Source: Antechinus flavipes (taxonomy: Eukaryota). From it: a stretch of DNA of 64,000 nt. The notes under the pieces are model-generated. The model searched no databases and was not told the origin of the DNA. It worked only from the letters and a program-made list of their open reading frames with translations. The stretch is from NCBI RefSeq assembly GCF_016432865.1, contig NC_067400.1, positions 619,876,001 through 619,940,000 of the forward strand, written 5' to 3'. Positions 1 through 64,000 of this stretch are shown here, one piece after another; within the stretch, counting starts at the first letter, position 1; each line of letters begins with the position of its first letter. The position numbers were made by a program, and so were the translations under genes.

Positions 1-299
1 ACAATATGAATGGTGGAATAGTAAACTTTGGGGCTTATATCAACCTAATCTCACATCCTGATGGACACCTTAAGGACTGGGTTGTCCCGATCTTCCAAGT
101 GCTCCCTGGCAACACTTGGCCTGAAGTTGAAATTTTGAGCTCTAGAATGGGTTCTGGGATCATTGATCATTAGTCTGATGAATCTGGAAGATGGCAGGAT
201 CATGATTCCACTGGTTGGCAACATGAGTCAATCTTGATGAATCCAACTTGCTGTCCCAAATCTAGTAACAACACATCCTTCTCACTCCTAAATTTACAG

Positions 300-660
300 G
301 AGTCTCTAAACTTCCTCAAAAATGTTATAGATAGCTCTTGACCTCCTTTTCGATTGCAGGGTGGTTGTCTGTGTTCTTGCTAACACATCATTCTATGTTT
401 ATATCGATAATTCTAAGCAGGTTGAGACATATAACAAAAATTTTGGAAAAGGAGTACTGGGTGAAGGAAATCCACAGCCAGCTGTTTCCCTCAGGATCAT
501 CAAACTGGGGTTCCTGGGTTTCAACCTTCCTGTCCCCACCCTGACCCTTCCTCCTCATTGTCTTGTTGATTTTAATATTTGGGCCTTGATTAATAATATC
601 TTTATATGTTATTACTTTATTAATTATTATATTTCTATTTTTAAAAATTAACATAACTAT
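300..660 (+). mobile_element. ERV env (TM subunit) relic, class I/gamma-like, degenerate
   Basis: The frame of ORF 361..651 extended upstream reads IALDLLFDCRVVVCVLANTSFYVYIDNSKQVETY. This resembles the env TM immunosuppressive/CX6CC region (ALDLLLAxxGGVCAxxNTSCCxYINxSGxVE). Stops are present. Confidence 0.65.
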
Positions 661-883
661 ATATGTTAATATATTTTAATAAGATTTGTGTCTTGACTTT
701 ACAGGAGAAATATCGACCCAGACATCTCATCTCCCCAATGTTGCTCCAGAGCAATTCAAATTCATCTCCACCTTCTCTAGACTTTTATGCAGGGCCAGCT
801 CTAGGACACTAATCAACCCTAAGTAGTTACGGAAAATGAGACCTTCATCCCTAGCCCCAAATGCATTTGGGTTCCATTTCTTC

Positions 884-1199
884 AAGGGGAAAATGATGGG
901 ATATTAACTATTGCATCAGCCCCCATCCCTGACTCTCTTTTACCGAAACAAAAAGATTTTCCCATATTCTATCTGAGACATAGCTAATCACGGGGATTTT
1001 CTCCACGCCCATCTTATCTGAGATTGTCCAATTTTCCTGCTTTGCTCAATTCTCCTATTCTTTCTTACCTTGCCTTGCTCTCGTGGGCTGCTACTTACGT
1101 CAAAGAGCTAGCCTGCAGAGGGCATAAACCTCACTAAATGCCTTTATTTTATTTGGAAATGGCCTAATCTTAATTCTTTAGAGACTACGCTTTGACACA
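884..1199 (+). mobile_element. Putative polypurine tract plus 3' LTR of the upstream ERV relic
   Basis: Purine run aaggggaaaa (884-893) directly before TG at 894, with a candidate CA end at ~1196-1199. It lies downstream of the env relic. Confidence 0.4.
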
Positions 1200-3249
1200 T
1201 ACCCTGGTACCCCAACAGAACCACAAATTAATACTTAGTTGATAATGTTTTAGTATAATTTCCCTCAAGAAGCCAAGGCTGCTGGACAATATGGAAGGAA
1301 AGAAAGAAGCCCTTATTACCTTGTGCCAGACACTGGGCTGAAGGTTTACAAATAATAACTGTCTCTTTTGATCCAAACAAAAACCCTGAGGTATAAGGGC
1401 TTTTATGACCCCTCATTTGACAGTCGAGGAAACAAAGGCAAACAGATTAACTGATTCATTTAGTCACGTAACTTGTAAGTATCTAGGGTTGGATTTGAAC
1501 TCGGATCTTGCTGACTCCAGATCCACTGCCCTTTCCAGTGTGTAATCTAACAGCAGTGGGCTAAAGATTAGTAGATTTTTACACTAAGTCAATTTTACAC
1601 TAATTTCATCTGAGAGGGAAAAAGCTGGAAATAGAGCAGGTTAAGTTATGCTGATCACACTGGGATCAAGTTTATAGAATGGATGCAATAGCTTAACCTT
1701 GAGGAAAGAAGGAGGAAGAAAGGAAAGAAGGGAGGGAGGGAGGAGTGGAGGAAGAAGGAAAGAAGGAAAGAGAGAAATATAAAAAAGAACTGGGATCGCG
1801 GATATGGTGTCAGATAAAGGGACAATGTATCTAGTCTTTTTTTGATAAAAGCCTCTACTTCTGTCTTTCTATCTTTGTTTTTCTCCATGTCTGAAGCATT
1901 TTTCCCCCAGTGATTTTTTGCTTTGAAAAACAACTCGAAATCTGGTGCTCATAAGTCCCTTTCATCCCTGTCTGTCAGCTCACATCTTCTTCTTCCTTCA
2001 TCAGGTTTCCACCCATCCTTCCCCGAAAGCTCCTCTTTCCTTCCCAGAACAAAGGTGAGAAATGGGATCTCTAGTACTCGTCACTCAGGGAAAAAAGGTG
2101 CCCTTGAGCACCAGACCCTCTTCCCCACCTTTTTCTTTCATTCCTCCCTCCCTCCTTATGGTTCAGGAGTTAGGAGATGGCGTGAGAGGCCTTGGAAGCC
2201 AGGAAGCAAACATGAAGTGACTTCCATGTGCTAAGTACTGCTAAGTACCTTAAAAATATCAGGGTTAATCCTGGTAATAACCCTAGAAGGGCAATAATAA
2301 TAATATTAATAAACCTAGGAGTTAGATATAATTATTATTCCCATTATACAGATGAGGAAACTGAGGCAGATAGAGGACAATTGACTTGACTGGATTTCAA
2401 GTGAGCTCTCCCTGACTCCTGGCCCAGCTCTCTGTCTGCTCTGTGAGCAACAGGTCTAAGAATCTGGCGGTGATTTTTGGGGGGAGGGGGCAGGATTGTA
2501 AGAGAAGTGGGACAGAAGTGGGGGCAGCTGAGACACGGTGAGTCTGCTGCATTCTCTCTGACAGCCCTTTGGAAGAGCAGAGAGGAAGGAAAGTCCTCAC
2601 CAAGCAAGAAAGAACCGGACCATAGTCAACTGGAAGACGGCCTCACATGAAGAAAGGTAAATCTGAGCAGGGAATGGAAGGCCAGGGTCCCGGGCGGGCA
2701 AGCGGTGAGGGGAAAGTCCTCAGAAATACTCTCTTTGAGGAGGAAACCCCAAGCCCTGCTCAGTCTGCTTACATTTCACGGGAATTCGCTTGGGATCTAA
2801 CCTCACAATTCCAAGCCGGGGCTGCAAGGGTCCGTGGAGATGCTTCCTTTCAGGGGAGCGGTTCCATGGCTCCTTCTCTGTTAGCCAAGCGGAGAAAGAG
2901 TCGCCAGGGCAGCCCGGCTCCCAAAGCTCGGGCCTTGGTTCTGCGAGCCGGGGGGCTCCATCTGGGGTCTGGCTGGTGCTCCGTGTTGATCTTGGGGAGA
3001 GATGGGTCCTGGTTCTGCCCTTCTCTAGGTATGGGGCCCTCGTCTCTATACAGCTAGACATCTCTTTCTGTCTCTTTCTCTATCTCTGTCTCTTCATTTG
3101 TGTGTGTGTGTTTGTGTGTATAAAATCTATCTTCTTTTCTTCCTCCCTCCCTCCTTTCCTCCCCCTCTCCCCTTTTCTCCCTCTCCTCCTTTCTCCCCCC
3201 CCTCCCGTTTCTTTCCCCCTCTCATGGTCACATTATGCTTGCTTTGCTT

Positions 3250-3510
3250 CCGTCCCTCCCCGTGTCCGTCCCTCCTCCCCATGTCCCTCCCTCCCCGTGT
3301 CCGTCCCTCCTCCCCATGTCCCTCCCTCCCCGTGTCCGTCCCTCCTCCCCGTGTCCGTCCCTCCTCCCCGTGTCCGTCCCTCCTCCCCGTGTCCCTCCCT
3401 CCCCGTGTCCCTCCCTCCCCGTGTCCCTCCCTCCCCATGTCTATCCTTCCTCCCCCATGTCCGTCCCTCCTCCCCGTGTCCGTCCCTCCTCCCCCGTGTC
3501 CGTCCCTCCC
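3250..3510. repeat. C-rich minisatellite, ~19-20 bp unit (ccgtgtccgtccctcctcc)
   Basis: Directly visible tandem copies. It explains the Pro-rich and Gly-rich ORFs at 2790-3679. Confidence 0.95.
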
Positions 3511-3989
3511 CTGCTGGATGGGAACACTGAGTGACTGGGAGGGAAGGGCCAGCCGCAGGCCCTCTGGCTCCCTCTGCTCCTCCCCACATGGAGCCCCCAC
3601 TAGAAAGAAAGAGAAAATGAGAACCTGGACACTACTCCTCTCCTGGGCCATACATCAATCAGGTCATAAGTCACAATAATTAAAATGCATAATAATGTTA
3701 TCACATAATCTTGCTACTAATAATTAACAGTCATGAGTTATTAACGTGCCAGACAGTGCGGTGAACGCCAGGGAAGAGAAAGGGCTGCTTGTGTGCCCGG
3801 GGCGGGCACTCAGTGAGCAAACACGTAGGTACAACCAAGCTGTGTGCAGGATAAATGAGAAATAATTAGCAGAAGGAAATCTCGAGGATGTGGAAAGGCT
3901 GCAGCCTGGCTGACACTGTGAGACCCAAGGTATCCCCAGGAGGAATTTGGGAGTCTGTGTGCAGTGTGAAGTGTCTCCCTTTCCGGTCC

Positions 3990-4800
3990 TTCCCCAGGTG
4001 CCCGGCCCGGACTGCCCCAGAGCCCCCGGGAAGTCCTGCTACACGTCCTGCACGAAGCCCTCCGCCCGTCTGAGTCAGACCAAGAAGGACGTGTGTGACG
4101 GCCGTCTTTGCCCTTGTGGGAAAATGGGGTGCAAGGTTTTTATTTTTGAGCAGAGAAAAAAAAGACCAAAAAAAATCTGGAAAGCCAACATAGTCGGTGC
4201 TCTGCCATCCACACGTGTTCGGGATGCAAAGATCTGAAGTTCTGGCTCTTTCAATAATGGTAGTAACAGGGGCAGCTGGGTGCCTAGTGCACCAGCCCTG
4301 AAGTCAGGAGGAGCCGAGTTCAAATCCGGCCTCGGACACTTAACATCCTGGCTGTGTGACCCTGGGCAAGTCACTTAACCCCAATGACCTCAGGGGAAAT
4401 AATAATAATGACAGTGATAATAATAAAAGCCGTAAACATAGTAGTAGCAGCTCACAGCGGCGCGTGCCCTGATCCATAACAGCTGCTGTGCCCGCGTTCT
4501 GGACAACAGTCGCAATGTCACACAGGCTCTGAATCAGCTGGCACAAATGGCCCAAGGTGTAGCTGGGAGCCACAGTGCTCCCCTCCCTAAAGGTTCCAGT
4601 CTTTGCCAGGACCCCGGAGTATTATTTTACTCTCCATCCTCTGCCTCGCTGTGGCACTTTGTGCTTACAAGTGGATCCATCCAGAAAAGTCCTTAACAAC
4701 CCCAACCGCCCAGGGGAAAGCTGCCCAGGAACGAGCAGAAACTATTTGGAAAGTGTGTAGGGGAAGCTTTCGGGGGTCCCTGTCGGGTTGAAATCCGTGG
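3990..4800 (+). mobile_element. Second env-like relic (ERV-S/class III-like TM), interrupted by a SINE
   Basis: From 4448 it reads QLTAARALIHNSCCARVLDNSRNVTQALNQLAQ, resembling LTAAQGGTCAxIxTECCxYIPDNSxNVT. A downstream hydrophobic stretch SIILLSILCLAVALC (ORF 4603) is in another frame. Confidence 0.55.
4269..4393 (+). mobile_element. tRNA-derived CORE-SINE (WSINE1-like)
   Basis: ggggcagctgggtg...gagttcaaatccggcctc...gtgtgaccctgggcaagtcacttaaccccaa; contains a B-box and matches the marsupial SINE pattern. Confidence 0.85.
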
Positions 4801-6319
4801 CAAGGAGAGAGTAACTGGGCCTAAATTATAGCAAGGTATGACAAGGGACCAGAATATAGCCTTCACTGTGTCCAGCACATAACTGTGGGTGCCCAGGCAC
4901 TGATCGGGGCGCCCGCGCCCCAAATTCCCATCACTTGTTAAGCAGGATGTAAGTCCCCATTGCCGTGTATAACGTTGCTTTACTACTCCTGCTCCTTTTC
5001 TCTGATTTCTATAATTACCAAGAGATTTACTGGGGGTCTTTTGCCTCCTTTGGTGGAGGGTGGCCCCTTTGTTTAGGGGGGCTCTGAATTCCCTCAGTTG
5101 GGAACTCTGGACCCTACAGTTTGGGGTGATGAGCGATACTAAGAAAGAGACATCAGGATGTGAAGACCCTGACCAGGAATGAGAATGTTCATCATCTCAT
5201 GGAAAATGCCCTTCTTCTTCCCAAGGGAAATTGGGGTTCGGTCTGGAGTCAAGACGAGAGCCGTGATTGGAGTCTATTTCGCTATTTCTGAGTGGTGGGG
5301 AGGGGGCAGAAAAGGTTGTAACAGAAAATGGACCTCAAACCTACAAAGAAGAATAAACAAGCCCCCATTCACTCCAATTCTCTTCTCATCCCACTTCTTC
5401 CCCCGTAGGAACAAGTGCAGTGGGAGACAGAAGCCTTAAAGTCAGGGAGAAGTTGTTTCTCTTCTCACTGAAGGTTTTCTACATCCCAGGGGGGAGACTG
5501 AGGTTATAATAGGAGGTGGAATTTATTACTTTTATAACTTTTTGGGGCTGATATATTTTTCCATTGAAAAGTCAATACCGAGTAATATTGATAGTTAATA
5601 CATTATAATGTACTTTCAGCCCCTTCATTTTTACTTTTAAACATTATTTTTCTTGAGATTCTAGAAGTTCTTTTTCCTCTGATTGTTAATGTTATCTTTC
5701 ACCATAAAATAAACGATTGGCAGTTGATAGAACCACAATAAATCTTCAAAATAATTAAGGAAGTATCATTATTTTTCACTAAATGGCCTCCATCTAGCCA
5801 TAAGCGAGTGATACATCTCCAATTACTCCCCTTCCTTGATTTCTCTAGTGTTTTTTAAAATTCTATTCATGTCTTGAATGTGTCGTGTCAGACTGACTCA
5901 GATGACTCGGGTGATTCATGTCAGAATCATTTTGAATGTAATTTGTCGTTCTCCCATCTTGCTGGAATTGTCAACTCCCTTGGGACTCTCATACAAAGAA
6001 TGAAATAATCCCTACTTCCTCGAAGCTTACATAACCAGAAAGACAAGTTGTATATATAACTATATAAAGACAATAAATATAAGGTAATTATGAAGAGAGA
6101 GCACTTGTGTTTTGATGAATCAGGAACGGCTTCATGGAGAAGTTGGGGTGTTTGGGAAGACTAGTATCTCTGCTGCAAGAACTTGCTGAGCCTTTTTCAG
6201 GGTTGCTCATCCACCTTTGGGGTCCACCCGTCTCCCAGCTCTCACCTGTAGCTCCAAGAAGCTGGAACATGCCCAGGAGCCACATCCCAGCAAGACCCCA
6301 GTGTCTCAGCAGGCAGACT

Positions 6320-6815
6320 AAACCAGGTTGAGGGTAACCGATGGGTTTCAAACCTGTTGGTGAATTAATGGGGTGTCTCCCCCAAACATGTGAACTGTGC
6401 CCAGTGAAATGAAAGGATGAAAACGATTTGTTCCAATGGCCATGAAGGCAACTGAAGCAGGTGCTGTGGAGCTCTTGGAGCTTGGACAGACAGAGATGAT
6501 GTCAAGGTCAACCACAGCTCTATGTTATTGTCAAGGTTACCCACAGCACTCTATGCTATTGTCAAGGTCACCTACTGTGTTCTGTGCCATTGTCAAGGTC
6601 ATCTATTGTGCTTTGTGCCATTGTCAAGGTAACCTACTTGCTCTGTGCCATTGTCAAGGTCACCCATGGCGCTCTGTGGTCTTAAGAAGTCAGGAGGACC
6701 CTGTCTTGCCACTGGACTTTGATGATTCTAGAAAAAAGAGTAGGACCAATGACTTGATGCAACTCTGTCTCACTTGAATCCAATTTATCTGCAAGTCAAG
6801 ACATTTCATGTTTTT
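6320..6815. mobile_element. RTE-related marsupial retroelement/SINE segment containing an internal tandem expansion
   Basis: The blocks gagggtaaccga...caaacctg and gtcttgccactggactttgatga...cacttgaatccaatt...aagtcaagacat match my recollection of marsupial RTE-derived repeats; not verified by search. Confidence 0.5.
6496..6680. repeat. Tandem repeat, ~30-31 bp unit x6, each unit carrying TCAAGGT(C/T/A)A
   Basis: Motif starts at 6502, 6531, 6562, 6593, 6624 and 6654. Confidence 0.9.
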
Positions 6816-8836
6816 AATCCTCTTCAAAAAGATGTAGGAGAGAGTATGGTGGATAGGAATCTGAACTTGTAGTTAAGACATATTAAGCCTCAGACACTTA
6901 CTATCTGTGTGACCCTGGGCAAGTCACTTAATCTCTCTATAATGGGATAATAATAGCCCTTATTTCCCCAGTTATGAAGATCAAATAAGATAATATTTGT
7001 AAAATGCTTTACAAACCACAAACCACTGTATAAATTCTAGCTATTGTCATGAAAAAAAGAGGGATTCTATAAGGTAGAGGTGAGTATGAAATATATTGAG
7101 CAGGGATAGGTCTTTTTTTTCCTGATGATCATCTTGATGTCCAGTTATCAGAATCCACCATCCTTGAAATTATCTTTTCTTTGTAAATGTAAATTTAAAA
7201 AAATATGATAAAATAATTAGAACATTTAACGTCTAAGAAGAAATATAATAACTCCTAAGATCCACTTCTTTTTCTTTTCTTTCTTTTTGACTTTAGAGAG
7301 TTGATTTTAGATGCAAAGTTTTGAGTTCAGTCATAATTGTTCTGAGCCCCTGCTTGGAAATATTCCTAACGCAGATATTAGATGCACCAACCTCTTTGTA
7401 GCTGGGGCAATTGAGTAGGGGAAAAATAGATTGCATTTTAGTGTTTGCCCATCAGCATTTGAAGGGGAAATCTGGGGGAAAGCCAATCTTTTCTTGAGAC
7501 TTTCCTCAGTCTGCATTCTCCTTTCTTCCATGGTCACCCAGCAAAGTACTTGATATCTCCCATTTTTGCCCCCTGTGATTCTCCTTTTGATCCATCCTGC
7601 TCTGACCAGTGAAATCTTCTTCCTCAACTTTGGGATAGCAACTCCATTTATACAAAATGCTTAAGGAATGGCTCAGGTTCTCACACAATGGATTAGAATA
7701 ATTTCAAGAAATATAATCTCTGATTGCTTGATTCAGTCAAAAAGGGTTTATGCCTAAAGAACAGGAGAGAATGGAGTAGTTTCAACTACACATATTTATA
7801 TACATACATAATATATATGTGATTATGCACTAATATGTGTACTTGTAATTTCCTCCAACAGCAATGCTTCTTGAGATAGTTTCATCTTTGTCTTTGTATT
7901 TTCAGTTCTTGGTATGTAATTAATTCTTATAAATTCTGTTAAAAATGAATTTGAAAATTCTTAAAAATTGATTATTCTCTATCATTTTTATCTGTTTCTG
8001 TATGTTTCTCTATGGAGAAATATCAAAGATGTCTCTCAGTTCATTTTGTATCCTAATAATTGTACTGAAGCTATTAATCACATTAATGAGTATTTTGCTG
8101 TTTCTCTAGTTTTCTAAGCAATCTATCATGTCATCTGCAAAGAGGAATTGTTTCATGCTTTGCTTTCCCAGGTTAATGTCTTGAGATTCTTCTTTTTTTT
8201 TAACTATAGCTAGTGGGTTTTTTTTTGGTGTATGTGTGTTTTAGAATTATGTCCAAGTAATAGGAAAAGGAATACTAAGATTTTACCTATGTCTTTATTG
8301 GGAAAGTGTTTTTAAATTTTTATTTTTTATTTATCCATTGCTGGTTCTTGGTTTTAGATACATATTATGTTAACCATGAGCAGCTAGATGGTGTCACAGT
8401 GATTAAAGCATCAGGTCCGGAGTCAGGAAAATTCATCTTCCTGAGTTCAACCTGCCTCAGATGCTTATTAGCTGGCCTTTATCTAATTTCTTTTAAGCTG
8501 CTGTCCAGTTCTCCCAGGATTAATTATCTAATTTTCCTTGGTAGAGAAGCTGCTCCCTGGAAGCTTCTTATGCTGGGTAAAATCATAGTTCTGGTTTTAT
8601 AAAATGCAAAAAAGGAATTTTTTCTGTCTCTAGTTTCTGTTCTGGGGTTTGTTCAACATTTTCTACTACCCTTGTTTATTTCTCTGATGAAAATATTAAG
8701 TTGATCCCACTCTTCTCTTCTAAAAATTTTAAATTTCTCTTTCTCTCTCTTTCTCCCTCCCTCTTTCTCCTTCTCTCTGTCTCTGTCCCTCCCTCTCTCC
8801 CCCCTCTCTCTTTCTTTCCTTCCTTCCTTCCTTCCT

Positions 8837-8965
8837 GGCAGTTGAGGTTAAGTGACTAGCCTAAGGTCACACAGTTAGGAAGTGTTAAGTGTCTGAGATC
8901 AAATTTGAACTCAGGTCCTCCTGACTTCAGGGCTGGTGCTCTACCCACTGCACCTCTAGCTTCCC
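8837..8965 (-). mobile_element. WSINE1-like SINE
   Basis: Reverse-complement match to the 4269 element (gttaagtgact...tttgaactcagg...gggctggtgctcta). Confidence 0.85.
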
Positions 8966-8969
8966 CAAA

Positions 8970-9290
8970 CCGTTATTTTTTGTTTCTCCAAAGGAATTGT
9001 GTTATAATTTTGCTCAATAATCCTGACAATTGGGTTGAGATAGCATGAAGTTTACAGAATAACTTGGGTAATGTCCTAATTTTTGTTTGGTGCAGATATG
9101 AACATTGGATGTCCCTACAATGATTCTGATCTTGTTTCAAATCTTTGAACACCATTTAAAATTTTTTCATACTCTATATGTATCTTGGTAAGAAAAATTC
9201 CAAATGTTATGTGTCTTTCATAGTTACTCCAAATAGAATTTTTACTTTTTCTTTCAACCTTTTGTTAGGATTGGAAACAACATTCTGAAT
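8970..9290 (-). mobile_element. LINE-1 ORF2 fragment
   Basis: ORF 8973..9155 reads TLPKLFCKLHAISTQL...IITQFLWRNK, resembling L1 ORF2 ILPKLIYxFxAIPIKL...KFIWKNK. Confidence 0.75.
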
Positions 9291-10149
9291 CCCAAAAAGG
9301 GCACAGTGAATGAAGCTCAGGATGAGTAAAACAGTTTGAACTTCTAACATATTCCTACAGAAATGAGTGTGTATTCACACACATACAGAAGGGAAAACAA
9401 GCTTTTGCACTTTAAGGTATAACTCCCCTCAGCTGGCCCAAGTCCTTCTGGTTTACAGTCTCCCCTTCCACCCTTTATGTGTTGTTCTTAGATGTTTGTA
9501 TGGTCATACATCCCATGTTCACAGATGGCGCACCCTTGGGGTGTGTTGATTAATTTGTATGAAGTTCATTAAGCATGAAAAGTTGCTAAAAACCTGTATT
9601 CTGACCTTGACTCTAATTGGTTGTAGCCACGTTCAGCCTGGGCTTCTCTAACAGAAATTCTGTGATTTAACTAATTTCTTGACTGGACAAAGTGATTGGT
9701 TGGTGATTCCTTAACAGGATGCTTTCACCCTTTCTCTTTTTCCTTCTTTGGAATATTTTTGGAAACTTAACTATTATAATTTCTTACGTAAGAAATTATA
9801 AAAAAATCCTGATGATTTTTTGGAATCTGGGATACTATGCACAATATTAAGACTTTAAACTCAGAGGAAAAAGCTCTGTCTGCCAGTGAATTATTCAGTA
9901 AGAAAGTGTATTATTTGAATTGTCCATTAGGTGGCATTATGATCAAGCCCCCAGCCAAATGATTTCATCAGCCTCAGAAGTCGATAGATGAAGATTTACA
10001 AAGTACTTATTGCAGGGACCTCCCGGAGGGATGTACAATCCAATTCCAAGGGGTTTGCAAAGTTTAAAAAAAAAAAAGTGCTGTCCAGGTTCTGAATTTT
10101 GATTAGAGGATGGTTCATGTTGATTGGAAATTTCTATTTCTACTTTCAT

Positions 10150-11330
10150 CCTATATGTGGTTGGTTTTTTTTTTTTTTAGTTTTTAAAAATTAAAACCTT
10201 TTTATTTTCAAAACATAAATACATAGATAATTTTCAACATTCACCCTTGCAAAACTTTGTGTTCCAATTTTTTTCTTCCTCCCTTTCCCCATCCCTTCCC
10301 CTAGACTGTAATTTATATATGTTAAACAAGTGCAATTCTTCTATACATAGTTCCACAATTATCATGCTGCATAAGGAAATTCAGATCTGTTATGAGTTCA
10401 AATGTTGGAGTTCTTGTTCTTCTCAAAGCACAGCCGGTTTAGAGGCTTGGAGCCCTTCGGATGTCTCCAAATCCAAAGGTTCTGTCCTTCAGCCTCTGCC
10501 TCTGCTTTCTTCAGCCTCCAACCAAAACAGAGATGGAATGTCTCTCTTGTCTCCTTCTGGGGAGCCCAACCACCAACTACAGTGGTATGAGATGAAGATG
10601 AATCTGGTTGTCCACTGAACTCTCCACTCGTAGCTGTATCCTCTGAAAACCCTTCGTCTGCCACCAGAGTCGCTCCTCTCGAGTCCAGCTGAACTCTCTT
10701 CTGCGACCAGTCAGCCAAGAGAAAAAATGTATTCTGGAATGGCTGTCTCGCCTTATATGTGAATCTTCTGAGAGAATGGGATTATGGGTTTTCTCCCATG
10801 GTGCTCTCTGCCCTAAGAGCTTTAAGGGAGGTGTGGACTCCCTTGAAGTTAGAAAGTGTATTTTGTGAAGCTGGCATACTTGTGGACTCCAATGAGTAAA
10901 GGTGTGAACACAAGCCTTGTATTAATTAGTTCTACTTAGTACCTTGTTTCAGGTTCTGACCAAAATCTTCTTGTAAGATTAGATCAACTCTAATTAGTTA
11001 GCAGTTAGTAAGGATTCCAACACAGATCAAAAAGGAAAAAATGAGAAACAAAATAAAAAGCAAGCAAACAACAATCAAAAAGGGTAAAAATATGCTGTTG
11101 TGGCCCACACATGGTCTCCCACAGTCTCTGGGGGAAGATGCTCTCTCCATCACCAGACCATTGGAACTGGCCTGAATCGCTTCGCTGTTGAAAAGAGCCC
11201 CATCCGTCAGAATTGACCGTCATATAATCTTGCTGTTGCTGTGTACATTGTTCTCCTGGTTCTACTCATTCCCTCCGCATCAATTCACCATGTGTATTAT
11301 TTTCAAACAATACCTACACTCATTGGACTC
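10150..11330 (-). mobile_element. LINE-1 3' end fragment, split by an LTR insertion
   Basis: Reverse complement of the marsupial L1 3' terminus (ttttattttcaaaaca...cccttgcaaaa...tgttccaa) and continuation after 11028. Confidence 0.7.
10388..11022 (-). mobile_element. Solo LTR, 635 bp, with 6-bp TSD (ERV2/beta-like by TSD length)
   Basis: Ends TGTT...AACA. It is flanked by the direct repeat CAGATC at 10382-10387 and 11023-11028. A TATA-like element lies on the minus strand near 10751-10759. Confidence 0.8.
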
Positions 11331-12244
11331 AGGCAATCAATATACTGTGGTCACAAAGTTTATTAGACATAGCAAAAAAAGTATTTCAATACTGAAGTAT
11401 GACCACAGGCAACACTATTTCTTTAGATTCCTTTCAGCTACCTTTCCTTCTCTCAAAGAGGGCTGGGAATCATTTCCAAAATGCACTTGAGTAGAGTAAG
11501 AATAAAATGTTTGTGTGTGAGGGGGAGCGCTGTCCATGGCCCCAGTTCTGTACCTCCAACTTTACCAAGAAGGGGGTTGGAAGCATCAGGAACAATAACT
11601 CTTTCCCTATGTCTGGCTTATAGATTCACTAGACTTTGAGGCAGCTGACGGTCATGGTTCTCAGGTCTTCCTCCCATTTTGGTCTCTGTTTCTATTCCAA
11701 ATCCTGACTCGTCCACAACATTGATCACAGTCAGTATGGGGTTGGTCTACGGCCTCCATCCCAGCCTTAAGTCCATGATCAGTCTCAAATCAAATGAAAT
11801 AATATTTAGAAAAAGTTCTTAGCACTGTTCCTTTCCATCACGTATGTCCTTTCCATCAACAGCAGCCAACAACCGAATGTCTGACTTCCACAGTCCATGG
11901 CTAACTCATCCTAATGGTAGGCACCTGTTCCCTGAAGAGCTCACAAGAAATCTCTCTGAAGTGCAAGGTAAGAGGGAATACAGTCTTTCTGCATGCTTAT
12001 GTTTCTGTTCACATTCCAAGTTCTCATAATTTGTGACCCTTCAAGGGAAATTTCTGAACCATCTCAGTTCCCATAGAGATATATTTTGTATCCTGCTACT
12101 TTAAAAAAAATTATCTACTAGGTGTTTTTAATTGATTTTTCTAAAGTTTTCTAAATACACGATTACGTCTTCAAATAGAAATCATTTTGTGTTGTCTTGG
12201 CAGATGTTTACTCTCTCAGTTTCCTTTTAAAACATTTATCACTA

Positions 12245-12380
12245 TATATTGGATTGTTTACCATCTGGGGAAGGGGGCGGAGGTAAGGGGGGGAAGTTGG
12301 AACACAAGGCTTTGCAAGGGTCAATGTTGAAAAACTGTCCATGCATATGTTTTGAAAATAAAAAGCTTTGATAAAAAAAT
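12245..12380 (+). mobile_element. LINE-1 3' terminus with A-tail
   Basis: ggaacacaaggctttgcaagggtcaatgttgaaaa...gttttgaaaataaaaagctt...aaaaaaa. Confidence 0.8.
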
Positions 12381-13149
12381 TTATTGCAATGCAAAGAAGG
12401 GAATTGAACCGAATGAATGAATTAAATCACCCCACCTTATTTAAATTTACATCTTAATGAGGAGAGAACGTCTCAAAATAATAACTAATTCTGTCAATAA
12501 AAAGTTATTATAGTAATAATAATAAAAAATACTTAAAATAATAATAACTAATTAGTCAAAGTCTTTAGGATAAATCTGAAATTAATCTTTGATCAAATAA
12601 ATGATATACTGAGTGTTCCAATTGGCTGAGGAAACAATCAAATCCCAGAGGTTTTCTATAAAATATCAGTTTCAGGCCTGAGAATTGAGAGTGAGTTCAA
12701 ACCAGAAGGAATAGTTTGGGGATAGGATGGTTTGGATAAATGGATGGTTTCATGGTTAAATGGATGCAATCAGGGACAAGAAACTCATACATATTCTTAC
12801 TAGGTAAAAATTGATGTTCGACAGGTCAGCAACCAGTCTGTCTTACTATTTTAACCACATCCCTCTTACTTCAGTAAGCAGCTTCGGTCAAAAACATGAC
12901 TCCTGTTCCATGAAGACTTACGAAGAATCATGGGGTTCCATGGCCCAAACAAATTCTCTGCCCTTTGCTTCCTTCCTTCTCCCTTGGAACACCTGCACCC
13001 AAATCAGAGGCAATCAGGTGCTTCGGCATCCTGGTCTACACTTGGTTCACTCCTAGAAAATGCCCCAGGAAGGAAGAAATGCTTCAGGAAGGTGTCCAAT
13101 GGCCATCTACAGCAATGTGGGCACCAGCCCATTGAGTGATAGATTTGTG

Positions 13150-15170
13150 ATTTAGGGGGTGGGGGAGGGAGAATACCCCCAACACCCACAAGGACTGGGT
13201 ACTCTGCTAGCCGAGAGGAAATCACCCCAAGGTGGAAAAGAGGCTAGACCAGCAACGTCAAGGGTAGCACAGTCATTGCTGATTGCTAGGGAAAATTAGC
13301 AGCTGGGACTTTCAAGACAGGTAAGAGTGGAGACCTCTTAACCGCTAAGAGTTGAGGTTCTGGGACATGAACCCCTCGAGAAAATATATTCAGATGAGGG
13401 TGGGAGATTTCAGGAGGAGTTAGAAGGTACAGACCCTGCATTCTCATCAAGTTAGACTGGTATTAGCCAGGTGAAGCAGGGAATGATCAAGGCTCTAAGT
13501 CCAATAGATTTAGTAGTCAGATTCCCTGAAAAACCAAAGGAGTCCCTTCCTGGCTGGATAGTTCAATTATGGGATAGTGGAGAAGTTGGAATGAAGTCAT
13601 TTTTATCCAAGGTGGAGGAGGGGAGCCTCATGGCAGAAACTGCATGGTCCAAGATGAATTCAAGAAGATTGTTTACTTTTAGAATGGATTATTTGGATGC
13701 TTGGCTGGACTCTACTCATACGCCAGTAGAATGGGCTCCTTGGAGGAATATGGAGGAAGTCTGGGACACAATTAGGGAAGTAATCACATAATCTATTTTA
13801 TACATTCCTGACACATCTGGGATGGAGAACAAACTTTTAAAGTTAGCTCCTGCTCAGTGGAAGGTAGCTCTGTTAGCTGCTTTAGCAGCTGGACATTAGC
13901 TGGAATAATGTTATTCCAGTCCCTGGAAGCGACATTAACTAATGATTAGGGAGAAGCACTGGCTGATTTGGCTGAGATCCGAGCTCTAAATCCTCATCAG
14001 AGTAAGATCCGTGAAAGGGAAATCATAAAGAAATCAGAGAGCCAAAGCGGGTTACTGAGAAGCAAATGCGGCTTGATTTGATATTGGCCATGAGAAGAAG
14101 TAGCTGAACGAATGAAGTTCTATTAATAAGGCAGATTATATTGAAGCCACACAGGTTTCACCTTGAAGAAAATAAAGCCCCAGACATGAGTAAGGAGACA
14201 AAGCCTGTACTTCTTCCCCATTGTCTAGAAGCCAATGAAATCTATAAGGGGTAAAAAGTGGGGAACCTCTCTCCAAGAGTGGGGGGATTGAGGGAACCCA
14301 TAGGTCTCACGTAGAAATAATTTTTCATTGGCCAAAGCATAATTGACAATCCTCGCTCTATTAGATACTGGGATTGAAAGCATCCTTTTTCATAGAAATC
14401 CACATAGATTCCTGGGTTCCATAGTTTGATGATCAAAGGGATTCTGCAGCTCCAAGATTGTATTGCAAATCAGGCATTCACCACTCTAAGAATATTCTGT
14501 ACATATATTACCAATCCCTAAAAACATTAAAAGAGTAAATTTATAACTTGGGACATTCTCGCAAAGGGACATTGCAGAAGAAGTCAGCGTGAAGATTATT
14601 GGGGTCAAACATGAAGGGGCAGCTTGTGGTAAGTGGGTGATGATCATGGTGGGGAGCATTATGGATAAAATGCATCATGAGTACTGAAGAAAGTGGAGGA
14701 ATCCCATTTCTGGGTGTGATGGGTAAAAATAATCTTTTGGGGTTTTGTCAAATGTTCCCTTGCTTCTCTCCCCCTCTACCATGGAGGGTAGTGACCATTA
14801 AACAATACAGGCTACTAACAGGGCACCAAAAAATATCAGAAACCACTCTGGAATTGGCTAAAATAAATAGAAAGAAAACCCAGAGCCCTGTGAAAAAATC
14901 CAACAGTGACAGTAGATCTATGGTGAATTACAAGGCCTTTCCCCAGTACACGTTGCTGTCCCAGAGTTACTACTTTAGAAAGAATGACCACAAAAGTAGG
15001 TCAGTGACACATTGAGCTGGATTTAGCTAATGCCTCTTTTAGTATTCTCTTGGCAGAGGAATCACAAGGGCGGTTAGTGTTCACATGGAATGGACAACAA
15101 TGGACTTTCCACGGTCTGGTCGGCCATGGTCTGGATGCCGTTCCCCACCGTGACTAGTGATATCATGTTA
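13150..15170 (+). mobile_element. ERV-L-like (class III) gag-pro-pol relic
   Basis: Gag-like RFPEKPKESLPGWIVQLWDSG (ORF 13471), protease ALLDTG at 14355-14372, RT N-terminus KQYRLLTGHQKISET (~14800), and RT motif DLANASFSI...FTWNGQQWTF from 15020. Many stops and frameshifts. Confidence 0.8.
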
Positions 15171-16774
15171 ACATCTGATGATTTGACTTTACTCCTGCCA
15201 GTGTTTTGACTCATTTCAAAATATTCTCTTCAAATAAACCCTGGAAAGGCAAGTTCCTAGGTATGATATAGTCAGATATATAAAGTATATAAAGGTGAAT
15301 ACCTATGTAAAGTATTTAAGATATATAAGGTATACAGATATCTTATATATATGTATAATATATATTACATTATATAACATACTGTATATGTGTAAAATGT
15401 GTATGTTATATATTTGTGTATGTATATATAATATGATATATAAAGTATATAAAATAAGGGTTATATCTAAGGCTGTAATGAACAAAATTCAAGCTTCATT
15501 TATTCCTATTTTAAAAAAAAGATTATAAACCTTTTGGGGAATGTTGGGAGATTGGAAGTGCTTTATCATCTATCTTTCTCAATGCTCATATCTGCTACCT
15601 GCCATTATTAGGACAGAGAAAGAGTGGAAATAGGACAAAGCCCAATAATCTGCCTTCTTTGATAAAGTCCAGGCATTGGTGGAATAGGAAAGTGATTTCC
15701 CATAAGAAATAGATGTTGCTACATTTAATTAGGGGTTTGGTTGGGCCCTGAAGCAGCCCCGCAAACCTGAGATATAGTAGCCTTTTAAATTCTGGTCACT
15801 GTAAAGGGATGGATTAGTAATAGTTTGCCAAAATCCACTTCTTCCATGGCACGGAGCCTGATCCTGATTAAATGGCACCCTTACTTGGGGAAAGAAAACT
15901 TTCTGTCCGATAACGCTTTTATCCATAACACTCTTTTCGCTCGCTGAATATAGAGTTTGTAAACCTGAGTACTGCATTTATTATCATCTGATCCCAGTAG
16001 AAACACAAGGACCGGTTCATACATATGGTGCACCATTTATGTGGCTTTGAGGGGTAGGGCTGCTGCTGGACCTGTATGGCTGTGTCTGTCCAAAGAGCAT
16101 CTCGGTGATGAAGCTCTGAGAGCTAATGACTCTTGGACCTAGAGATTTTTGTTAACGAAACTAAGGTCATGCAAAGCGCTCTAATTCTTCCTACGTGCCA
16201 TGCATAAGGTGGGCTGCATGCTTATGATTAACAATAACCAAAGGTCTAGTCCCTTGTTCCCACCCCTTCACACTAGGGACGTCACAGAAGTCAGCAGGAA
16301 GAGTATTGGGGTCGAATATGAAGGGGTGACTTGTGGGTTAAATAATACAGGCTACTAACAGGACACCAAGAAATATCAGAAACCTTTCTGGAATTGGCTA
16401 AAATAAATATAAGGAAAACCCGGAGCCCTGTGGGTTAAGTGGATGATGGTTATGATGGGGAGCATTAGGGATTAAAAGGATCATGAGTATGGTTATAAAC
16501 AAGAAAGTCATATGTATCCTGCTTTCAGCCAGTTCCATCTTGGTTGAACATTCACACGTTCTGCTACATTGGTGACATCCTTTGCGTTTTAGCCCACAAG
16601 CAGTTTCAGTAAAAACAAAAATAAAACAAATGAAAAAGCATCACCCCCAATGCTTTCTGTCTATCTCAAGGTTCTGTTACAGCGGCACCTGTAAGTCAAC
16701 TCGCCAATAAATCTTGGACGAATCACTCAAGATTTGTGTGATTCCGGCAACAACAAGACTATACGATGATCAGT

Positions 16775-17290
16775 TCTGATGGACGTGGCTCTCTTTAACA
16801 ATGACACGATTCAAGTCATTTCCAATTGTTTAGTGATGAAGAGAGCCATCTGTACCCAGAGAGGACTGTGGGAACTGAGTTTAGTTCACAACATACCGTT
16901 TTCACTCTTTTTATTGTTGCTTGTTTGCATTTTATTTTGCTTCTTTTTTTATTGGTTTGATTTGATTTTTCTTGTGCAGCAAGATAATTGTATAAATATG
17001 TATGCATAGGTTGGATTTAATATATATTTCTATCATGTTTAACATATATTGGACTACTTGCCATCTAGGGGAGGGCGTGGGGGAAGAGGGGAAAATTGGA
17101 GCACAAATTTTTGCAAGAGCTAATGTTGAAGAATTATCCATTGCATATGTTTTGAAAAACTTATTAAATTTATTATTTTAATATATTTTAATTAATAAAT
17201 TATTTTAATATATAGTATTAATTATATAATAATATAAATTAATAATTTAATAATAATAAAACTTATTATTAAAAAGCTTTAATTTTAAAA
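16775..17290 (+). mobile_element. LINE-1 ORF2 end/3' UTR fragment with AT-rich insertion
   Basis: Similar to the L1 3' segments at 40270-40690 and 12245. Confidence 0.7.
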
Positions 17291-18849
17291 AAAAGATTTG
17301 TGCGACTCTTTCCTTGCATTCCTTGCAACAAGCAAATGTAATCAAACACTCTTGATTTCCCCATCCACAATGGACAGTTCCAATTGCCCCATGATAGTTT
17401 TATAGACTCAGACTTGAAATTCTCAAAGGAAATGGGCGATTTCTTATTTACTTTTCTGCATTTGATCATGACAATAATAAAACTTCAGTTTCATATGAGA
17501 CCACAAAGGCTACCCAGTCCAGTCATTGACTGAGTATCTCCTCAACACCCCAAATAATAATATATATAATATAACATCTAAGCTTTGCTTCGATACTTTG
17601 TCCTCCATTTTTTTCTCTCACCAGTCCAAAAAGTATTCCTTGTTCTTGATAGAGAAAATAGATTTTTAAAAAGGAGTGGATTTCCCTTCTTTAATTTATT
17701 TCTTTAATAAACCTGTTTCAATAACTTGAGCTTGTTTTATGAGTTTCCTTACAGGATCATACTATACATGTGCATTGATCCTTGTGGACTGCAATATAAA
17801 GCATAGGTCGATGTGTTTTTGCCCCTTTTAAAGTACTCCCCAGCACTTAGCACAGGAATTGGCACATTTTCTTGCTCACTCCCATAAACCTTTTGTGAAC
17901 TCGTTTGAGGTTTTCTTGGTAAAAATACTAAAGCGGTTTGCCATTTCCTTCTGCATTTGCTATTTCCTTAACAAAAAAAATCTTCATAAATGCTTCCTAA
18001 ATTAAATCAAGAATGCCTAACGAGTTCAAATTCATGTGACCAAAGGCAAGTCACTTAATCTCAATTTCCCCATCTGCAAAATGAGGATATTAATATCTAT
18101 GTTTCCTTCCAGTTTGGTTGTGAAGATCAAGTGAGAGAATAAATGTAAAACGCTCCAGGAAAATTACAGAGCTGTGTAAATAAATATCAATTAGCACTAT
18201 TATTCATCAGTACTTGCCCTTGCTTCCATCTTGTAACATTAAAAAAACCTTCACTTAATTAATTTAAAACCTTAGCTGGATGATAAGTTCTTTATCCATT
18301 TATACCACTTTAGAAAATTCTCCTTTTTCTACCATATAAAATTTGTTTCTCGCAGTATCTTAATTTTTGATAGCTTTCCTTGGCTTAACTGACTTCCCTT
18401 CTTGAATTTTAGGTCATAAATTTCTACCTCTCTTGTGCATTCTCTTTCCATATATTTTCTGCGTATGTCACACTACGTCCTATTTTCCTCTCCTATATCA
18501 TTAATTCTAAACGGAAATGTCCGCTTCTTCCCAAGTTTCCATAATTTCTACATGAACAATTAGGTCTTTCTTATCGGCTAATAGCTGATCCATAGCAGCA
18601 GGTCTCCTTCTTACTTCCTTTACCTTTAAAGATAAAATAATTATGAAGGTAATTAATCAAGGCAAGCAAAAAGCATCACCTTGGAAAGAAGTTTCAGGCG
18701 AGTGGCGGGAATCAGTTACTTGTGGGATAATTACCGATACCGATAATCTCCTTATTTAAAATCAAAATCCAGTATTCCCTGTAATAAACTAGAAAGCTTT
18801 CCAATAAAATCGAGTATAAAGCCAAGATTCCGTGATCAGCATTATTAGT

Positions 18850-19180
18850 CAATATCGAACTAGAAATGCTTAGGACAGCAATTAGACAAAAAAAAAAAAA
18901 AGAAATTGGAGGAATGAACAGAGATAATGAATAAACAAAGACTCATTGTTTCCTGATATGATAGTGTACTTAGAGAATCCTAAAGAGGCAATTTTAAAAA
19001 CAAATAGGGACAATAATAATTTCAGCTGAGCTACAGGATAGGAAATAAACCTGCATAAATCATCAGTATTTCTGAATGTTACCAGCAAAACACAAGAGGA
19101 AGAGATAAGAGACATTTCAGTTAGAATAACTCTAGTTGATATAAAGTACTTGGGAACATATACAGAAACGATTTGAATAT
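18850..19180 (+). mobile_element. LINE-1 ORF2 (RT domain) fragment
   Basis: Degenerate NIELEML..AIR...KDSLFPDMIVYLENP, resembling L1 LSLFADDMIVYLENP. Confidence 0.7.
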
Positions 19181-19204
19181 GTGTGTGTATATATATATAT
19201 TTTG

Positions 19205-19338
19205 CTGAGGCAATTGGGGTTAAGTGACTTGCCCAGGGTCACACAGTGAGGAAGTGTAAGTGTCTGAGGTGGGATTTGAACTCCCGTCCTCCTGACTTCA
19301 GCGCTGGGGCTCTACCCACTGCGCCCCCTACTGGCCTC
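19205..19338 (-). mobile_element. WSINE1-like SINE
   Basis: gaggcaattggggttaagtgacttgcccagggtcacacag...tttgaactc. Confidence 0.85.
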
Positions 19339-19710
19339 TATATGAATATAGTTTTAAAATGCCGATATACAAAGAGATCTAAATAATTAGAGAAATATGG
19401 CTTATGAGGAAGCAAAGCTGATACAATAAAGATCATGCTTCCTAAATTAATTGTATTAGTACCATATCAAACCATCCAAAGACTATTTTATGGAGCTAGG
19501 AAAAACATTCATTAGTAAGAAAAGTCAGGCAGGATTTGAACTCTGTAATTGCCAGTTGAAGAAGTGCTGATTCTATTCCTTATAGCACCCATCTTCCTCC
19601 AGACTGACTTCTTAAAGGGAAAAAAAACACTGACCGGAGATCTCCTCTCCACCCGGTATGATGGCTGGGTGCTTTAAGGCTTTAGGCTTCTAAAAGAAGG
19701 GAGGAGGTTA

Positions 19711-19830
19711 GGGCCGCTAGGTGGCGCAGTGGGTAGAGCGCCAGCCTTGAAGCCAGGAGTTCATGAGTTCAAATCTGGTCTCAGACACTTCCCGGCTGTG
19801 TGACTCTAAGCAAGAGGCCTCAGGGAAGTA
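19711..19830 (+). mobile_element. WSINE1-like SINE
   Basis: gggccgctaggtggcgcagtgggtagagcgccagccttgaag...gagttcaaatc. Confidence 0.8.
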
Positions 19831-20953
19831 GGGGGGGAGTCATGGAGGAAATTGGAAAGGAAAGTATTTTCAATCAAAGATTGTGGTTGAACTTCCTCAT
19901 GCGCCAGCGTCCTACGGAGCCATAATGTAGAGGCCCAGGAAAGCTCCGCAACTTCATCCAGTCCCGGGGCTCAGAGGCTTCCTACGCGTGCGTCTCGGCC
20001 CCTGTATTCCTTCCCTGGGCCCGGTGCTCGTTACAGGCTATGTGGGCGCATGTGTGTGTGCATGTGGGCAATGTCTCCCCCTCAGACGTAAGCTTTCTCC
20101 TCCCGTCCATTCTCCACACACCCGGCAAACGAGGGGCACTTCCGGACGCTGGTTACCTGATTGCCCCGAGGCGCACAACAGCCTTAATAACCTTCTGGCA
20201 TGGAAAGCAAATCAAACCGAGTTTTTCCCAGAAGCCATTGTTGATAAGTCTAGTGACTCCCAAAATGAGAGGCCTTCCATACAAACGATCCCGGAGTCAG
20301 ACAGTAACAGCAGTTCGGAGGATGAGGATTATCATTATTAAAGAGACTTGAACAGTTAAAAATCAAGAGGATATAAAATCACCTTGAACCTTGAGAATTT
20401 TATTAAGATAAAAATTTAGGTCCAGACTGGAACAATATAACCCACCATAATTATGTATTTATACAGTCTTGTAATTCACAAAAATCACCAATATGGTAGT
20501 CTATTAAAATCCATTAAAAATATCAGGAACAAGGATCAGGAACAAAGACTGTAGCCAGAAGCTGATGGCAGCCCTAGCGATAGCCCAAGATGCCCAGCGG
20601 ATCAGTATTCAGGATCGACTCAAGCTTGTTTGGCTTCCACATCCGCTATAAGGAGGATGCAGCAGAGTCTGGCAGCAGCGAAGAGGGAAGAGACTTATTT
20701 TTCCAAGAGGCTAAAAAGCCCCAAAGAGCTGGAAGCTCAAATTCTTCTATTTCAAAGGAAGAAAACAAGGAATCCTGTTCAACTAAGTGCAATTTAGGAT
20801 GTACCTCCAAGAAGAAACTTAAACTAAAAGGAGGTGGGGACATGACAGATGAGCAAGATGAAACCCCTAAAAGGAAGAAAAATAAGTTCCCTTCACAAGA
20901 CAGTACCTCAGTGGAGGAAAAAGGAAGCAGTGGTAATTCACATCCTGACCAAT

Positions 20954-21422
20954 CATCACAAAACACAAACGATCTTTTGTCTGGAAGGAATATTTCAAGG
21001 ATGTGAAAAATGGGTGTCTCGTGTTTTTTAATACTCTACTTTCTGTTAGAGGATGTGCCACTTCATCCTTTGCAATAATTACTTCTTTCTTCAAAATCTT
21101 CATAGCATAATATTTTCCACTTGCCTTCTCTCGAACCAAATCACTTTCCCAAAAGTGCCTTTACCCAATAGTTTCAAATAGTCAAAGTCATTCATTGTCT
21201 TTCTTTTATGATGAGTTGTAGAAGCATCCATTTCCTCTTCTCCTATATTGTCAATTTGTGAAGTAGGACTACAATTCATCCTTTCCTCTTCTTGCCTCTG
21301 AAGTCTGTCTGCTGCAGCCTGGAGAGCTTCTGTCCATTCTTCCCTTTCCTCTGGAGTGTCCACATGAAATGTTCGTTCTATAACAGCGGTCCACCGGAGG
21401 CGTCTGATAATAAATGTGTTGG
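20954..21422 (-). pseudogene. AKT3: Processed AKT3 pseudogene fragment (end of PH domain, linker and start of kinase domain), frameshifted, truncated at both ends
   Basis: Intronless NTFIIR...[50 protein letters not shown], then a 1-nt deletion near 21138-21140, then [28 protein letters not shown]...RLCFVM. The linker sequence is AKT3-specific. No poly(A). Confidence 0.95.
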
Positions 21423-21454
21423 CCCCCGAGTAGAACGGGACGGGGCGCTGCGGA

Positions 21455-21502
21455 GCGGACGGAGCAATCTGCCCCGGGGCGGACGGAGCAATCTGCCCCG
21501 GG
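21455..21502. repeat. Perfect 24-bp tandem duplication in a CpG-rich segment upstream of C19orf84 exon
   Basis: gcggacggagcaatctgccccggg at 21455-21478 and 21479-21502. Confidence 0.95.
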
Positions 21503-21593
21503 CCGCACCCTTGCCCCGGTTTGGCTCCCGGCCCTAACCTGCTCGCGGAGGGATTCCCATCTAGCCCCTTCTTCAGGGTCCCTGTTTCCCAAG

Positions 21594-23593
21594 ATGGAGC
21601 GGCCGGAGCGGGCGGAGGCCGGAGGGTGAGCAGGGCCGAGAAATGCAAAGATTTGGAGACCTAGAGAGGGTCTAAGAGGAGGGTCGGAGGGCCCGGACAC
21701 CGACGGACAGAGACAGACCTGTAGGGGGAAGGGGCGCGCTGGGGAGGGGGGGGAGAGGGGCTGAGACCTGGGTGGGGATCCCGGGCCGGACTTCGGCCCT
21801 GCTCCACCCTCAGCTCCCTCAGGGACCTGACTCAATCGGCAACTTAATGGCAACTTACTGTGTGTCGGGCACCGAGTCAGGTGCTGGGGGTGCGATAAAC
21901 GAGACAGCCCGAAGGACTAGAAGTTGGTCAGTTCCTTCTCTCTGGAGTTCAGTTTGCCCATTTATAGAACGGGGCCGGAGCAGGGGGACCAGAAGGATGC
22001 ATGTGCAATTCGATGTTGTCTAAGGACTCCCTGAGCTCCGACATCCCCTGTTCTAGGTCCTCTCCCAGCTCTGACCTTCCCTGTTCTAGGTCCCTTCCAG
22101 CTCGGACATCCCCTGTTCTAGGTCCTCTCCCAGCTCTGACCTTCCCTGTTCTAGGTCCCTTCCAGCTCTGACATTCCTTGTTCTAGGTCCCCTTACAGCT
22201 CTAAACCTCTCTTGTTCTAGGTTCCCTCCCAGCTGACATCGCCTGTTCTAGGTCTTCTTCCAACTCTGATCTTCCCTATTCTAAGGGTCCTTCCAGCTTT
22301 GACATCCCCTGTTCTAGGTCCTCTTCCACTTCTGACATTTCCTGTTCTAAGGGCTTTCCAAGCTAAGACGTTCCCTCTTCCAGATCTTCTCCCAGCTCTG
22401 CCATTCCCTGTTCTAGGTTCCCTTCCAGCTCTGACATCCCCTGCTTTAGGTCCTTTCCCAGCTCTGACATTCCTTATTCTAGGTTCTCTCCCAGCTCTGC
22501 CATTCCCTGTTCTAGGTTCCCTTCCAGCTCTGACATCCCCTGCTTTAGGTCCTTTCCCAGCTCTGACATTCCTTGTTCTAGGTTCTCTCCCAGCTCTGCC
22601 ATTCCCTGTTCTAGGTTCCCTTCCAGCTCTGACATTCCTTGTTCTAAGGGCCTTCCAAGCTAAGACATTCCCTCTTCCAGATCCTGACATTCCTTGTTCT
22701 AGGAATCTAATCTAGAAATAGAAGATTCAGGCAAGGATGGGGACGTGGGTGCAGCTAGGGAAGAAGGGGCTTTCTCCTCTCTGACCCCTGGCCCCGTCTC
22801 ATTGCAGAAGCAGCCTCTCGGAGCCCCCGAAGCCGCCGGCCGCCAGCCCTGCTCCCCAGACGCTGGCCCTGAGTCAGGTGGGGCCGGGCCAGTGATGGCC
22901 CCCGGATCCCTGCTGCCCCAGCTCCTCCCCGAGGGTCTGGCCGCCCTCACCATCCCCATCCGCCTGGATGCCCTCTCCTACCTGCTCCACAGTGCCCTGC
23001 TTGGGGCCTACAGCCTCCGGCCCGGCCCCGCCATTTGCCCTTGCCACTCCGCCCCTTACGGGGCCTGGCCGGTGGCCCAGGATGCCCCCAGACAGCACTG
23101 GCCCAGGAGCCAGAGGCAGAGGGAAGTTAATTGGTCGGAGGAGGGGGAATTCAAGGGTGGTAGAGAGCCGGAGGCCCCCAAGAGACGGGCGCGCCCCTCG
23201 CCCCTTCGGCCGGCCCTCAAGGACCAGGGGAGCGAGTCCTGGCGGCGCAGACCCCTCGCCCCTCCGCCCAAGCCCAAGGAGGAACAGGAGAGCAGGTTCC
23301 ACCATCGCCGAAGCCCGGCCGCCTCCTGCACGTCAGCCCCGGCGGAGTGGGAGAGGGATTATCAGCACTGCAGGCCTCCTGTCCCTCCTTCCCCGCCCAG
23401 GGAAGATTGGGAGGGGGGCTACCACCGCCCGAGGGCCCCAGCTGCCGCCAGCCCCCCACCGGCTGAGGACTGGGAGACCGAGTACTACGGAGCCGGGACC
23501 CCAGACCCCCGGGACGCCCCTTTGGGCCGCTCTGAGAGCCCGCTTCTGGAGGACAAGGAGAGCAGCCCCGAGGCCCGGGGCCTCCAGCCCTGA
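21594..23593 (+). CDS. C19orf84: C19orf84 ortholog (piRNA-directed DNA methylation adaptor); coding exons 21594-21625 and 22808-23593 with a frame discrepancy; conserved frame opens at ATG 22895 (232 aa)
   Basis: Contains [29 protein letters not shown] and AEDWETEY, matching human ([29 protein letters not shown]...AEDWETEY). The small exon [10 protein letters not shown] has acceptor cttcag (21576) and donor gtgagc (21626). The strong acceptor is at 22807 and AATAAA at 23926-23931. Position upstream of LIM2 is syntenic. Confidence 0.85.
22031..22705. repeat. ~30-bp minisatellite (ccagctctgacattccctgttctaggtccct) in C19orf84 intron
   Basis: About 20 or more visible degenerate copies. It explains ORFs 22217..22690 and 22299..22715. 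Confidence 0.95.
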
Positions 23594-25348
23594 GCGGCCC
23601 CCAGCGTCCCGACGCCTCGTGGCGTTGCCCGGCCCCGGCCCCTCCTCTGACCCCGGCGGGGGGTCCCCGACTCCAGAGACCGGCCTTCGTCTCCCACTTG
23701 TCCAGCAGGTCTGGGCAGCCGGTGGTACTTCTTTGACCCAAGTTTCTCAAAATTGTTGCCGAACGGGGCTCTGACCTCAGGCCTCGAGTCCCTCTTCTGG
23801 CCCAGGAAAGGACGCAGACATTTCCCTCCCTGTCAGAGCCTCCAGCCCCCACCAGGGACCCAAGCCCCCTGATCCCACAGTTCATGACCCCCGAGGGACC
23901 CAAGCGTCCCGCTCTCCGGTTCACTAATAAAGCTGTTGTGATTCGCCCTTTCTGTGTCCTGGGTGTGTGGTTGGCAGCTGAGGGCTAACCAGGTGGTTCT
24001 GAGGGCCGCGCATTAGTGGAGGGAGCGCAAAGGAAGGAGGGGAGGCCCTGAGGAGCTGGGCTGGGGGCCTTCCCTTCCCCCCAAATCAGTTGTCTCAGCA
24101 ACTCCCATTTATGGCCTTTGCCAGCTCAGCAACTCTGGGGACTAGAAGCTGCTGGTAGCCGGGCCTATTGTCCCGAGGGGTTAAGGGATTTGGGGGCACC
24201 CGGGGGAGGGCATTCAGGAAGGGCTGGGACTGGGCTGGGATTCAGTCTGCACCAGGGGGACGTGATCATCGGAGGGTTCGGCATCATCTCTGAGACTAAG
24301 GTATGGACCGAGGCCCCCGCTCCCGAACCCGGAGCCCCGTCCCAGTCCCCCAAGTGTCTGAATCCCAGCTCCCGCTCCCTCGGGGCTTCGTCTCCCCGAT
24401 CCCCACCACCATCATCTTGGGGACCCAGCAGTTCTGGGGGGGAGCGAGATAACCGGAGCTCCTCACAATACGACCCCAAGTCCCCTGTAGGTATCCACCA
24501 TTCCCCCTTGGAAGATCCAGGTGTCTGACATCTTTAGATGGACACAGAGAGACAAAGAGATGGAAACAAAAACAGAGAGACAGAAACAGGGAGATAAAAG
24601 ACACAAAGAGAGGAAAGAGAGACAGACGGGGGAGAGAAGGAAATAGCAGGTGGTTAAGGGGAGGAAGGAAAGGAAAAAAAGGAAAGGGACACAAAGAGGA
24701 AAAGACAAATAGAGATGGAGATGGGGCGGGGCAGGAAAAACCCTACGGGAACTGAGATGGAGAGAAAGAGACTTCGAGGTACCTACCTCAATGACACAAA
24801 CTAGGGGATCTAGAACCCAGCCAATTCCCCTCGGAAACCAGGCCCCCCGATTTCCCAACCTTCACCCCCGACCCTCTAGGGACCCAAGAACGCTGGTTCC
24901 CCAACTCCCACTCCCTGTCCCCAGAGATAGTTACACCCCTGGGTCCCAGCTCTCCAGGACCCAGTGTGTGATGGAACACTCAGATGGCCAGCCCAGGACC
25001 ATTTAGGACCATTGGCGAATCAGGCGTCTCCCCGTGTCTTTCATTCTCACCTCTCTAAAGGACCCAGACGACCAATGTCTCTGCTGCTAAACTGTCAGAG
25101 ACACAGAATCCATCACCAGCCTTGCCTCCCTCAATCCGGTCTACAAGGACGCCGGCATCTGGGGACATAAATCCCAGCCCGGCCCAGACCCAGATGCAGC
25201 CTCTGTCCCTCAGGTGCTCCTGGCCCCCTGTGCTTTTAAGAGCCAGGGCCCTTAGGTCCCCAGGCCAGGAGTCTCCCCCCCCCACTCTCTGAGGCTCCCT
25301 CATTTCCCTTCCTCCTCTTCCCCCTCCCTCCCTCTCTCCCAGGACACC

Positions 25349-28300
25349 ATGTACAGCTTCATGGGCGGGGGCCTCTTCTGTGCCTGGGTGGGGAACATCC
25401 TGCTCGTGGTTGCCACGGCTACGGACCATTGGATGCAGTACCGGCTGTCCGGGGCCTTTGCCCACCAGGGCTTGTGGCGCTATTGCCTCAGCAACAAATG
25501 TTACCTGCAGACCGAGAGCATTGGTAAGGGGGCTGGTGGGGGGGGGGACCAGGGCCACAGGCCAGAGCCCCGGGCACTTGGCTGTAACCGGGCAGAGCAG
25601 CCCGGGCGGGCACCGAAGTGGGGGAACAGGTAGAGAATCCAGGGGCATCTGGAGGTTGGCAGAGCCAGAGAGTCTTAAGGAAGCCCAGAGCGAGGAGGAA
25701 TATCCTTAAAATGGAGAATGGCGGGGATGGCAGGACCCTTAAAGCAGGGAATGCAGGGATGGCAGGACCCTTAAAGCAGGGAATGACGGAGCTGGGAGGG
25801 GCCAGAGAACAGGGAAAGTTCGAAGTGAGAAGTTAAGAGATGATCAAGAAGGAGAAAGAGAAGCAGGAGGTGTGAAAGAAAAAAAGAGAAAGATGGAACA
25901 GTAACAACAAGGAAGAGACAGAGAGCGGCAGGAGCCAGGACACTGAGGCAGAGATGGGGAAACACATACGGGGAAACAGACGTGAGGAAGGCAGGATGGG
26001 GAGACAGAGGGAGGGAGGAGGAGGAAAGAAACCAAGATGTGGAGAAAAACAGGGAAATCAACAGAGATAGAAAAGAAACAGAGACAATACACACAGAGAG
26101 ACACAGTGAGACAGATACACAGAGACAGAGAGACAACCAGACAGAGACATCGACAGAGAAAGATACAGAGAAAGAGGAAACGGAGAAAGAGCGAGACACA
26201 GAGACATGAACAAAGATACCTGAGAGACAGAGGGAAAGATCCACAGAGACAGAGACAAACACAGACAGAGACAAAAACAGACAGAAACAAGGAGCTAAAA
26301 GACACAAAGAGAGGCAGAGAGGAAGGAGACAGAGACATAAAGAGACAGAAGGGGGAGAGAAGGAAATAGCAGGTGGTAAGGGGAGGAAGGAAAGGAAAAG
26401 AGGAAAGGGACACAGAGGAAAAGACAAATAGAGATGGAGATGGGCCAGGACAGGGAAAACTCTAAGGAAACTGAGATGGGGACGGAGAGAAAGAGGAAAA
26501 TGAACAGAGACAGAAACAGAGAAGGTGAAATAGCTCACAGGAGAGGAGAGCAATCGAGACCAGGTCAAGGTCTGGGAGATGAAGCCCGCGCGCTGCCCAA
26601 CACAAGGGGTACAATGGCAGGCAAGAATCAGCCCCTGTGCTTGAACTCAGGAGATCTCCTGCGGGAGACCCCGTGCCAACAATCAGGGGCACCAAGAGGC
26701 AACCTGGAGGGATGCCCTAGGGAAGGCAGTAGCATCAAGAGAGATGGGGACCCTGGGAAGTGGTCATGAGTGGGGAAAAGGATGGGCTGGGCAGCCTGGA
26801 AGTAACCTCAGAACCCAGATCTTTCCTGCCCCAAGAAGCCAGGGACTGCGGTACATCCCAGAGGGAGAAGAGCTAGCCTCCGTTCTCCTCTCTGCTTTCA
26901 GCTTCAGTCGCCTCCCCGGGCCGCAGTTGCCCTGTTTGCTAAATTAGGGATTTTCTCTAAAATCGTGATCCCAAAGGCCCCTCCCTGCTACTTCACCCAT
27001 CAAGATGTAGCTTCTCCCTATGGAGAACATGCCCAACTTCATGGGGTCCAAAGGGGTGGTTACATTTGGTGATCAGAGGAGGCTCCCTGTGTTAGGAGAA
27101 TCACATGAGCTAGTGGAAAAGGGCTGCATAAATGTCTCTTTTATTACCACTTGTCTATTAGTTATTTTTATTAATTACATTATTATATTTATTACCACTT
27201 ATTACTTATCACCAAGTAGTTCTTAACACAGTTTCTGTGAATGAGACGGTGGGTACATTTGTTGCTTCTTTCATGACATCGCCTTTCGTATTTGAACAAG
27301 TCTGAGACAAAGGGGAGGAAGAATAGTGAGACTCAGAACCAAGAACTGAGTTCCAATCCTGCTTCAGACTCTTGTACAGCCATCACTTTTCTTGGTCGCA
27401 ACCTCAAGTTTGTTCATCTGTTAGGTGACTTGTGGGAGCATCAGCCCTAATACATTGTGGTGTCCAAGCTTTAAGTGCTACATAAACATCATTATTATTA
27501 CCACTTTGCAAAAGAAATAGAGGTGCCGGGAAGGGAGGGGACTTCTCAGAACTGGGAGAGAGTTGGGGCTCTCTCTTTCAAGCAGTGCATAAAAAAATTA
27601 ATCTTCCCTTAGAACATTCTCAATCAGGGATGTCTAGCTTCTTCTGAATTATCTCAGAGCATCAGGGGACCCACTACTCCTAAAGTAATCTCCCCCTAGA
27701 ACATACCTAATAAGGGGTTCTCTAATTTTTGAATACCCGCAGGGGTCAGGGGACTCACTACTCCCAAAAGAGCCCATTTTCCCCTGACCTCAAACCTAAA
27801 TCTCCTCTCTATGCTTTTTGCCCATGACTGTTGCCTTCTGGTATCAATTAGAGCAAATGTGGCTCTTCAGAGACTTGAAGGTAGCCTAGTATGGCTGCCC
27901 TGAACCTTCTCTTCTTTGGATTAAATGTTCTTAGTCCCTTTAACTGCTCTTCATATACCATGAACTGAAATTTCTCTACCACCCTAGTTGACCTCCTCTT
28001 GGTCAGCTTGTTGATGAGCTTTCCCTGGGGTACCCAGAATCAAACACAGTGCACCGAGGGGTTCTTACTAGGGTATGGTATAGCTCCCTAGTTCTGGACA
28101 TGAACTTGCTAAACCTAAGCAAGCCCTGAATTGCTTTTCCAACTGCTGAATCCTCTTGTTGATGCATTCTAAGCATGCAGTCCACTAAAACCCCAAACAA
28201 AATAAAAATAAAAAGCAACCAACAATCTGGATTCTTCTCAAAAATGTTGCTCAGTAAAACCTCTTTTATCTTCCACTGGTGAAGTTAATTTCTTGAATCC

Positions 28301-30642
28301 AAATATAAAACTTTAAATATTCACTCATTCATTTCTCCAGATGATATTCAGCCCCATTGGTCTAGTGGCTCTCTATATGACTATCTTCCATTGGTGAAGT
28401 TGATTTCTTGAACCCAAGTGTAAAAGTTTACATTTATCATTCATTCATTTCTTGAACCCAAGTGTAAAAGTTTACATTTATCATTCATTTCTCCTGATGA
28501 AATTCAGCCCCGTTGGTCTAGTTGGTCAATATCTTCTGTCTTCCACTGGTGAAGTTGATTTCTTGAATCCAAGTATAAAACTTCACACTTAACCTTCATT
28601 TCTCCTGATGAAATTCAGCCCCATTGGTCTCGTGGCCCACTATATGACTATCTTCCACTGGTAAAGTTGATTTCTTGAACCCAAGTGTAAAATTTACACT
28701 TATCCCTCATTCATTTCTTCTCATGAAATTCTCGGAGACTGTGTCAGGGAATCAGAACAAATCTAAGCAGTCCTGCCAAGCTGGGAAAGCCTTCCGCCCA
28801 AGTCCAACTAACCTTGCAGAGCCTTGAATAGGCTTGTCACCAGAAGGTTGGCCAGAAGGGGAAGAGAACACTGTGGTTCTGGAGGATTGGGGAGGGTTTT
28901 CCCATAGGCTGTGTCTATCCTGAGTCTGGGAGGAAGAGGAGGATTCTACAGAGCAGAGACAAGGAGAGAGGGCTTGACCTATGGGTTTGCAAAGAACCAG
29001 AGGAGGTAAGGCTGAAGTTGAGAAAGCTCTCCTCTCCCAATCGAACTAGAAATGTGGGAGGGAAATTGGGGGGAAAAGGCAGAAAAGGCCAGCCCTCCGA
29101 GCTGGCTCCATAGAGAAGCAATTGGATCTGGAGCTACAGACTGGATCATGTAACCTCTTGTAAAACTTGGGGCTCTTAAAAGAACACAGAATCTGGAGTC
29201 GGAGGTCTTGGGATTGAGTTCCAGGTCTGCCATTTAATGACATGACAACCTCTCTGGGCTTCAGTTTCTCATCTGTAAAATAAGCCTCTGAGGTCCATTC
29301 CTAGGTCCTGCTGCCGTTGAGAAAATCAGGTCAATGGAGAGCTCTTTGTGAGCCTTCGGGCTATAACTTTTTATTCTCCTTATTAAAGCCTGGGCTGCTA
29401 GTCTGTGCTTTAGCCTCTAGGTGATAGGGAGCCACCAGAGGATTATGAGCAGGGGAGGGAAGATCAGGATTCCTTTGACAAATGTTACCGGTAACCATGG
29501 AAAGAGGCAGTTGCCGGAGACTGGAGGAACGCAGGCAGATGGCTGATGACAGAGTGAGCTGAGATTTGTATTGGAGGGGGGAATGGAAGGTGGGGAGTTC
29601 ATGTAAGGAAGGAGAAAGGGTATGAGGGCTAAGAAAGGCCATTAATGGGCGAAGTCAATGGCTGAAGAGCTCCGTGGTACGTTGGGGAGGGGGGAATAGA
29701 GCAAGACCAAAGGTGGGGGTAGGTTGTGGAAGTGGGGAAGCAGGGTGTCTGGACCCCGCGCCCCAGCAATACTCCAGCACGCGATGGCCGACACGTGAGA
29801 ACGAAGAAGTGAGCAGCTGTTGCCCCTTCAATAGCATATTGGAACGCGACGCGGGCCTTCATGATCCTGGCGGCTCTCTGCTGCTTTGTGGGGATTGTCA
29901 TCGGGATCCTGGCCTTTGCCCAGCTGCCCACCTTCCACCGGCTCACGCGCCCCTTCTCGGCGGGCATTATGTTCTTTATCTCCAGTAAGTGACCCCCCTC
30001 TTTCCTCTTTGCCGACCTTCGCCCTCCCCAGCTCTGTCCGGACCCTTCCCAAGGACAGCCATGACCGCTCCCGGCCCTCAGTCCTGGCTCGAGCCCATCC
30101 CCAGCTCTCGCCCCAGTCCGTCCCTGACTCTAGAACCAGAAATCCTACTTTTAGTCCTAAATCTAGCACCATCTCCTCCCCCCCAGTCCCATGGCCATTC
30201 CCATTTTCAGTCACCTCACCACCCCTCCTCCCACGCTTCTCTCCGAGGGGGGGGTCAGGGTGCCCCCAGCCCCATCCCCTCCCCCGCCGCACCCCCAGAT
30301 CCATCCCGGCCCCCTCCCCCCAGTTTCTAGCCTTCCCCGCCCTGTCTCTGTCCAGCTCTCTTCGTCCTCCTCGCCATGGCCATCTACACGGGAGTCACCG
30401 TCAGCTTCCTGGGCCGCCGCTTCGGGGACTGGCGCTTCTCCTGGTCCTACATTCTGGGTTGGGTGTCTTTGCTCATGACCTTCTTTGCAGGTAACTATAG
30501 ACCCGGTGAGAGGCCGGGGCTTGGGGCTGAGAGGGCCTGGACCCTTGGCCTGGGTCCCCTCAGACCTTCCCTCCTTGTAGGGATATTTTACATGTGCGCC
30601 TACCGAATGCATGAATGTCGCCGCCTTTCCGGACCCCGCTGA
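25349..30642 (+). CDS. LIM2: Lens intrinsic membrane protein 2 (MP19/MP20), 173 aa; exons 25349-25523, 29835-29984, 30356-30490, 30581-30642
   Basis: MYSFMGGGLFCAWVGNILLVVATATDHWMQYRLSGAFAHQGLWRYC...AYWNATRAFMIL...RRFGDWRFSWSYILGW...IFYMCAYRMHECRRLSGPR. All introns are GT-AG phase 1, total 522 nt. AATAAA at 30973-30978. Confidence 0.98.
27820..28730 (-). mobile_element. CR1/L3-like fragment followed by ~115-bp degenerate tandem duplications (28255-28730) in LIM2 intron
   Basis: The unit cttccactggtgaagttgatttcttgaacccaagtgtaaaa...cattcatttctcc recurs about four times. The upstream sequence resembles CR1 3' regions (from recall). Confidence 0.55.
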
Positions 30643-31237
30643 GCCCGGGCGCCGTCCAGGGGGCCCTGGAGCCGTCCTGTCCCCGACCCCGGCCCCGGCC
30701 CCCTCCCCTTGGATCCGACTTCAGTGAAGGAGCAGCAGGAAGCCCGGTCCCCGAGGGGCTGGGCTCGGGCGGTCTGGCTGCTTGAGGCTCTGAGGGAGTA
30801 GAGCTGGGCTGGCCTGCATCTGGGGGAGGGGAGAGTGGGCTCGGACATCTGGGCCCCCGGGGGCAGCCGCGGGAGCCGCATCTCTGGGCCCCTGAAGAAT
30901 CTGGGGACAGGACTCTGAATGTCTGGGGGCTAGCCTGGGGGGGGGAGGATGGAAAGGCTTGTTCTGACCTCCAATAAAACTACTGCGAAGCCCACTCGTG
31001 GTCTCTGAGTCAACATTTGTCCAGCGGTTGTTGGGCCCCCCAGGGACGGCTCAGGAACCCCGGATGCGCGACCGGCCAGACGTGGGGCTCGTGGCCTGGG
31101 GATCGAGGCCTCTGTGCCTCTGGCGGGGCCGGGGGGATGAAGGACTGACCGTCCAGGCCCCTCGAAGGGGGGGGGGGCTGGGGAAAAGCGTTCCGTGGCA
31201 GTTGAAGGAGTCTCCCAGGAGCTGTGGAATCATGATC

Positions 31238-34200
31238 ATGGCTAAACTGGCCAAGCTGCGTTGCAACTTCATCTCCACCATCCCGGCATTGCTTTTCATC
31301 AAAAGTATCACCATCCTGGGCGTCATCTTCTTTAACCCCTCCTGGGCTTTCTTCTATAACTATGAATACGAGGCCTTGGTGATGGCCAACCCATGGGTCA
31401 TATGCGTGAGGAAGCAGTGTAAGGTCATCAAGCACATCGGTAAGGCCCCGACCCCGCCTCGCCTCCCGCGCTGCGCTCTGGGCTTCCTTCTCCCCCCAGT
31501 CCCAACCTGTGACCTCGGGGGTATGACCCCTCTCCTCCCCTCTCCCCCGTGTGTCAGCCATCTCTGGGCCCGGACTCTTTAACTAGTGACGGATGTGGTC
31601 CAGCTTTCAACATCGCCCCTGGGATGGGTGACTGGGAACCTGCAGCACCAGGCGGCGTGGGATGAGTGCTAGTCCCTGCCCTTCCAAACGGCGCTTCCCC
31701 TTTCCTACCTGACACTAGTGGCTGGACGCCTGATCAATAACTCCTCGCTCCTGCTTCCTAACCTCTGACCCCCTTCCCTTCCAGCATCCCCGAACCTGAT
31801 CCCTCGGTCGGGCCCCCCTCATCAACTCCCACCATCCCCTTTGGTTTTACTCAGTAAGATTAACCTTTATCTCTTCCCTAACCCTAGTTGATCCTCATCA
31901 ACTCTGGGCAAAGAACAGACCAGGATTTAACCTTTTGGCAACCTGGCTTGTGTGTAAAAGGTAGAGAGACTTGGAGGACAATTCAATTCAATTCCACAGA
32001 CATTTATGGAGGGCTTGTGGTCTACAGGGCCTTACGCTCAGCGCTAGGGAAGCAAACAAAATGAAACCAAAAAACCATCTCGTGACAAATGGTCAAACAG
32101 CACGTCTACAGCCGATGCTCCCATTTTGACCGAGTTGGTTTAACTCTGCCCAATCATTCTAGAGTTCTCAGCGTGCATTTAGTAAACATTTACTATGTGT
32201 CAGGGATTTCTGGGAATATAAAGAAAGGGGAAAAATCCAGCCCCTGTCCTTAGGATTTCACCACCCGTAGCCAACCTAGGGGTGAGATCCTCAGAACTTA
32301 GTAAGAGATCATTAGATGAATCATCATGATGATTATTCTTGTTATGTTGACAATATTGATATAATTAAGAGGTATTCATTATATTTCTATTATTCTAGTG
32401 AATTAGCATTGATGAGTAATCATATAATTAATACTTAACTAGTTGTTTTATTGATATATTAATTATATTGGTATGTTTGTACTTGATATAATTAACGTAT
32501 TATGTCAATAATAGCTCACATTGATGTAGTGTTTTAAGGTATCCAAAGTGCTTTCCACATATGATCTCGTTCATTCTCAAAACATGAGATCTGGGGGATC
32601 GAGAGGTTATTTTTATTCCCATTTTACAGATGAGAAATGTCTGAGGCAAGTTTCCAATTCAGTTCTTCCTAACTCCAAGACTTTCCACTCTAACCACCAA
32701 TTGAGAGCTTTTATTTTTTCACTTGAGTCTTTTGAGGAACCCTGGGTTATCTCCTTGCCATGACTAGGTTGAAATCTAAATGAGGGAAGCAAACATTGAT
32801 TAAGCACCTACTATGTGCCAGGCACTATGCTTAGTGCTTTCCGAGTATTATCTCATTTGATTTTCACAACAACTTTGAAGGGAATTGTCATTATTATCCC
32901 CCATTTTATAGTTGGGAAAACTTAAGGCTGAAAGAGGTTAAGTGACTTGTCAGCACAAAGTCACACAGCTTTCAGTGGTTCATATATCCATATTGGTTAT
33001 GTTTGTGAGAGAAAACACAGATCGAAAAACATAAAACATAAAAAACTAAAGCGAAAAATAGTTTGCTTTGTTCTGCACACACAAGTTCTTATTCTGGATG
33101 TGTATAGCATTTTTCACTATGAATATGTTTTGGCTCATTGTTTTGCTGAGAAAAGCTAAGTCAATTATAGTTAGTCATCACACAGAGTTACTGTTACTAT
33201 GTACAATGTTCTCTTAGTTTTGCTTAATTCACTTTGTATGAGTTCATCTAAGTTTTCCTAGGTTTTTCTGAAATCATCTCATTCACCATTTCTTATAGCA
33301 GAATAATATTCCATTACAAACATACATCAAAACTTGTTCAGCCATTACCCAAATTACAATTCTTTGTTACCACAAAAAGAGCTTCTATACATTTTTTGTA
33401 TAAATTGGTTCTTTTCCCTTTAAAAAATATGTTTGGGGAATATGAATAAACATTTTGCAAAGAAGAAATTAAAGCCATTTCTTGTCATGTGAAAAAGTAT
33501 TCTAAATCACTTTTGATTAGAGAAATGCAAATTAAAACAACTCTGATCTATCACTTCACACCTTTCAAATTGGCTAAAGAAAAGGTCATGATAAAAGTTG
33601 GAGGGGATGTCAGAAAATTGAGACACTAATGCATTGTTGGTGGAATTGTGAAAGGATACAATCATTCTGAAGAGCAATTTGGAGCTCTCCAAAGGGCTTT
33701 AAAACTCAAAGGTCTATAAAACTGGGCATACCCTTTGACCCAGCAGTGTCATTACTGGGTCTGTATCCCAAGGAAATCATAAAAGAGGGATGTGCAAGGA
33801 TGAATGTTGAAAATTATCTTTGAATGTATTTGGAAAAACAAAATAATATTTATTTTATTTTTACAAAATAATATTTAAAAATATCTTTCACATATAGAAT
33901 TTATATTGCTATTTCTGGTCAAAGGACATGCACAATTTTATAGTCCTTTGCTCCTAGTTCCAAATTGCTCTTCAGAATAGTTGGATCAGTTCACAATTCT
34001 ACCAATGGAGTATTAGTGTTCCAATTTTCCTACATGCCCTCCAATATTTGTCAGTTTGTTTTTCTGTCACATCAGTCAACCTGATAGATGTGAGGTACTT
34101 GGAGTTGTTTTAACATATATTTTTCTAATCATCATTGATTTGGATTTCTTCCTCTGAAAACTGCCTGTTTGTATCATTTGACCACATATCATTTGAGGAA

Positions 34201-36119
34201 TGACTTATTTTCTTATATATTTGATTCTGTTCCATTAAATATTTGAGCAACGAGGCCTATATCAGAGACATTTGCTATAAATTCCCCCTCACCTCCGGCT
34301 TTCAGCTTTTCTTCTAATTTTGGCTGTACTGATTTTGTTTGTGCAAACCCTTTAAATTTAATATTAAAATTATTCATTTTACATCTCATAATTCTATCTC
34401 TTGTTTAGTAATAAGTTCTTTCCTTGTCCATAGATCTGATAAACTATTCCATGCTCCCCTGATTTTCCTATGATCTCACTCTTTCTATCTAAGCCCTGTA
34501 CCAATTTTGACCTTATCTTGGGACACGGTGTAACATGTTAGTCTATACCTAGTTTCTGTCAAATTATTTAACAATTTTCCCTGAATTTTATCGAATAGAG
34601 AATTCTTGTCCCCAAAGCTTGGATCTTTCTGTTTTTCAAATACTACATTATTGTGATCATTGACTACTGTGTATTCTATACCTGATCTATGCCACTGATT
34701 CACCACTCTATGATTATTAGTATGGATAGGACATCTTCTTTCACATTTCCCCCCATTAATTTTCTTGATATTCTTCACCTTTTGTTCTTCCAGATGAATT
34801 TTATTATGTAGTTCAATTGGCATGGCACTGTATACATAATTTAATTTGAGTAAAATTGTTATTTTTATTATACTGGCTCAACCCATCCATAAGCTATTTT
34901 TTTCTGATTGTTTAGATCTGATTTTATCTGTGTGAAAAGTACTCTGTAATTGTGTTTTTATAGTCCCTGGATTTATCTTAGCATGTAGATATCCAAGTAT
35001 TTTATATTGTCTACTGTTAAGGGACAGATCAGTTCTCCAAGAGCCTCCACAGCTGTGGATCATAGCATCTGAAGGAGTCACAGGGCAGCCTTTGCTGACA
35101 CAGGTGTTGCAGATTGGGAATGAGATAAATTGGAGGCAGAGGGAAGAGGAGAGAGGTCAGCCATTGTCAGGTGGCTTCCGTGTATTCCAACAGTTCTTCC
35201 GTGTATTCGAACAGTCTACCTCTATTTAAAATGGAATTTCTCTTTGTATTTCTTGCTGATGGACTCTGTTGTCAATATGAAGACATGCTGATGTTCATTT
35301 ATGTGAGTTTTCTTTATATCCTGAAACTTGGCAAAGTTGTTAATTATTTCAACTAGTTTTTTAGTTGATTATTAAGTTTACCATCATATCATTTGCAAAG
35401 AGTCATAGTTTTGTTTGTTCACTGCCTATTTTAATTCCTTCATTTATAGTAACAATACATTTATAGTAACAATATTGAATAATTGTGGGAATAATGGGTA
35501 TCCTTACTTCAATCCTGCTCTTATTGAGAAGTCTTTCTAGCTTATCCCCATTACAGGTAATACTTGCTGGTTTTAGATATATGTTACTTTAAAGAAGATC
35601 CATTAGTTCATATGATCTCTAGGGTTTTTTTTTAATAGCAATGGGAGTTATATTTTGTCTAAAACTTTTGCATCTCTTGAGATGATCACATAATTGCTAT
35701 TGGTTTTGTTATTGATATAGTCACCTATGCTGATAGTTTTTCTAATATTGAATCAGCCCCGAATTCCTGGCATAAATCCTATCAGGTCATAATGTATGAT
35801 TCTTGTGATATTTTGCTGTAATTCCTTGGCTACCAATTTATTTAAAAATTTTTTTGCAGCAATCTTCATTAGGGAAATTGGTCTATAGTTTTCTTTCTCT
35901 GTTTTGGCTCTTTGGGGCTTAAGTATTTTTAGTTCCATGTTTGTATTTTTAAAATAATTTGATAGGCGCCTTCTTTGCCTATTTTTATTTTTTTCCAAAG
36001 ATTCTCTTTTTGGTTACATTTTAAGTTCTGAACTACCTGTTTCCTTTCCCACTTCATACTAGAGAAAGCTACCATTTGGCACGCACATTATATATAAATA
36101 TAAAAAGATAGCTAGAGGG

Positions 36120-36173
<54 letters not shown>

Positions 36174-39100
36174 CCTGTTCAGAGGACTTCTTAAAAAAAA
36201 AAACATTCTATGCATGCTTCTATTTATTAGCTCCTTCTCTGGAGTGAATAGCATCTTTTTTCATAGATCCTTTGTGGTTCATTTGAGTATTATAATATGC
36301 ACCATAGCTTAGTAATTCATAAACTTTTTTTGAACAATATTGCTGTTATTGTATACAATTTTCTCTTGGGTTCTGCTCATTTCACTCTTCATTATTTCAT
36401 GCAAATCTTTCCGTGTTTTTTTCTAAAATCAACTTACTCATTAGTTCTTACAGTACAGTAATACTCCATCATAATCACCTACACCACAACTTGGTTAGCC
36501 ATTGTCCAATTGATCAATGTCACCCCAATTTCCAGGTCTTTACTACCACAAAGAAAGCTACTATAAATATTTCAGAATATGTAAGTTCTTGCCCTTTTTC
36601 TCTAGTCACCTTGGGAAGCAGAGCTAAAATAGTATTGCTGGGTCAAAGGGTATACATGGCTTTATAATTCTTTGGAATTCAGATTCCTCTTCAAAATGGT
36701 TACATCACTTTACGGTTCCACCAACAGTGGATTAATGCCCTAATTTTTTCCCATCTCCCCAAAAATTTCTCATTTTCCCCTTCTAGCATTTTAGCCAAAC
36801 TGATAGGTTGTGAGATAATATCTTAAAGTTGTTTTATTTTGCATTTCTCTAATCAATCATTCAGAGCATTTAAAATTATTCTATATAATTTTGTTATTTT
36901 TATAAAGATAACACAAAGATTTATCACATTCTTTAAGCATTTATCAATTGGAGAACAACTTGCATTTGTATAAATTCGACAAAGTCCTTTATATATTTGA
37001 GTTGATTCTGCTCCCCATTGGCACATGGAGTGTGTGCACATTTATAGACAATACAAAATTCAGAAGACCCGAAAGAACAGCTCTTTGTTGTGAGAGGATT
37101 CAACAGGTATCGCTTCCAAATGGCAGGCTGGAGGAAAACCAAGCTGGCAAACGAAGACCAGTTTACTGAAGGAGGAGCTGGATATATGTTTTTCTGGAGT
37201 GGCCACAGCAAAAAGGAGCATGATTTTGCTTTTTAGAGTCATATTCAGCTCTATTCCAGTATTTCTTTTGGACTAACCAATTATTAATGACAATCTTAGA
37301 CATAGGGAATACATTTCCATGTATAAAATGGTTTGCCCTTATTGAGCCCCTTGAAATTAGTCTTTGATATTAGCTCTAATATATCAAATTTTCTACTGAG
37401 TTCAGGTTTGTTTGCAACAAAATCCTGAAAATCTGTTCCTTTTTTTCATTGAATATTATACTTAATTTTGCTGGACATAATTCAGCTGCAACTCTAGTTC
37501 TTTTGATTGTTGATATATAGTATTTCAGGACTTGAAGTCTTTTATTGTAGCCACTGGTAAGTCTTATAGGATTCTAATTATATGTCCAGTATATTTGAAT
37601 TTTTTATTGCTTGTAAAATCTTATCTTTGATCTGGAGGCTTTCTAAATTTAGCAATGATATTCTGTATGTTTTCCTTGTTTTCCTATCTTTGAGGTAACG
37701 ATTGTTTTTTTTTTCCTATTTCTACTTTCCCCTCTTGTTCTATCACTTCAAGATAATTCTCTTGAATTTTTTCTTGTATGATTGTTTCAAGATTCTTTTT
37801 TGTTTGGTCATAACTTGTAGGTGGTAGTCCAATTATTTTTTTCTCCTCTTGATAGCTTCTCTAGATGCGTTGTTTTTCTTATGAGATGCCCTACATTTCT
37901 ATTTTTTCATTATTTATATATATTTTTAATCATTTCCTGATCTGTCATAACTTCATAGTTTTCTCCTTGTCCAATTCAAATTTTTGAAGAATCATTTTCT
38001 TCTTAGAAATCATGGGTCTCCATTTCTAGTTGATTGACTTTTCATAATCTTCTTGGATTATTATAGTTTTTCCTTAATGTCTCTCATTTGATTTAAAAGT
38101 CTTTTTTGAATTCTTCTTTGGATAGATAACTATTTAATGTTACTCTTTGGGATTGGAGAGGCTTGTTTTTTACTTCTTTGTCCTCTTTTGAAGATGAATC
38201 CTTGTCTTCTTTACTCTCAGAATAACTTTCTGTAGTTGGGTTCTTTCTCCTTTGCCTGCTCATTTAAAAAAAAAAAAAGATAGCTTGTTAGTGTAATCAT
38301 TTCTAGTCCTGGGGTGAAGAGTGGGGATGGTGCTTCTGGCTTCAGGTGTTCCTTCAATTCAGCCCTTTGGCTTGGAATCCAAAACCAAGAACTCTACCCT
38401 CTTGTAAGTATCCCTGCCCCTACTATGACTCCATTCATCAGGCATGTGCTCAGCCCTTCTCACCCAGAGCCTATTCCTTATCAGCAGAGGTTCTTCAATC
38501 TTCCCAGACTCTGACCTGCAACTCCCCACATTGTCTGGGAGATGAAAGTTCCTGTGGTTTTGGCTGCTTCAGCCAAACTTGCTTGCTGTTTCAGCAGAAC
38601 TACATGGAGATATTTACTTGTTTGGTGAAGTTCACTTGTACATCCAAATGGTCCTGATGCTTCTTTTTTTCTTGGAAATTCATTTATGATCTATTCAATT
38701 TATTTTTCTAAAATAGGTTTGTTTGCATATTCTATTTTCTCTTGTGTTAATCTAAATGGTTTATCATTTTCATAAGTATTTTTTCATTTTACTTTAAATG
38801 TTTATAACTGGACAAAGCAACAATTGCTTTGATGTCACCTTTATTAGTGGTATAGTCCACCTTTTCATTCTTGATACTAGAGATTTGGTTTCTTTCTCTT
38901 TTTAAATCCTATTAACCAATGGTTTATTTTATAAAACTTATTTCTACTTTTATTTATTCAATGATTTTTATACTCATTTTTATTAATTTCACTTTTGATT
39001 TTTATGATTTGCAATTTGGTTTAGTTGGGGATTTTACTTTGTCCTTTTTTCTTAAAAAATTTTTTTTATATCTAATTTTTTTGAACTTTTTTAAAATGTT

Positions 39101-42100
39101 GCACATATAACTTGGTCTACTCTTTTTACATTTTATTGATGTAATCATTTAGAGATATGTTTTCCTCTGATTAGTGCTTTTGTTGCATTCCATTGGTTTT
39201 GCTATTTTGTCTCATTTTCCTTATTGTTTCTATGACTTGTTCATTTTTTTAATTGAAGCTTTCTCTTTTCAAAACAGATGCAAGGATAATTTTTAATCAT
39301 CAACCCTTTCAAAACCTTGTGTTCTAATTCCCCCTCCCCTTCCACCCTCTCCTCTAGATGGCAAATAACCCAATATATGTTAAACATGGTAAAACTATAT
39401 GTAAATTAGGGCACCTAGATAGTGAAGTAGATAGAGGACCAGCCTTGAAATCTCCTAACTTGAGTTCAAGTCTGCCTTGACTTGAACTTGACCTTGAAGT
39501 TAAGTGTCGCTTAACACTTCCTAGCTATGTGACTCTGGTAAGTAACTTAACCCCAATTGCCTCAGGGGAGAAAAAAAAATATATATGTAAATCTAATATA
39601 GGCAAATATTTATACAATTATCTTCCTGCACAAGAAAAATCAGATTAAAAAAATGAGAAAAAAATTCACCAACCCTTTATCCAGTTGATAAATGGTCAAA
39701 GGATATGAATTTTGAGATGAAGAAATTAAAAATATTTCTAATCATATGAGAAGGTGTTCCAAATCACTATTGATCAGAGAAATGCAAATTAAGACAACTC
39801 TGAGATACCACTACACACCTCTCAGATTGGCTAAGATGATGAATGTTGGAGGGGATGCGGGAAAACGGGGACACTGATGCATTGTTGGTGGAGTTGTGAA
39901 GTGATCCAACCATTGTGGAGAGCGATTTAGAATTATGCCCAAAAAGTTATCAAACTTTGATCCAGCAGTGTTAATACTGGGCTTATACCCCAAAGAGATA
40001 CTAAAGAAGGGAAAGGGACCTGTATGTGCCAAAATGTTTGTGGTGGCCCTGTTTGTAGTGGCTAGAAACTGAAAACTGAGTGGATGCTCATTCAGGTAGA
40101 GAATGGCTGGATAAATTGTGGTATATGAATATTATGGAATTTTATTGTTCTGTAAGAAATGACCAGCAGGATGATTTCAGAGAGGTCTGGAGAGACTTAC
40201 ATGAACTGATGCTGAGGGAAATGAGCAGAACCAGGAGATCATTGTACATGGCAACAGTTAAGATTACATGATGATCAATTCTAATGAATGTGGCTCTTTC
40301 CAACAATGAGATGATTGATGCCAGTTCCAATGGTCTTTGTGATGGAGAGAGCCATGTGTGCCCAGAGAGAGGACTTTGGGAACTGAATGTGGATCCCAAC
40401 ATAGCATTCACACTCTTTTTGTTGTTCACGTGCATTTTGTTTTCTTACTCATTGACTTTGTATGACCTGATTTCTCTTGTGCAGCAAGAGAATTGTATAA
40501 ATATGCTTATTATATTGCATTTAACGTATATTTCAACATGTTTAATATATATTAAATTACTTGCCATCTAAGGAAGGGGGGGGGAGGAGGAGGAAATGTG
40601 AAACACAAGGCTATGCAAGGGTCAATGTTGTCAAATTATCCATGCATATATTTTGAAAATAAAAAAAGCTTTATATATAAAACAAAAAGACTCAAGCAAA
40701 CAACAACAAAAGAAGTGCAAATGCCAGTTGAGCCATACTCGGTCCTCACAGTCCTCTCTCTGGGTGTAGATCACAAAGTCTTTGGAACTGGCCTGAATAA
40801 TCTCATTGTTGAGAAGGGCCAGGTATGATTTCTTCTTTAATCCACTCATTCTTTCAGATTAGTTCAGTCCCCCATTAATTTCAATGTATTTTCACGATTT
40901 CTTATTTTATTGCATCATCTGGAACGGACGCATTTACTATTTGATTAACATTTTATTGATGTAAGGATTTAGAGATATACGTTTTCCTGTGATTACTGCT
41001 TTTGTTACATTCCAGGTTTTGTCTGATTCTTTTTTTTTTTTTTTTAAATCATTTTAATGATTGTTTTTACAAGTTGTTCTTTAGCCCCTTCATTCTTTCA
41101 GATGAGCTAAGTTAGTCCCCATTCACTTTCCGATTAGTTTAGTCCCCAATTAATTTGAATGTTTCCATGGTTTCTTCTTATTTTATTGCATTATGATCCG
41201 GAAAGGCTGCGGGGAATATTTCTGCTTTTCTGCACTTAATGATAAGGTTTTGAACGTCCTAATAGACGGCCAATTTTTGTAAAGCTCCCATACGTGTTCC
41301 TTGCTCCATTCAGTTTTCTCCAGAGATCTAGCATTCTAACTTTTCCACAATTCTCTTCACCTCCTTATTTTGTTGAAGGCTGTCTGGCTCTGAGAGGAGA
41401 AAGTTGAGGTCTCTCACTAGCAGAGTTTTACTTTTCCCCCCGGGGAACTCATTTTACTTTTAAAACAGCAATTCTTCTTTCTGGACTCTCTCCTCCTGCC
41501 TCCGAACTTTCCCCTCCTTTTCATGCCGTTTTCACCTCCAAAAGCGCAGCCTCCAATGCGGCCCCTGGCCCACCCCTGCTCCCTTTCGTCTCGGGTCCCC
41601 CCCCTTCTCCCTCCTCCCGGGCCCCGGCCCCCCCTCCTGAGGCTCTCTCCGCCTGCCGCCTTCCCCTCCCGTCCAGGACAAGCCGAAGCCTGTCGCGTGT
41701 GTCTGGTGGTATCCCTGGTCCTGTCTATGCCTCTGGGCATAAGCGTGCTGGCCCACATCTTGGGACTGCTGTCCAGCTCGCTGCCAGAGACCATGCCCTT
41801 CTTCACGAGCATCCTTTGTCTGGCAAACGGTGCGTCCCGGGCCCGGGGAGACGGGCTCCGGGAGTCCTGGGGGATGTGGGCGGAGCCGCGGCCCCCTCCC
41901 TTTCCTCGCCCCCCTTCTCTGCCAGGTTGCTTGCAGCCCGGCACCTCCACACCCAAGCCCCTCCCGAGCCCGTGTCACCCACCCCGCTACCCCTCCCGAG
42001 CCCGTGCCACCCACCCCGCTGCCCCTCCCGAGCCCGTGCCACCCACCCCGCTGCCCCCCCCCGAGCCCGTGTCACCCACCGCGTTGCCCCCCCCAGCCCG

Positions 42101-44070
42101 TGCCACCCACCGCGCTGCCCCCCCCCGAGCCCGTGTCACCCACCCCGCTGCCCCCCCCGTCCTGACTTCCCACCCCGCTGCCCCTCCCGAGCCCGTGTCA
42201 CCCACCCCGCTGCCCCCCCAGCCTGTGCCACCCACCCCGCTGCCCCTCCCGAGCCCGTGTCACCCACCCCGCTGCCCCCCCAGCCCGTGCCACCCACCCC
42301 GCTGCCCCCCCCCGAGCCCGTGCCACCCACCCCGCTGCCCCTCCCGAGCCCCTACCACCCACCCCGCTGCCCCTCCCGAGCCCCTACCACCCACCCCGCT
42401 GCCCCCCCGGTCCTGACTTCCCACCCCGCCGCTCCGCAGGTTTGGTCAAGTTTCTCGCCTTCATATTCTTCCACCTCCTGTTGACTCAGCTCAAGTTCCT
42501 CCTTCGGCTGTTCGATATGTGGCTCAGCTGGCCCTCCTACTTGCTCCTGACGTCCTCGGTGATCTACATCGTGGTCGGTGCGGCCGGGGAGCGAGCGCCG
42601 GAGCCGGGGAAGAAGGGGAGGGACGCGGATGGGTCAGGAGAAGAGGGGAAGGGGAATGGAGGAGGAGAAGCGGCCGAGGGAGGAGGAAAAAGGGAAGGCG
42701 AGCTTGTTGAGGCAGAGAAAAGGAAGATTTCCAATGGCAGGAGACCCCTGTGGAGGAGGGGACCACGGAGAAAAGGGGAGGCTGGCAAAGGGAGTGGAGA
42801 AGGTAAAGGGGATGAATGAGGAGGAATGAAAGGGAAGGCCATGAAGTGGGAGAAGCTGTAGAAAGATGGAAGAATGAGAGGTGTGAAGCCTTTGACTCAG
42901 GCTGCTGTTGGGAGGTAGGGAAGACTACCTACATGGGATATAAAGGGAGAAAGGAGGCAGCTGGGGGGCCCAGTGGATAGAGCACCTGCCCTGAAATCAG
43001 GAGGATCTGAGTTCAAATCGGGCCTCAGACACTGAACTCTTCCTAGCTGGGTGACCCTGGACAAGTCACTTAACCCCAACTGCCTCAGCAAATAAATAAA
43101 GGGAGGGAGGAGGGAGCTGTCAGAGAAAGAATAAGCAGGAGGAAGTAGCGAAGGAGGGTAGAAGGGATAGTGTAAACCATGCAGAGGCAGCTAAGGGGCA
43201 ACTGAAGTGAAAGGGTCCTGAGTTCAGATTTCACCCATCACTTTTAAACAGGTTGGGGAAGCCATTCAACTTGTTTCCTTGTCTGTAAAATGGGGATAAC
43301 AGCACTCCCTCCCAGCGTTCTGAGGATCAAATAAGATATTTGTAAACTGCTTTACAAACCTTTTAGTACTATGTAAATGCCATTATATAGGGCAGAAGGC
43401 AGCAAAAAAAAAAAAAAAAAAGGGGGGGGGACAGCGTATTGAGGCAACGGTTTTGAGAGTATAGACTGGGGTGGAAGAAGCAGGCAGGTAATATTGGTGG
43501 AGAGGAAGAGAGATGGACAGGGAATATAATGACCACAATGAATGCAAGTAGATCTTGGGGTGGAGCACCGAGGCCAGGGCAAGAAAATAAAGGAAACGAG
43601 TTGCCTTCTTCTCCTGGGGAGTACAACTGGGACCTCTCTTTTCCCTAGGGTCCATCATCTTCCATTATCACCTTCATCTCCTCACTTCCCAGAAAAAGCC
43701 TTTAGAGAAGCTGGTGATTTCCGAAAACACAATCGTCACGAAGAGTTTGAAAAATTTCTTAGCCTCCAGAATGACTGAAAAATCTGTCGGCACAAAGACC
43801 AAAACCACCCTCACCAGAGGTCTTGATGTCTTCTTGCACCCAAAGTTCAAAAGAACTCGACCTTCAAGTCTCAGGAAGTCCCACTTCTTTAAAAGAGTTT
43901 CTATTGCCAAGCTGTCTAACAGATCCTGGAGCTCTGAGCAGCCTTGGGTCTCCCAAAACCTTAAAACCTCTTCATATCCCATGGGCTTTAAGGTTCAGCC
44001 AATCATTATGAATCCCCTTCCCTCTGTGATTTCCGATGTTCCAAGTACTTCAAGTCACACAAAACTCTAA
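31238..44070 (+). CDS. Unnamed PMP22/EMP/claudin-family tetraspan gene A, 304 aa (306 from ATG 31232); exons 31238-31439, 41677-41829, 42440-42577, 43649-44070
   Basis: All three introns are GT-AG phase 1 and the frame is open throughout (915 nt). There are four hydrophobic segments, an ECL1 W...NPWxxCxxxxC motif, WLSWPSY before TM4, and a long basic tail. Candidate ATTAAA at 44392-44397. Joining exon 1 to exon 2 across 10.2 kb is inference. Confidence 0.8.
33000..38200 (-). mobile_element. Mosaic of LINE-1 fragments (mostly minus strand; a plus-strand piece at ~33480-33830) in gene A intron 1
   Basis: ORF 35753..35998 reads [20 protein letters not shown]...[12 protein letters not shown], matching L1 ORF2. 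Other T-rich antisense L1 segments are present. Confidence 0.75.
36120..36168. repeat. (TG)n microsatellite
   Basis: Directly visible. Confidence 0.95.
39408..39565 (+). mobile_element. WSINE1-like SINE
   Basis: gggcacctagatagtgaagtagatagagga...gagttcaa...gtgactctggtaagtaacttaaccccaattgcctc. Confidence 0.75.
39660..40690 (+). mobile_element. LINE-1 3' portion (ORF2 C-terminus, 3' UTR, A-tail)
   Basis: [19 protein letters not shown]...[16 protein letters not shown] and [20 protein letters not shown]; terminal aaataaaaaaagc. Confidence 0.9.
41955..42430. repeat. CpG-rich ~32-bp minisatellite (ccgagcccgtgtcacccaccccgctgcccctc) filling most of gene A intron 2
   Basis: Directly visible tandem copies. 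It explains the Pro-rich ORFs at 41523-42484. Confidence 0.95.
42953..43090 (+). mobile_element. WSINE1-like SINE
   Basis: ggcagctgggggcccagtggatagagcacctgccctgaaatcaggagg...gagttcaaatc...accccaactgcctc. Confidence 0.85.
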
Positions 44071-45096
44071 AGTCTTGCTCCCAAGAGCTCAGACACTTCT
44101 CCTCGTTGCTCTCTCCCCACGGTCACAATTCTCCTCCTGGAGGAGTCCTCCGCGGATCCTGATGCTGCTGGAGGTGTCTAACCTTTGTCCTTTCCCTCAT
44201 AACTCCCCTCTCAAGCTCGAGCCAAGATTTGCCCTCTGTGAGATCCATCTCTGGCCCTGTTGAGGACCTGGTGTAGACAGGAGCCTGGATATGTATGGAC
44301 TGTGGGGAAGCCAGATGGAGCAGAAAATGAAGATGTGTGAAGACAGAAGGATAAAAAAGAGATGAATGTCTATTTCCTACATTGTGTTGTCATTAAAGAA
44401 AGCCTGAGACTTCCTCCCGAACCAGTGTTCCACCATCTCCGTTATGTTTCCTGACTCCATCTCTAACTCCGCTCCCCACCTGTATCCCTCCTCCATCACA
44501 TCCCTATCTTTAAGCCCAGTCCCAGTTTGATCATTAACTCCAACCTGATGTCCACCCCCACTCTCTCCTCTAACCCATATTCTTATCTTTCCCCTCATGT
44601 CTAACTCCCATTCCACTATCCTCCCCAAGCCATAGCCAACTCACCACACCCCCAAATTCATGCCTATTTCCTACTGTTAGCTCCATTTCTAACTCCGAGC
44701 CCCACATAACCCCCCATCCTCTGCGGTACACTGGGGTGGGGGTGGTGATGTCAGCCTTGGGTATCTTGGAAGGTTCTGTGACAGTTGAGGCCCTGGAGGG
44801 AGTGGGGAAGGTCAGAAAAGCCTGGAAGGGGGAGCACAACTGTTGTACCTGAGGAGAAATCTGAGGGGACAAGGAGGGACCTGAAGGGATAAGAAGAGAT
44901 CAAGACTTGGGAAGGAGCTAAAGAGATGGGAGATAACTATGGCAGAAATAAAAGAAACTGAAGACAAATATTAGGGCCTGGATAAAGAGAGGAAGCAAAA
45001 CCGGATAAGGGCAGACCGATGGATAGTCCGGGCTCCCGGTCCTGGGCTGGGTTTTGCCTGCCTTGTACCCAGGAGCCTCTCAGCCTTTAGTGGAAA

Positions 45097-46372
45097 ATGA
45101 AGAAAAAGGGTTCATTAAACCAAAAAGACGAATTGGTGCCCTTCAAAATGGCCCTGAACATCCTTTGCCTTATACTTCTCCTCCTCACCGTGTTCTTGCC
45201 CTACTGGCTGAAGATACAAAAGTCTCAACAAGAGTGTATCCACGTGGGCATATGGAAATCCTGTGGGAATCACATATGTGAGAACCTTGTGAAGTCAGGT
45301 ACATGGGGACAGGGAGAAGAATGGAGGGCAGGAAGTGGGGATGAGGATTTCGAAGGAGGTAGGGAAGAGGGATGGGGTCAAGAATAAAGAGAGAATAAAG
45401 ATGGGGCTGAAGGTTGGACCAAGATGGAGGGTAGAGACTGAAGGTGGAGATGGGAATAAAGACAGAGAAGGGGAGTCAAAAGGACCCTTGGGCTTACAGG
45501 ATGTGTGTTCCGTTAGTCTGAGAAAGTTTCTTTCTGTGGGTGAGCAAATAGACACAGGAAGCTGATTGTGGGGACTTAAGGGGTGTGTGTGTGTGAATGT
45601 GAGTGTCTAAGAGTGTGTGTGTGTGTGCAAGAGTGTGTGTGAGCGTGTGAGTGTATGGCCATTGCCATCACTCCCTCTCTCCAGTCTTAATTAAGGCAGT
45701 TCAAGTGCTGATGGGCTCAGCCATTGTAACTGGCATCTTGGCTCTTGTGAACATTTTCCTGCTGCTGATCAATGTAGTGAATGATAGGACCTCCTTCTTC
45801 CTTTCCTCTGCCCTGTGCAGCTTTGTCACTGGTAAGATTCGGGGCCTCAGGGTCTTGGTCACGAGGTGCTGGGAGGCCGATCGCGTGCTGGTTCTGGGGC
45901 GGTGACCGCATCCGATTCTCCCCGCAGCCTTACTGGGCCTTTTTGGTCAAAGCATCTTCATGGTGACCACCAGCACTTCAGCGTTGGGACGCGTTGATTT
46001 CCTTTATTTTGACTGGGCCTTCTACCTAGGCTGGGGCACTTACATCCTCTACCTCCTGAATGGTGAGCCGGTGATAGGGGCTGAAAAGGGCTGGGGACGA
46101 GGAACGGGATTGGGAAGGAAGCGGAGGATGGGAGTGGGCAGAAGATGGAGAGAGGATTGGAAAGGGCCACAAGGGTGAGTTTGGAGACGGGTGTGGGAAT
46201 GGGGCTGGGCTGGGCGTGGAGGGGGTCTGGAGATGGGGATGAGAATGGAAACTTAGAGGCCTTCTTTCTCAAAGGGTCCCTGATACTGGTGAGGAAGCAC
46301 TCCACCAGGGTGAAGCCAGCAAAGCAATCTAGAGTCATGTCGATACAAGAGTGCAAGTCGGTGGCCGTGTGA
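45097..46372 (+). CDS. Unnamed PMP22/EMP/claudin-family tetraspan gene B, 193 aa; exons 45097-45298, 45685-45831, 45928-46062, 46275-46372
   Basis: All introns are GT-AG phase 1 with a clean 582-nt ORF. The claudin-like ECL1 reads W...GIWKSCGNHIC, and FDWAFYLGW precedes TM4. AATAAA at 46671-46676. Confidence 0.9.
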
Positions 46373-46413
46373 AGACAGCCCAGCTCCCTTGTCCTGGGAT
46401 GGACCTCCTGCAG

Positions 46414-46414
<1 letters not shown>

Positions 46415-46467
<53 letters not shown>
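46415..46467. repeat. (TG)n microsatellite in gene B 3' UTR
   Basis: Directly visible between the stop (46372) and AATAAA (46671). Confidence 0.95.
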
Positions 46468-46470
<3 letters not shown>

Positions 46471-47565
46471 GCCTCTGGGGCTCTTGAGTTTGTCTCCATT
46501 CTAACAATATTTTGCCTCCAGGACCCCTTCTTCCTCATTGCCATTCTTCCCAAGAACCCGCTGGCCTGTTTCTGTGCATGGTGGGAAGGGAAGAAGGAAA
46601 AGAAGTGGCCTGAAACAGTCTCCAAGCCCCACTGGGGATCTGGTTTTCCAGCTAAGAAATCATTTATATAAATAAAACCAGTGAATAGCCATGTCCACGG
46701 ACAGTCTAACCAGTTGTGTCTTTGGGAAACAAAATGAACCTTTCATGGTTATCCTGGATGTTTCAGCTCAGGTCAGGTCCCAAAGCTTCCCAATCCCCTT
46801 GGGGTCAAGGTGTCTATCCCACAATGCCTTTGGCCCCCAGATCCTAGCCCCCCATTGTCGTGGGCTTCTCTGTGCCAAACCCTTTTGGGGACCCCAAGTG
46901 TCTGCCTCCAACCTCCCTTCACTTAAGGGACCTCGGCATCTAGTCAGCCCATCCCCTCCCCAGGACAGAAAGGAAAGGGGTCCGTGAGTCAGTTCTGCCG
47001 AGCCTCTGCTGTTACCAGCCACATCCCCTCCTACCCACATCCTGGCCAAAAGGCCATTGTTTGAAAGCTGCTCGTGCTTCCTTCGGGGAGCCTCCTTGCC
47101 TTTCAGGGAACAGGAGGGAGAGGCCTCTCCCCTCAACTCCTGACCTTCAGTACCTGGAGGGATGGGCCATACCTACCTGCCTTTTGCCTCACCCCGCCCC
47201 CACCAGCCCCAGACAGAGTGAAGTTTGGGGGAAGGAGCATAAAGATGATCTGAGTCATCAATCTGGTGTGAAAGCCCCCACCGCTTCCCCTTCCGGGGCC
47301 CAGGCTTGGATCCCCCAACCTCCTGCTGGCTTGGCCAGGTCTCAGTCCCCTCCTCGCCTCCTGAAACCCAAGCATTTGGTCTCCGATCCTCCGACTTCTC
47401 GGGTCCCAGCTCCCGGCCCCCCGACCTCCCAGGAATTCGGGCCGTCATCCCAAATCTTTATTGTCCGAAGTCCCTTTTCTTCTCTGACTTTGGCTGCCTG
47501 AGGCCCCGGGCCCCTGCCCCCTTGTGAGAATAAGGCGCCTCCGGTTCCTGAGGACCAGGTGAAGG

Positions 47566-48451
47566 ATGCGGCTCTGCGGGGTGCTCGCCCTGCTCTCCGG
47601 GAGTCTTGCTCTGGCCCTGCTGCTGGTCGCCCTGAGCACTGATAACTGGATCGCTTCCGTAGGCCGTAATCACCAGGCTCACTCCGGCCTGTGGCATCCC
47701 GACGGGGAGTCTGTGAAAGGTAAGAGGGGCGGCAGCCTCTGGGCCTTGGGCCTGGCTGCCTGGGAACACGGGCTGAGATGCTCCAACCCCCGTTGCAGAT
47801 TTCATCCTGGCCACCAGAGTCTTCACTATCCTGGCTGCACTGGGGGGTCTGCTGTCCATCTGCTGTCTGATCCTCCTCCTCACTCCATCCCTCTGCAACC
47901 CCAGCTTCAGCCACCTGGCCTCTCTGATTTTTTGCATCACAGCCTTTGCTGCAGGTGAGGTGGCAGGGGGGGGGAGAGGGAGAAGAGGGGGAGGGGAGAA
48001 CTGGCAGGTTGGGATGGGAGGAAAGGGCCTCACAGCTCCCATCCACAGTCCTCTGCAGCACAGTGGGAATGGCGATTTACACTGGAGAGCGATGTAAAGA
48101 GTCGGGTTATTCCCAGATTCAGACGACCTTTGCCTGGTCCTTCTACATGGGATGGATTTCTGTCGTCTTCTTCCTTTTCACTGGTGAGTGGGAGACGTGA
48201 GATATGGGGAATGGGTGGAGGACCGGAGGCCTCCCATCCCAGGAAGAGGGGGAGACTGGGCAGAGCGGCCTCTGAAGGGAAGCCTCGGATCGGGAGGATG
48301 GGGGAAGGGTGCACGAGGCGGCATGGGGGGGCCGCTGGGGAGATCGGCATGGGGAACTTCCTCTGAAACCCGCCTCTCTGCCACAACAGGGGTCCTGAGC
48401 CTTGTGGTGCACTGGAGTGCTCCCCGGCCCAACTACGAGATAACTGCTTGA
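47566..48451 (+). CDS. NKG7: Natural killer cell granule protein 7, 168 aa; exons 47566-47719, 47799-47954, 48049-48183, 48390-48451
   Basis: MRLCGVLALLSGSL...ALSTDNW...AHSGLW, QIQTTFAWSFYMGW and PRPNYE match human NKG7. Introns are phase 1 GT-AG. AATAAA at 48474-48479. Confidence 0.95.
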
Positions 48452-49489
48452 GAATCCAGTCCTAGATTCAATGAATAAACCCAAAGTTGCTCATTGGATT
48501 GATGTGTGTCTCATTACTCCCAACCCTAACCCTGACTGTACGCTCTGCCTGGATGCTTGGGTCTCGGAATCCGTCATGTCTCAATCTTTTCGCTCTTCAA
48601 TCGTTTTCCCCCTCTCCCAGCCACATATCCTTTCCCACTCTCCTTGACTCCTTGTCTCCCCAGAACACTACTTTAGGATTCACAAGTACCTTCCCTCCCT
48701 CCTTTTTCTCTGCTCCATGTCCTGCTCTTTACTTCCAACCAGTTTCCCAATCTCCCTTTCTCCCTTTCTCCCAATACTCCATAGGTCTCGGGGTCTTCTC
48801 TTCCCAATCTCCCCTTGTCCCTCTCTCCCAATACTCCATAGGTCTCTGTCTTCTCCCCCATCGTCTTCCTGAATCCCCTCCTTTCTCTCCCCCCCCCCTT
48901 CCTTTCTCTGGGTCTTTCCCATCCTCCCATTCTGCTGCTCCTCCCCTCCCAATTTTTCCCCTACTCCTGCCCTTAGACTATCCTCTGTTGCCCTCCTCCT
49001 GCCTTTACTTTTGTCCTCCACGACCCCAGACGTCTCCTTAAGTCCCCCATCGATCACTGAGCCGAGAGGGCTCCCTCTCCTCATGGAAAATACCGTGTGT
49101 GTGTCTTTAATGAGGTATAGGGGAGGTTCTGGAATTCCTTCCTCATAGAGACCCCGGCCCCCTCCCCCACTCAGCCTCCATCTCCCCAGCCCGGGCGGGA
49201 GGTGCTGGAGCCGTGTGGGGCTTCCCTCAAATGAAGGGACTCGTCCTGAGGAGCAGGCTAGCGGAGCTAGGCGGGAGCCTCGCAGGTGGGGAGCTCCCCT
49301 CGGACGGCAGGCTGTGGGGGCTGGGCCAGGTGGGAGCCGGGCAGAGGGGGGCCCGGGATGTGGAGAGGATTCCCTTCCGAGGGAAGGGCTCCGAGGTGAT
49401 CCGGGGAAGAAGGGAGCGGGGGACAAGGGCCCCTTTCCACGCCTGGAGTCCCAGTCCTGCCGCGCCCCCTTGCCTGCAGCGGCCCCTGG

Positions 49490-51121
49490 ATGGGGGTGAA
49501 GCGAAGCCTGCAGAGCGCCGGCCTGTGCCTGGGCATCTTGGCCAACGTCCTGGTCGTGCTGGCCACCTCCACCGACTTCTGGAGCCGCTTCTCCGATGGC
49601 CACAACGGGCTGTGGAGACTCTGTCGAAGAAGGAACTGTACCAACTCCCCCTGCGAGAGTGAGGGCCACTCCGCCCCGCCCCTCCCCCAGGGGCCCAGAA
49701 CTGGGGGTCCCCCGACCTGCCGGCCCAGGGCCCGGTTTCCTGAACCGTTACCACGCAGGCTGGTCTCCCACGTCCCTTCCAACAGCAAATAGTTGCTTCA
49801 GTTGCTCCACATCCTCACCACCAGGTCCCCGCCTGTTACGGCGGAGGCTGGGGACGGGCCCGGCTATCACGCGGCCTCCTTTCCTCCTCGTAGCCTCTTA
49901 GGCACAAAGCGGGACCGAGGGCCCCTCTGGGGTGGGGCGGGGCCCAGGAGGGGTTTCTGCGGCCACCTCCACTCTCTCCTCTTTCCCCCAGCCATGCTGG
50001 CGGCCACGGCGGCCTGTGTGGTGTTGGCCGCTGGCGCGGGCCTCTTGGCCTCCATGCTGGGCGTTCGAGTCCTGCTCGCATCCAGGACCGGGAACCTTAT
50101 CCCCCCGCGGGGTCGGAACGCCTGCCTGGTGTTCTTCCTGAGCGGTGAGAGGCTCCCAGCCGACAGGGGGCGGGGCCGGGCCCAGAGGGCTGGGGAGGCC
50201 TAGGGAGGGGGGCTCAGGCCGGGGAGGCTAACTCCAGCCTCCCTTTTGAGAAGGCGCGAAGGGAAAGGGAGGCTCAGGTTAGATGAAGGCCCACCCGGGC
50301 TGACAAAGCCGGAGGCCGGCCGGGCCAGGAGCGCATCCTCAGAATGATGGATTAGGAGAGAACGGAGCTCGCTCTGCTAAAATGGGAGGCCGCGGGAGAG
50401 GGACCGACCCAGCCCGGGCCTAGGGAGGGGGCGGAGCCAGACCAAGAACATAAGAGAGGGGGCGGAGCCAGACCAAGCAAAGTAGGGGGGCCAGGGGACG
50501 GGCGGGGGCCGCAGCCGTCTGGAGCAGTCGCGGGGTGCCTCGGCCCCCCAGCTCCGCTCACGCAAGGGTCGGGGTGGGGGCAGCGCTGCTGCTGCTGGCA
50601 GGCATGGTGGGCTACACTGCGCGGGACGCGTGGAAGGCGGACAGCTTCTTCTCCTGGTCCTACTTCACCGCCTGGCTGGCCCTGCCCTTCTCCATCCTCG
50701 CAGGTAGCGAGGTCCAGGTGGAGACACGCCCTTCCACCCGCCTCAGGGACGCCCACTTTCCTCTCTTAGATTCACCAAGGCCCCTCCTCTCCCCTCCCCT
50801 CCCCCCCACTTCGGCTGCCAGGGACTCCCAGTCCTACTCTCCAGTCACTTAGATCGCTCCTCCAAAGACACGCAGTGCTAGAACTCCGACCCTGCATGGG
50901 ATTCCCCAGGATCCCTCCCTCCGAGTCACCCTCCCCAGCTGCCCACCTAGACCCGAGATCCTCAGCCCTCCCAGCCCCCTCCCCGGGACCCCCACCCTCA
51001 GGACCCTCCGTCGCCTTCCCACTGAGTGACCTATCCCCCTCCCCTAGGCTTCTGCTTCCTCTTCGCGGACATGATCCTGCAGAGCACAGACGCCATCAGC
51101 GGTTTCCCTGTGTGCTTGTGA
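49490..51121 (+). CDS. CLDND2: Claudin domain-containing 2, 171 aa; exons 49490-49658, 49992-50144, 50584-50703, 51048-51121
   Basis: MGVKRSLQS...GHNGLWRLC, FFSWSYFTAWLALPFSILAG and FCFLFADMILQSTDAISGFPVCL match human. AATAAA at 51143-51148. Confidence 0.96.
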
Positions 51122-51364
51122 GCTGCTGGGAGGACCTAGACTAATAAAGGCGCTTCCCTCCCCTTGTCTTGCTGGATTTCCCTCCTCCAGGAAGCCTTCC
51201 CGGATAACCCCTGATGGGGGAGGGGGGAAAGGGATGGAGTGACTTAAATTGTGGAAGGGGAGGGGGAAAGGGAAAACACTGAGCCCCCCTCCTCTCCATG
51301 TGGCCCCGCCTTCCCCCCTCCGAGGTCCCACCCCTGCTCGCCCTTTCTCCCAGTTCCACGCTCC

Positions 51365-51860
51365 TCTCTTCCGGACTCGCTCCCGCACATGCGCAACGAA
51401 TGCGGAGTCTGGAGAAAAGACGAGAGGGGTTCCAGGAGGCCCACTCTACCAACTGTGTGCCCTTTGCCCGCTTTGGCGTCCAAACCTCGCCTTCTGCACA
51501 CACCTCCTCCCTTCATTGGTCCGTGGTCGCGCGGCCTTCCCCAAGCTTCCAAGATATTCGATTGCTGATTGGATAATGGGCTGAGAGAGGGCATAACGAG
51601 ATCATGATGCAGTTTCTGATTGGCGAAGGGTGGCGGGGCGGTGTAGGAAGGAGTGTTGGGTAAGAGGCAGAGCAGTTTTGGAGGCGGGAGAGGAGAGGCG
51701 GATGAATTAGTGGTTACTGATTGGTGAAGGCCGCAATCAAGGGGCGGAGCCTAGGGACAGCCTCAGTCTCTGGTTGGTGAACAGCTGTAAGGGCGGAGCG
51801 CTCGAGAACCTGAGCTCGTACTGGCCAAGGGGTCACAGAGTTAGGCCCGACGGCGACAGA
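51365..51860 (+). promoter_or_regulatory. ETFB CpG-island promoter with ETS/GABPA, NRF1-like, NF-Y and Sp1 motifs
   Basis: CTTCCGG at ~51369, GCACATGCGCA at 51385-51395, several ATTGG boxes (~51516, 51568, 51619, 51719), and GGGCGG boxes (~51633, 51741, 51790). Confidence 0.6.
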
Positions 51861-51869
51861 AACGTCAAC

Positions 51870-56077
<4,208 letters not shown>

Positions 56078-56581
56078 CCCCCTTCCCCCAATAAATTTGT
56101 TGCACCCTCCCCCTTTCCCTCCTCTGCCTCGTTGTTGAGCTGTCTGCTCGGTGAACTTCGGAATCCCCCGGAACGCCACCGGAGCCCATCCTTTCCACCA
56201 TCTTGGTGCTGCTTCCCTGGGGTCCGAGGGGTGCGCACTCCCCAAGGACCTTGGGGCCGAGCTCTAGGGCTTGTTCAGGAGCCGGGGAATGCCCAAAGTC
56301 AAGGCGGCTTCCCCTTCCAAGCCCGTACCCCGCTTTGGTCAGGCTTATTCCTTGTTGCCGATGCCTTCAAGCTTAATGCTCGCTAGCTCAGATGGGAGAG
56401 AAGTGTGGAGGGGAGGGTGGCAGCCACAGTCCCGTCACAGGTCTATTCATAAATCCATGGGCTGCGTCCCCTGTCTCCTTGAGGGCTCCCCACCCAGGAA
56501 GCCGCTTGTCTCGTCAGACCCGTCTTGGCTCTGGGAGGGTTGGGAAGCCGGACCTATCTCTGGCTTTTTGCCTTTGACAAT

Positions 56582-62293
<5,712 letters not shown>

Positions 62294-62839
62294 ACCAGAG
62301 CGGCCCGTGGGGGCCTGAGAACACGAAGCTGCCCGGGGCTCACCCCGGCCGAACATGAAGGACCGTGGCCTTGCACCACTGAGCTCGGCTCGCTGATTTG
62401 CACAATGGAAGCCCGGGGTCTCAAGTCTCATGATTCCACCCAGTCCCCCAAGAGGGAGACTTTCCCACCTTTCCCACCTGGAGAATGGAGCTAAGAAATC
62501 GGCCAGGGAAGACTTCCTCTCGGGCAGTGCACGTTCTCATGCAAGCGCAGGACTGATTGCTCATGGGGGATGGGGGGGACTTTCTGATCCGGCGTGGTGG
62601 AGGGCAGGACTTCCCATACAGCTGCTTGTGGGTTGGTGGCTGTTTGTGTGTGAGGGAACCGTTGTGGACAGCAGCGAGGAATAAAACAGCTGTGTGGACC
62701 TCTGGGTACGTGGGGAGAAGCTGGGGATAAGGATATAGGGATTCCCTCCAAGAGCAAGGGTGGGAGGCCAGAAGCCAAGGTCTCTGGGAAAGAGTGACCT
62801 GGAACAGGGATGCCTCAGGCGGGGTTTTGGAAAAAGGTG

Positions 62840-64000
62840 TTTATTGGTGTGGCGGTTTCAACACTCCCCATGGTTTGGGACACACTGGGTCCCAGGGTCC
62901 TTCTTCCCCACCCACACCCGAGTTCCCCTCCCCTCCCCACCCTCCTCAGGACCCTGGGAATGGAAGACAATGTGGATGGGGCCCATGCCCCCCTCTGAGG
63001 TACAGTCCCTGTCCCTCCCTGATCCAGCCCACCCCCGACCCTCCTTAGCCCTGGCCAGCTCTGAGCGCTATGAACGTTGAGGAAGTTTTTATGTAGCGGA
63101 AGGTGTTAACAAGTATCTCTAGGACTGGGCCCAGGACTCGCCCTCCCTCTGTCTGAGTGGCGGGTTTGGGGGGTCTCTAGTGGGACTAGTTAGCAGCAGG
63201 CTTCTGTTAGGTTCTCTCTGTCCCTTGGCAAAATCACCTCCTCTGGGGTAGAAGCTACAGTTGGACCCGGGGAGCCAAACCCAGAGCAGAAGATAGTTAG
63301 AGCCGGGGAAGGGGGGACAGGGGGGACTATTGCTGATCACAGTCGCTGGTGGGTGCAGGTACATGTAGGTGAGGTACGGTCGGCTGACTGGCGTCAAGAC
63401 AAGACGGGAGCGAGGGCTCAGACGGCCGGCAGCCAGTGGACGGGCCAGGGACGGGCCAGGGACACGGGCAAGCAGCTAAGGTGGCAGAGGGGTGGGGCAG
63501 CACTGCGGCAGACAGCTGAAGCGGGGGAGGCCACAGCCACCGGCCTGACAGTGGGACGGAAGCACCAGTCGGCCTGGGGGGAAGGCCGGAAGGGGGGAGG
63601 GGAGGGATGGTGGGGAGGGGACACCCAGAAATGTGGCAGGCAGCCTCGGTGGTTGGGAGAGGCCCGGAGGTGCCGGTGCCTCCCCCAACTTTTCCCAAGA
63701 TCCAACACGAGGGGGGACGGGGCTCCTGACAGGTGAGAAAGCTAAAGCTAAGCCTGGTGGGGGTGGGGTGGGGTCCAGGGACCCCTGCAGCCAGTGCAGC
63801 CACGGAAAGCTGGCATGCAGAGGTGACGGGCAGCCTGTGGCTGGCAGGGGTGACGGGGTACCCAGAGTGGATCGAGGCCAGGGCCGAGGGGGTCAGGGGT
63901 AACCGGGGAACGGTCGGACACGTGAACGGGTGACGACGATGGCTGTAGAAACGATGCATAATTTTGCGTTTATCCCTCACAGTGATGGGTTCTCTAAGGA
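62840..64000 (-). other. Probable 3' UTR/end of a convergent minus-strand gene (IGLON5 expected by synteny; no coding sequence seen)
   Basis: TTTATT (minus-strand AATAAA) at 62840-62845. In human, IGLON5 converges on VSIG10L. The identity is inferred only. Confidence 0.4.

Follow-up and report, generated by a model that had tools for sequence, protein, structure and literature searches.

The locus analysed here raises the question of whether three internal copies of a short motif, which eutherians carry once and at the very end of C19orf84, were gained by marsupials, or whether it is the eutherian arrangement that is derived. The window is a 64-kb stretch of Antechinus flavipes genomic DNA. 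An earlier description of it, made from the letters only (the sequence-only reading), had called the C-terminal motif triplicated and no longer terminal, and had taken the marsupial protein to be multivalent. Mouse C19orf84 was reportedly studied by Zoch et al. in 2024. The mouse protein is a direct partner of SPOCD1 and is required for the connection of SPOCD1 with DNMT3L/DNMT3C in piRNA-directed DNA methylation; this bridging is established in mouse only (PMC7618654, PMC13757620).

The antechinus gene and its three motifs

We observed that the motifs are encoded by the final coding exon of the A. flavipes C19orf84 orthologue. The protein matched the Pfam family PF17703 (C19orf84) over residues 11–78 (E = 2.3e-12; 47.5 bits against a gathering cut-off of 40) and was 100% identical to the RefSeq A. 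flavipes 'C19orf84 homolog' (P0001), in agreement with the gene assignment of the sequence-only reading. The only part recognised by Pfam is the conserved N-terminal domain (22925–23020, + strand), which is conserved out to sharks, where its counterpart is SLSSITIPMRLDALAYLLNHAV. The dN/dS of this domain is 0.04–0.08, a helix is predicted at residues 24–38, and the columns of the helix motif were invariant in alignment A1 (16 therian sequences). The downstream neighbour on the same strand is a LIM2-like open reading frame starting at 25349. Galemys P0080 is a fused LIM2–C19orf84 gene model in which both Pfam domains are present, and one frog homologue carries the NCBI name 'LIM2 isoform'.

An RNA contig of run X8 joins 21624 to 22807 across an intron with GT..AG borders, and represents spliced mRNA. 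It defines, on the + strand, the coding part of exon 1 from the ATG start (21594–21624), the translation of which agrees with other marsupial N-termini, e.g. that of Sarcophilus; the splice donor GT at 21625; and intron 1 of 1182 nt (21625–22806), skipped by the contig joint. Within this intron, the region of about 22040–22690 is highly repeated sequence with a read depth in the thousands (DNA-like runs). The coding part of exon 2 including the stop (22807–23593, + strand) is supported by the open reading frame, its translation, PF17703 and the RefSeq identity; it encodes the N-terminal conserved domain, a disordered region, the three motifs and a tail. X8 contigs cover exon 2 whole and end at about 23942, where the RNA contigs stop after a poly(A) signal AATAAA (23926–23931, + strand).

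A G run at 22876–22879 (+ strand) is one base short in the assembly compared to contigs of three other runs, the extra base lying behind 22879 in the X6 and X11 contigs and behind 22878 in the X8 contig. In the assembly as written, exon 1 and the remaining coding sequence are in different frames, with a stop codon overlapping the ATG at 22895. Adding one base (as N) at the G run opened the spliced coding sequence and gave a protein of 277 residues. Among contigs of four runs, which come from two studies and carry two organism labels, there were zero differences at the Trp and Tyr codons of all three motifs and at the stop codon TGA (23591–23593, + strand). Four variants were found in 23342–23593, all of them synonymous.

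The motifs themselves could be read on the + strand of 23342–23593 exactly as had been described, with three [DE]WExxY copies and a 35-residue extension. Motif 1 is AEWERDY (23342–23362, Trp codon TGG at 23348), motif 2 is EDWEGGY (23402–23422, TGG at 23408) and motif 3 is AEDWETEY (23462–23485, TGG at 23471); the tail occupies 23486–23590 (+ strand). The Trp-to-Trp spacing is 20 residues between motifs 1 and 2 and 21 between motifs 2 and 3. For a protein of the same composition the expectation of [DE]WExxY is 0.0026; 503 of 200,000 shuffles had one match and none had two or more. The 64-kb window, searched in six frames, contained no match besides the three motifs. The repeated motif is beyond chance.

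These elements lie in a protein for which AlphaFold predicted only two short helices (mean pLDDT 55), one of them at residues 151–159 in motif 1. Motif 1 had a dN/dS of 0.09–0.10 and motif 3 one of 0.16, compared with 0.34–0.60 in the disordered background, while that of motif 2 (0.29 to 1.4) was indistinguishable from this background, each motif value coming from a segment of 7 codons with very few sites. The proposal that the motif is a short linear element is supported by such conservation within a disordered region. E191, D192, W193, E194 and Y197 were invariant in alignments A1 and A2 (marsupials, eutherians, turtles), which identifies motif 3 as the canonical copy, orthologous to the C-terminal motif of eutherians. 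At the DNA level, TRF found no tandem repeat with a period near 60–63 nt at the motif units, and similarity among the three units in the linkers only was not significant (p = 0.13–0.95), the resemblance being confined to the motif; the units may or may not have arisen by duplication. A search of the PDB gave no solved structure of the protein or the motif (best match, E = 0.7).

Motif layout across vertebrates

Among marsupials, motif 3 is invariant with nearly frozen codons. Motif 1 is intact in five of the eight species and broken in the others by a Trp to Arg change (Sarcophilus), a Tyr to Ser change (Vombatus) or a deletion (Dromiciops, the monito del monte); on the codon comparison, it is constrained and yet was broken three times. 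Motif 2 usually has the form ED-Cys/Tyr/Ser-EGRY, and in six of eight marsupials Cys, Tyr or Ser stands in place of its Trp. The codon at this site is TGT in Trichosurus, Vombatus and Gracilinanus, TAT in Dromiciops and a Logan transcript, TCC in Sarcophilus and TGG in Antechinus, the only species with DNA that has Trp there; a didelphid-like protein, P0009, has Trp as well. Antechinus motif 2 fits the full consensus because this variable codon is TGG instead of TGT. As it is one base away from the common state, the three strict copies are therefore likely to be a quirk of the lineage and not a marsupial architecture. Reconstruction of the ancestral codon took 6 steps with TGT and 7 with TGG; given this ambiguity and the Trp of P0009, an ancestral Trp that was repeatedly lost could therefore also be the case. 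The Tasmanian devil, the closest relative sampled, has a single intact copy; in its motif 2, Ser stands in place of the Trp and His in place of the Tyr. In the aligned proteins, motif 2 is a motif-like segment specific to marsupials, lying in the linker that joins two older copies. Motifs 1 and 3 are 37–42 residues apart in marsupials (41 in Antechinus). All the marsupials have a tail of 33–46 residues after the canonical motif, with a dN/dS (0.38–0.51) on par with the disordered background. The suggested multivalence of the marsupial protein, when understood as three sites, holds for Antechinus only.

Eutherian C19orf84 shares with the antechinus protein the N-terminal helix domain, the [A/T]EDWExEY motif and two coding exons. 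The antechinus protein, however, is about 90 residues longer, with motifs 1 and 2 lying in an additional block of some 45 residues; its canonical motif is internal with 35 residues beyond, whereas in eutherians a TAG directly follows the motif Tyr. Antechinus has neither the terminal Tyr nor the single W[DE]xxY copy of the eutherian layout. In a set of 93 non-human eutherian sequences, primates included, W[DE]xx[YF] forms the exact end of the protein in 87, and a second copy is absent from all 93, which supports the statement that the eutherian motif is single and terminal. In elephant, armadillo and hedgehog the motif is followed by the stop TAG, and the corresponding codon is CAG in marsupials (TAC/TAT in dasyurids) and GAG in a turtle. 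No recognisable relics of a tail were present 3' of the stop in any frame in these three eutherians.

An exhaustive profile search gave 32 hits, with homologues in shark, salamanders, caecilians, frogs, turtles, alligator and squamates; apart from the turtles described below, the matches in each of these groups include proteins having the N-terminal domain and internal motifs. No monotreme orthologue was found in word searches and in the exhaustive search. In all the non-mammalian homologues the motif is internal, with 49–512 residues after it. Many have a tandem pair, spaced by 33–57 residues, or an intact copy together with a decayed one; the one-copy species carry a decayed second copy 30–36 residues downstream (DWESDC, DWEKES, EWEIKH, DWENEC). 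Previously, C19orf84 was placed as first appearing in axolotl, and frogs were treated as devoid of several nuclear piRNA factors (PMC7618676).

The turtle homologues (Pelodiscus sinensis P0103, Chrysemys picta P0107) resemble the antechinus protein in having the N-terminal domain, an internal DWExxY pair and a C-terminal tail. In alignment A2, turtle copy A corresponds to marsupial motif 1, and copy B to marsupial motif 3 and the eutherian terminus. Antechinus thus shows the ancestral-type layout of internal motifs and a tail, with motifs 1 and 3 aligning with turtle copies A and B. The turtle proteins differ in their length (382–431 residues), in the fixed spacing of 33 residues between the copies compared to 41 in Antechinus, and in having no motif-2-like segment between them. 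Their tails are 108–115 residues long after the second copy and contain a conserved element, FSSYLQNLFSDL, which is absent from marsupial tails; the sauropsid form F-x-S-Y-L-x-N-L-x-S-D was not found in the Antechinus tail. With an HMM of this tail-element block, squamates scored E values from 1e-9 to 1e-4, one caecilian matched weakly, and no marsupial tail matched even at E = 100. A stretch of the marsupial tail (PQDAT-VCSENVLLDP) and the turtle element KDSTFSSYLQNLFSD look alike by eye; we rejected their homology as unproven (hhalign E = 0.36, probability 0.2%).

Direction of change and role of the motifs

All the non-eutherian homologues have internal motifs with tails, and many have them in pairs; therefore, marsupials would still have an ancestral-like layout, and the single copy at the terminus would be new in eutherians. 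Our overall explanation, which we consider probable, is that an ancestral internal motif pair with a tail was kept by marsupials and cut by eutherians, and that the intact motifs are docking sites. The protein has two ancient conserved elements, the N-terminal helix and the acidic-aromatic [DE]W[DE]xxY motifs in the disordered region. The jawed-vertebrate ancestor would have carried the motifs internally, usually as a tandem pair 33–57 residues apart, with a long tail after them. Marsupials would have kept this pair as motifs 1 and 3 with a shortened tail, and they also carry the motif-like segment between the copies (consensus ED-C/Y-EGRY); in eutherians the upstream copy would have been lost, the protein ending at the TAG. 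Each intact motif is envisaged as a docking site for one common partner surface, so that copy number would set valency or avidity. A single copy is presumably enough, because eutherians, devil, wombat and Dromiciops each have only one, and extra copies may drift in and out.

Copy-by-copy orthology across distant lineages means aligning very short elements in disordered sequence, and sharks, salamanders, turtles and marsupials may have duplicated the motif independently. By parsimony, one ancestral copy with several gains costs about as much as two ancestral copies with several losses; we favour the latter because decayed second copies exist. An extended scenario, which we regard as tentative and somewhat doubtful, is that of an adaptor which did not originate in tetrapods, with axolotl as its first bearer, but goes back to jawed vertebrates, having an ancestral tandem DWExxY pair and a long tail with a conserved element, where the valency was repeatedly tuned (from two to one in frogs, squamates, crocodilians and eutherians; from two to three in Antechinus) and the whole tail was lost through one nonsense mutation in the eutherian stem, leaving the motif C-terminal.

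The opposite direction, in which marsupials or their ancestor triplicated a single C-terminal motif and added a tail to form the trivalent adaptor of a marsupial-specific piRNA-methylation complex, could explain the regular spacing of the three strict Antechinus copies, the occurrence of a motif-2-like segment in all marsupials and in no other group, and the single terminal copy of eutherians. However, the internal motifs, tails and often double copies of the outgroups from shark to turtles do not agree with a marsupial gain; three strict copies are found in Antechinus only, Sarcophilus having one; neither a DNA tandem repeat nor significant linker similarity has left a trace of triplication; and the constraint on motif 2 is indistinguishable from that on the disordered background. 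We consider this direction very improbable, and here our results depart from the sequence-only reading. It is also unlikely that the third copy is an adaptation of the Antechinus lineage, with the Cys-to-Trp change turning motif 2 into a functional third docking site of higher avidity, perhaps under germline or transposon-driven selection. The unchanged TGG and motifs in four runs with two organism labels, the purely synonymous variation in the motif region, the fair conservation of ED-x-EG-x-Y around motif 2 in marsupials and the Trp of the didelphid-like sequence are in line with such an adaptation, but selection cannot be demonstrated from as few as four synonymous variants, the dN/dS of motif 2 is not below that of the disordered background, and the devil lacks both the Trp and the Tyr. 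Moreover, a single nucleotide change suffices for the match, so it may be neutral.

Docking itself has an alternative. The motifs might be phosphorylation or degradation signals, or aromatic 'stickers' for condensation, in which last case copy number would tune phase behaviour. An almost wholly disordered protein, acidic-aromatic motifs that often have a Ser or Thr within them, and the presence of SPOCD1, C19ORF84 and SPIN1 in nuclear foci of a Spocd1 mutant (PMC7618654) are compatible with these roles. On the other hand, the retention of D-W-E-x-x-Y from shark to mammals and its exact terminal position in about 90 eutherians look more like a specific peptide–pocket contact, and we find it quite unlikely that the motifs act in a way other than docking.

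Analogies, candidate partner and implications

Trp-based multivalent docking repeats are found in small-RNA silencing as the GW/WG 'Ago hooks' of GW182/TNRC6, plant NRPE1/SPT5L and yeast Tas3. Like the C19orf84 motifs in the docking explanation, these are Trp-centred short motifs in disordered adaptors bridging a small-RNA effector and the silencing machinery, with a variable copy number, dispensable single copies and a fast-evolving valency. The differences are that the Trp of the Ago hooks is flanked by Gly or Ser and present in many copies, whereas C19orf84 has an acidic D-W-E-x-x-Y in one to three copies, and that an Argonaute or PIWI protein is not indicated as the reader of the C19orf84 motif.

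A second comparison is offered by the acidic C-terminal LSD motif of SMRT/NCoR, which is read by the SPOC domain of SPEN (PMC10111866). Similar to the eutherian C19orf84 motif, it is short, conserved and acidic, and forms the extreme C-terminal end of an adaptor. SPOC-domain proteins are among its partner family, and SPOCD1, the direct partner of C19ORF84, also has a SPOC domain. The LSD motif, however, requires phosphoserine and is recognised through a basic patch, whereas DWExxY is centred on aromatic residues and, outside eutherians, is always internal. In SPOCD1, the SPOC domain is devoid of the basic patches by which other SPOC domains read acidic motifs, and of the key Arg (PMC10111866); the absence of the patches weakens this domain as a candidate reader of the motif.

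The essential part of C19ORF84 in connecting the piRNA machinery with de novo DNA methylation was recognised recently, and the protein has been studied in mouse and human only. The layout in these two species, with one motif at the very end, is the exception among vertebrates, the usual one being an internal pair followed by a long tail. The homologues reported here suggest a gene family of greater age and wider distribution than described earlier (PMC7618676), and the comparisons caution against taking the triple motif of the antechinus for a marsupial innovation. Questions on motif binding and valency can draw on natural variants that differ in copy number, from one to three, and in the presence of a tail, among which the devil and the wombat are natural knock-outs of motif 1. 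If the motif number sets the count of bridged methyltransferase or SPOCD1 units, marsupials and reptiles would build a piRNA-methylation complex of different proportions from that of mouse.

Gene model and motifs of antechinus C19orf84

The ORF at 22745–23593 (+), which contains 23342–23593, encodes 232 residues counted from the Met at 22895. The sequence-only reading had described three [DE]WExxY motifs here, and we recovered them exactly: motif 1 (AEWERDY) at 23342–23362 (+), motif 2 (EDWEGGY) at 23402–23422 (+) and motif 3 (AEDWETEY) at 23462–23485 (+), with Trp codons TGG at 23348, 23408 and 23471 and Trp-to-Trp distances of 20 and then 21 residues. The extension reported behind the third motif was also confirmed (35 residues after the last motif Tyr, then TGA at 23591–23593). 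A protein of this composition is expected to hold 0.0026 copies of [DE]WExxY; among 200,000 shuffles of the antechinus protein, 503 had one copy and none had two or more. Across the 64-kb window, read in six frames, the pattern matched nowhere else.

The gene was identified from a Pfam PF17703 (C19orf84) match at residues 11–78 (47.5 bits; cut-off 40) and 100% identity to the RefSeq 'C19orf84 homolog' of Antechinus flavipes (P0001). A LIM2-like ORF begins downstream on the same strand at 25349, and a fused LIM2–C19orf84 model in Galemys (P0080) indicates that LIM2 adjoins the gene in other species too.

We mapped contigs of four public sequencing runs (two studies, two organism labels) over 21450–24450. 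Run X8 (120 million letters only) is RNA, because one of its contigs links 21624 to 22807 over a GT..AG intron. X8 contigs covered exon 2 through the motifs and tail (the residues after motif 3) to ∼23942, shortly beyond an AATAAA at 23926. C19orf84 therefore consists of exon 1 (+; ATG 21594, end 21624) and exon 2 (+; 22807–23593). In the contigs of the four runs we observed no splicing that would take out the tail and no differences at the motif Trp/Tyr codons or the stop; the four variants within 23342–23593 were all synonymous. At the G-run 22876–22879, contigs of X6, X8 and X11 carry one base more than the reference, a shortfall that probably reflects either misassembly or polymorphism. 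As the reference is written, exon 1 does not share the frame of the conserved body and hits a TGA overlapping the ATG at 22895; one additional base restores the frame, giving a 277-residue protein resembling those of other marsupials. The 371-residue RefSeq model, which takes in upstream exons from ∼20590, appears to be a work-around for this one-base shortfall.

Several other features were observed around the gene. The 3′ UTR shows a 24-nt insertion behind 23618 in X6, X9 and X11 contigs (with a 24-letter gap nearby in an X8 contig) and an additional G behind 23681 in X9 and X11; in this GC-rich region, either indel polymorphism or an erroneous reference accounts for them. Intron 1 is repetitive at ∼22040–22690: ORFs on both strands read as repeated units, and in DNA-like runs the contigs pile up to a summed depth of several thousand and show many internal joints. 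A high-copy repeat, interspersed or tandem, is the probable explanation. An AKT-like coding sequence lies 5′ of exon 1 at 20867–21400 (−), in two overlapping ORFs of different frames. It reads by eye as the last part of a PH domain running through a linker into the beginning of a kinase domain, with no intron between (Pfam Pkinase at 20870–21139, E = 2e-7). This appearance suggests a processed pseudogene of an AKT-family kinase that has undergone a frameshift.

Motif conservation among marsupials

Eight marsupial sequences were compared (Antechinus, Sarcophilus, Trichosurus, Vombatus, a Logan transcript, Dromiciops, Gracilinanus and a didelphid-like metaclust entry). Motif 3 was invariant and internal in all eight, with 33–46 residues after it. 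Motif 1 was intact in five and broken separately in the other three: Trp to Arg in Sarcophilus (TGG to CGG), Tyr to Ser in Vombatus (TAT to TCT) and an eight-codon deletion in Dromiciops. Motif 2 is kept as a segment [KR]-E-D-x-E-G-R-Y, whose 'Trp' codon varies: Antechinus has TGG and Sarcophilus TCC, Trichosurus, Vombatus and Gracilinanus share TGT, and Dromiciops and the Logan transcript share TAT. In the metaclust sequence the Trp is present and the Tyr absent. As TGT is the commonest marsupial state, the strict third copy is one nucleotide away from it. The ancestral codon is ambiguous (TGT, 6 steps; TGG, 7 steps). A marsupial protein with three sites, as had been proposed, was thus not borne out: the strict third copy was seen in Antechinus alone among the eight, and the Tasmanian devil, the nearest relative sampled, has one intact copy only.

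Constraint was estimated as pairwise Nei–Gojobori dN/dS over 3 independent pairs and all 21 pairs, respectively, each motif offering few sites (7 codons). Values were 0.08 and 0.04 for the N-terminal domain, 0.09 and 0.10 for motif 1, 1.44 and 0.29 for motif 2, 0.34–0.53 and 0.38–0.60 for disordered regions, and 0.38 and 0.51 for the tail; for motif 3 the ratio was not computable over the independent pairs (dS = 0, dN 0.04) and was 0.16 over all pairs. TRF found no DNA-level tandem repeat, and the likeness among the three units stems from the motif, with no contribution from the linkers.

Outgroup homologues and the direction of change

A profile word search recovered seven turtle sequences, each with two internal copies (e.g. 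GEDWEADY and GEDWEKEY) at a fixed spacing of 33 residues and 108–115 residues beyond the second. An exhaustive profile search gave 32 matches at E 0.001 or better, named via cluster look-ups: catshark (Scyliorhinus canicula, P0124), salamanders (Pleurodeles, Ambystoma), caecilians (Rhinatrema, Geotrypetes), six frogs including Xenopus laevis (P0116/P0134; other frogs P0117, P0119, P0121, P0123, P0129), alligator (P0122), and gecko, agamid, python and lacertid (squamates P0120/P0125/P0128/P0130). The conserved N-terminal domain is common to the non-mammalian homologues (shark version SLSSITIPMRLDALAYLLNHAV), most of which match PF17703 below cut-off at the same profile positions. The motif was internal in all of these non-mammalian proteins, with 49–512 residues behind it. 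Two strict copies were present in the shark, both salamanders, one caecilian and all turtles, and several 'one-copy' species carry a decayed second copy 30–36 residues downstream (DWESDC in Rhinatrema, DWEKES in Ascaphus, EWEIKH in Xenopus, DWENEC in P0131). In RefSeq, the alligator protein carries the wrong name 'translation initiation factor IF-2'.

Turtles, alligator, squamates and, weakly, Geotrypetes share a third conserved element in the tail, F-[SV]-S-Y-L-[QK]-N-L-[FY]-S-D-[LM]-P, ∼40–90 residues past the last DWExxY motif (P0103–P0110, P0122, P0120, P0125, P0128, P0130 and P0131; core in sauropsids F-x-S-Y-L-x-N-L-x-S-D). It has no detectable counterpart in marsupial tails, and mammals are without it.

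We recovered 93 eutherian-type sequences. A second copy was absent from all of them, and 87 terminate precisely in W[DE]xx[YF]. Of the remaining six, five seem truncated or wrongly modelled; the last, from Dipodomys merriami (P0096), ends in ...AAEDWESES and is the only eutherian with an otherwise normal terminus and the final Tyr replaced; it could be a natural variant or a sequencing error.

In an alignment of marsupial, turtle and eutherian sequences, turtle copy A pairs with marsupial motif 1, and copy B with marsupial motif 3 and the eutherian terminal motif. The codon behind the Tyr differs among groups: Pelodiscus has GAG, five marsupials CAG, the dasyurids TAC or TAT, and eutherians, including elephant, armadillo and hedgehog (three superorders), TAG. 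The eutherian terminus lies one substitution away.

The sequence-only reading had taken a single terminal motif as the starting point and the marsupial protein as the departure. Its motif observation stands, and outgroup comparison inverts its evolutionary direction. Judged from these sequences, the internal motif position and tail would be ancestral, and the pair of motifs most likely so; marsupials would keep this layout in shortened form, the eutherian one being derived. On this reading, the antechinus 'triplication' consists of a pair that was kept and, in the linker, a motif-like segment that reaches full consensus in Antechinus.

Motif copy number and significance

Since a single copy serves several marsupials and every eutherian, one is evidently enough, and extra copies appear to be easily gained and lost. 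AlphaFold predicted disorder (mean pLDDT 55, pTM 0.17) except for a helix at the N-terminus and a second, short one over motif 1, which fits short linear motifs; no C19orf84 protein has a solved structure. Acidic terminal motifs are often read by SPOC domains, but that of SPOCD1 lacks the basic patches (PMC10111866). Our best inference is that all intact DWExxY motifs would fit a common aromatic-binding pocket on a single partner, either SPOCD1 or a member of the DNMT3 family, so that copy number would set avidity.

The gene, its terminal motif and the RefSeq-predicted marsupial proteins are already known. C19orf84 was reported as first seen in axolotl, and frogs were described as without several key nuclear piRNA factors (PMC7618676); in contrast to that range, frogs, caecilians, crocodilians, squamates and a shark were observed to have clear homologues with the N-terminal domain and a DWExxY motif. 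What is new is this wider phylogenetic range and the comparative architecture: a probably ancestral pair with a tail, eutherian truncation, and lineage-specific decay and gain. Although descriptive, these results are useful to researchers of the piRNA-methylation pathway.

Follow-up and report, generated by a model that had tools for sequence, protein, structure and literature searches.

The C19orf84 locus in Antechinus flavipes

We analysed a 64,000-nucleotide stretch of Antechinus flavipes DNA (the window), in which a plus-strand gene has a reading frame that breaks close to its beginning (Table 1). Judged by homology, this gene is the A. flavipes orthologue of C19orf84. The preliminary description had given it the same name, and the assignment holds: the long frame of the last exon is a 100% match to a RefSeq A. 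flavipes protein named as a C19orf84 homologue, and Pfam family PF17703 is found above its cut-off. The search matched 47 homologues, comprising A. flavipes, seven other marsupial entries and many placentals, with E-values from 1e-39 to 1e-168 for the marsupials. All 47 carry PF17703 except P0005, apparently a mis-spliced variant of the devil protein. The 232-residue product of the long open reading frame (ORF) scores 47.5 bits against a cut-off of 40, with residues 11-78 aligned to model positions 48-115. As this ORF alone passes the cut-off, the conserved core is situated entirely downstream of the break. The motif E-D-W-E-[ST]-E-Y is also present in the ORF, as AEDWETEY, and aligns with all orthologues.

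In the mouse, the small protein C19ORF84 acts with SPOCD1 to join MIWI2, a piRNA-guided PIWI protein, with the de novo DNA methyltransferases (DNMT3L and DNMT3C), and LINE1 methylation is lost in knockouts (PMC7618654, PMC13757620). Male fertility in the mouse requires the gene as well (reviewed in PMC13757620). Binding to SPOCD1 and the DNMT3 machinery and the need for the protein in piRNA-directed methylation are known for mouse only (cited in PMC7618654 and PMC13757620).

The upstream start codon of the gene (ATG 21594-21596) has a strong context, with A at -3 and G at +4. From this ATG, exon 1 supplies 10 codons plus two bases, to position 21625 (phase 2), and is followed by a donor GT at 21626-27 that reads GTGAGC. 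The acceptor AG lies at 22806-07, and the acceptor sequence, whose final base is 22807, is CATTGCAG. Past 22808 the exon-1 frame runs into a TGA at 22893-95, for a total of only 39 codons. The last base of this stop is at the same time the first base of a second ATG (22895-97; G at -3 and G at +4), which opens the 232-codon ORF ending at TGA 23591-93, and stop and start thus form the overlap TGATG. The preliminary description had proposed the 21625/22808 splice, the 39-codon frame and the overlap of its TGA with ATG 22895, and we confirmed every one of these coordinates in the sequence. It had also placed a missing base in the run of G at 22880-83, which counts four in the reference (G4). This proposal is supported by the devil protein (see below) and by local translation with an extra G: over nine residues, the added base gives SQVGAGPVM and joins everything into a single frame of 272 codons. 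The G+C content of this part of the window is 62%.

In the intact allele, the codons at the overlap read CCA GTG ATG (P V M), and loss of one base four codons upstream turns them into CAG TGA. The TGATG overlap therefore arises from ordinary codons shifted by one base and needs no special explanation. A point absent from the preliminary description is that the frame of the long ORF is also free of stops backwards through the acceptor and through 21434-21625, which is why RefSeq could build a different model of 371 amino acids.

Table 1. Features of the C19orf84 locus, in window coordinates
Feature	Position	Strand	Basis
Added upstream exon of the RefSeq model, source of its ATG	20590..20727	+	tblastn of P0001; without homologue among the other C19orf84 proteins
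Start-codon exon upstream of ATG 21594, RefSeq limits	21434..21593	+	AG at 21432-33; 5' UTR in the homology-supported model, coding in another frame in RefSeq
Coding part of the exon with the ancestral start codon	21594..21625	+	Translation; 10/11 residues identical to the devil start; start common to six other marsupial orthologues
Intron, GT..AG	21626..22807	+	Sequence; the RefSeq 371-aa model has the same junction 21625/22808
Last exon, first part, conserved peptide in the exon-1 frame	22808..22879	+	23/27 residues identical to devil; aligns with six marsupial orthologues
G4 run, one base short	22880..22883	+	Comparison with all other antechinus contigs and the devil protein; RefSeq/devil homology begins right after
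TGATG, stop of the shifted frame over the ATG of the long ORF	22893..22897	+	Internal Met codon in the intact allele
232-codon ORF with C19orf84 core and C-terminal Trp-Glu-x-x-Tyr motifs	22895..23593	+	Pfam PF17703; 86% identity to devil
24 bases absent from the window 3' UTR	23618..23619	+	Present in X1, X2 and X4 contigs
AATAAA poly(A) signal, predicted, probably the gene end	23926..23931	+	Read from the sequence

Comparison with other marsupial proteins

Six orthologues from other marsupials, representing four orders, have the exon-1 start and the N-terminal peptide in common with the window. The proteins of devil, brushtail possum, wombat, Gracilinanus, Dromiciops and one further marsupial open with the pattern ME..E.AESGG..LSEP....P.PQT.ALSQ. 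Across the G run, the marsupial comparison was made at the protein level. The window tiles onto the devil protein in three pieces, namely exon 1, the last exon in the exon-1 frame (identities for both in Table 1) and the long ORF. The devil protein follows the exon-1 frame of the window until SQVG and the frame of the long ORF from AGPVM onwards. Where devil has SQVG-AGPVM, the window has SQVG-PGQ-stop in the exon-1 frame and GG-AGPVM in the frame of the long ORF. Because the devil protein passes from one window frame to the other between SQVG and AGPVM, exactly one base is missing from the window at the G run 22880-22883. The position equivalent to ATG 22895 is an internal Met in five of the six other marsupial proteins.

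The devil (Sarcophilus harrisii) RefSeq protein, of 287 amino acids, resembles the window in its MERPERAE start, in the codon split at the exon junction and in the N-terminal peptide. Over the rest it has the identity given in Table 1, and it contains both the core and the AEDWETEY motif. The two differ in that the first 39 codons of the window are out of frame, with one G missing, and in that the devil protein has two short mid-protein insertions relative to the window.

Other antechinus genomes at the break

Contigs from four antechinus runs (X1, X2, X4 and X7) were aligned to positions 21430-24000, a range chosen to avoid the AKT-like fragment upstream. X7 does not cover the exon, for which the data consist of four contigs from three samples (X1, X2 and X4), two organism labels and two studies. 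X1 and X2 are separate samples of one organism, and X4 comes from a second organism in another study; going by the sample list of PMC9290055, the first is probably A. flavipes and the second A. stuartii. Since the X1, X2 and X4 contigs run through the intron into the exon, they are genomic.

X1 and the two allelic X4 contigs have an extra G behind 22879, which makes a run of five (G5) and gives SQVGAGPVM as in devil. The X2 sequence, CAGATTGGGG, combines an extra A behind 22877 with a G>T change at 22878; it too is one base longer, and codes for SQIGAGPVM. The frame is continuous in all four contigs and all three samples. With the extra base and a continuous frame in every contig, the break is private to the reference sequence and absent from the other antechinus genomes checked. 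The preliminary description had pointed to G5 at 22880 as the sequence that would speak against a real frameshift; a run of five was indeed found, in other animals (X1 and X4).

The reference sequence also stands apart at other positions. At 23073 the window has T, coding for Val, whereas all other contigs have C, coding for Ala. The 24 bases that the window lacks from the 3' UTR (Table 1) are a second reference-only indel, 740 bases downstream of the G run; in X2, the copy of these bases behind 23618 has two letters unlike the other samples. Between 7 and 10 substitutions over about 1.3 kb separate the window from each of the long full-depth X1, X2 and X4 contigs, and thus no X1, X2 or X4 contig represents the assembled haplotype. 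Differences private to the window amount to two indels and one substitution, compared with one indel and 19 substitutions for the other haplotypes (Fisher p = 0.034).

X4 comes from an animal that is heterozygous across 22804-22914, the N-terminal coding part, which is represented by two contigs of equal depth. These differ at 22834, 22862 and 22884, with changes that include Pro>Leu and Ala>Val. Within antechinus, the first 40 residues of the protein vary. A 24-base unit is present in 2.2 copies at 21451-21502, shortly before the start codon; X1 has 18 additional bases behind 21493, and the copy number of the unit therefore differs between animals.

Origin of the frame break

In our assessment the break is probably a consensus error of the reference assembly. 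The normal marsupial form of the gene consists of two coding exons, beginning at ATG 21594, spliced at 21625/22808 and encoding about 272 residues. From a run of five G in the last exon, the reference assembly has dropped one base, leaving G4 at 22880-22883. This loss puts the N-terminal 39 codons out of frame and brings a stop over a codon that normally encodes an internal Met. The most likely cause is a residual PacBio CLR/wtdbg2 consensus error in a GC-rich homopolymer, missed by a single Pilon pass. Residual one-base homopolymer errors are expected from a recipe of CLR reads, wtdbg2 and a single round of polishing. The assembly was produced from 100x PacBio CLR data with canu correction and wtdbg2, followed by one Pilon pass with 50x of 100-base BGISEQ reads (PMC9290055).

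The case has much in common with long-read homopolymer errors: it shortens a G run by one base within GC-rich sequence, and the assembly was made with wtdbg2 and one Pilon pass. Short-read contigs from other animals do not show the loss, which disrupts a gene that is otherwise conserved. It differs from such errors in the accompanying 24-base loss, which exceeds their usual size, and here the comparison is with contigs of other animals. The excess of private indels over private substitutions leans towards error. Two observations stand against error: the 24-base loss is not typical of long-read consensus error, and the T at 23073, private to the window, has the look of genuine variation, the assembled haplotype being unsampled among the contigs.

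The alternative that carries some weight is that the sequenced male truly carried the one-base loss as an allele, in either the heterozygous or the homozygous state. We consider this unlikely, although several observations fit it. The window haplotype, with its private substitution at 23073, falls outside the sampled haplotypes, and in a comparison of dasyurids A. flavipes is reported to have the highest heterozygosity (PMC9290055). ATG 22895 has a good context and corresponds to the internal Met found in most other marsupials, with the Pfam core wholly downstream of it. Against an allele stand the absence of the loss from all four other contigs and the excess of private indels, which fits error better. 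The strong context of ATG 21594 would make leaky scanning poor. In addition, the gene is needed for mouse male fertility (PMC13757620), and a damaging allele should be rare. On balance we infer an error rather than an allele of this male.

If the allele were nevertheless real, most ribosomes would start at the strong first ATG and make the 39-residue peptide. The main ORF would then be accessible only to ribosomes that step two bases back and reinitiate at TGATG, or on transcripts without the first ATG, and any C19orf84 protein would have to start at ATG 22895. The product, if made at all, would keep the conserved core and lack only the poorly conserved first 40 residues. In effect, a wild semelparous marsupial would carry a natural N-terminal knockout or hypomorph of a factor essential for piRNA-directed methylation.

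Overlaps of this kind are known to function in viruses: termination-reinitiation at UGAUG or UAAUG operates in segment 7 of influenza B and in the subgenomic RNAs of caliciviruses. The window likewise has TGATG, with the stop of a short ORF over the start of the main ORF, and the frameshift might be fixed in A. flavipes or in the genus, with the short upstream ORF coupled to the main one. The overlap itself, as it stands in the window, is all that speaks for such coupling, which we regard as extremely improbable. Unlike the viral cases, the overlap occurs only in the reference sequence and results trivially from the shift of CCA GTG ATG by one base. As a stable species feature it is contradicted by the other antechinus contigs, four of four being one base longer, and these three samples with two organism labels have a single open frame; the devil protein is one continuous frame as well. 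A species-wide frameshift rescued by reinitiation is thus effectively excluded.

Three origins had been offered in the preliminary description: assembly error, an allele, and a functional frameshift rescued by leaky scanning or termination-reinitiation. Error and an allele of the sequenced male remain, and the fixed, rescued frameshift is not supported, since the three other antechinus samples have the extra base. As a biological feature of the species, the arrangement of 39 codons and TGATG is most likely not real. Nothing suggests a remodelled start of C19orf84 in marsupials or antechinuses. The break has little biological import, the gene being intact in every other antechinus sample seen.

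Splice alternatives and the RefSeq gene model

A further way to account for the break is that the splice model is wrong, and that the true protein runs in the frame of the long ORF through both exons or uses another acceptor. It is suggested by the stop-free course of that frame through the acceptor and 21434-21625, and by the 288-codon frame that results when ATG 21594 is joined to an exon start at 22759. We judge it very improbable. From ATG 21594, no donor other than 21626 can be reached in open frame. Among 61 AG sites, one alone, with an exon start at 22759, yields a long ORF; the tract before it is purine-rich, and its use would leave out the conserved peptide. The tandem AGs with exon starts at 22811 or 22814 leave the phase unchanged. 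The preliminary description had allowed for a different exon or phase giving an open frame; no other splice choice gave a homologous one.

The protein in the long ORF's frame is the one that RefSeq annotates. Its 371-aa model (P0001) uses the junction 21625/22808 and reads the start-codon exon in the frame of the long ORF, taking its ATG from an added upstream exon (Table 1). In a BLASTP comparison with the devil protein (P0002), nothing is matched before residue 135, and homology runs from GAGPVM. The upstream exon contains no Pfam family. The implied intron, 20728-21433, is of the GC..AG type, and its GC donor lies in a poor context. With G5, as in other animals, the RefSeq frame would not join the main ORF at all. 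The exon-1 frame, in contrast, matches the six marsupial orthologues.

We rejected the RefSeq reading because no other C19orf84 protein matches its first 134 residues, and in our view the 371-aa model results from the missing base. The finding has value mainly for annotation, in that the first 134 residues of the 371-residue A. flavipes RefSeq protein are artefactual. For comparative work on C19orf84, the model to adopt instead is the one of about 272 residues beginning with MERPERAE. Other single-base frame breaks in the A. flavipes assembly need read support before they are interpreted.

The predicted first coding exon of the RefSeq model coincides with the first 46 codons of a 138-codon ORF (20590-21006, plus strand), in which no Pfam family was found.

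Neighbouring sequence

The C19orf84 intron contains a 33-base tandem array at 22034-22685 (TRF), with about 20 copies that are 75% alike. Summed over the four antechinus DNA runs, contig depth across this array reaches thousands to tens of thousands, and the 33-base unit is thus part of a dispersed or satellite family of high copy number.

An AKT-family kinase fragment that has no introns and at least one frame break lies on the minus strand at 20870-21426. It spans the end of the PH domain, the linker and the start of the kinase domain (about residues 71-235), and scores best on the PH domain of RAC-gamma (AKT3). These sequence features suggest a processed pseudogene, truncated at its 5' end, that lies immediately before the start exon of C19orf84.

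Follow-up and report, generated by a model that had tools for sequence, protein, structure and literature searches.

Two Unstudied Tetraspan Genes in the LIM2-NKG7-CLDND2 Array of the Marsupial Antechinus flavipes

RESULTS

Gene Content of the Locus

In the window, the whole stretch of 64,000 nucleotides that was analyzed, the gene order is C19orf84 - LIM2 - A - B - NKG7 - CLDND2 - ETFB. The models of the five genes from LIM2 to CLDND2 were rebuilt from the window and compared with the NCBI/RefSeq models for GCA_016432865.2, with which the window agrees letter for letter. As an earlier note on this DNA had described, all five lie on one strand with four coding exons and three phase-1 introns each, and the exon lengths claimed there were reproduced. 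All 15 introns have GT-AG borders and phase 1 and fall in the same alignment columns in the five genes, the last intron always splitting a Gly codon. The features are as follows.

25349-25523, 29835-29984, 30356-30490 and 30581-30642, plus strand: LIM2 (MP20), 173 aa, exons of 175/150/135/62 nt; AATAAA at 30973
31232 or 31238 to 31439, plus strand: gene A exon 1, TM1 and ECL1 (W...NPW..C....C); GT donor at 31440
31440-41676, plus strand: gene A intron 1, an AT-rich stretch of 10.2 kb containing L1 ORF2-like fragments, e.g. at 33489-33629 and 39746-39877
41677-41829, plus strand: gene A exon 2, 153 nt, TM2 and intracellular loop; matches proteins P0001 and P0003
41957-42409, strand not applicable: minisatellite within gene A intron 2, GC-rich, ~14 copies of a 32-nt unit (Tandem Repeats Finder)
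42440-42577, plus strand: gene A exon 3, 138 nt, TM3, ECL2 and TM4
43649-44070, plus strand: gene A exon 4, 422 nt, ~134-aa cytoplasmic tail, then stop
45097-45298, plus strand: gene B exon 1, 202 nt, N terminus, TM1 and ECL1 (W...GIW..C....C)
45685-45831, plus strand: gene B exon 2, 147 nt, TM2, loop and beginning of TM3
45928-46062, plus strand: gene B exon 3, 135 nt, TM3, ECL2 and TM4, with FDWAFYLGW
46275-46372, plus strand: gene B exon 4, 98 nt, encoding a short, basic C terminus and the stop
47566-47719, 47799-47954, 48049-48183 and 48390-48451, plus strand: NKG7, 168 aa, exons of 154/156/135/62 nt; NCBI has a 168-aa gene here
49490-49658, 49992-50144, 50584-50703 and 51048-51121, plus strand: CLDND2, 171 aa, exons of 169/153/120/74 nt; rebuilt model and NCBI call
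from ~51870, downstream of CLDND2: ETFB

At the LIM2 position NCBI also calls a 173-aa gene of family PF00822. The ECL1 signature W ... G-L-W-x-x-C ... C is present in B (GIWKSC) and, as a variant, in A (NPWVIC). The motif W...[GN][LIP]W..C had been claimed for all five genes and was found in four of them; NKG7 has GLW without the subsequent Cys. Likewise, the strict form W.[SF]Y of the motif before TM4 occurs in A, B, and NKG7, whereas LIM2 and CLDND2 have SWSY. In an alignment of 25 sequences, the positions matching Trp-30 and Trp-47 of the devil protein were invariant and that matching Cys-50 nearly so.

The same five models could be built in Sarcophilus (devil) with identical or nearly identical exon lengths, again on one strand with four coding exons and three phase-1 introns at homologous positions. 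The devil locus reads LIM2, A (298 aa), B (192 aa), NKG7, CLDND2, ETFB, and the wallaby has the same order, with an A product of 300 aa and a B product of 194 aa. Both A and B were found in koala, and gene A has a further ortholog in the sugar glider. Among the search results there was no A or B protein from opossums. The human locus presumably holds LIM2, NKG7, and CLDND2 alone. For cattle, a gene table lists just LIM2, NKG7, CLDND2, and ETFB at this locus (PMC12071107).

Structure and Annotation of Genes A and B

The earlier note had called A and B apparently unknown. Both exist as automatic RefSeq predictions, but they are unstudied: a literature search found no paper mentioning either gene. 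Gene A carries the status "uncharacterized LOC" and begins 259 nt past the LIM2 AATAAA. Its first exon, which measures 208 nt from the first ATG (31232) or 202 nt from the second (31238), is a 100% match to RefSeq LOC127556434 (P0001). We take the fragments in intron 1 to be L1-derived from ORF translations with a motif of 13 protein letters that is presumably L1-type. Because the minisatellite leaves the exon 2 frame open, a spurious Pro-rich ORF of 297 aa arises at 41523-42416. LOC127556434 itself is truncated: in the RefSeq model exon 3 ends 4 nt earlier, at an alternative donor, and the resulting frameshift cuts the protein to 183 aa. At full length, gene A encodes ~304-306 aa, and the open frame of exon 4 is conserved with the 298-aa devil product LOC100920296 X1. 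The tail is Ser/Thr-rich and basic, with a net charge of +17. Possible poly(A) signals lie at 44392 and 44947.

Gene B, with a protein of 193 aa, is uncalled in the antechinus annotation; in other genomes, automatic predictions name it "NKG7-like" or "NKG7 isoform X2/X3." For exon 4, 46275-46372 was chosen over 46145-46242 because the devil, koala, and wallaby proteins end alike. Downstream of this exon lie (TG)27 at 46415-46468 and AATAAA at 46671. Gene B is a true PMP22/EMP/MP20-family protein: on PF00822 (cut-off 26.7 bits) the whole proteins of koala (P0007), wallaby (P0008), and devil (P0005) scored 37.2, 38.8, and 32.1 bits. Antechinus B, which is 82% identical to devil B, was scanned one exon at a time; exon 1, at 81% identity to its devil counterpart, gave by itself a weak match of 19.3 bits. 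Armadillo B reached 12.4 bits, below the cut-off. The Atlas model of koala B superposed on LIM2, its nearest Atlas cluster, with TM scores of 0.77/0.85.

Orthologs and Relatives of Gene B

An exhaustive profile search with gene B ranked the armadillo "NKG7-like" protein first behind those of marsupials (E = 6.5e-25), with reptile genes next. The armadillo gene order is C19orf84, LIM2, B, NKG7, CLDND2, ETFB. In tamandua the order is the same and an intact B model (172/147/135/83) can be built, although the RefSeq model is mis-spliced and the Trp of the GLW motif is lost (GLR). The position of B between LIM2 (or A) and NKG7 thus holds in devil, wallaby, armadillo, and tamandua. Between armadillo and tamandua, B is 69% identical, compared with 55% for NKG7. 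No placental match besides the xenarthrans was found in the profile search, where clustering at 50% identity could hide some, and we know of no gene B in boreoeutherian placentals. The earlier proposal that B is an ancestral gene lost in eutherians was borne out as to ancestry; the loss is not universal. Presence of both genes at this locus in eutherians had been named as evidence against the proposal, and it was found in part: B is there in some eutherians. No remnant of gene A was detected in the LIM2-B gap of tamandua.

In turtles, R12 genes occupy B's own position. In the loggerhead (Caretta), an R12 gene (P0017), NKG7, and ETFB follow one another on a single strand, and the interval from NKG7 to ETFB contains a LIM2/CLDND2-like exon that the annotation does not call; in Mauremys, R12 (P0012, "TMEM47-like") is followed by NKG7. 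One turtle also carries, upstream of its R12 gene, an R11-type gene in the opposite orientation. The R11 protein P0011 of the lizard Hemicordylus ("LIM2-like") is encoded by exons of 172/147/135/98 nt, compared with 202/147/135/98 in gene B. The 147-nt exon is also shared with tamandua B, and the 135-nt exon is conserved in devil B, tamandua B, and the lizard. The four-exon phase-1 plan at homologous positions recurs in tamandua B, P0011, and platypus TM225. Identity between R11/R12 and B is just 28-29%, and the sauropsid R11/R12 genes are themselves unstudied and therefore uninformative on function.

The database names imply that B is a marsupial-lineage duplicate of NKG7, a membrane protein of cytotoxic granules, and the two genes do adjoin, share the same exon plan, and are 28% identical. 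This origin is nevertheless scarcely credible. Marsupials carry B alongside their own NKG7, as do two xenarthrans, where B is syntenic. Gene B has both ECL1 cysteines, which NKG7 lacks. In the tree, marsupial and xenarthran B formed one clade (support 100/99), and antechinus NKG7 clustered with NKG7 of devil, armadillo, and tamandua (100/98). A clade of LIM2, NKG7, and CLDND2 (95/87) left B outside. The AU test rejected B+NKG7 (p = 0.024, and p = 0.020 with turtle NKG7 added), whereas B+R12 was not rejected (difference in lnL 0.08, p = 0.39). In hhalign comparisons R12 was the best match of B, and R12, R15, and R11 all ranked above NKG7. By synteny, tree, AU test, and hhalign, the assignment of gene B as NKG7 is largely refuted.

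Other family members are more distant. LIM2/MP20, the lens fiber membrane intrinsic protein, resembles B in its four helices, the ECL1 motif W...G-x-W..C....C, four phase-1 exons at like positions, and the same locus; identity is ~23%, and LIM2 is frozen between antechinus and devil, whereas B is fast-changing. TMEM202 was matched by the B profile at 48 bits and by hhalign at a probability of 94-96%. It differs from B in its long branch, its length (323 aa in the opossum proteins), and its low scores on PF00822, and it was absent from this locus in all loci fetched. In the tree, B, R12, R11+R15, and TMEM202 form a subgroup without mutual resolution. Judged by sequence comparison and synteny, gene B appears to be an old amniote gene, the therian ortholog of the gene directly upstream of NKG7 in turtles. 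That the cluster is an old tandem duplication, as first proposed, was supported by the trees and synteny.

Constraint on the Array Genes

Between antechinus and devil, the LIM2 protein is identical, with 0 nonsynonymous and 13 synonymous codon differences. The dN/dS ratio was 0.09 for CLDND2 and 0.5 for NKG7, the latter indicating fairly fast evolution. For A and B the ratios were 0.7 (0.42-1.15) and 1.2 (0.61-2.8), with intervals that include 1, and the tail of gene A gave ~1.0. A ratio near 1, together with a lack of transcripts, had been named beforehand as speaking against the proposal. Such a ratio was found for both genes, but the shortage of indels and the conserved membrane helices argue for function. 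Nearby noncoding DNA differs by 14 indels per kb. In the exons of gene B there was one in-frame indel in 579 nt, where ~8 are expected by chance, and in those of gene A no net indel in 895 nt, where ~12 are expected. Amino acid changes in gene B affect 8 of 97 helix positions versus 26 of 95 positions elsewhere (Fisher p = 0.0006), and its TM3 and TM4 are recognizably conserved between marsupials and xenarthrans.

These observations bear on whether A and/or B are decaying, non-functional copies (incipient unitary pseudogenes) whose frames are still open by chance. Besides the dN/dS intervals, such decay would agree with an exon divergence of 8.5-9.2%, which is no lower than the 6.7-8.3% of flanking noncoding DNA, with the missing annotation of B and the truncated model of A in antechinus, and with the GLR of tamandua B. 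We regard it as improbable, given that antechinus and devil retain intact frames and a full set of intact splice sites, that koala, wallaby, and armadillo have full-length orthologs and tamandua an intact model, that indels are far below expectation, and that changes in gene B avoid the membrane helices.

Fold and Family of Gene A

No match to PF00822 at E up to 10 was obtained for P0001, P0003, P0004, or the antechinus gene A exons, and no Pfam family matched the gene A sequence significantly. The AlphaFold2 model of its core (pLDDT 89.4, pTM 0.84) has four helices and 4+1 strands, arranged as H5-26, E31-35, E40-44, E48-51, E54-57, H62-89, H101-133, E138-141, and H143-173; the underlying alignment included other family members, which may have aided the fold. 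With this model Foldseek retrieved claudin-19, -3, -4, and -15, TARPs, and MP20 at probability 1.0 (TM 0.65-0.78), and superposition on MP20 (PDB 9cbv) gave TM scores of 0.68/0.75. We are confident that gene A encodes a claudin-fold tetraspan, with a predicted four-helix bundle and an extracellular sheet to which ECL1 contributes four strands and ECL2 one. It differs from LIM2 by an identity of ~20% or less, its fast change, its failure on PF00822, and its 134-residue tail.

Several comparisons point to TM225, a family (PF25452) that comprises TMEM225, TMEM225B, and "ODF4-like." TMEM225 is a testis-specific four-TM protein required in mice for sperm maturation (PMC10875271). The best Pfam match of koala A was TM225, over nearly the whole profile, with 18.6 bits (E = 0.002), below the gathering cut-off of 27 bits; a true member, platypus P0062, scored 73 bits. 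Devil and antechinus A gave no match to PF25452, and weak matches also came from B, P0011, and P0012 (R12). By features and structure, the best Atlas matches of koala A were the TM225B-like cluster. Gene A shares with TM225 the ECL1 form x-P-W-x-x-C-x-[KR]-K-x-C, a long cytoplasmic tail, and the exon plan (platypus TM225, 214/147/132/263, all phase 1). It is unlike TM225 in that the platypus gene has a different genomic location, next to a SCAN-KRAB zinc-finger gene, and that an RVxF-type PP1 motif, sought in the gene A tail, is not present there. In the tree, A paired with P0062 (97/95), the single TM225 sequence in the set, both branches being long; that of gene A measures 3.5 changes per site, and the pairing may therefore be long-branch attraction. 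The best hhalign match of gene A was the squamate group R11 (probability 88%), and A+R11 was not rejected by the AU test (p = 0.14). The nearest relatives of gene A may thus be TM225 (TMEM225B-like) proteins or R11, a placement that the sequence comparisons suggest weakly.

Gene A was seen only in Australian marsupials, dasyurids and diprotodonts, both in protein searches and in fetched loci. This distribution, the tamandua gap without a trace of A, the very long branch with its possibly artifactual TM225 pairing, and the rank of devil B as top scorer among non-A proteins in the gene A family profile would all suit a marsupial innovation, in which B, or a neighboring gene like it, was duplicated locally and the copy diverged very fast and gained a long tail. 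We think this unlikely. An exclusive A+B clade was disfavored by the AU test (p = 0.029), and the tree, the koala Pfam match, the Atlas ranking, and hhalign favor TM225 or R11 instead, an R11-type gene moreover being linked to R12 in turtle.

DISCUSSION

We consider it probable that the antechinus array is the remnant of a larger early-amniote claudin-fold array, with B an ancestral and A a divergent member, and that both encode membrane organizers. Early amniotes would already have had this larger tandem set of claudin-fold tetraspan genes, of which the antechinus genes would be what is left. Gene B would have been kept in marsupials and xenarthrans, and gene A would be a very divergent member of B's subgroup, near the TM225/TMEM225B-like proteins or R11. 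Both products would be four-helix membrane proteins displaying a small β-sheet from two extracellular loops. Like LIM2, NKG7, and TMEM225, they may organize or tether a specialized membrane of a single cell type. Conserved helices combined with fast-changing loops and tails fit proteins whose outer face meets fast-evolving partners. By analogy with its relatives, gene A might act in male germ cells, an assignment that we make tentatively and at slightly less than even confidence; for gene B, germ cells or cytotoxic lymphocytes are a guess on the same grounds.

A bolder version would make the LIM2-ETFB interval the ancestral home of fast-evolving germ-cell or immune tetraspans (B/R12, R11, R15, TMEM202, and TM225/ODF4-like). 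In it, A would be the sole mammalian on-site survivor of the source lineage of TMEM225/TMEM225B, and B a functional amniote gene lost by boreoeutherians. Marsupials and xenarthrans would in that case be natural systems for learning the lost function of gene B. We hold this version to be doubtful.

If the remnant-array account is true, the placental LIM2-NKG7-CLDND2 locus is the reduced form of an older, larger array, and one loss, that of gene B, postdates the divergence between xenarthrans and the remaining placentals in the sample. A true tie between A and TM225 would give a first clue to the origin of sperm tetraspans. The array adds two claudin-fold proteins, both unstudied, whose helices are conserved and whose outer loops change fast, as is seen in reproductive and immune proteins. 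Its use lies in comparative genomics and annotation; it is not a new kind of system. Database labels can be corrected accordingly: B is not NKG7, and the antechinus annotation omits B and shortens A. In the sugar glider, a single chimeric gene model fuses exons of A, B, and NKG7.

Structure of the array

Gene models for LIM2, gene A, gene B, NKG7 and CLDND2, which lie in this order between C19orf84 and ETFB, were rebuilt from the sequence. All five consist of four coding exons with the lengths described in the earlier note; the observation of a five-gene array was thereby confirmed, while its interpretation was partly supported. The introns of the five genes are uniformly GT-AG (15/15) and phase 1 (15/15), they fall at identical alignment columns, with a Gly codon split by the third intron in every gene. 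A poly(A) signal follows each of the genes, and at the Tasmanian devil locus an equivalent set of five models could be assembled. Exon 1 of gene A measures 208 nt from the first ATG (31232, the RefSeq start) and 202 nt from the second (31238). The shared protein motifs had been described too broadly. For the first-loop (ECL1) signature W...[GN][LIP]W..C, NKG7 is an exception, with GLW present and no Cys after it. The strict form of W.[SF]Y was found in A, B and NKG7, but not in LIM2 and CLDND2 (SWSY).

An alternative last exon for gene B at 46145-46242 was dropped because it is not conserved. A perfect (TG)27 microsatellite at 46415-46468 falls between the gene B stop (46372) and AATAAA (46671), presumably within the 3' UTR.

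Orthologs and age of gene B

Based on synteny together with tree, AU-test and profile evidence, gene B is best read as an ancestral amniote gene that marsupials and xenarthrans have retained. The gene B alignment was used for an exhaustive profile search, which yielded 55 matches in a database clustered at 50% identity, which could hide afrotherian members. The first hit after the marsupial proteins was an armadillo "protein NKG7-like" (E 6.5e-25); then came a series of uncharacterized proteins from reptiles, with a tamandua LOC protein, TMEM202 and a platypus "ODF4-like" protein further down the list. The armadillo locus has the order C19orf84, LIM2, B, NKG7, CLDND2, ETFB, and the order in tamandua is the same. 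Tamandua gene B (L006:10001-11226) gave an intact 178-aa, four-exon model (172/147/135/83, all phase 1) with canonical splice sites and with GLR in place of the GLW motif; the RefSeq product LOC143658717 (285 aa) runs on into intron 2. In the loggerhead turtle, a member of R12, a group of uncharacterized reptile proteins, sits on the strand of NKG7 and ETFB, immediately upstream of them, and R12 adjoins NKG7 in Mauremys as well. The gecko locus added little to the comparison.

In the maximum-likelihood tree, marsupial and xenarthran B formed one clade (support 100/99), and LIM2, CLDND2 and NKG7 formed a clade without B (95/87). Constraining B to group with NKG7 was rejected (AU p=0.02). Constraining B to group with R12 came at near-zero cost (difference in lnL 0.08, AU p=0.39), and R12 was also the top match for B in the profile-profile comparison. 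A PDB sequence search with gene B returned a weak LIM2 match only.

The published cattle gene table contains only LIM2, NKG7, CLDND2 and ETFB at this locus (PMC12071107). Among the 55 profile matches, which represent 50%-identity clusters, no gene B match was present in placentals other than xenarthrans. At the human locus, gene B is not known to occur. Indirectly, the assumed human arrangement, the cattle table and the missing matches point to a loss of B in the placentals studied so far, except xenarthrans. The extra genes had been proposed to be either marsupial innovations or ancestral genes lost or relocated in eutherians. For B the ancestral origin held, but loss in all eutherians did not, as armadillo and tamandua keep the gene.

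Two further observations were made at the reptile loci. The lizard protein P0011 (Hemicordylus), which belongs to R11, another uncharacterized reptile group, has exons of 172/147/135/98 nt compared with 202/147/135/98 nt in gene B, exons 2-4 being equal in length. It is the annotated one of three tandem R11-type copies on the same strand in Hemicordylus capensis (L003:600-18700). In Caretta caretta, a first exon without gene call that resembles LIM2/CLDND2 (L007:12734-12892) is located between the NKG7-like gene and ETFB. It shows 42% identity to residues 1-51 of antechinus CLDND2 (E=5e-5), and turtles may thus also have a CLDND2-like gene there.

Fold and affinity of gene A

No Pfam family matched gene A significantly; the best result was koala A against the TM225 family (PF25452), with 18.6 bits and E=0.002 at a cut-off of 27 bits. 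Pfam scans of single exons were too weak to classify A or B, and a PDB sequence search with gene A gave no match. The core of devil gene A (residues 1-185) was modeled by AlphaFold2 with a pLDDT of 89 and a pTM of 0.84, using a 25-sequence alignment of the subgroup, in which the relatives may have helped the fold. The model has four helices, its first and second loops contain four strands and one strand, respectively, and Foldseek matched it to claudins, TARPs and MP20 at a TM of about 0.7. Because the model is confident and these matches were obtained, gene A is predicted to have a claudin fold.

Two groups are candidates for the closer relatives of gene A. In the tree, A paired with the true platypus TM225 protein (97/95), both branches being long, and TMEM225B-like clusters ranked first for A in the protein atlas, by features and by structure. 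A and TM225 also share the loop motif form x-P-W-x-x-C-x-[KR]-K-x-C. The "PW" in ECL1 was ruled out as a marker of this relationship, since armadillo B has GPW too. The platypus "outer dense fiber protein 4-like" (L005:10001-14941) is a TM225-domain protein (73 bits) encoded by exons of 214/147/132/263 nt, all phase 1. The gene adjoins a SCAN-KRAB zinc-finger gene, a setting that presumably resembles the one of human TMEM225B. On the other side, hhalign preferred the squamate R11 group for A with a probability of 88%, and a grouping of A with R11 survived the AU test (p=0.14). In turtle, an R11-type gene is located upstream of R12 on the opposite strand. An origin of gene A as a copy of its neighbor gene B is disfavored by the AU test of an exclusive A+B clade (p=0.029).

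Among the records searched, gene A was restricted to dasyurids and diprotodonts, and the 4.9-kb gap between LIM2 and B in tamandua held no detectable gene A remnant. The tail of about 134 residues is Ser/Thr-rich and basic, with a net charge of +17. TMEM225 has a PP1-binding RVxF motif, whereas none is present in the A tail.

Selection and constraint

dN/dS values were determined for a single species pair, antechinus and devil, and intron 3 of gene A was left out of all comparisons. The value was 0.70 for gene A (core 0.5, tail 1.0; bootstrap interval 0.42-1.15) and 1.2 for gene B (0.61-2.8), compared with 0.5 for NKG7 and 0.09 for CLDND2; LIM2 was without amino acid change. On their own, the values for A and B would fit decay. 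However, the indels, the helix pattern and the long-term conservation do not. In the introns and intergenic sequence flanking B, about 14 indel events per kb separate the two species. The B exons (579 nt) had one in-frame indel, where about 8 were expected by chance, and the A exons (895 nt) had no net indel against about 12 expected. Amino acid changes in B affected 8 of 97 helix positions compared with 26 of the 95 positions outside the helices (Fisher p=0.0006), and TM3 and TM4 of B show clear conservation between the marsupial and xenarthran proteins. Armadillo and tamandua share 69% identity in B versus 55% in NKG7; between antechinus and sugar glider, identity was 68% for a segment of A, 63% for a segment of B and 74% for NKG7. 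In A and B the helices are conserved, and the loops and tails change fast. A dN/dS near 1, together with a lack of transcripts, had been named in the earlier note as a sign against its reading of these genes; the intervals for A and B include 1, but the indel deficit, helix constraint and long-term conservation argue the other way.

Annotation of genes A and B

The window was letter-for-letter equal to GCA_016432865.2 (record CM028219.1) at every stretch compared. Its annotation calls C19orf84, LIM2 (173 aa), A (183 aa), NKG7 (168 aa), CLDND2 (171 aa) and ETFB; gene B (45097-46372) is intact and has no gene call. Exon 1 of gene A was a 100% match to the RefSeq entry "uncharacterized protein LOC127556434 [Antechinus flavipes]." The RefSeq product of 183 aa is short because its GT donor, 4 nt upstream of that in the rebuilt model (42573-42577; exon 4 from 43649), puts the last exon into a different reading frame. 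The frame of the long tail (134 residues) is open in antechinus and conserved in devil, and the RefSeq donor choice is explained by alternative splicing or else by an error in the annotation.

Gene A corresponds to LOC100920296 in devil (298 aa, with a shorter isoform of 247 aa), to LOC110219806 in koala and to a 300-aa product in tammar wallaby. Devil gene B has 192 aa, its isoforms being labeled "NKG7 isoform X2/X3"; the koala record is named "NKG7-like" and the wallaby one "uncharacterized." The sugar glider (Petaurus breviceps papuanus) "NKG7" model P0009 (268 aa) is chimeric, combining exon 3 of A, exons 2-3 of B and exons 2-4 of NKG7, so A, B and NKG7 are neighbors in this species too. 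In the library searched, there was no paper on the A and B LOC identifiers or "NKG7-like" and nothing on the evolution of this gene cluster. Both genes, earlier described as apparently unknown, are in the databases as predictions but unstudied; they add two new members to a kind of protein that is already known.

Proposed role

By analogy with solved relatives, A and B should be four-helix membrane proteins with a small β-sheet on the outer face. LIM2 is found at lens fiber junctions and NKG7 in cytotoxic granules. TMEM225 is a testis-specific four-TM protein required for sperm maturation (PMC10875271). The likeliest role of A and B would be to organize the specialized membrane of one cell type, by analogy with these three proteins, and the rapid change of the outer loops suggests that they meet partners which also evolve fast. 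Expression of gene A in male germ cells is a guess to which we give slightly less than an even chance; for gene B, germ cells or lymphocytes might be guessed on the same analogy.

Repeats in the introns of gene A

The first intron of gene A is AT-rich and 10 kb long. The following repeats were found in introns 1 and 2.

33489-33629 and 39746-39877, L1 ORF2-like fragments (13 protein letters not shown), intron 1
36120-36169, (GT)25 repeat, intron 1
41957-42409, GC-rich minisatellite with a 32-nt unit in about 14 copies, intron 2

The minisatellite keeps the frame of exon 2 open, which results in a proline-rich ORF of 297 aa (41523-42416). This ORF was dropped as a part of gene A, as it represents the intron 2 minisatellite. 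An ORF finder could take the ORF for coding sequence.

Follow-up and report, generated by a model that had tools for sequence, protein, structure and literature searches.

Gene A, which lies between LIM2 and gene B in the Antechinus flavipes genome, is probably a genuine coding gene: a highly diverged tandem paralogue in the LIM2/NKG7 array, within the PMP22/claudin superfamily, which has been retained in marsupials. The window (the whole 64,000 nt stretch of DNA that we have analyzed) contains the tandem array LIM2, gene A, gene B, NKG7 and CLDND2, all on the same strand. As judged from its sequence, gene A is a genuine four-exon gene coding for a predicted four-pass membrane protein. So far it appears to be found only in marsupials, where it is known as a gene model with no name.

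Exon structure and predicted protein

Four spliced exons on the + strand form a 921 nt reading frame, which codes for 306 amino acids and ends in TAA. The three introns all have GT...AG boundaries, pyrimidine-rich acceptors and phase 1. An earlier note on this DNA had proposed an intact spliced gene for a tetraspan protein, and the canonical splice sites, the reading frame and four hydrophobic segments agree with it. The features are the following:

30973–30978, + strand: AATAAA, presumed LIM2 poly(A) signal, 254 nt 5' of the gene A ATG
31232–31439, + strand: exon 1, TM1 and extracellular loop 1; donor TCG/GTAAGG, phase 1
31440–41676, + strand: intron 1, 10,237 nt, AT-rich (GC 0.31–0.37), with transposon remnants
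34488–37573, – strand: decayed antisense L1, with ORF2 RT and C-terminal fragments and an ORF1-like fragment
41677–41829, + strand: exon 2, 153 nt, TM2, short cytoplasmic loop and start of TM3; phase 1
41957–42409, + strand: C-rich minisatellite, 32 nt unit, 14.3 copies, which fills intron 2
42440–42577, + strand: exon 3, 138 nt, remainder of TM3, minimal extracellular loop 2 (FDMWLSWP) and most of TM4
43649–44070, + strand: exon 4, 422 nt, end of TM4 and a 131 aa C-terminal tail; TAA at 44068–44070
44392–44397, + strand: ATTAAA, first candidate gene A poly(A) signal
44947–44952, + strand: AATAAA, second candidate poly(A) signal, 145 nt before the gene B ATG

Exon 1 is identical (100%) to RefSeq LOC127556434, and exon 2 shows 93.5% identity with the Sarcophilus exon, with no indel. 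The donor of exon 3 (TCG/GTGCGG) is weak, and its phase 1 boundary falls inside a Gly codon. There are two in-frame ATGs in exon 1, at 31232 and 31238, the latter in a better Kozak context. The start codon of the other marsupial models examined corresponds to a CTG in Antechinus (31256); an in-frame upstream ATG stands in for the lost start. The AATAAA at 30973–30978 is the only AWTAAA site on the + strand between the LIM2 stop codon (30640–30642) and gene A, and its distance from the gene is practically the 260 nt or so given in the earlier note. Gene B follows after a gap of about 1 kb.

The introns also correspond to their previous description, an intron 1 of some 10 kb with L1 sequences and a minisatellite in intron 2. 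In intron 1, 7.6 kb can be aligned with the Sarcophilus intron. A weak RVT_1 match (E 2.6e-4) is found at 35753–35995 on the minus strand, and the L1-type ORF2 and ORF1 motifs in the open fragments of 34488–37573 were assigned by eye. The AWTAAA sites of this intron are mostly on the minus strand.

According to Kyte-Doolittle hydropathy, the protein has four segments of transmembrane length, at about residues 13–35, 73–100, 109–140 and 152–175. Extracellular loop 1, of about 37 aa, is larger than loop 2, which is almost absent. The positive-inside rule suggests that both termini are cytoplasmic. Loop 1 of Antechinus contains the motif NPW-x2-C-x4-C, whose spacing W-x2-C-x4-C points to a probable disulfide pair. 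The replacement of GLW by NPW had been proposed as a feature of this gene: NPW is indeed found in Antechinus, but it is only the dasyurid state, since koala, wallaby and opossum have SPW. The 131 aa tail is basic (pI 11) and rich in Ser and Thr. We detect no domain in it, and an ESM Atlas search with the tail by itself gives no informative neighbour (scores of 0.66 or lower). The tail is collinear among marsupials and its motifs are conserved in the reading frame used here, which is that of the earlier note; SNRSW..EQPWVSQ..KTSSYP.GF.VQ is kept in Australian marsupials.

Distribution and kinship

Orthologues of gene A, full-length or partial, are known from seven or more other marsupial species. 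Its distribution covers Didelphimorphia, Dasyuromorphia, Peramelemorphia and Diprotodontia, orders which split tens of millions of years ago, with no annotated counterpart elsewhere. In all the loci that we have read (Sarcophilus, wallaby, bilby and Gracilinanus) it is placed between LIM2 and NKG7. The transmembrane core of the dasyurid proteins has about 49–54% identity with those of opossum or wallaby. A profile search of 1.84e9 representative proteins has only marsupial matches, as does the search of 5.8e9 clusters, and a search at E ≤ 10 finds only marsupial proteins. The reading frame is more than a chance one: Sarcophilus has all four exons intact, without a coding indel, and orthologues are found in other marsupials.

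The gene had been called undescribed. In fact, Gnomon/RefSeq models already exist in eight marsupials, either uncharacterized or wrongly merged with NKG7. RefSeq predicts an "uncharacterized protein LOC…" in Antechinus, Sarcophilus, koala, wallaby, bilby and opossum, while in Gracilinanus and Petaurus the gene appears as "NKG7", as an isoform or a fused model. Our literature searches found no paper naming any of five gene A LOC identifiers, and nothing about gene A among papers on the LIM2/NKG7/CLDND2 trio. The RefSeq model of Antechinus (P0001, 183 aa) fits a donor 4 nt upstream of ours (42573/42574), which frameshifts the tail. The exon 3/4 junction proposed in the earlier note (42577–43649) agrees with the conserved tail frame, and fits the cross-species evidence better. 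Public annotation may be corrected in two ways: the RefSeq model of Antechinus appears to be frameshifted at exon 3/4, and the "NKG7" entries of Gracilinanus and Petaurus hold gene A exons.

Four coding exons, separated by phase 1 introns only, are common to LIM2, gene A, gene B and NKG7. Exon 2 has 147–156 nt and exon 3 has 135–138 nt in all of them, and intron 3 always splits a Gly codon in TM4. W-x2-C-x4-C is found 6–7 residues before the end of exon 1 in LIM2, gene A and gene B. The intron comparison is limited to these four genes, the splice modelling of CLDND2 exon 1 being ambiguous.

No amino acid similarity to these neighbours is detected. With an HMM of the gene A family, LIM2 scores 7.4 bits and gene B 6.1 bits, values also reached by shuffled decoys (1,500 sequences), and NKG7 likewise gives no signal. 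The HMM match to PMP22_Claudin or Claudin_2 envisaged in the earlier note does not appear: gene A proteins have no match to PF00822 or PF13903 at E ≤ 10. No Pfam family reaches its threshold in the gene A family; Clc-like (PF07062) scores 14–17 bits, with a cutoff of 24.9. Searched with the family profile, the PDB gives no relevant sequence. AlphaFold2 models are poor (pLDDT 47 with a 3-sequence alignment, 53 with an 8-sequence alignment), and their Foldseek matches in Swiss-Prot AFDB and PDB, all with E > 0.8, were discarded. If gene A is a paralogue of its neighbours, as we think probable, it would be a lineage-restricted, fast-evolving addition to a small array which is otherwise conserved across mammals. 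It would also show how far the sequences of tandem paralogues may drift while exon phases and topology persist.

A different origin, which we consider unlikely, is that gene A is not a marsupial invention but corresponds to the eutherian TMEM225/TMEM225B family, either as its marsupial orthologue or as its retained ancestor locus. The TM225 profile (PF25452, gathering cutoff 27 bits) gives sub-threshold, collinear matches along almost the full domain in two distantly related orthologues, the best Pfam matches of these two proteins: 19.6 bits in koala (E 1e-3, profile positions 20–159 of 165) and 17.5 bits in opossum (E 4.5e-3). The other six of the eight family members, dasyurid, wallaby and bilby proteins among them, have no match. 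In the ESM Atlas, two gene A orthologues have a TMEM225B-like protein as their first structural neighbour, and such a protein also ranks first for wallaby by language-model features (score 0.90). The Atlas models of gene A (pTM 0.51–0.52) have TM scores of 0.75–0.83 to TMEM225B-like, LIM2, claudin and ODF4 clusters. A long cytoplasmic tail is found in both families. SPW would also be common to both: we take it, as the earlier note did, to be a motif of TMEM225. Nevertheless, no TM225-family protein appears in gene A searches at E ≤ 0.001 (exhaustive profile) or E ≤ 10 (word-indexed), and eutherian TMEM225 and TMEM225B are presumably on other chromosomes than the LIM2 array. The likeness to TMEM225 suggested in the earlier note is seen in weak TM225 matches and Atlas neighbours, but in no score above the 27-bit cutoff.

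It is also doubtful that gene A is the surviving link between the LIM2/NKG7 array and TM225. In that case sperm tetraspans of the TMEM225 type would have arisen beside LIM2 by tandem duplication, eutherians would have moved or lost their copy, and marsupials would have kept theirs in place, with its SPW loop and long tail, as a sperm-membrane fertility protein.

Independence of the gene and coding constraint

Our preferred reading, a separate paralogue retained in marsupials, has to be compared with a read-through unit. Any combination of exons in this array is in frame and would give a chimeric tetraspan protein, because all introns are in phase 1 at homologous positions. Gene A might then be no independent gene, and its exons would belong, as alternative upstream exons, to a transcription unit shared with gene B and NKG7 (or LIM2). 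Several public models do mix genes. The opossum model (P0014) joins gene A exon 1 to NKG7 exons 2–4, and the "NKG7" of Petaurus (P0010) runs from gene A exon 3 through gene B exons to NKG7 exons. In Gracilinanus, gene A exons 2–4 make up "NKG7 isoform X2" (P0009). The chimeric models tie gene A to gene B and NKG7, none of them to LIM2. The genes are also close together: the gene A ATG is 254 nt past the LIM2 AATAAA, and some 1 kb separates gene A from gene B. On the other hand, chimeric Gnomon models are a frequent artefact in arrays of tandem paralogues, and self-contained gene A models are found in Sarcophilus and wallaby (298 and 300 aa). Exon 4 has its own stop codon and a long conserved tail, with ATTAAA and AATAAA downstream, and the gene A exons form one collinear unit which is conserved in four orders. 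A read-through unit is quite improbable.

Constraint on gene A is weak but real. The dN/dS and indel comparison comes from a single species pair, Antechinus and Sarcophilus. No indel is found in 897 coding nt, while the introns have 6.6–17.6 indel events per kb, a rate which predicts 6–16 events in the coding sequence. The claim that selection holds the frame is borne out by this result and by the lack of any disabling change with respect to Sarcophilus. Omega is 0.49 in the transmembrane core (bootstrap 0.26–0.99; about 98% of replicates fall under 1), close to the 0.51 of NKG7 in the same pair. Over the whole coding sequence it is 0.71 (bootstrap 0.42–1.24, a range which spans 1), and the tail has 1.18. 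Substitution divergence is about 0.09 in exons, equal to that of introns (0.077–0.093). The probability that 86 neutral substitutions leave no stop codon is 0.054, which alone is not decisive.

Equal exon and intron rates, the overall and tail omega values, the stop codon probability, the lost start and the weak exon 3 donor are what would be expected if the dasyurid gene were a decaying or effectively neutral duplicate, its reading frame a leftover and its RefSeq models ab initio, but this is the least likely reading, in view of the missing indels, the upstream ATG which replaces the lost start, the constrained transmembrane core, and the persistence of reading frame, exon structure and core between marsupial orders.

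Possible role and related proteins

LIM2 is a lens protein and NKG7 is found in cytotoxic granules. For gene A, we suggest that the compact transmembrane core might anchor and sort the gene product in some specialised membrane, and that the fast-evolving tail might be its working part, as a docking site or a phospho-regulated scaffold. Male germ cells or the sperm membrane are our first choice for its site, a tentative one with rather less than even chances. They are ranked first because of the TMEM225, TMEM225B and ODF4 look-alikes, the evolutionary rate, which fits a reproductive or immune gene, and the neighbouring C19orf84. The latter has a match in Pfam to a family whose name refers to piRNA-mediated silencing, and its position beside the array may hint at a germline setting. 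A cytotoxic-lymphocyte granule membrane, as for NKG7, is ranked second and would be a clearly less likely site; other tissues take the rest of the probability. If either the TMEM225 link or the germ-cell role were true, gene A would be a marsupial-specific fertility candidate, and possibly the origin of the TM225 family.

TMEM225 is a testis-specific protein with four transmembrane segments, required for male fertility: knockout male mice are infertile (PMC10875271). An RVxF-type PP1-docking motif in its tail is attributed to Matsuura and Yogo 2015 in that paper. We have rejected PP1 docking by the gene A tail, because the motif is non-canonical and not conserved. The Antechinus protein has no [RK]-x(0,1)-[VI]-{P}-[FW]; the tails of other marsupials have a [DE]-V-x-W element with no basic residue, which is V-F-L in Antechinus.

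Among known systems, TMEM225 and TMEM225B resemble gene A in their four transmembrane segments and long cytoplasmic tail, and differ in that a canonical RVxF is absent from the Antechinus protein. ODF4, a sperm-tail tetraspan, is the second-best structural neighbour in the Atlas (TM score 0.82 or 0.78, according to the query), with a similar size and a tail; this is a likeness of predicted structure, with no sequence signal seen. LIM2, NKG7 and CLDND2 share the strand, the array and the four transmembrane segments, and LIM2 and NKG7 also the exon and phase layout. Their tails have 10–30 aa, while that of gene A has 131 aa; they have GLW where gene A has NPW or SPW, and loop 2 is almost absent in gene A. 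Rates of evolution are also different: LIM2 is frozen (dN = 0 between Antechinus and Sarcophilus), whereas gene A has an omega of about 0.7.

Exons and protein of gene A

Gene A, a tetraspan gene between LIM2 and NKG7, has four exons, obtained by direct reading and splicing:

31232-31439, forward strand, exon 1
41677-41829, forward strand, exon 2
42440-42577, forward strand, exon 3
43649-44070, forward strand, exon 4

The spliced coding sequence (921 nt) is an open reading frame of 306 aa with a TAA stop; the protein begins with [13 protein letters not shown] and ends in SSHTKL. Each of the three introns is GT…AG, in phase 1, with a pyrimidine-rich acceptor. Hydropathy gives four segments of transmembrane (TM) length, at about 13-35, 73-100, 109-140 and 152-175. 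Loop 1 has about 37 aa and contains [11 protein letters not shown]; loop 2 has about 10. The C-terminal 131 aa, the tail, are basic (K/R 23 vs D/E 6, pI 11), with 26% Ser/Thr; from the positive-inside rule, they would be cytoplasmic.

Intron 1 (10,237 nt) has a GC of 0.31-0.37, with 0.5-0.68 in the surrounding locus. It carries antisense L1 debris: there is a weak RVT_1 match on the minus strand (35753-35995), and open minus-strand fragments (34488-37573) have L1 ORF2 and ORF1 motifs by eye. Intron 2 is filled with a 32-nt minisatellite (14.3 copies). Between the LIM2 stop and the gene A ATG, the forward strand has a single AATAAA (30973-30978), which lies 254 nt upstream of this ATG. The earlier note had described an intact spliced tetraspan reading frame, an L1-bearing first intron of about 10 kb, a minisatellite-filled second intron and a start about 260 nt past the LIM2 poly(A) signal; what is read in the window confirms this description. 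Intron 3 contains two SINE-like elements (42950-43110 and about 43180-43420), one of them trailed by an A-rich tract (43405-43420); by eye only, both look similar to the tRNA-derived SINEs of marsupials.

Exon 1 matches, at 100% identity, the RefSeq "uncharacterized protein LOC127556434 [Antechinus flavipes]" (P0001, 183 aa). This model shares exons 1-3 with that of the earlier note, but its sequence implies an exon 3 donor 4 nt upstream (42573|42574), which shifts the exon 4 frame and leads to a stop after 18 codons. From sequence comparison, the 306-aa model with its 42577-43649 junction is better than P0001, because the Sarcophilus sequence around both candidate junctions is the same and RefSeq uses the 306-aa junction there, because the tail, read in this frame, aligns collinearly among Sarcophilus, wallaby, bilby, opossum and Gracilinanus, and because a Gly codon within TM4 is split by intron 3 in LIM2, gene A, NKG7 and gene B (a second tetraspan gene, between gene A and NKG7). 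Tail motifs such as SNRSW..EQPWVSQ..KTSSYP.GF.VQ are conserved in this frame in Australian marsupials. The donor, TCG|GTGCGG, is weak, and alternative forms, for example wallaby X2, may be real.

Marsupial orthologues and nearest families

In Sarcophilus, LOC100920296 (isoform X1, of 298 aa, and isoform X2) matches exon 1 at 82% identity. Sequence searches gave these orthologues:

Koala, LOC110219806
Tammar wallaby, 300 aa
Opossum, LOC130453483, several isoforms
Bilby, LOC141509733
Gracilinanus, named "NKG7 isoform X2"
Petaurus, named "NKG7"

The gene had been considered undescribed, which is not the case: RefSeq predictions exist across marsupials, unnamed or mis-merged. It has never been named or characterised, and a literature search found no publication mentioning any of five gene A LOC identifiers. 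An exhaustive HMMER search of 1.84 billion representative proteins with the gene A profile gave eight matches, all marsupial. A second, word-indexed search, over 5.8 billion clusters, returned 13 at E <= 10, 12 of them named marsupial proteins; the other one, P0014, has no species label, but over its first 60 residues it matches the opossum proteins exactly. Therefore, no annotated relatives outside marsupials were found in these two collections.

No Pfam claudin-type model reaches threshold for gene A; the only one to appear is Clc-like (14-17 bits). The earlier note had likened the NPW motif to the SPW of TMEM225. Pfam TM225 (PF25452) gives nearly full-length collinear matches in opossum (17.5 bits) and koala (19.6 bits, E 1e-3, profile 20-159 of 165), both sub-threshold, and none in the remaining family members. 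The ESM Atlas places a "TMEM225B-like" cluster nearest in structure to the Sarcophilus (TM 0.83) and wallaby (TM 0.78) proteins, and by features nearest to the wallaby one (0.90, 195 features in common); ODF4, LIM2 and claudins come next. The likeness to TMEM225 is weakly supported, and orthology to the TM225 family is unlikely. AlphaFold2 models of gene A were too poor for use.

The LIM2-NKG7 array

At the Sarcophilus locus, the order on one strand is C19orf84, LIM2 (173 aa), gene A (298 aa), gene B (192 aa, PMP22_Claudin), NKG7, CLDND2, ETFB. The wallaby locus has the same order from C19orf84 through CLDND2, and gene A also lies between LIM2 and NKG7 in bilby and Gracilinanus. The neighbouring gene models in Antechinus were rebuilt for exon comparison.

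Table. Coding exons in Antechinus (nt) and omega (Antechinus vs Sarcophilus, NG86)
LIM2: 175/150/135/62; omega 0 (dN = 0)
Gene A, whole: 208/153/138/422; omega 0.71 (bootstrap 0.42-1.24)
Gene A, TM core (four-TM part): omega 0.49 (0.26-0.99)
Gene A, tail: omega 1.18
Gene B: 202/147/135/98; omega 1.20
NKG7: 154/156/135/62; omega 0.51

The similar lengths of exons 2 and 3, the introns of these four genes, all in phase 1, and a W-x2-C-x4-C located 6-7 residues ahead of the exon 1 end in LIM2, gene A and gene B argue strongly that gene A originated in the array through tandem duplication. In a search with the gene A family HMM, LIM2, gene B and NKG7 score no higher than shuffled decoys.

Since all array introns are in phase 1, exons from gene A, from gene B and from NKG7 can be fused in frame, in annotation or perhaps also in the cell. 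Some public models mix them: opossum P0014 (175 aa) joins gene A exon 1 to NKG7 exons 2-4, Petaurus P0010 (268 aa) combines gene A exon 3 with gene B and NKG7 exons, and Gracilinanus P0009 ("NKG7 isoform X2") is another case. These are either annotation errors or real chimeric transcripts. That gene A is not an independent gene we consider improbable.

Other features of the window are:

20867-21648, reverse strand, contiguous intron-less ORF fragments: AKT-like PH domain (E 4.5e-3), then a protein kinase domain start (E 2.9e-7)
22745-23593, forward strand, C19orf84 homologue (PF17703, piRNA-mediated silencing protein, E 1.3e-11), the immediate upstream neighbour of LIM2, an order shared by Sarcophilus and wallaby
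45097-46372, forward strand, gene B (193 aa): exons 45097-45298, 45685-45831, 45928-46062, 46275-46372
52178-52992 and 53781-54738, long G/C-rich tandem repeats, open in several frames on both strands, around the ETFB 5' end and within its introns
57240-61000, forward strand, immunoglobulin-domain exons (I-set, Ig_3, Ig_2; E 1e-8 to 2e-9), downstream of ETFB

The first, which lies upstream of C19orf84, resembles a fragment of a processed pseudogene derived from an AKT-type kinase. Gene B exon 1 has a weak PMP22_Claudin match, with PF00822 in the Sarcophilus and wallaby orthologues; the bilby and Gracilinanus gene tables call no gene at this position. The repeat ORFs at ETFB are very unlikely to be coding. 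The immunoglobulin exons are probably the VSIG10L-like neighbour seen in eutherian synteny.

Selection and comparison with known systems

Selection was measured on one pair, Antechinus and Sarcophilus. The p-distance of gene A exons (0.065-0.123) is similar to that of intron 1 (0.077) and intron 3 (0.093); the exons therefore gain substitutions at close to the neutral rate. No indel is seen across 897 coding nt, with 6.6-28 indel events per kb in introns and flanks; the chance of a stop-free frame after 86 random substitutions is 5.4%. Where the other marsupial models examined begin (10001 in the Sarcophilus locus), Antechinus has a CTG (31256), and its in-frame ATGs (31232, 31238), 6-8 codons upstream, correspond in Sarcophilus to an ATA and an 8-nt indel region: the start codon has turned over. 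TM core identity between dasyurids and opossum or wallaby is about 49-54%. Together with the omega values, these sequence data point to a coding gene that is weakly constrained by purifying selection and whose tail changes rapidly, a common pattern in reproductive and immune genes. The earlier note's claim that selection keeps the frame is supported; the whole-gene bootstrap of omega includes 1, and the tail value lies above it. A decaying duplicate is hardly plausible, because the frame is indel-free, the lost start has been replaced and the gene is conserved across four orders.

Gene A is genuine and conserved, is restricted to marsupials, and belongs to the PMP22/claudin superfamily as a very divergent member that originated in the LIM2-NKG7 array. 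Our best guess, a tentative one, is a germ-cell or sperm membrane protein with the cytoplasmic tail as effector. TMEM225 is a testis-specific four-TM protein needed for male fertility (PMC10875271), and it has been proposed as a PP1γ2 regulator, according to a work cited there (reference 21 of PMC10875271). The gene A tail differs in having no canonical RVxF motif; its conserved [DE]-V-x-W element is non-canonical and lost in Antechinus. Since the TM225 matches are also sub-threshold, the resemblance is a lead, not membership. With LIM2, gene B and NKG7, gene A shares intron phases and the TM4 Gly split, without detectable sequence similarity; the resemblance to TMEM225 and TMEM225B is seen in some orthologues, as the sub-threshold TM225 match (koala, opossum) and as the nearest predicted-structure neighbour (Sarcophilus, wallaby).

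What the first reader, a model, noticed from the sequence alone, without database searches (positions are those of the whole stretch)
45097..46676. Novel tetraspan gene B between gene A and NKG7
Seen: a compact, complete gene with A at -3 of the ATG, canonical splice sites and AATAAA. The protein reads MKKKGSLNQKDELVPFKMALNILCLILLLLTVFLPYWLKIQKSQQECIHVGIWKSCGNHICENLVKS-VLIKAVQVLMGSAIV...-ALLGLFGQSIF...FDWAFYLGWGTYILYLLN-GSLILVRKHS...CKSVAV. It has the claudin W-GIW-C-C signature plus a third ECL1 Cys, and a hydrophobic V-A-V terminus compatible with class II PDZ binding. Exon 1 is 202 nt, the same as gene A. Inference: a functional unnamed family member, loosely TMEM202-like.
Basis: partly seen in the sequence, partly recalled or inferred. 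Interest (0 to 1): 0.8.

Follow-up and report, generated by a model that had tools for sequence, protein, structure and literature searches.

The report
Marsupial-only LIM2/NKG7-cluster tetraspan gene
This is a real, expressed four-exon gene for a small four-pass membrane protein, an extra and fast-evolving relative of LIM2, NKG7 and CLDND2 seen so far only in Australian marsupials; gene-prediction pipelines already list it in other species, mostly mislabelled as "NKG7".

Summary
The gene model holds exactly as described. It has four coding exons (202/147/135/98 nt), GT-AG introns that are all phase 1, a 193-aa ORF and an AATAAA signal.

**Expression.** Spliced contigs from one public run of the same species reproduce all three introns to the base, so the gene is transcribed and spliced.

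**Where it sits.** The window is from a dasyurid-like marsupial. The gene lies in the tandem array LIM2, gene A, gene B, NKG7, CLDND2, ETFB. All five tetraspan genes share the four-exon, phase-1 layout.

**Orthologues.** They are found in Tasmanian devil, tammar wallaby, koala and sugar glider. RefSeq calls them "NKG7 isoform X1-3", "uncharacterized protein", "NKG7-like" and "NKG7" (a chimera). They pass Pfam PMP22_Claudin. Nothing was found outside these marsupials, and no paper mentions it.

**Evolution.** It is unusually fast: dN/dS is about 1.2 against the devil, versus 0.48 for NKG7. The frame, splice sites, start, stop and poly(A) signal are nevertheless kept. Transmembrane helices change three times more slowly than loops and tails.

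- The Cys motif is the MP20/CLDND2 type (W-x2-C-x4-C), not the classic claudin signature.
- The third Cys and the V-A-V terminus are species-private.
- No TMEM202 likeness was found.

The scan already followed up neighbouring gene A (s1-200953) on this same window.

The parts
44700..44883 (+). Putative core promoter of gene B
   Evidence: 93-95% identical to devil, against 79-91% further upstream. X16 has no RNA cover at 44700-44841 and cover begins at 44884. The promoter function is inferred.
44884..45096 (+). 5' leader (at least 213 nt) with three short uORFs (uATGs at 44926, 44939, 45019)
   Evidence: X16 contig 44884-45298 is continuous with exon 1. The leader is 94.8% identical to devil and the uATGs are conserved. 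A contig end does not prove a transcription start.
45097..45298 (+). Coding exon 1 (202 nt): Lys-rich N-terminus, TM1, and ECL1 with W37, G-I-W53, C56 and C61
   Evidence: Joint 45298|45685 in X16. Pfam PMP22_Claudin E=0.0011 on this exon alone.
45299..45684 (+). Intron 1 (386 nt, phase 1), containing an imperfect GT-rich repeat at 45583-45654
   Evidence: GT..AG joint skipping 386 nt in X16. Tandem repeat scan.
45685..45831 (+). Coding exon 2 (147 nt): TM2, the cytosolic turn V-N-D-R-T and the first half of TM3; the best conserved part
   Evidence: 78% identical to tammar and koala, against 48-59% for the other exons. Joints on both sides in X16.
45832..45927 (+). Intron 2 (96 nt, phase 1)
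   Evidence: Joint 45831|45928 in X16.
45928..46062 (+). Coding exon 3 (135 nt, the same length as exon 3 of LIM2 and NKG7): rest of TM3, the hypervariable ECL2 and TM4
   Evidence: ECL2 has 1 of 15 residues invariant in four species.
46063..46274 (+). Intron 3 (212 nt, phase 1)
   Evidence: Joint 46062|46275 in X16. One X16 contig retains this intron.
46275..46372 (+). Coding exon 4 (98 nt including TGA at 46370-46372): end of TM4 and a basic cytosolic tail
   Evidence: The stop is conserved in devil.
46373..46690 (+). 3' UTR with (TG)27 at 46415-46468 and AATAAA at 46671-46676
   Evidence: AATAAA is conserved in devil. An X16 contig runs on past it, so use of this site is not shown.

Best explanation
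Gene B is an independent protein-coding gene. It is a lineage-restricted tandem paralogue inside the LIM2, NKG7, CLDND2 array, present at least since the common ancestor of dasyuromorph and diprotodont marsupials.

It encodes a 193-aa four-helix membrane protein of the PMP22/EMP/MP20/claudin fold with both ends in the cytosol. Its features are:
- a short ECL1 carrying the MP20-type W-x2-C-x4-C hairpin (C56/C61, the counterpart of the Cys46/Cys51 pair of lens MP20);
- a conserved TM2, turn, TM3 core;
- a very variable ECL2;
- a basic tail.

The most likely way it works is inferred from its nearest relatives and not shown here. It would act as a small non-enzymatic membrane organiser or adhesion subunit. 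The helices would pack or oligomerise in the membrane. ECL1b and ECL2 would form the contact surface for a partner, and that surface is what evolves fastest. This pattern suits an immune or reproductive role.

Shown: gene structure, transcription and splicing, orthologues and synteny, family membership of the orthologues, and the pattern of constraint.
Inferred: topology details, the disulfide, the partner-binding role, and the cell type.
For: **Gene model and expression**
- Exact four-exon ORF.
- All three introns confirmed by spliced contigs of a same-species run, with cover starting 213 nt upstream of the ATG and none at the end of gene A.

**Orthologues and synteny**
- Orthologues of 192-194 aa in devil, tammar and koala, plus exons 2-3 in sugar glider.
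- Identical synteny LIM2, A, B, NKG7, CLDND2, ETFB in tammar and devil.
- B orthologues form their own clade (97/97), apart from NKG7 (99/95) and LIM2+CLDND2.

**Family and fold**
- Pfam PF00822 above its cut-off for the orthologues: 38.8, 37.2 and 32.1 bits against 26.7.
- ESM Atlas models (pTM 0.70) best match LIM2 (TM 0.78/0.86) and CLDND2 (0.73/0.83).
- Same four-exon, all-phase-1 layout as LIM2, NKG7, CLDND2 and gene A; exon 3 is 135 nt as in LIM2 and NKG7.
- W-x2-C-x4-C is shared with LIM2, CLDND2 and gene A.
- In the solved MP20 structure this Cys pair sits in ECL1b, and ECL1b with ECL2 makes the trans contacts (PMC11947226).

**Constraint against devil**
- About 5.9 indels are expected in the CDS at the non-coding rate. 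One was seen, of 3 nt, giving P(no frameshift) = 0.013.
- No stop arose in 49 substitutions (P = 0.19). ATG context, all splice sites, TGA and AATAAA are conserved.
- dN is 0.044 in TM helices against 0.141 elsewhere, Fisher p = 0.0014.
- Four-species invariance is 62-82% in TM helices against 7% in ECL2.
Against: - Overall dN/dS against devil is 1.2 (39 non-synonymous to 10 synonymous changes). This cannot be told apart from neutral.
- CDS identity (91.5%) equals intron identity (91.6%).
- A roughly 1% diverged relative shows 5 non-synonymous to 2 synonymous changes.
- There is no protein-level evidence.
- The tissue is unknown because the run is coded.
- Three uORFs precede the start.
- One X16 joint skips exon 2, and devil isoforms delete the ECL1 cysteines, so not every transcript encodes the full fold.
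- The window's own full-length protein could not be scanned against Pfam as one piece. Exon 1 alone is below the cut-off.
- My AlphaFold run was poor, with pLDDT 49.7.
Confidence: 0.78

Rival explanations
1. It is a transcribed but functionally dispensable ORF: a duplicate drifting neutrally that has not yet been broken, so that the RNA and not the protein is what exists.
For: - dN/dS is 1.2 against devil, and exon identity equals intron identity.
- 5 non-synonymous to 2 synonymous changes against the close relative.
- uORFs precede the start and an exon-skipping form exists.
Against: - The ORF is intact in the window species, its 1% relative, devil, tammar and koala.
- There is a deficit of frameshifting indels, P = 0.013.
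- All splice sites and signals are conserved.
- TM helices are three times slower than loops, p = 0.0014.
- Conservation is uneven across orders: exon 2 is 78% identical against about 55% for the rest.
Confidence: 0.12
2. It is not a gene of its own but an upstream part of the NKG7 transcription unit, as the RefSeq names in devil and sugar glider imply. Read-through or chimeric transcripts would be the real products.
For: - One X16 contig runs unbroken from gene B's 3' UTR past the AATAAA. If collinear, it ends at the NKG7 exon 1 donor, near 47720 (an inference from contig length).
- The sugar-glider model joins A, B and NKG7 exons in frame.
- All introns are phase 1, so such chimeras stay in frame.
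Against: - Gene B has its own conserved start, stop and AATAAA.
- NKG7 has its own ATG at 47566 and a complete four-exon ORF of 168 aa.
- Tammar and devil annotations keep B and a 164-169-aa NKG7 as separate genes.
- In X16 every joint leaving a gene B exon lands on another gene B exon, and no loose end was reported at the exon 3 donor.
- A contig across two genes does not show a single transcript.
Confidence: 0.05
3. On origin only: gene B is not a marsupial invention but an old vertebrate or therian paralogue of LIM2, NKG7 and CLDND2 that eutherians lost.
For: - The stem leading to the B clade is long, 1.24 changes per site, comparable to the NKG7 stem of 0.99.
- B is about equally distant from NKG7, CLDND2 and LIM2, with Smith-Waterman z scores of 11.9, 13.1 and 10.8.
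Against: - An exhaustive HMMER search with exon 1 over 1.84 billion representatives found no relative outside the marsupial cluster. The one exception is a gecko repeat artefact that resembles LIM2 as much as B.
- The profile search found only the same five marsupial proteins.
- Near-neutral protein evolution can by itself give a long stem.
Confidence: 0.2

Closest known systems
LIM2 / MP20 (lens fiber membrane intrinsic protein), in this window at 25349-30642
   Same: - Same tandem array and the same four coding exons with phase-1 introns; exon 3 is 135 nt in both.
- Same W-x2-C-x4-C pair in ECL1.
- Best structural neighbour of the devil orthologue, TM 0.78/0.86.
- Best PDB sequence hit, 9cbv, at a weak E = 0.13.
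   Different: - Identity is low: in the family alignment LIM2's best match to any row is 32%, and the Smith-Waterman z score against gene B is 10.8.
- B has a 20-residue Lys-rich N-terminus and a 27-residue basic tail.
- Judged by its branch lengths in the tree, LIM2 looks slowly evolving; B evolves at about the neutral rate.
- Nothing suggests lens expression for B.
CLDND2 (claudin domain-containing 2), in this window at 49490-51121
   Same: - Neighbour in the array with the same exon plan.
- Same Cys spacing in ECL1.
- Highest pairwise z score with B, 13.1.
- Structural neighbour, TM 0.73/0.83.
   Different: - It forms a separate branch in the tree, grouping with LIM2.
- It has a third Cys after the pair and a different C-terminus.
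- Its 171-aa size is the same in three marsupials.
NKG7 (the name RefSeq gives the devil, koala and glider models of gene B), true gene in this window at 47566-48451
   Same: - Immediate downstream neighbour with the same exon plan; exon 3 is 135 nt.
- Best single-exon profile hit to B, on the TM4 region, E = 0.0019.
- Present in the same RNA run (an inference from contig length).
   Different: - B is not the NKG7 orthologue. NKG7 is a separate 168-aa gene next door and forms its own clade.
- NKG7 lacks the ECL1 cysteines.
- NKG7 evolves under more constraint, omega 0.48 against 1.2.
Gene A of this window (earlier finding s1-200953), 31238-44070
   Same: - Both have been found only in marsupials so far, and they are adjacent.
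- Both have a 202-nt first coding exon, with W-x2-C-x4-C starting at residue 53.
- B is gene A's best match among the paralogues, z = 8.2.
   Different: - Gene A has a 10-kb first intron and a 140-residue tail.
- The called tammar and devil gene A products carry no recorded Pfam family.
- Its place in the tree is unresolved because of a long branch of 2.8.
Classic claudins (for example claudin-19, PDB 3x29)
   Same: - Four-helix topology.
- A W...G-[LI]-W...C...C theme in ECL1.
- A weak profile hit, E = 0.81.
   Different: - The Cys spacing is 4, not 8-10, and ECL1 is about 30 residues rather than about 50.
- There is no conserved PDZ-binding C-terminus.
- There is no evidence of strand formation.

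Membership tests
PMP-22/EMP/MP20/claudin superfamily (Pfam PF00822) | Profile score above Pfam's gathering cut-off (26.7 bits) | tested here: met
   The orthologues score 38.8 (tammar), 37.2 (koala) and 32.1 (devil X2) bits. The window protein is 83% identical to the devil protein. Its exon 1 alone scores 19.3 bits, E = 0.0011. The spliced window protein could not be submitted as one reference.
PMP-22/EMP/MP20/claudin superfamily (Pfam PF00822) | Four transmembrane helices in a compact bundle | tested here: met
   Hydropathy shows segments at about 21-37, 68-97 and 105-130, plus a weaker one at 146-166. The low-confidence AF2 model has four helices. ESM Atlas models (pTM 0.70) match PF00822 clusters at TM 0.73-0.81.
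LIM2, NKG7, CLDND2 tandem cluster | Four coding exons with all introns in phase 1 at matching positions | tested here: met
   Exon lengths in nt are B 202/147/135/98, LIM2 175/150/135/62, NKG7 154/156/135/62, CLDND2 169/153/120/74 and A 202/153/138/422. All splice sites are GT-AG and all introns phase 1.
LIM2, NKG7, CLDND2 tandem cluster | MP20-type ECL1 motif W-x2-C-x4-C | tested here: met
   The motif is present in B (residue 53), devil X1, tammar, koala, LIM2, CLDND2 and gene A. It is absent from NKG7. The MP20 Cys46/Cys51 pair is described in PMC11947226.
Classic claudins | Signature [GN]-L-W-x2-C-x(7,9)-[STDENQH]-C (PROSITE pattern recalled from memory) | tested here: not met
   The regex matches none of B, its orthologues or the cluster paralogues.
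Classic claudins | Conserved C-terminal PDZ-binding motif | tested here: not met
   The termini are VAV, MST, TMS and TSS in the four species.
NKG7 orthologues (the RefSeq label) | Orthologous position and clade | tested here: not met
   The true NKG7 lies at 47566-48451, and at L001 12402-13309 in devil. The clades are separate and both well supported.
   No TMEM202 cluster is among the nearest Atlas clusters, by features or by structure. The exhaustive exon 1 search gave no hit outside the marsupial cluster. No TMEM202 reference sequence was on hand for a direct comparison.

The most novel reading that the evidence does not exclude
Genes B and A together mark a marsupial-specific expansion of the NKG7/LIM2 cluster. 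In this reading B is co-regulated with NKG7 in cytotoxic lymphocytes, and its extracellular loops are under diversifying selection. B would then be a new, fast-evolving immune tetraspan of the cytotoxic granule or synapse with no eutherian counterpart.
Probability: 0.15. Interest if true: 0.55.

Novelty: new member of a known kind. Interest (0 to 1): 0.35.

Why it matters
**Annotation.** Gene B is not NKG7. In the devil, RefSeq's symbol "NKG7" points to this gene, and the sugar-glider "NKG7" model is a three-gene chimera. Marsupial expression studies that count "NKG7" may therefore be counting the wrong gene.

**Biology.** The LIM2, NKG7, CLDND2 array has three genes in eutherians. In Australian marsupials it has five. 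The extra members evolve at about the neutral amino-acid rate while keeping their frame and membrane core. This is a tidy case for studying how small tetraspan proteins diversify, and it is a candidate lineage-specific immune or reproductive membrane protein.

**Limits.** It is not a new kind of system. The fold, the family and the way it arose (tandem duplication) are all ordinary.

Tried and rejected
- **Pfam on single exons.** Only exon 1 gave weak claudin-family hits; exons 2-4 gave nothing useful.
- **AlphaFold2.** Run on the nine-row alignment, it gave pLDDT 49.7 and pTM 0.27. That is too poor to search with, so no fold search was run. The ESM Atlas models were used instead.
- **Contig look-ups.**
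  - The devil X2 and X3 proteins are not on record.
  - The tammar and glider loci came without DNA, so codon analysis was limited to window against devil.
- **RNA-labelled runs X1-X13.** They hold 0.06 or less of the sampled words. This most likely reflects the microsatellite.
- **Gecko hit P0002.** It is a fourfold-repeated exon-1-like artefact, as similar to LIM2 (score 80) as to B (score 73). It is not a B orthologue.
- **PDZ class II terminus and third ECL1 Cys.** Both are rejected as species-private.
- **Classic claudin signature.** Rejected.
- **TMEM202 likeness.** No support.
- **Other features.**
  - There are no Rfam families in 44000-48600.
  - Stop-to-stop ORFs on the minus strand across 44800-46800 reach at most 132 aa; they were not pursued further.
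- **Literature.** Searches for "NKG7-like", for NKG7 with Tasmanian devil, and for NKG7 with CLDND2 and LIM2 found nothing on this gene. One dunnart uterus paper lists "NKG7" only as an immune gene.
Full report
**1. The observation**

- The ATG is at 45097, with A at -3. An in-frame TAG lies three codons upstream.
- The four coding exons are 45097-45298, 45685-45831, 45928-46062 and 46275-46372, of 202, 147, 135 and 98 nt.
- Every donor is GT, every acceptor AG, and every intron phase 1.
- The product is 193 aa. The TGA is at 46370-46372 and AATAAA at 46671-46676.
- Hydropathy gives hydrophobic segments at about residues 21-37, 68-97 and 105-130, and a weaker fourth at 146-166.

**2. Is it transcribed and spliced?**

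One search for public runs and one laying of reads were allowed.

Run X16 is the same species: ten of ten pieces are 99% or more identical. Its contigs total only 73 Mb and it behaves as RNA. It has no cover in the middle of intron 1 (45339-45409) or in intron 2 (45836-45906). It carries GT..AG joints that, after the stated shifts, are exactly 45298|45685, 45831|45928 and 46062|46275. All three predicted introns are therefore confirmed.

Cover starts at 44884, giving a leader of at least 213 nt, and is absent at 44700-44841. In that run the gene is therefore not a continuation of gene A.

X16 also shows three minor forms:
- an in-frame exon-2-skipping joint, 45298|45928;
- retention of intron 3;
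- a contig that leaves the 3' UTR, passes the AATAAA and, judged by its length, would end at the NKG7 exon 1 donor.

Runs X14, X17 and X19 are DNA-like, being continuous through the introns. X17 and X19 belong to a relative about 1% diverged. In that relative the ORF is intact, with 7 coding changes of which 5 are non-synonymous.

The runs are coded, so the tissue is unknown.

**3. Where it sits**

A MAR1-type SINE at about 42960-43090 (a reading from knowledge) first pointed to a marsupial. The window is also 87-93% identical in DNA to the Tasmanian devil locus. That fits a dasyurid-like marsupial other than the devil.

I rebuilt the neighbouring genes:

| Gene | Window coordinates | Coding exon lengths (nt) | Protein |
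|---|---|---|---|
| LIM2 | 25349-30642 | 175/150/135/62 | 173 aa |
| Gene A | 31238-44070 | 202/153/138/422 | 304 aa |
| Gene B | 45097-46372 | 202/147/135/98 | 193 aa |
| NKG7 | 47566-48451 | 154/156/135/62 | 168 aa |
| CLDND2 | 49490-51121 | 169/153/120/74 | 171 aa |

All five lie on the + strand and have four coding exons, GT-AG sites and phase-1 introns. The called genes at the tammar and devil loci show the same order, followed by ETFB and an Ig-domain gene.

**4. Relatives**

An exhaustive HMMER search with exon 1 over 1.84 billion representatives found one true cluster, represented by P0001. The only other hit was a gecko protein made of four repeats of an exon-1-like unit. That unit resembles LIM2 as much as it resembles B.

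Word-indexed searches with P0001 and with a family profile found only five 90% clusters. Their names and accessions come:

| Species | RefSeq accession | RefSeq name | Length |
|---|---|---|---|
| Devil | XP_031819149, XP_031819150, XP_031819151 | protein NKG7 isoform X1, X2, X3 | 192, 185, 180 aa |
| Tammar | XP_072463895 | uncharacterized protein | 194 aa |
| Koala | XP_020859172 | protein NKG7-like | 194 aa |
| Sugar glider | XP_068944973 | protein NKG7 | 268 aa |

- The glider model is an in-frame chimera of gene A exons 2-3, gene B exons 2-3 and NKG7 exons 2-4.
- The devil X2 and X3 forms use cryptic T|GTGAGA donors at the two ECL1 Cys codons.
- The window protein is 83% identical to devil and 59-61% identical to tammar and koala.
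- No opossum, monotreme or eutherian protein was found.
- No paper mentions the gene.

**5. Family membership**

The orthologues pass Pfam PMP22_Claudin at 38.8, 37.2 and 32.1 bits, against a cut-off of 26.7. The ESM Atlas holds models of the tammar and devil proteins at pTM 0.70. Their best structural neighbours are LIM2 (TM 0.78/0.86), CLDND2 (0.73/0.83) and other PF00822 clusters. The best PDB sequence hits are weak: LIM2 entry 9cbv at E = 0.13 and claudin-19 at E = 0.81.

Among the window's paralogues, B is about equally far from the three named genes. The Smith-Waterman z scores are 11.9 for NKG7, 13.1 for CLDND2 and 10.8 for LIM2. B is gene A's best match, at z = 8.2.

In a small maximum-likelihood tree the B orthologues form a clade (97/97). 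It is separate from NKG7 (99/95) and from LIM2+CLDND2 (83/88). Gene A is unplaced.

The ECL1 motif is W-x2-C-x4-C. LIM2, CLDND2 and gene A share it, and NKG7 lacks it. The classic claudin signature is not met. In gene A and gene B the motif starts at the same residue, 53, and both have a 202-nt first exon. This suggests, but does not prove, that A and B are sister duplicates.

**6. Constraint**

Against the devil, the CDS is 91.5% identical and the introns 91.6%. Nei-Gojobori estimates give dN 0.094, dS 0.078 and omega 1.2 for gene B. For NKG7 they give dN 0.060, dS 0.125 and omega 0.48. The substitution pattern alone therefore does not differ from neutral.

Other measures do show constraint.
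- **Indels.** Non-coding DNA in the same alignment has 42 indel events in 4149 bp. That predicts 5.9 events in the CDS. One was seen, of 3 nt, so P(no frameshift) = 0.013.
- **Stops.** No premature stop arose in 49 substitutions, P = 0.19.
- **Signals.** Start context, all six splice sites, the stop and AATAAA are conserved.
- **Helices against loops.** dN is 0.044 in the four helices and 0.141 outside them, Fisher p = 0.0014.
- **Four-species invariance.** It is 62-82% in the helices, 40% in ECL1, 7% in ECL2 and 33% in the tail.
- **Across orders.** Exon 2 keeps 78% identity, against 48-59% for the other exons.
- **Compared with NKG7.** B exons 2-3 are 63% identical between the window and the glider. 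NKG7 exons 2-4 are 74% identical.
- **Upstream region.** The 400 bp upstream of the ATG are the best conserved non-coding DNA nearby, at 93-95%.

Together this fits a protein-coding gene whose membrane core is kept while its loops and tails change at or above the neutral rate.

**7. How it probably works**

This part is inference. The nearest characterised relative by fold is lens MP20. Its MicroED structure shows a four-helix bundle. In it, Cys46 and Cys51 lie close together in ECL1b, and ECL1b with ECL2 makes head-to-head contacts with the opposing membrane (PMC11947226).

Gene B keeps the homologous Cys pair, C56 and C61, in all four species. It varies most in ECL2 and ECL1. I therefore read it as a small non-enzymatic membrane organiser or adhesion subunit whose extracellular face meets a fast-changing partner. 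The cell type is open. The continuity of RNA cover from B into NKG7 in X16 hints at a lymphoid sample, but no more than that.

**8.

- The third ECL1 Cys (C47) and the V-A-V terminus occur only in the window species. The other termini are MST, TMS and TSS. The PDZ idea is rejected.
- The first ATG is the likely start. The N-terminal M-K-K and the L-V-x-F-K motif are conserved, and the second Met (M18) is Val in tammar.
- TMEM202 likeness found no support.

**9. Verdict**

This is a real, expressed, lineage-restricted and fast-evolving member of a known family. Pipelines already predict it, but it is misnamed and unstudied. The main practical result is the annotation correction. The main open questions are its tissue, its age, and whether the loops are under positive selection.

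The earlier finding s1-200953, on gene A in the same window, agrees with this picture. I rebuilt its gene model for the comparison.

Noticed in passing
window 45298|45928 (run X16): A spliced contig skips exon 2 in frame. This would remove residues 68-116, that is TM2 and half of TM3. Other X16 contigs retain intron 3 (46034-46303) and the 3' part of intron 1 (45437-45711).
   Followed up: no
window 46477 to about 47720: An X16 contig of 1279 nt starts after the (TG)27 in gene B's 3' UTR and passes the AATAAA. If collinear, it ends at the NKG7 exon 1 donor (47719|47720). RNA then covers the whole spacer between gene B and NKG7. Only the part up to 46800 was laid.
   Followed up: partly
L001 10001-11200 and 12402-13309 (devil): RefSeq gives the symbol and name NKG7 to the devil orthologue of gene B (XP_031819149 to XP_031819151), although the true 169-aa NKG7 is the next gene. 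The sugar-glider 'NKG7' (XP_068944973) is a chimera of gene A, gene B and NKG7 exons. It stays in frame because every intron of the cluster is phase 1.
   Followed up: yes
window 45262|45263 and 45277|45278; devil L001 exon 1: The devil isoforms X3 and X2 use cryptic T|GTGAGA donors at the two ECL1 Cys codons, which removes the Cys pair. The second such donor also exists in the window, but no joint from it was seen in X16.
   Followed up: partly
window 31238-31439 and 45097-45298: Gene A and gene B both have a 202-nt first coding exon, with W-x2-C-x4-C beginning at residue 53. B is gene A's best match among the paralogues. They may be sister duplicates.
   Followed up: partly
window 44926, 44939, 45019: There are three upstream ATGs in the RNA-supported leader. 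Their uORFs are 11, 11 and 23 codons long, and the last ends at the TAG six bases before the main ATG. All three are conserved in devil.
   Followed up: partly
window 46568: The window has G here, but all four runs laid read C, including the same-species runs X14 and X16. This is a private allele or a small assembly error in the 3' UTR.
   Followed up: no
window about 41940-42430: Gene A's intron 2 is filled with C-rich tandem units of about 35 nt. A MAR1-type SINE lies at about 42960-43090 in its intron 3.
   Followed up: no
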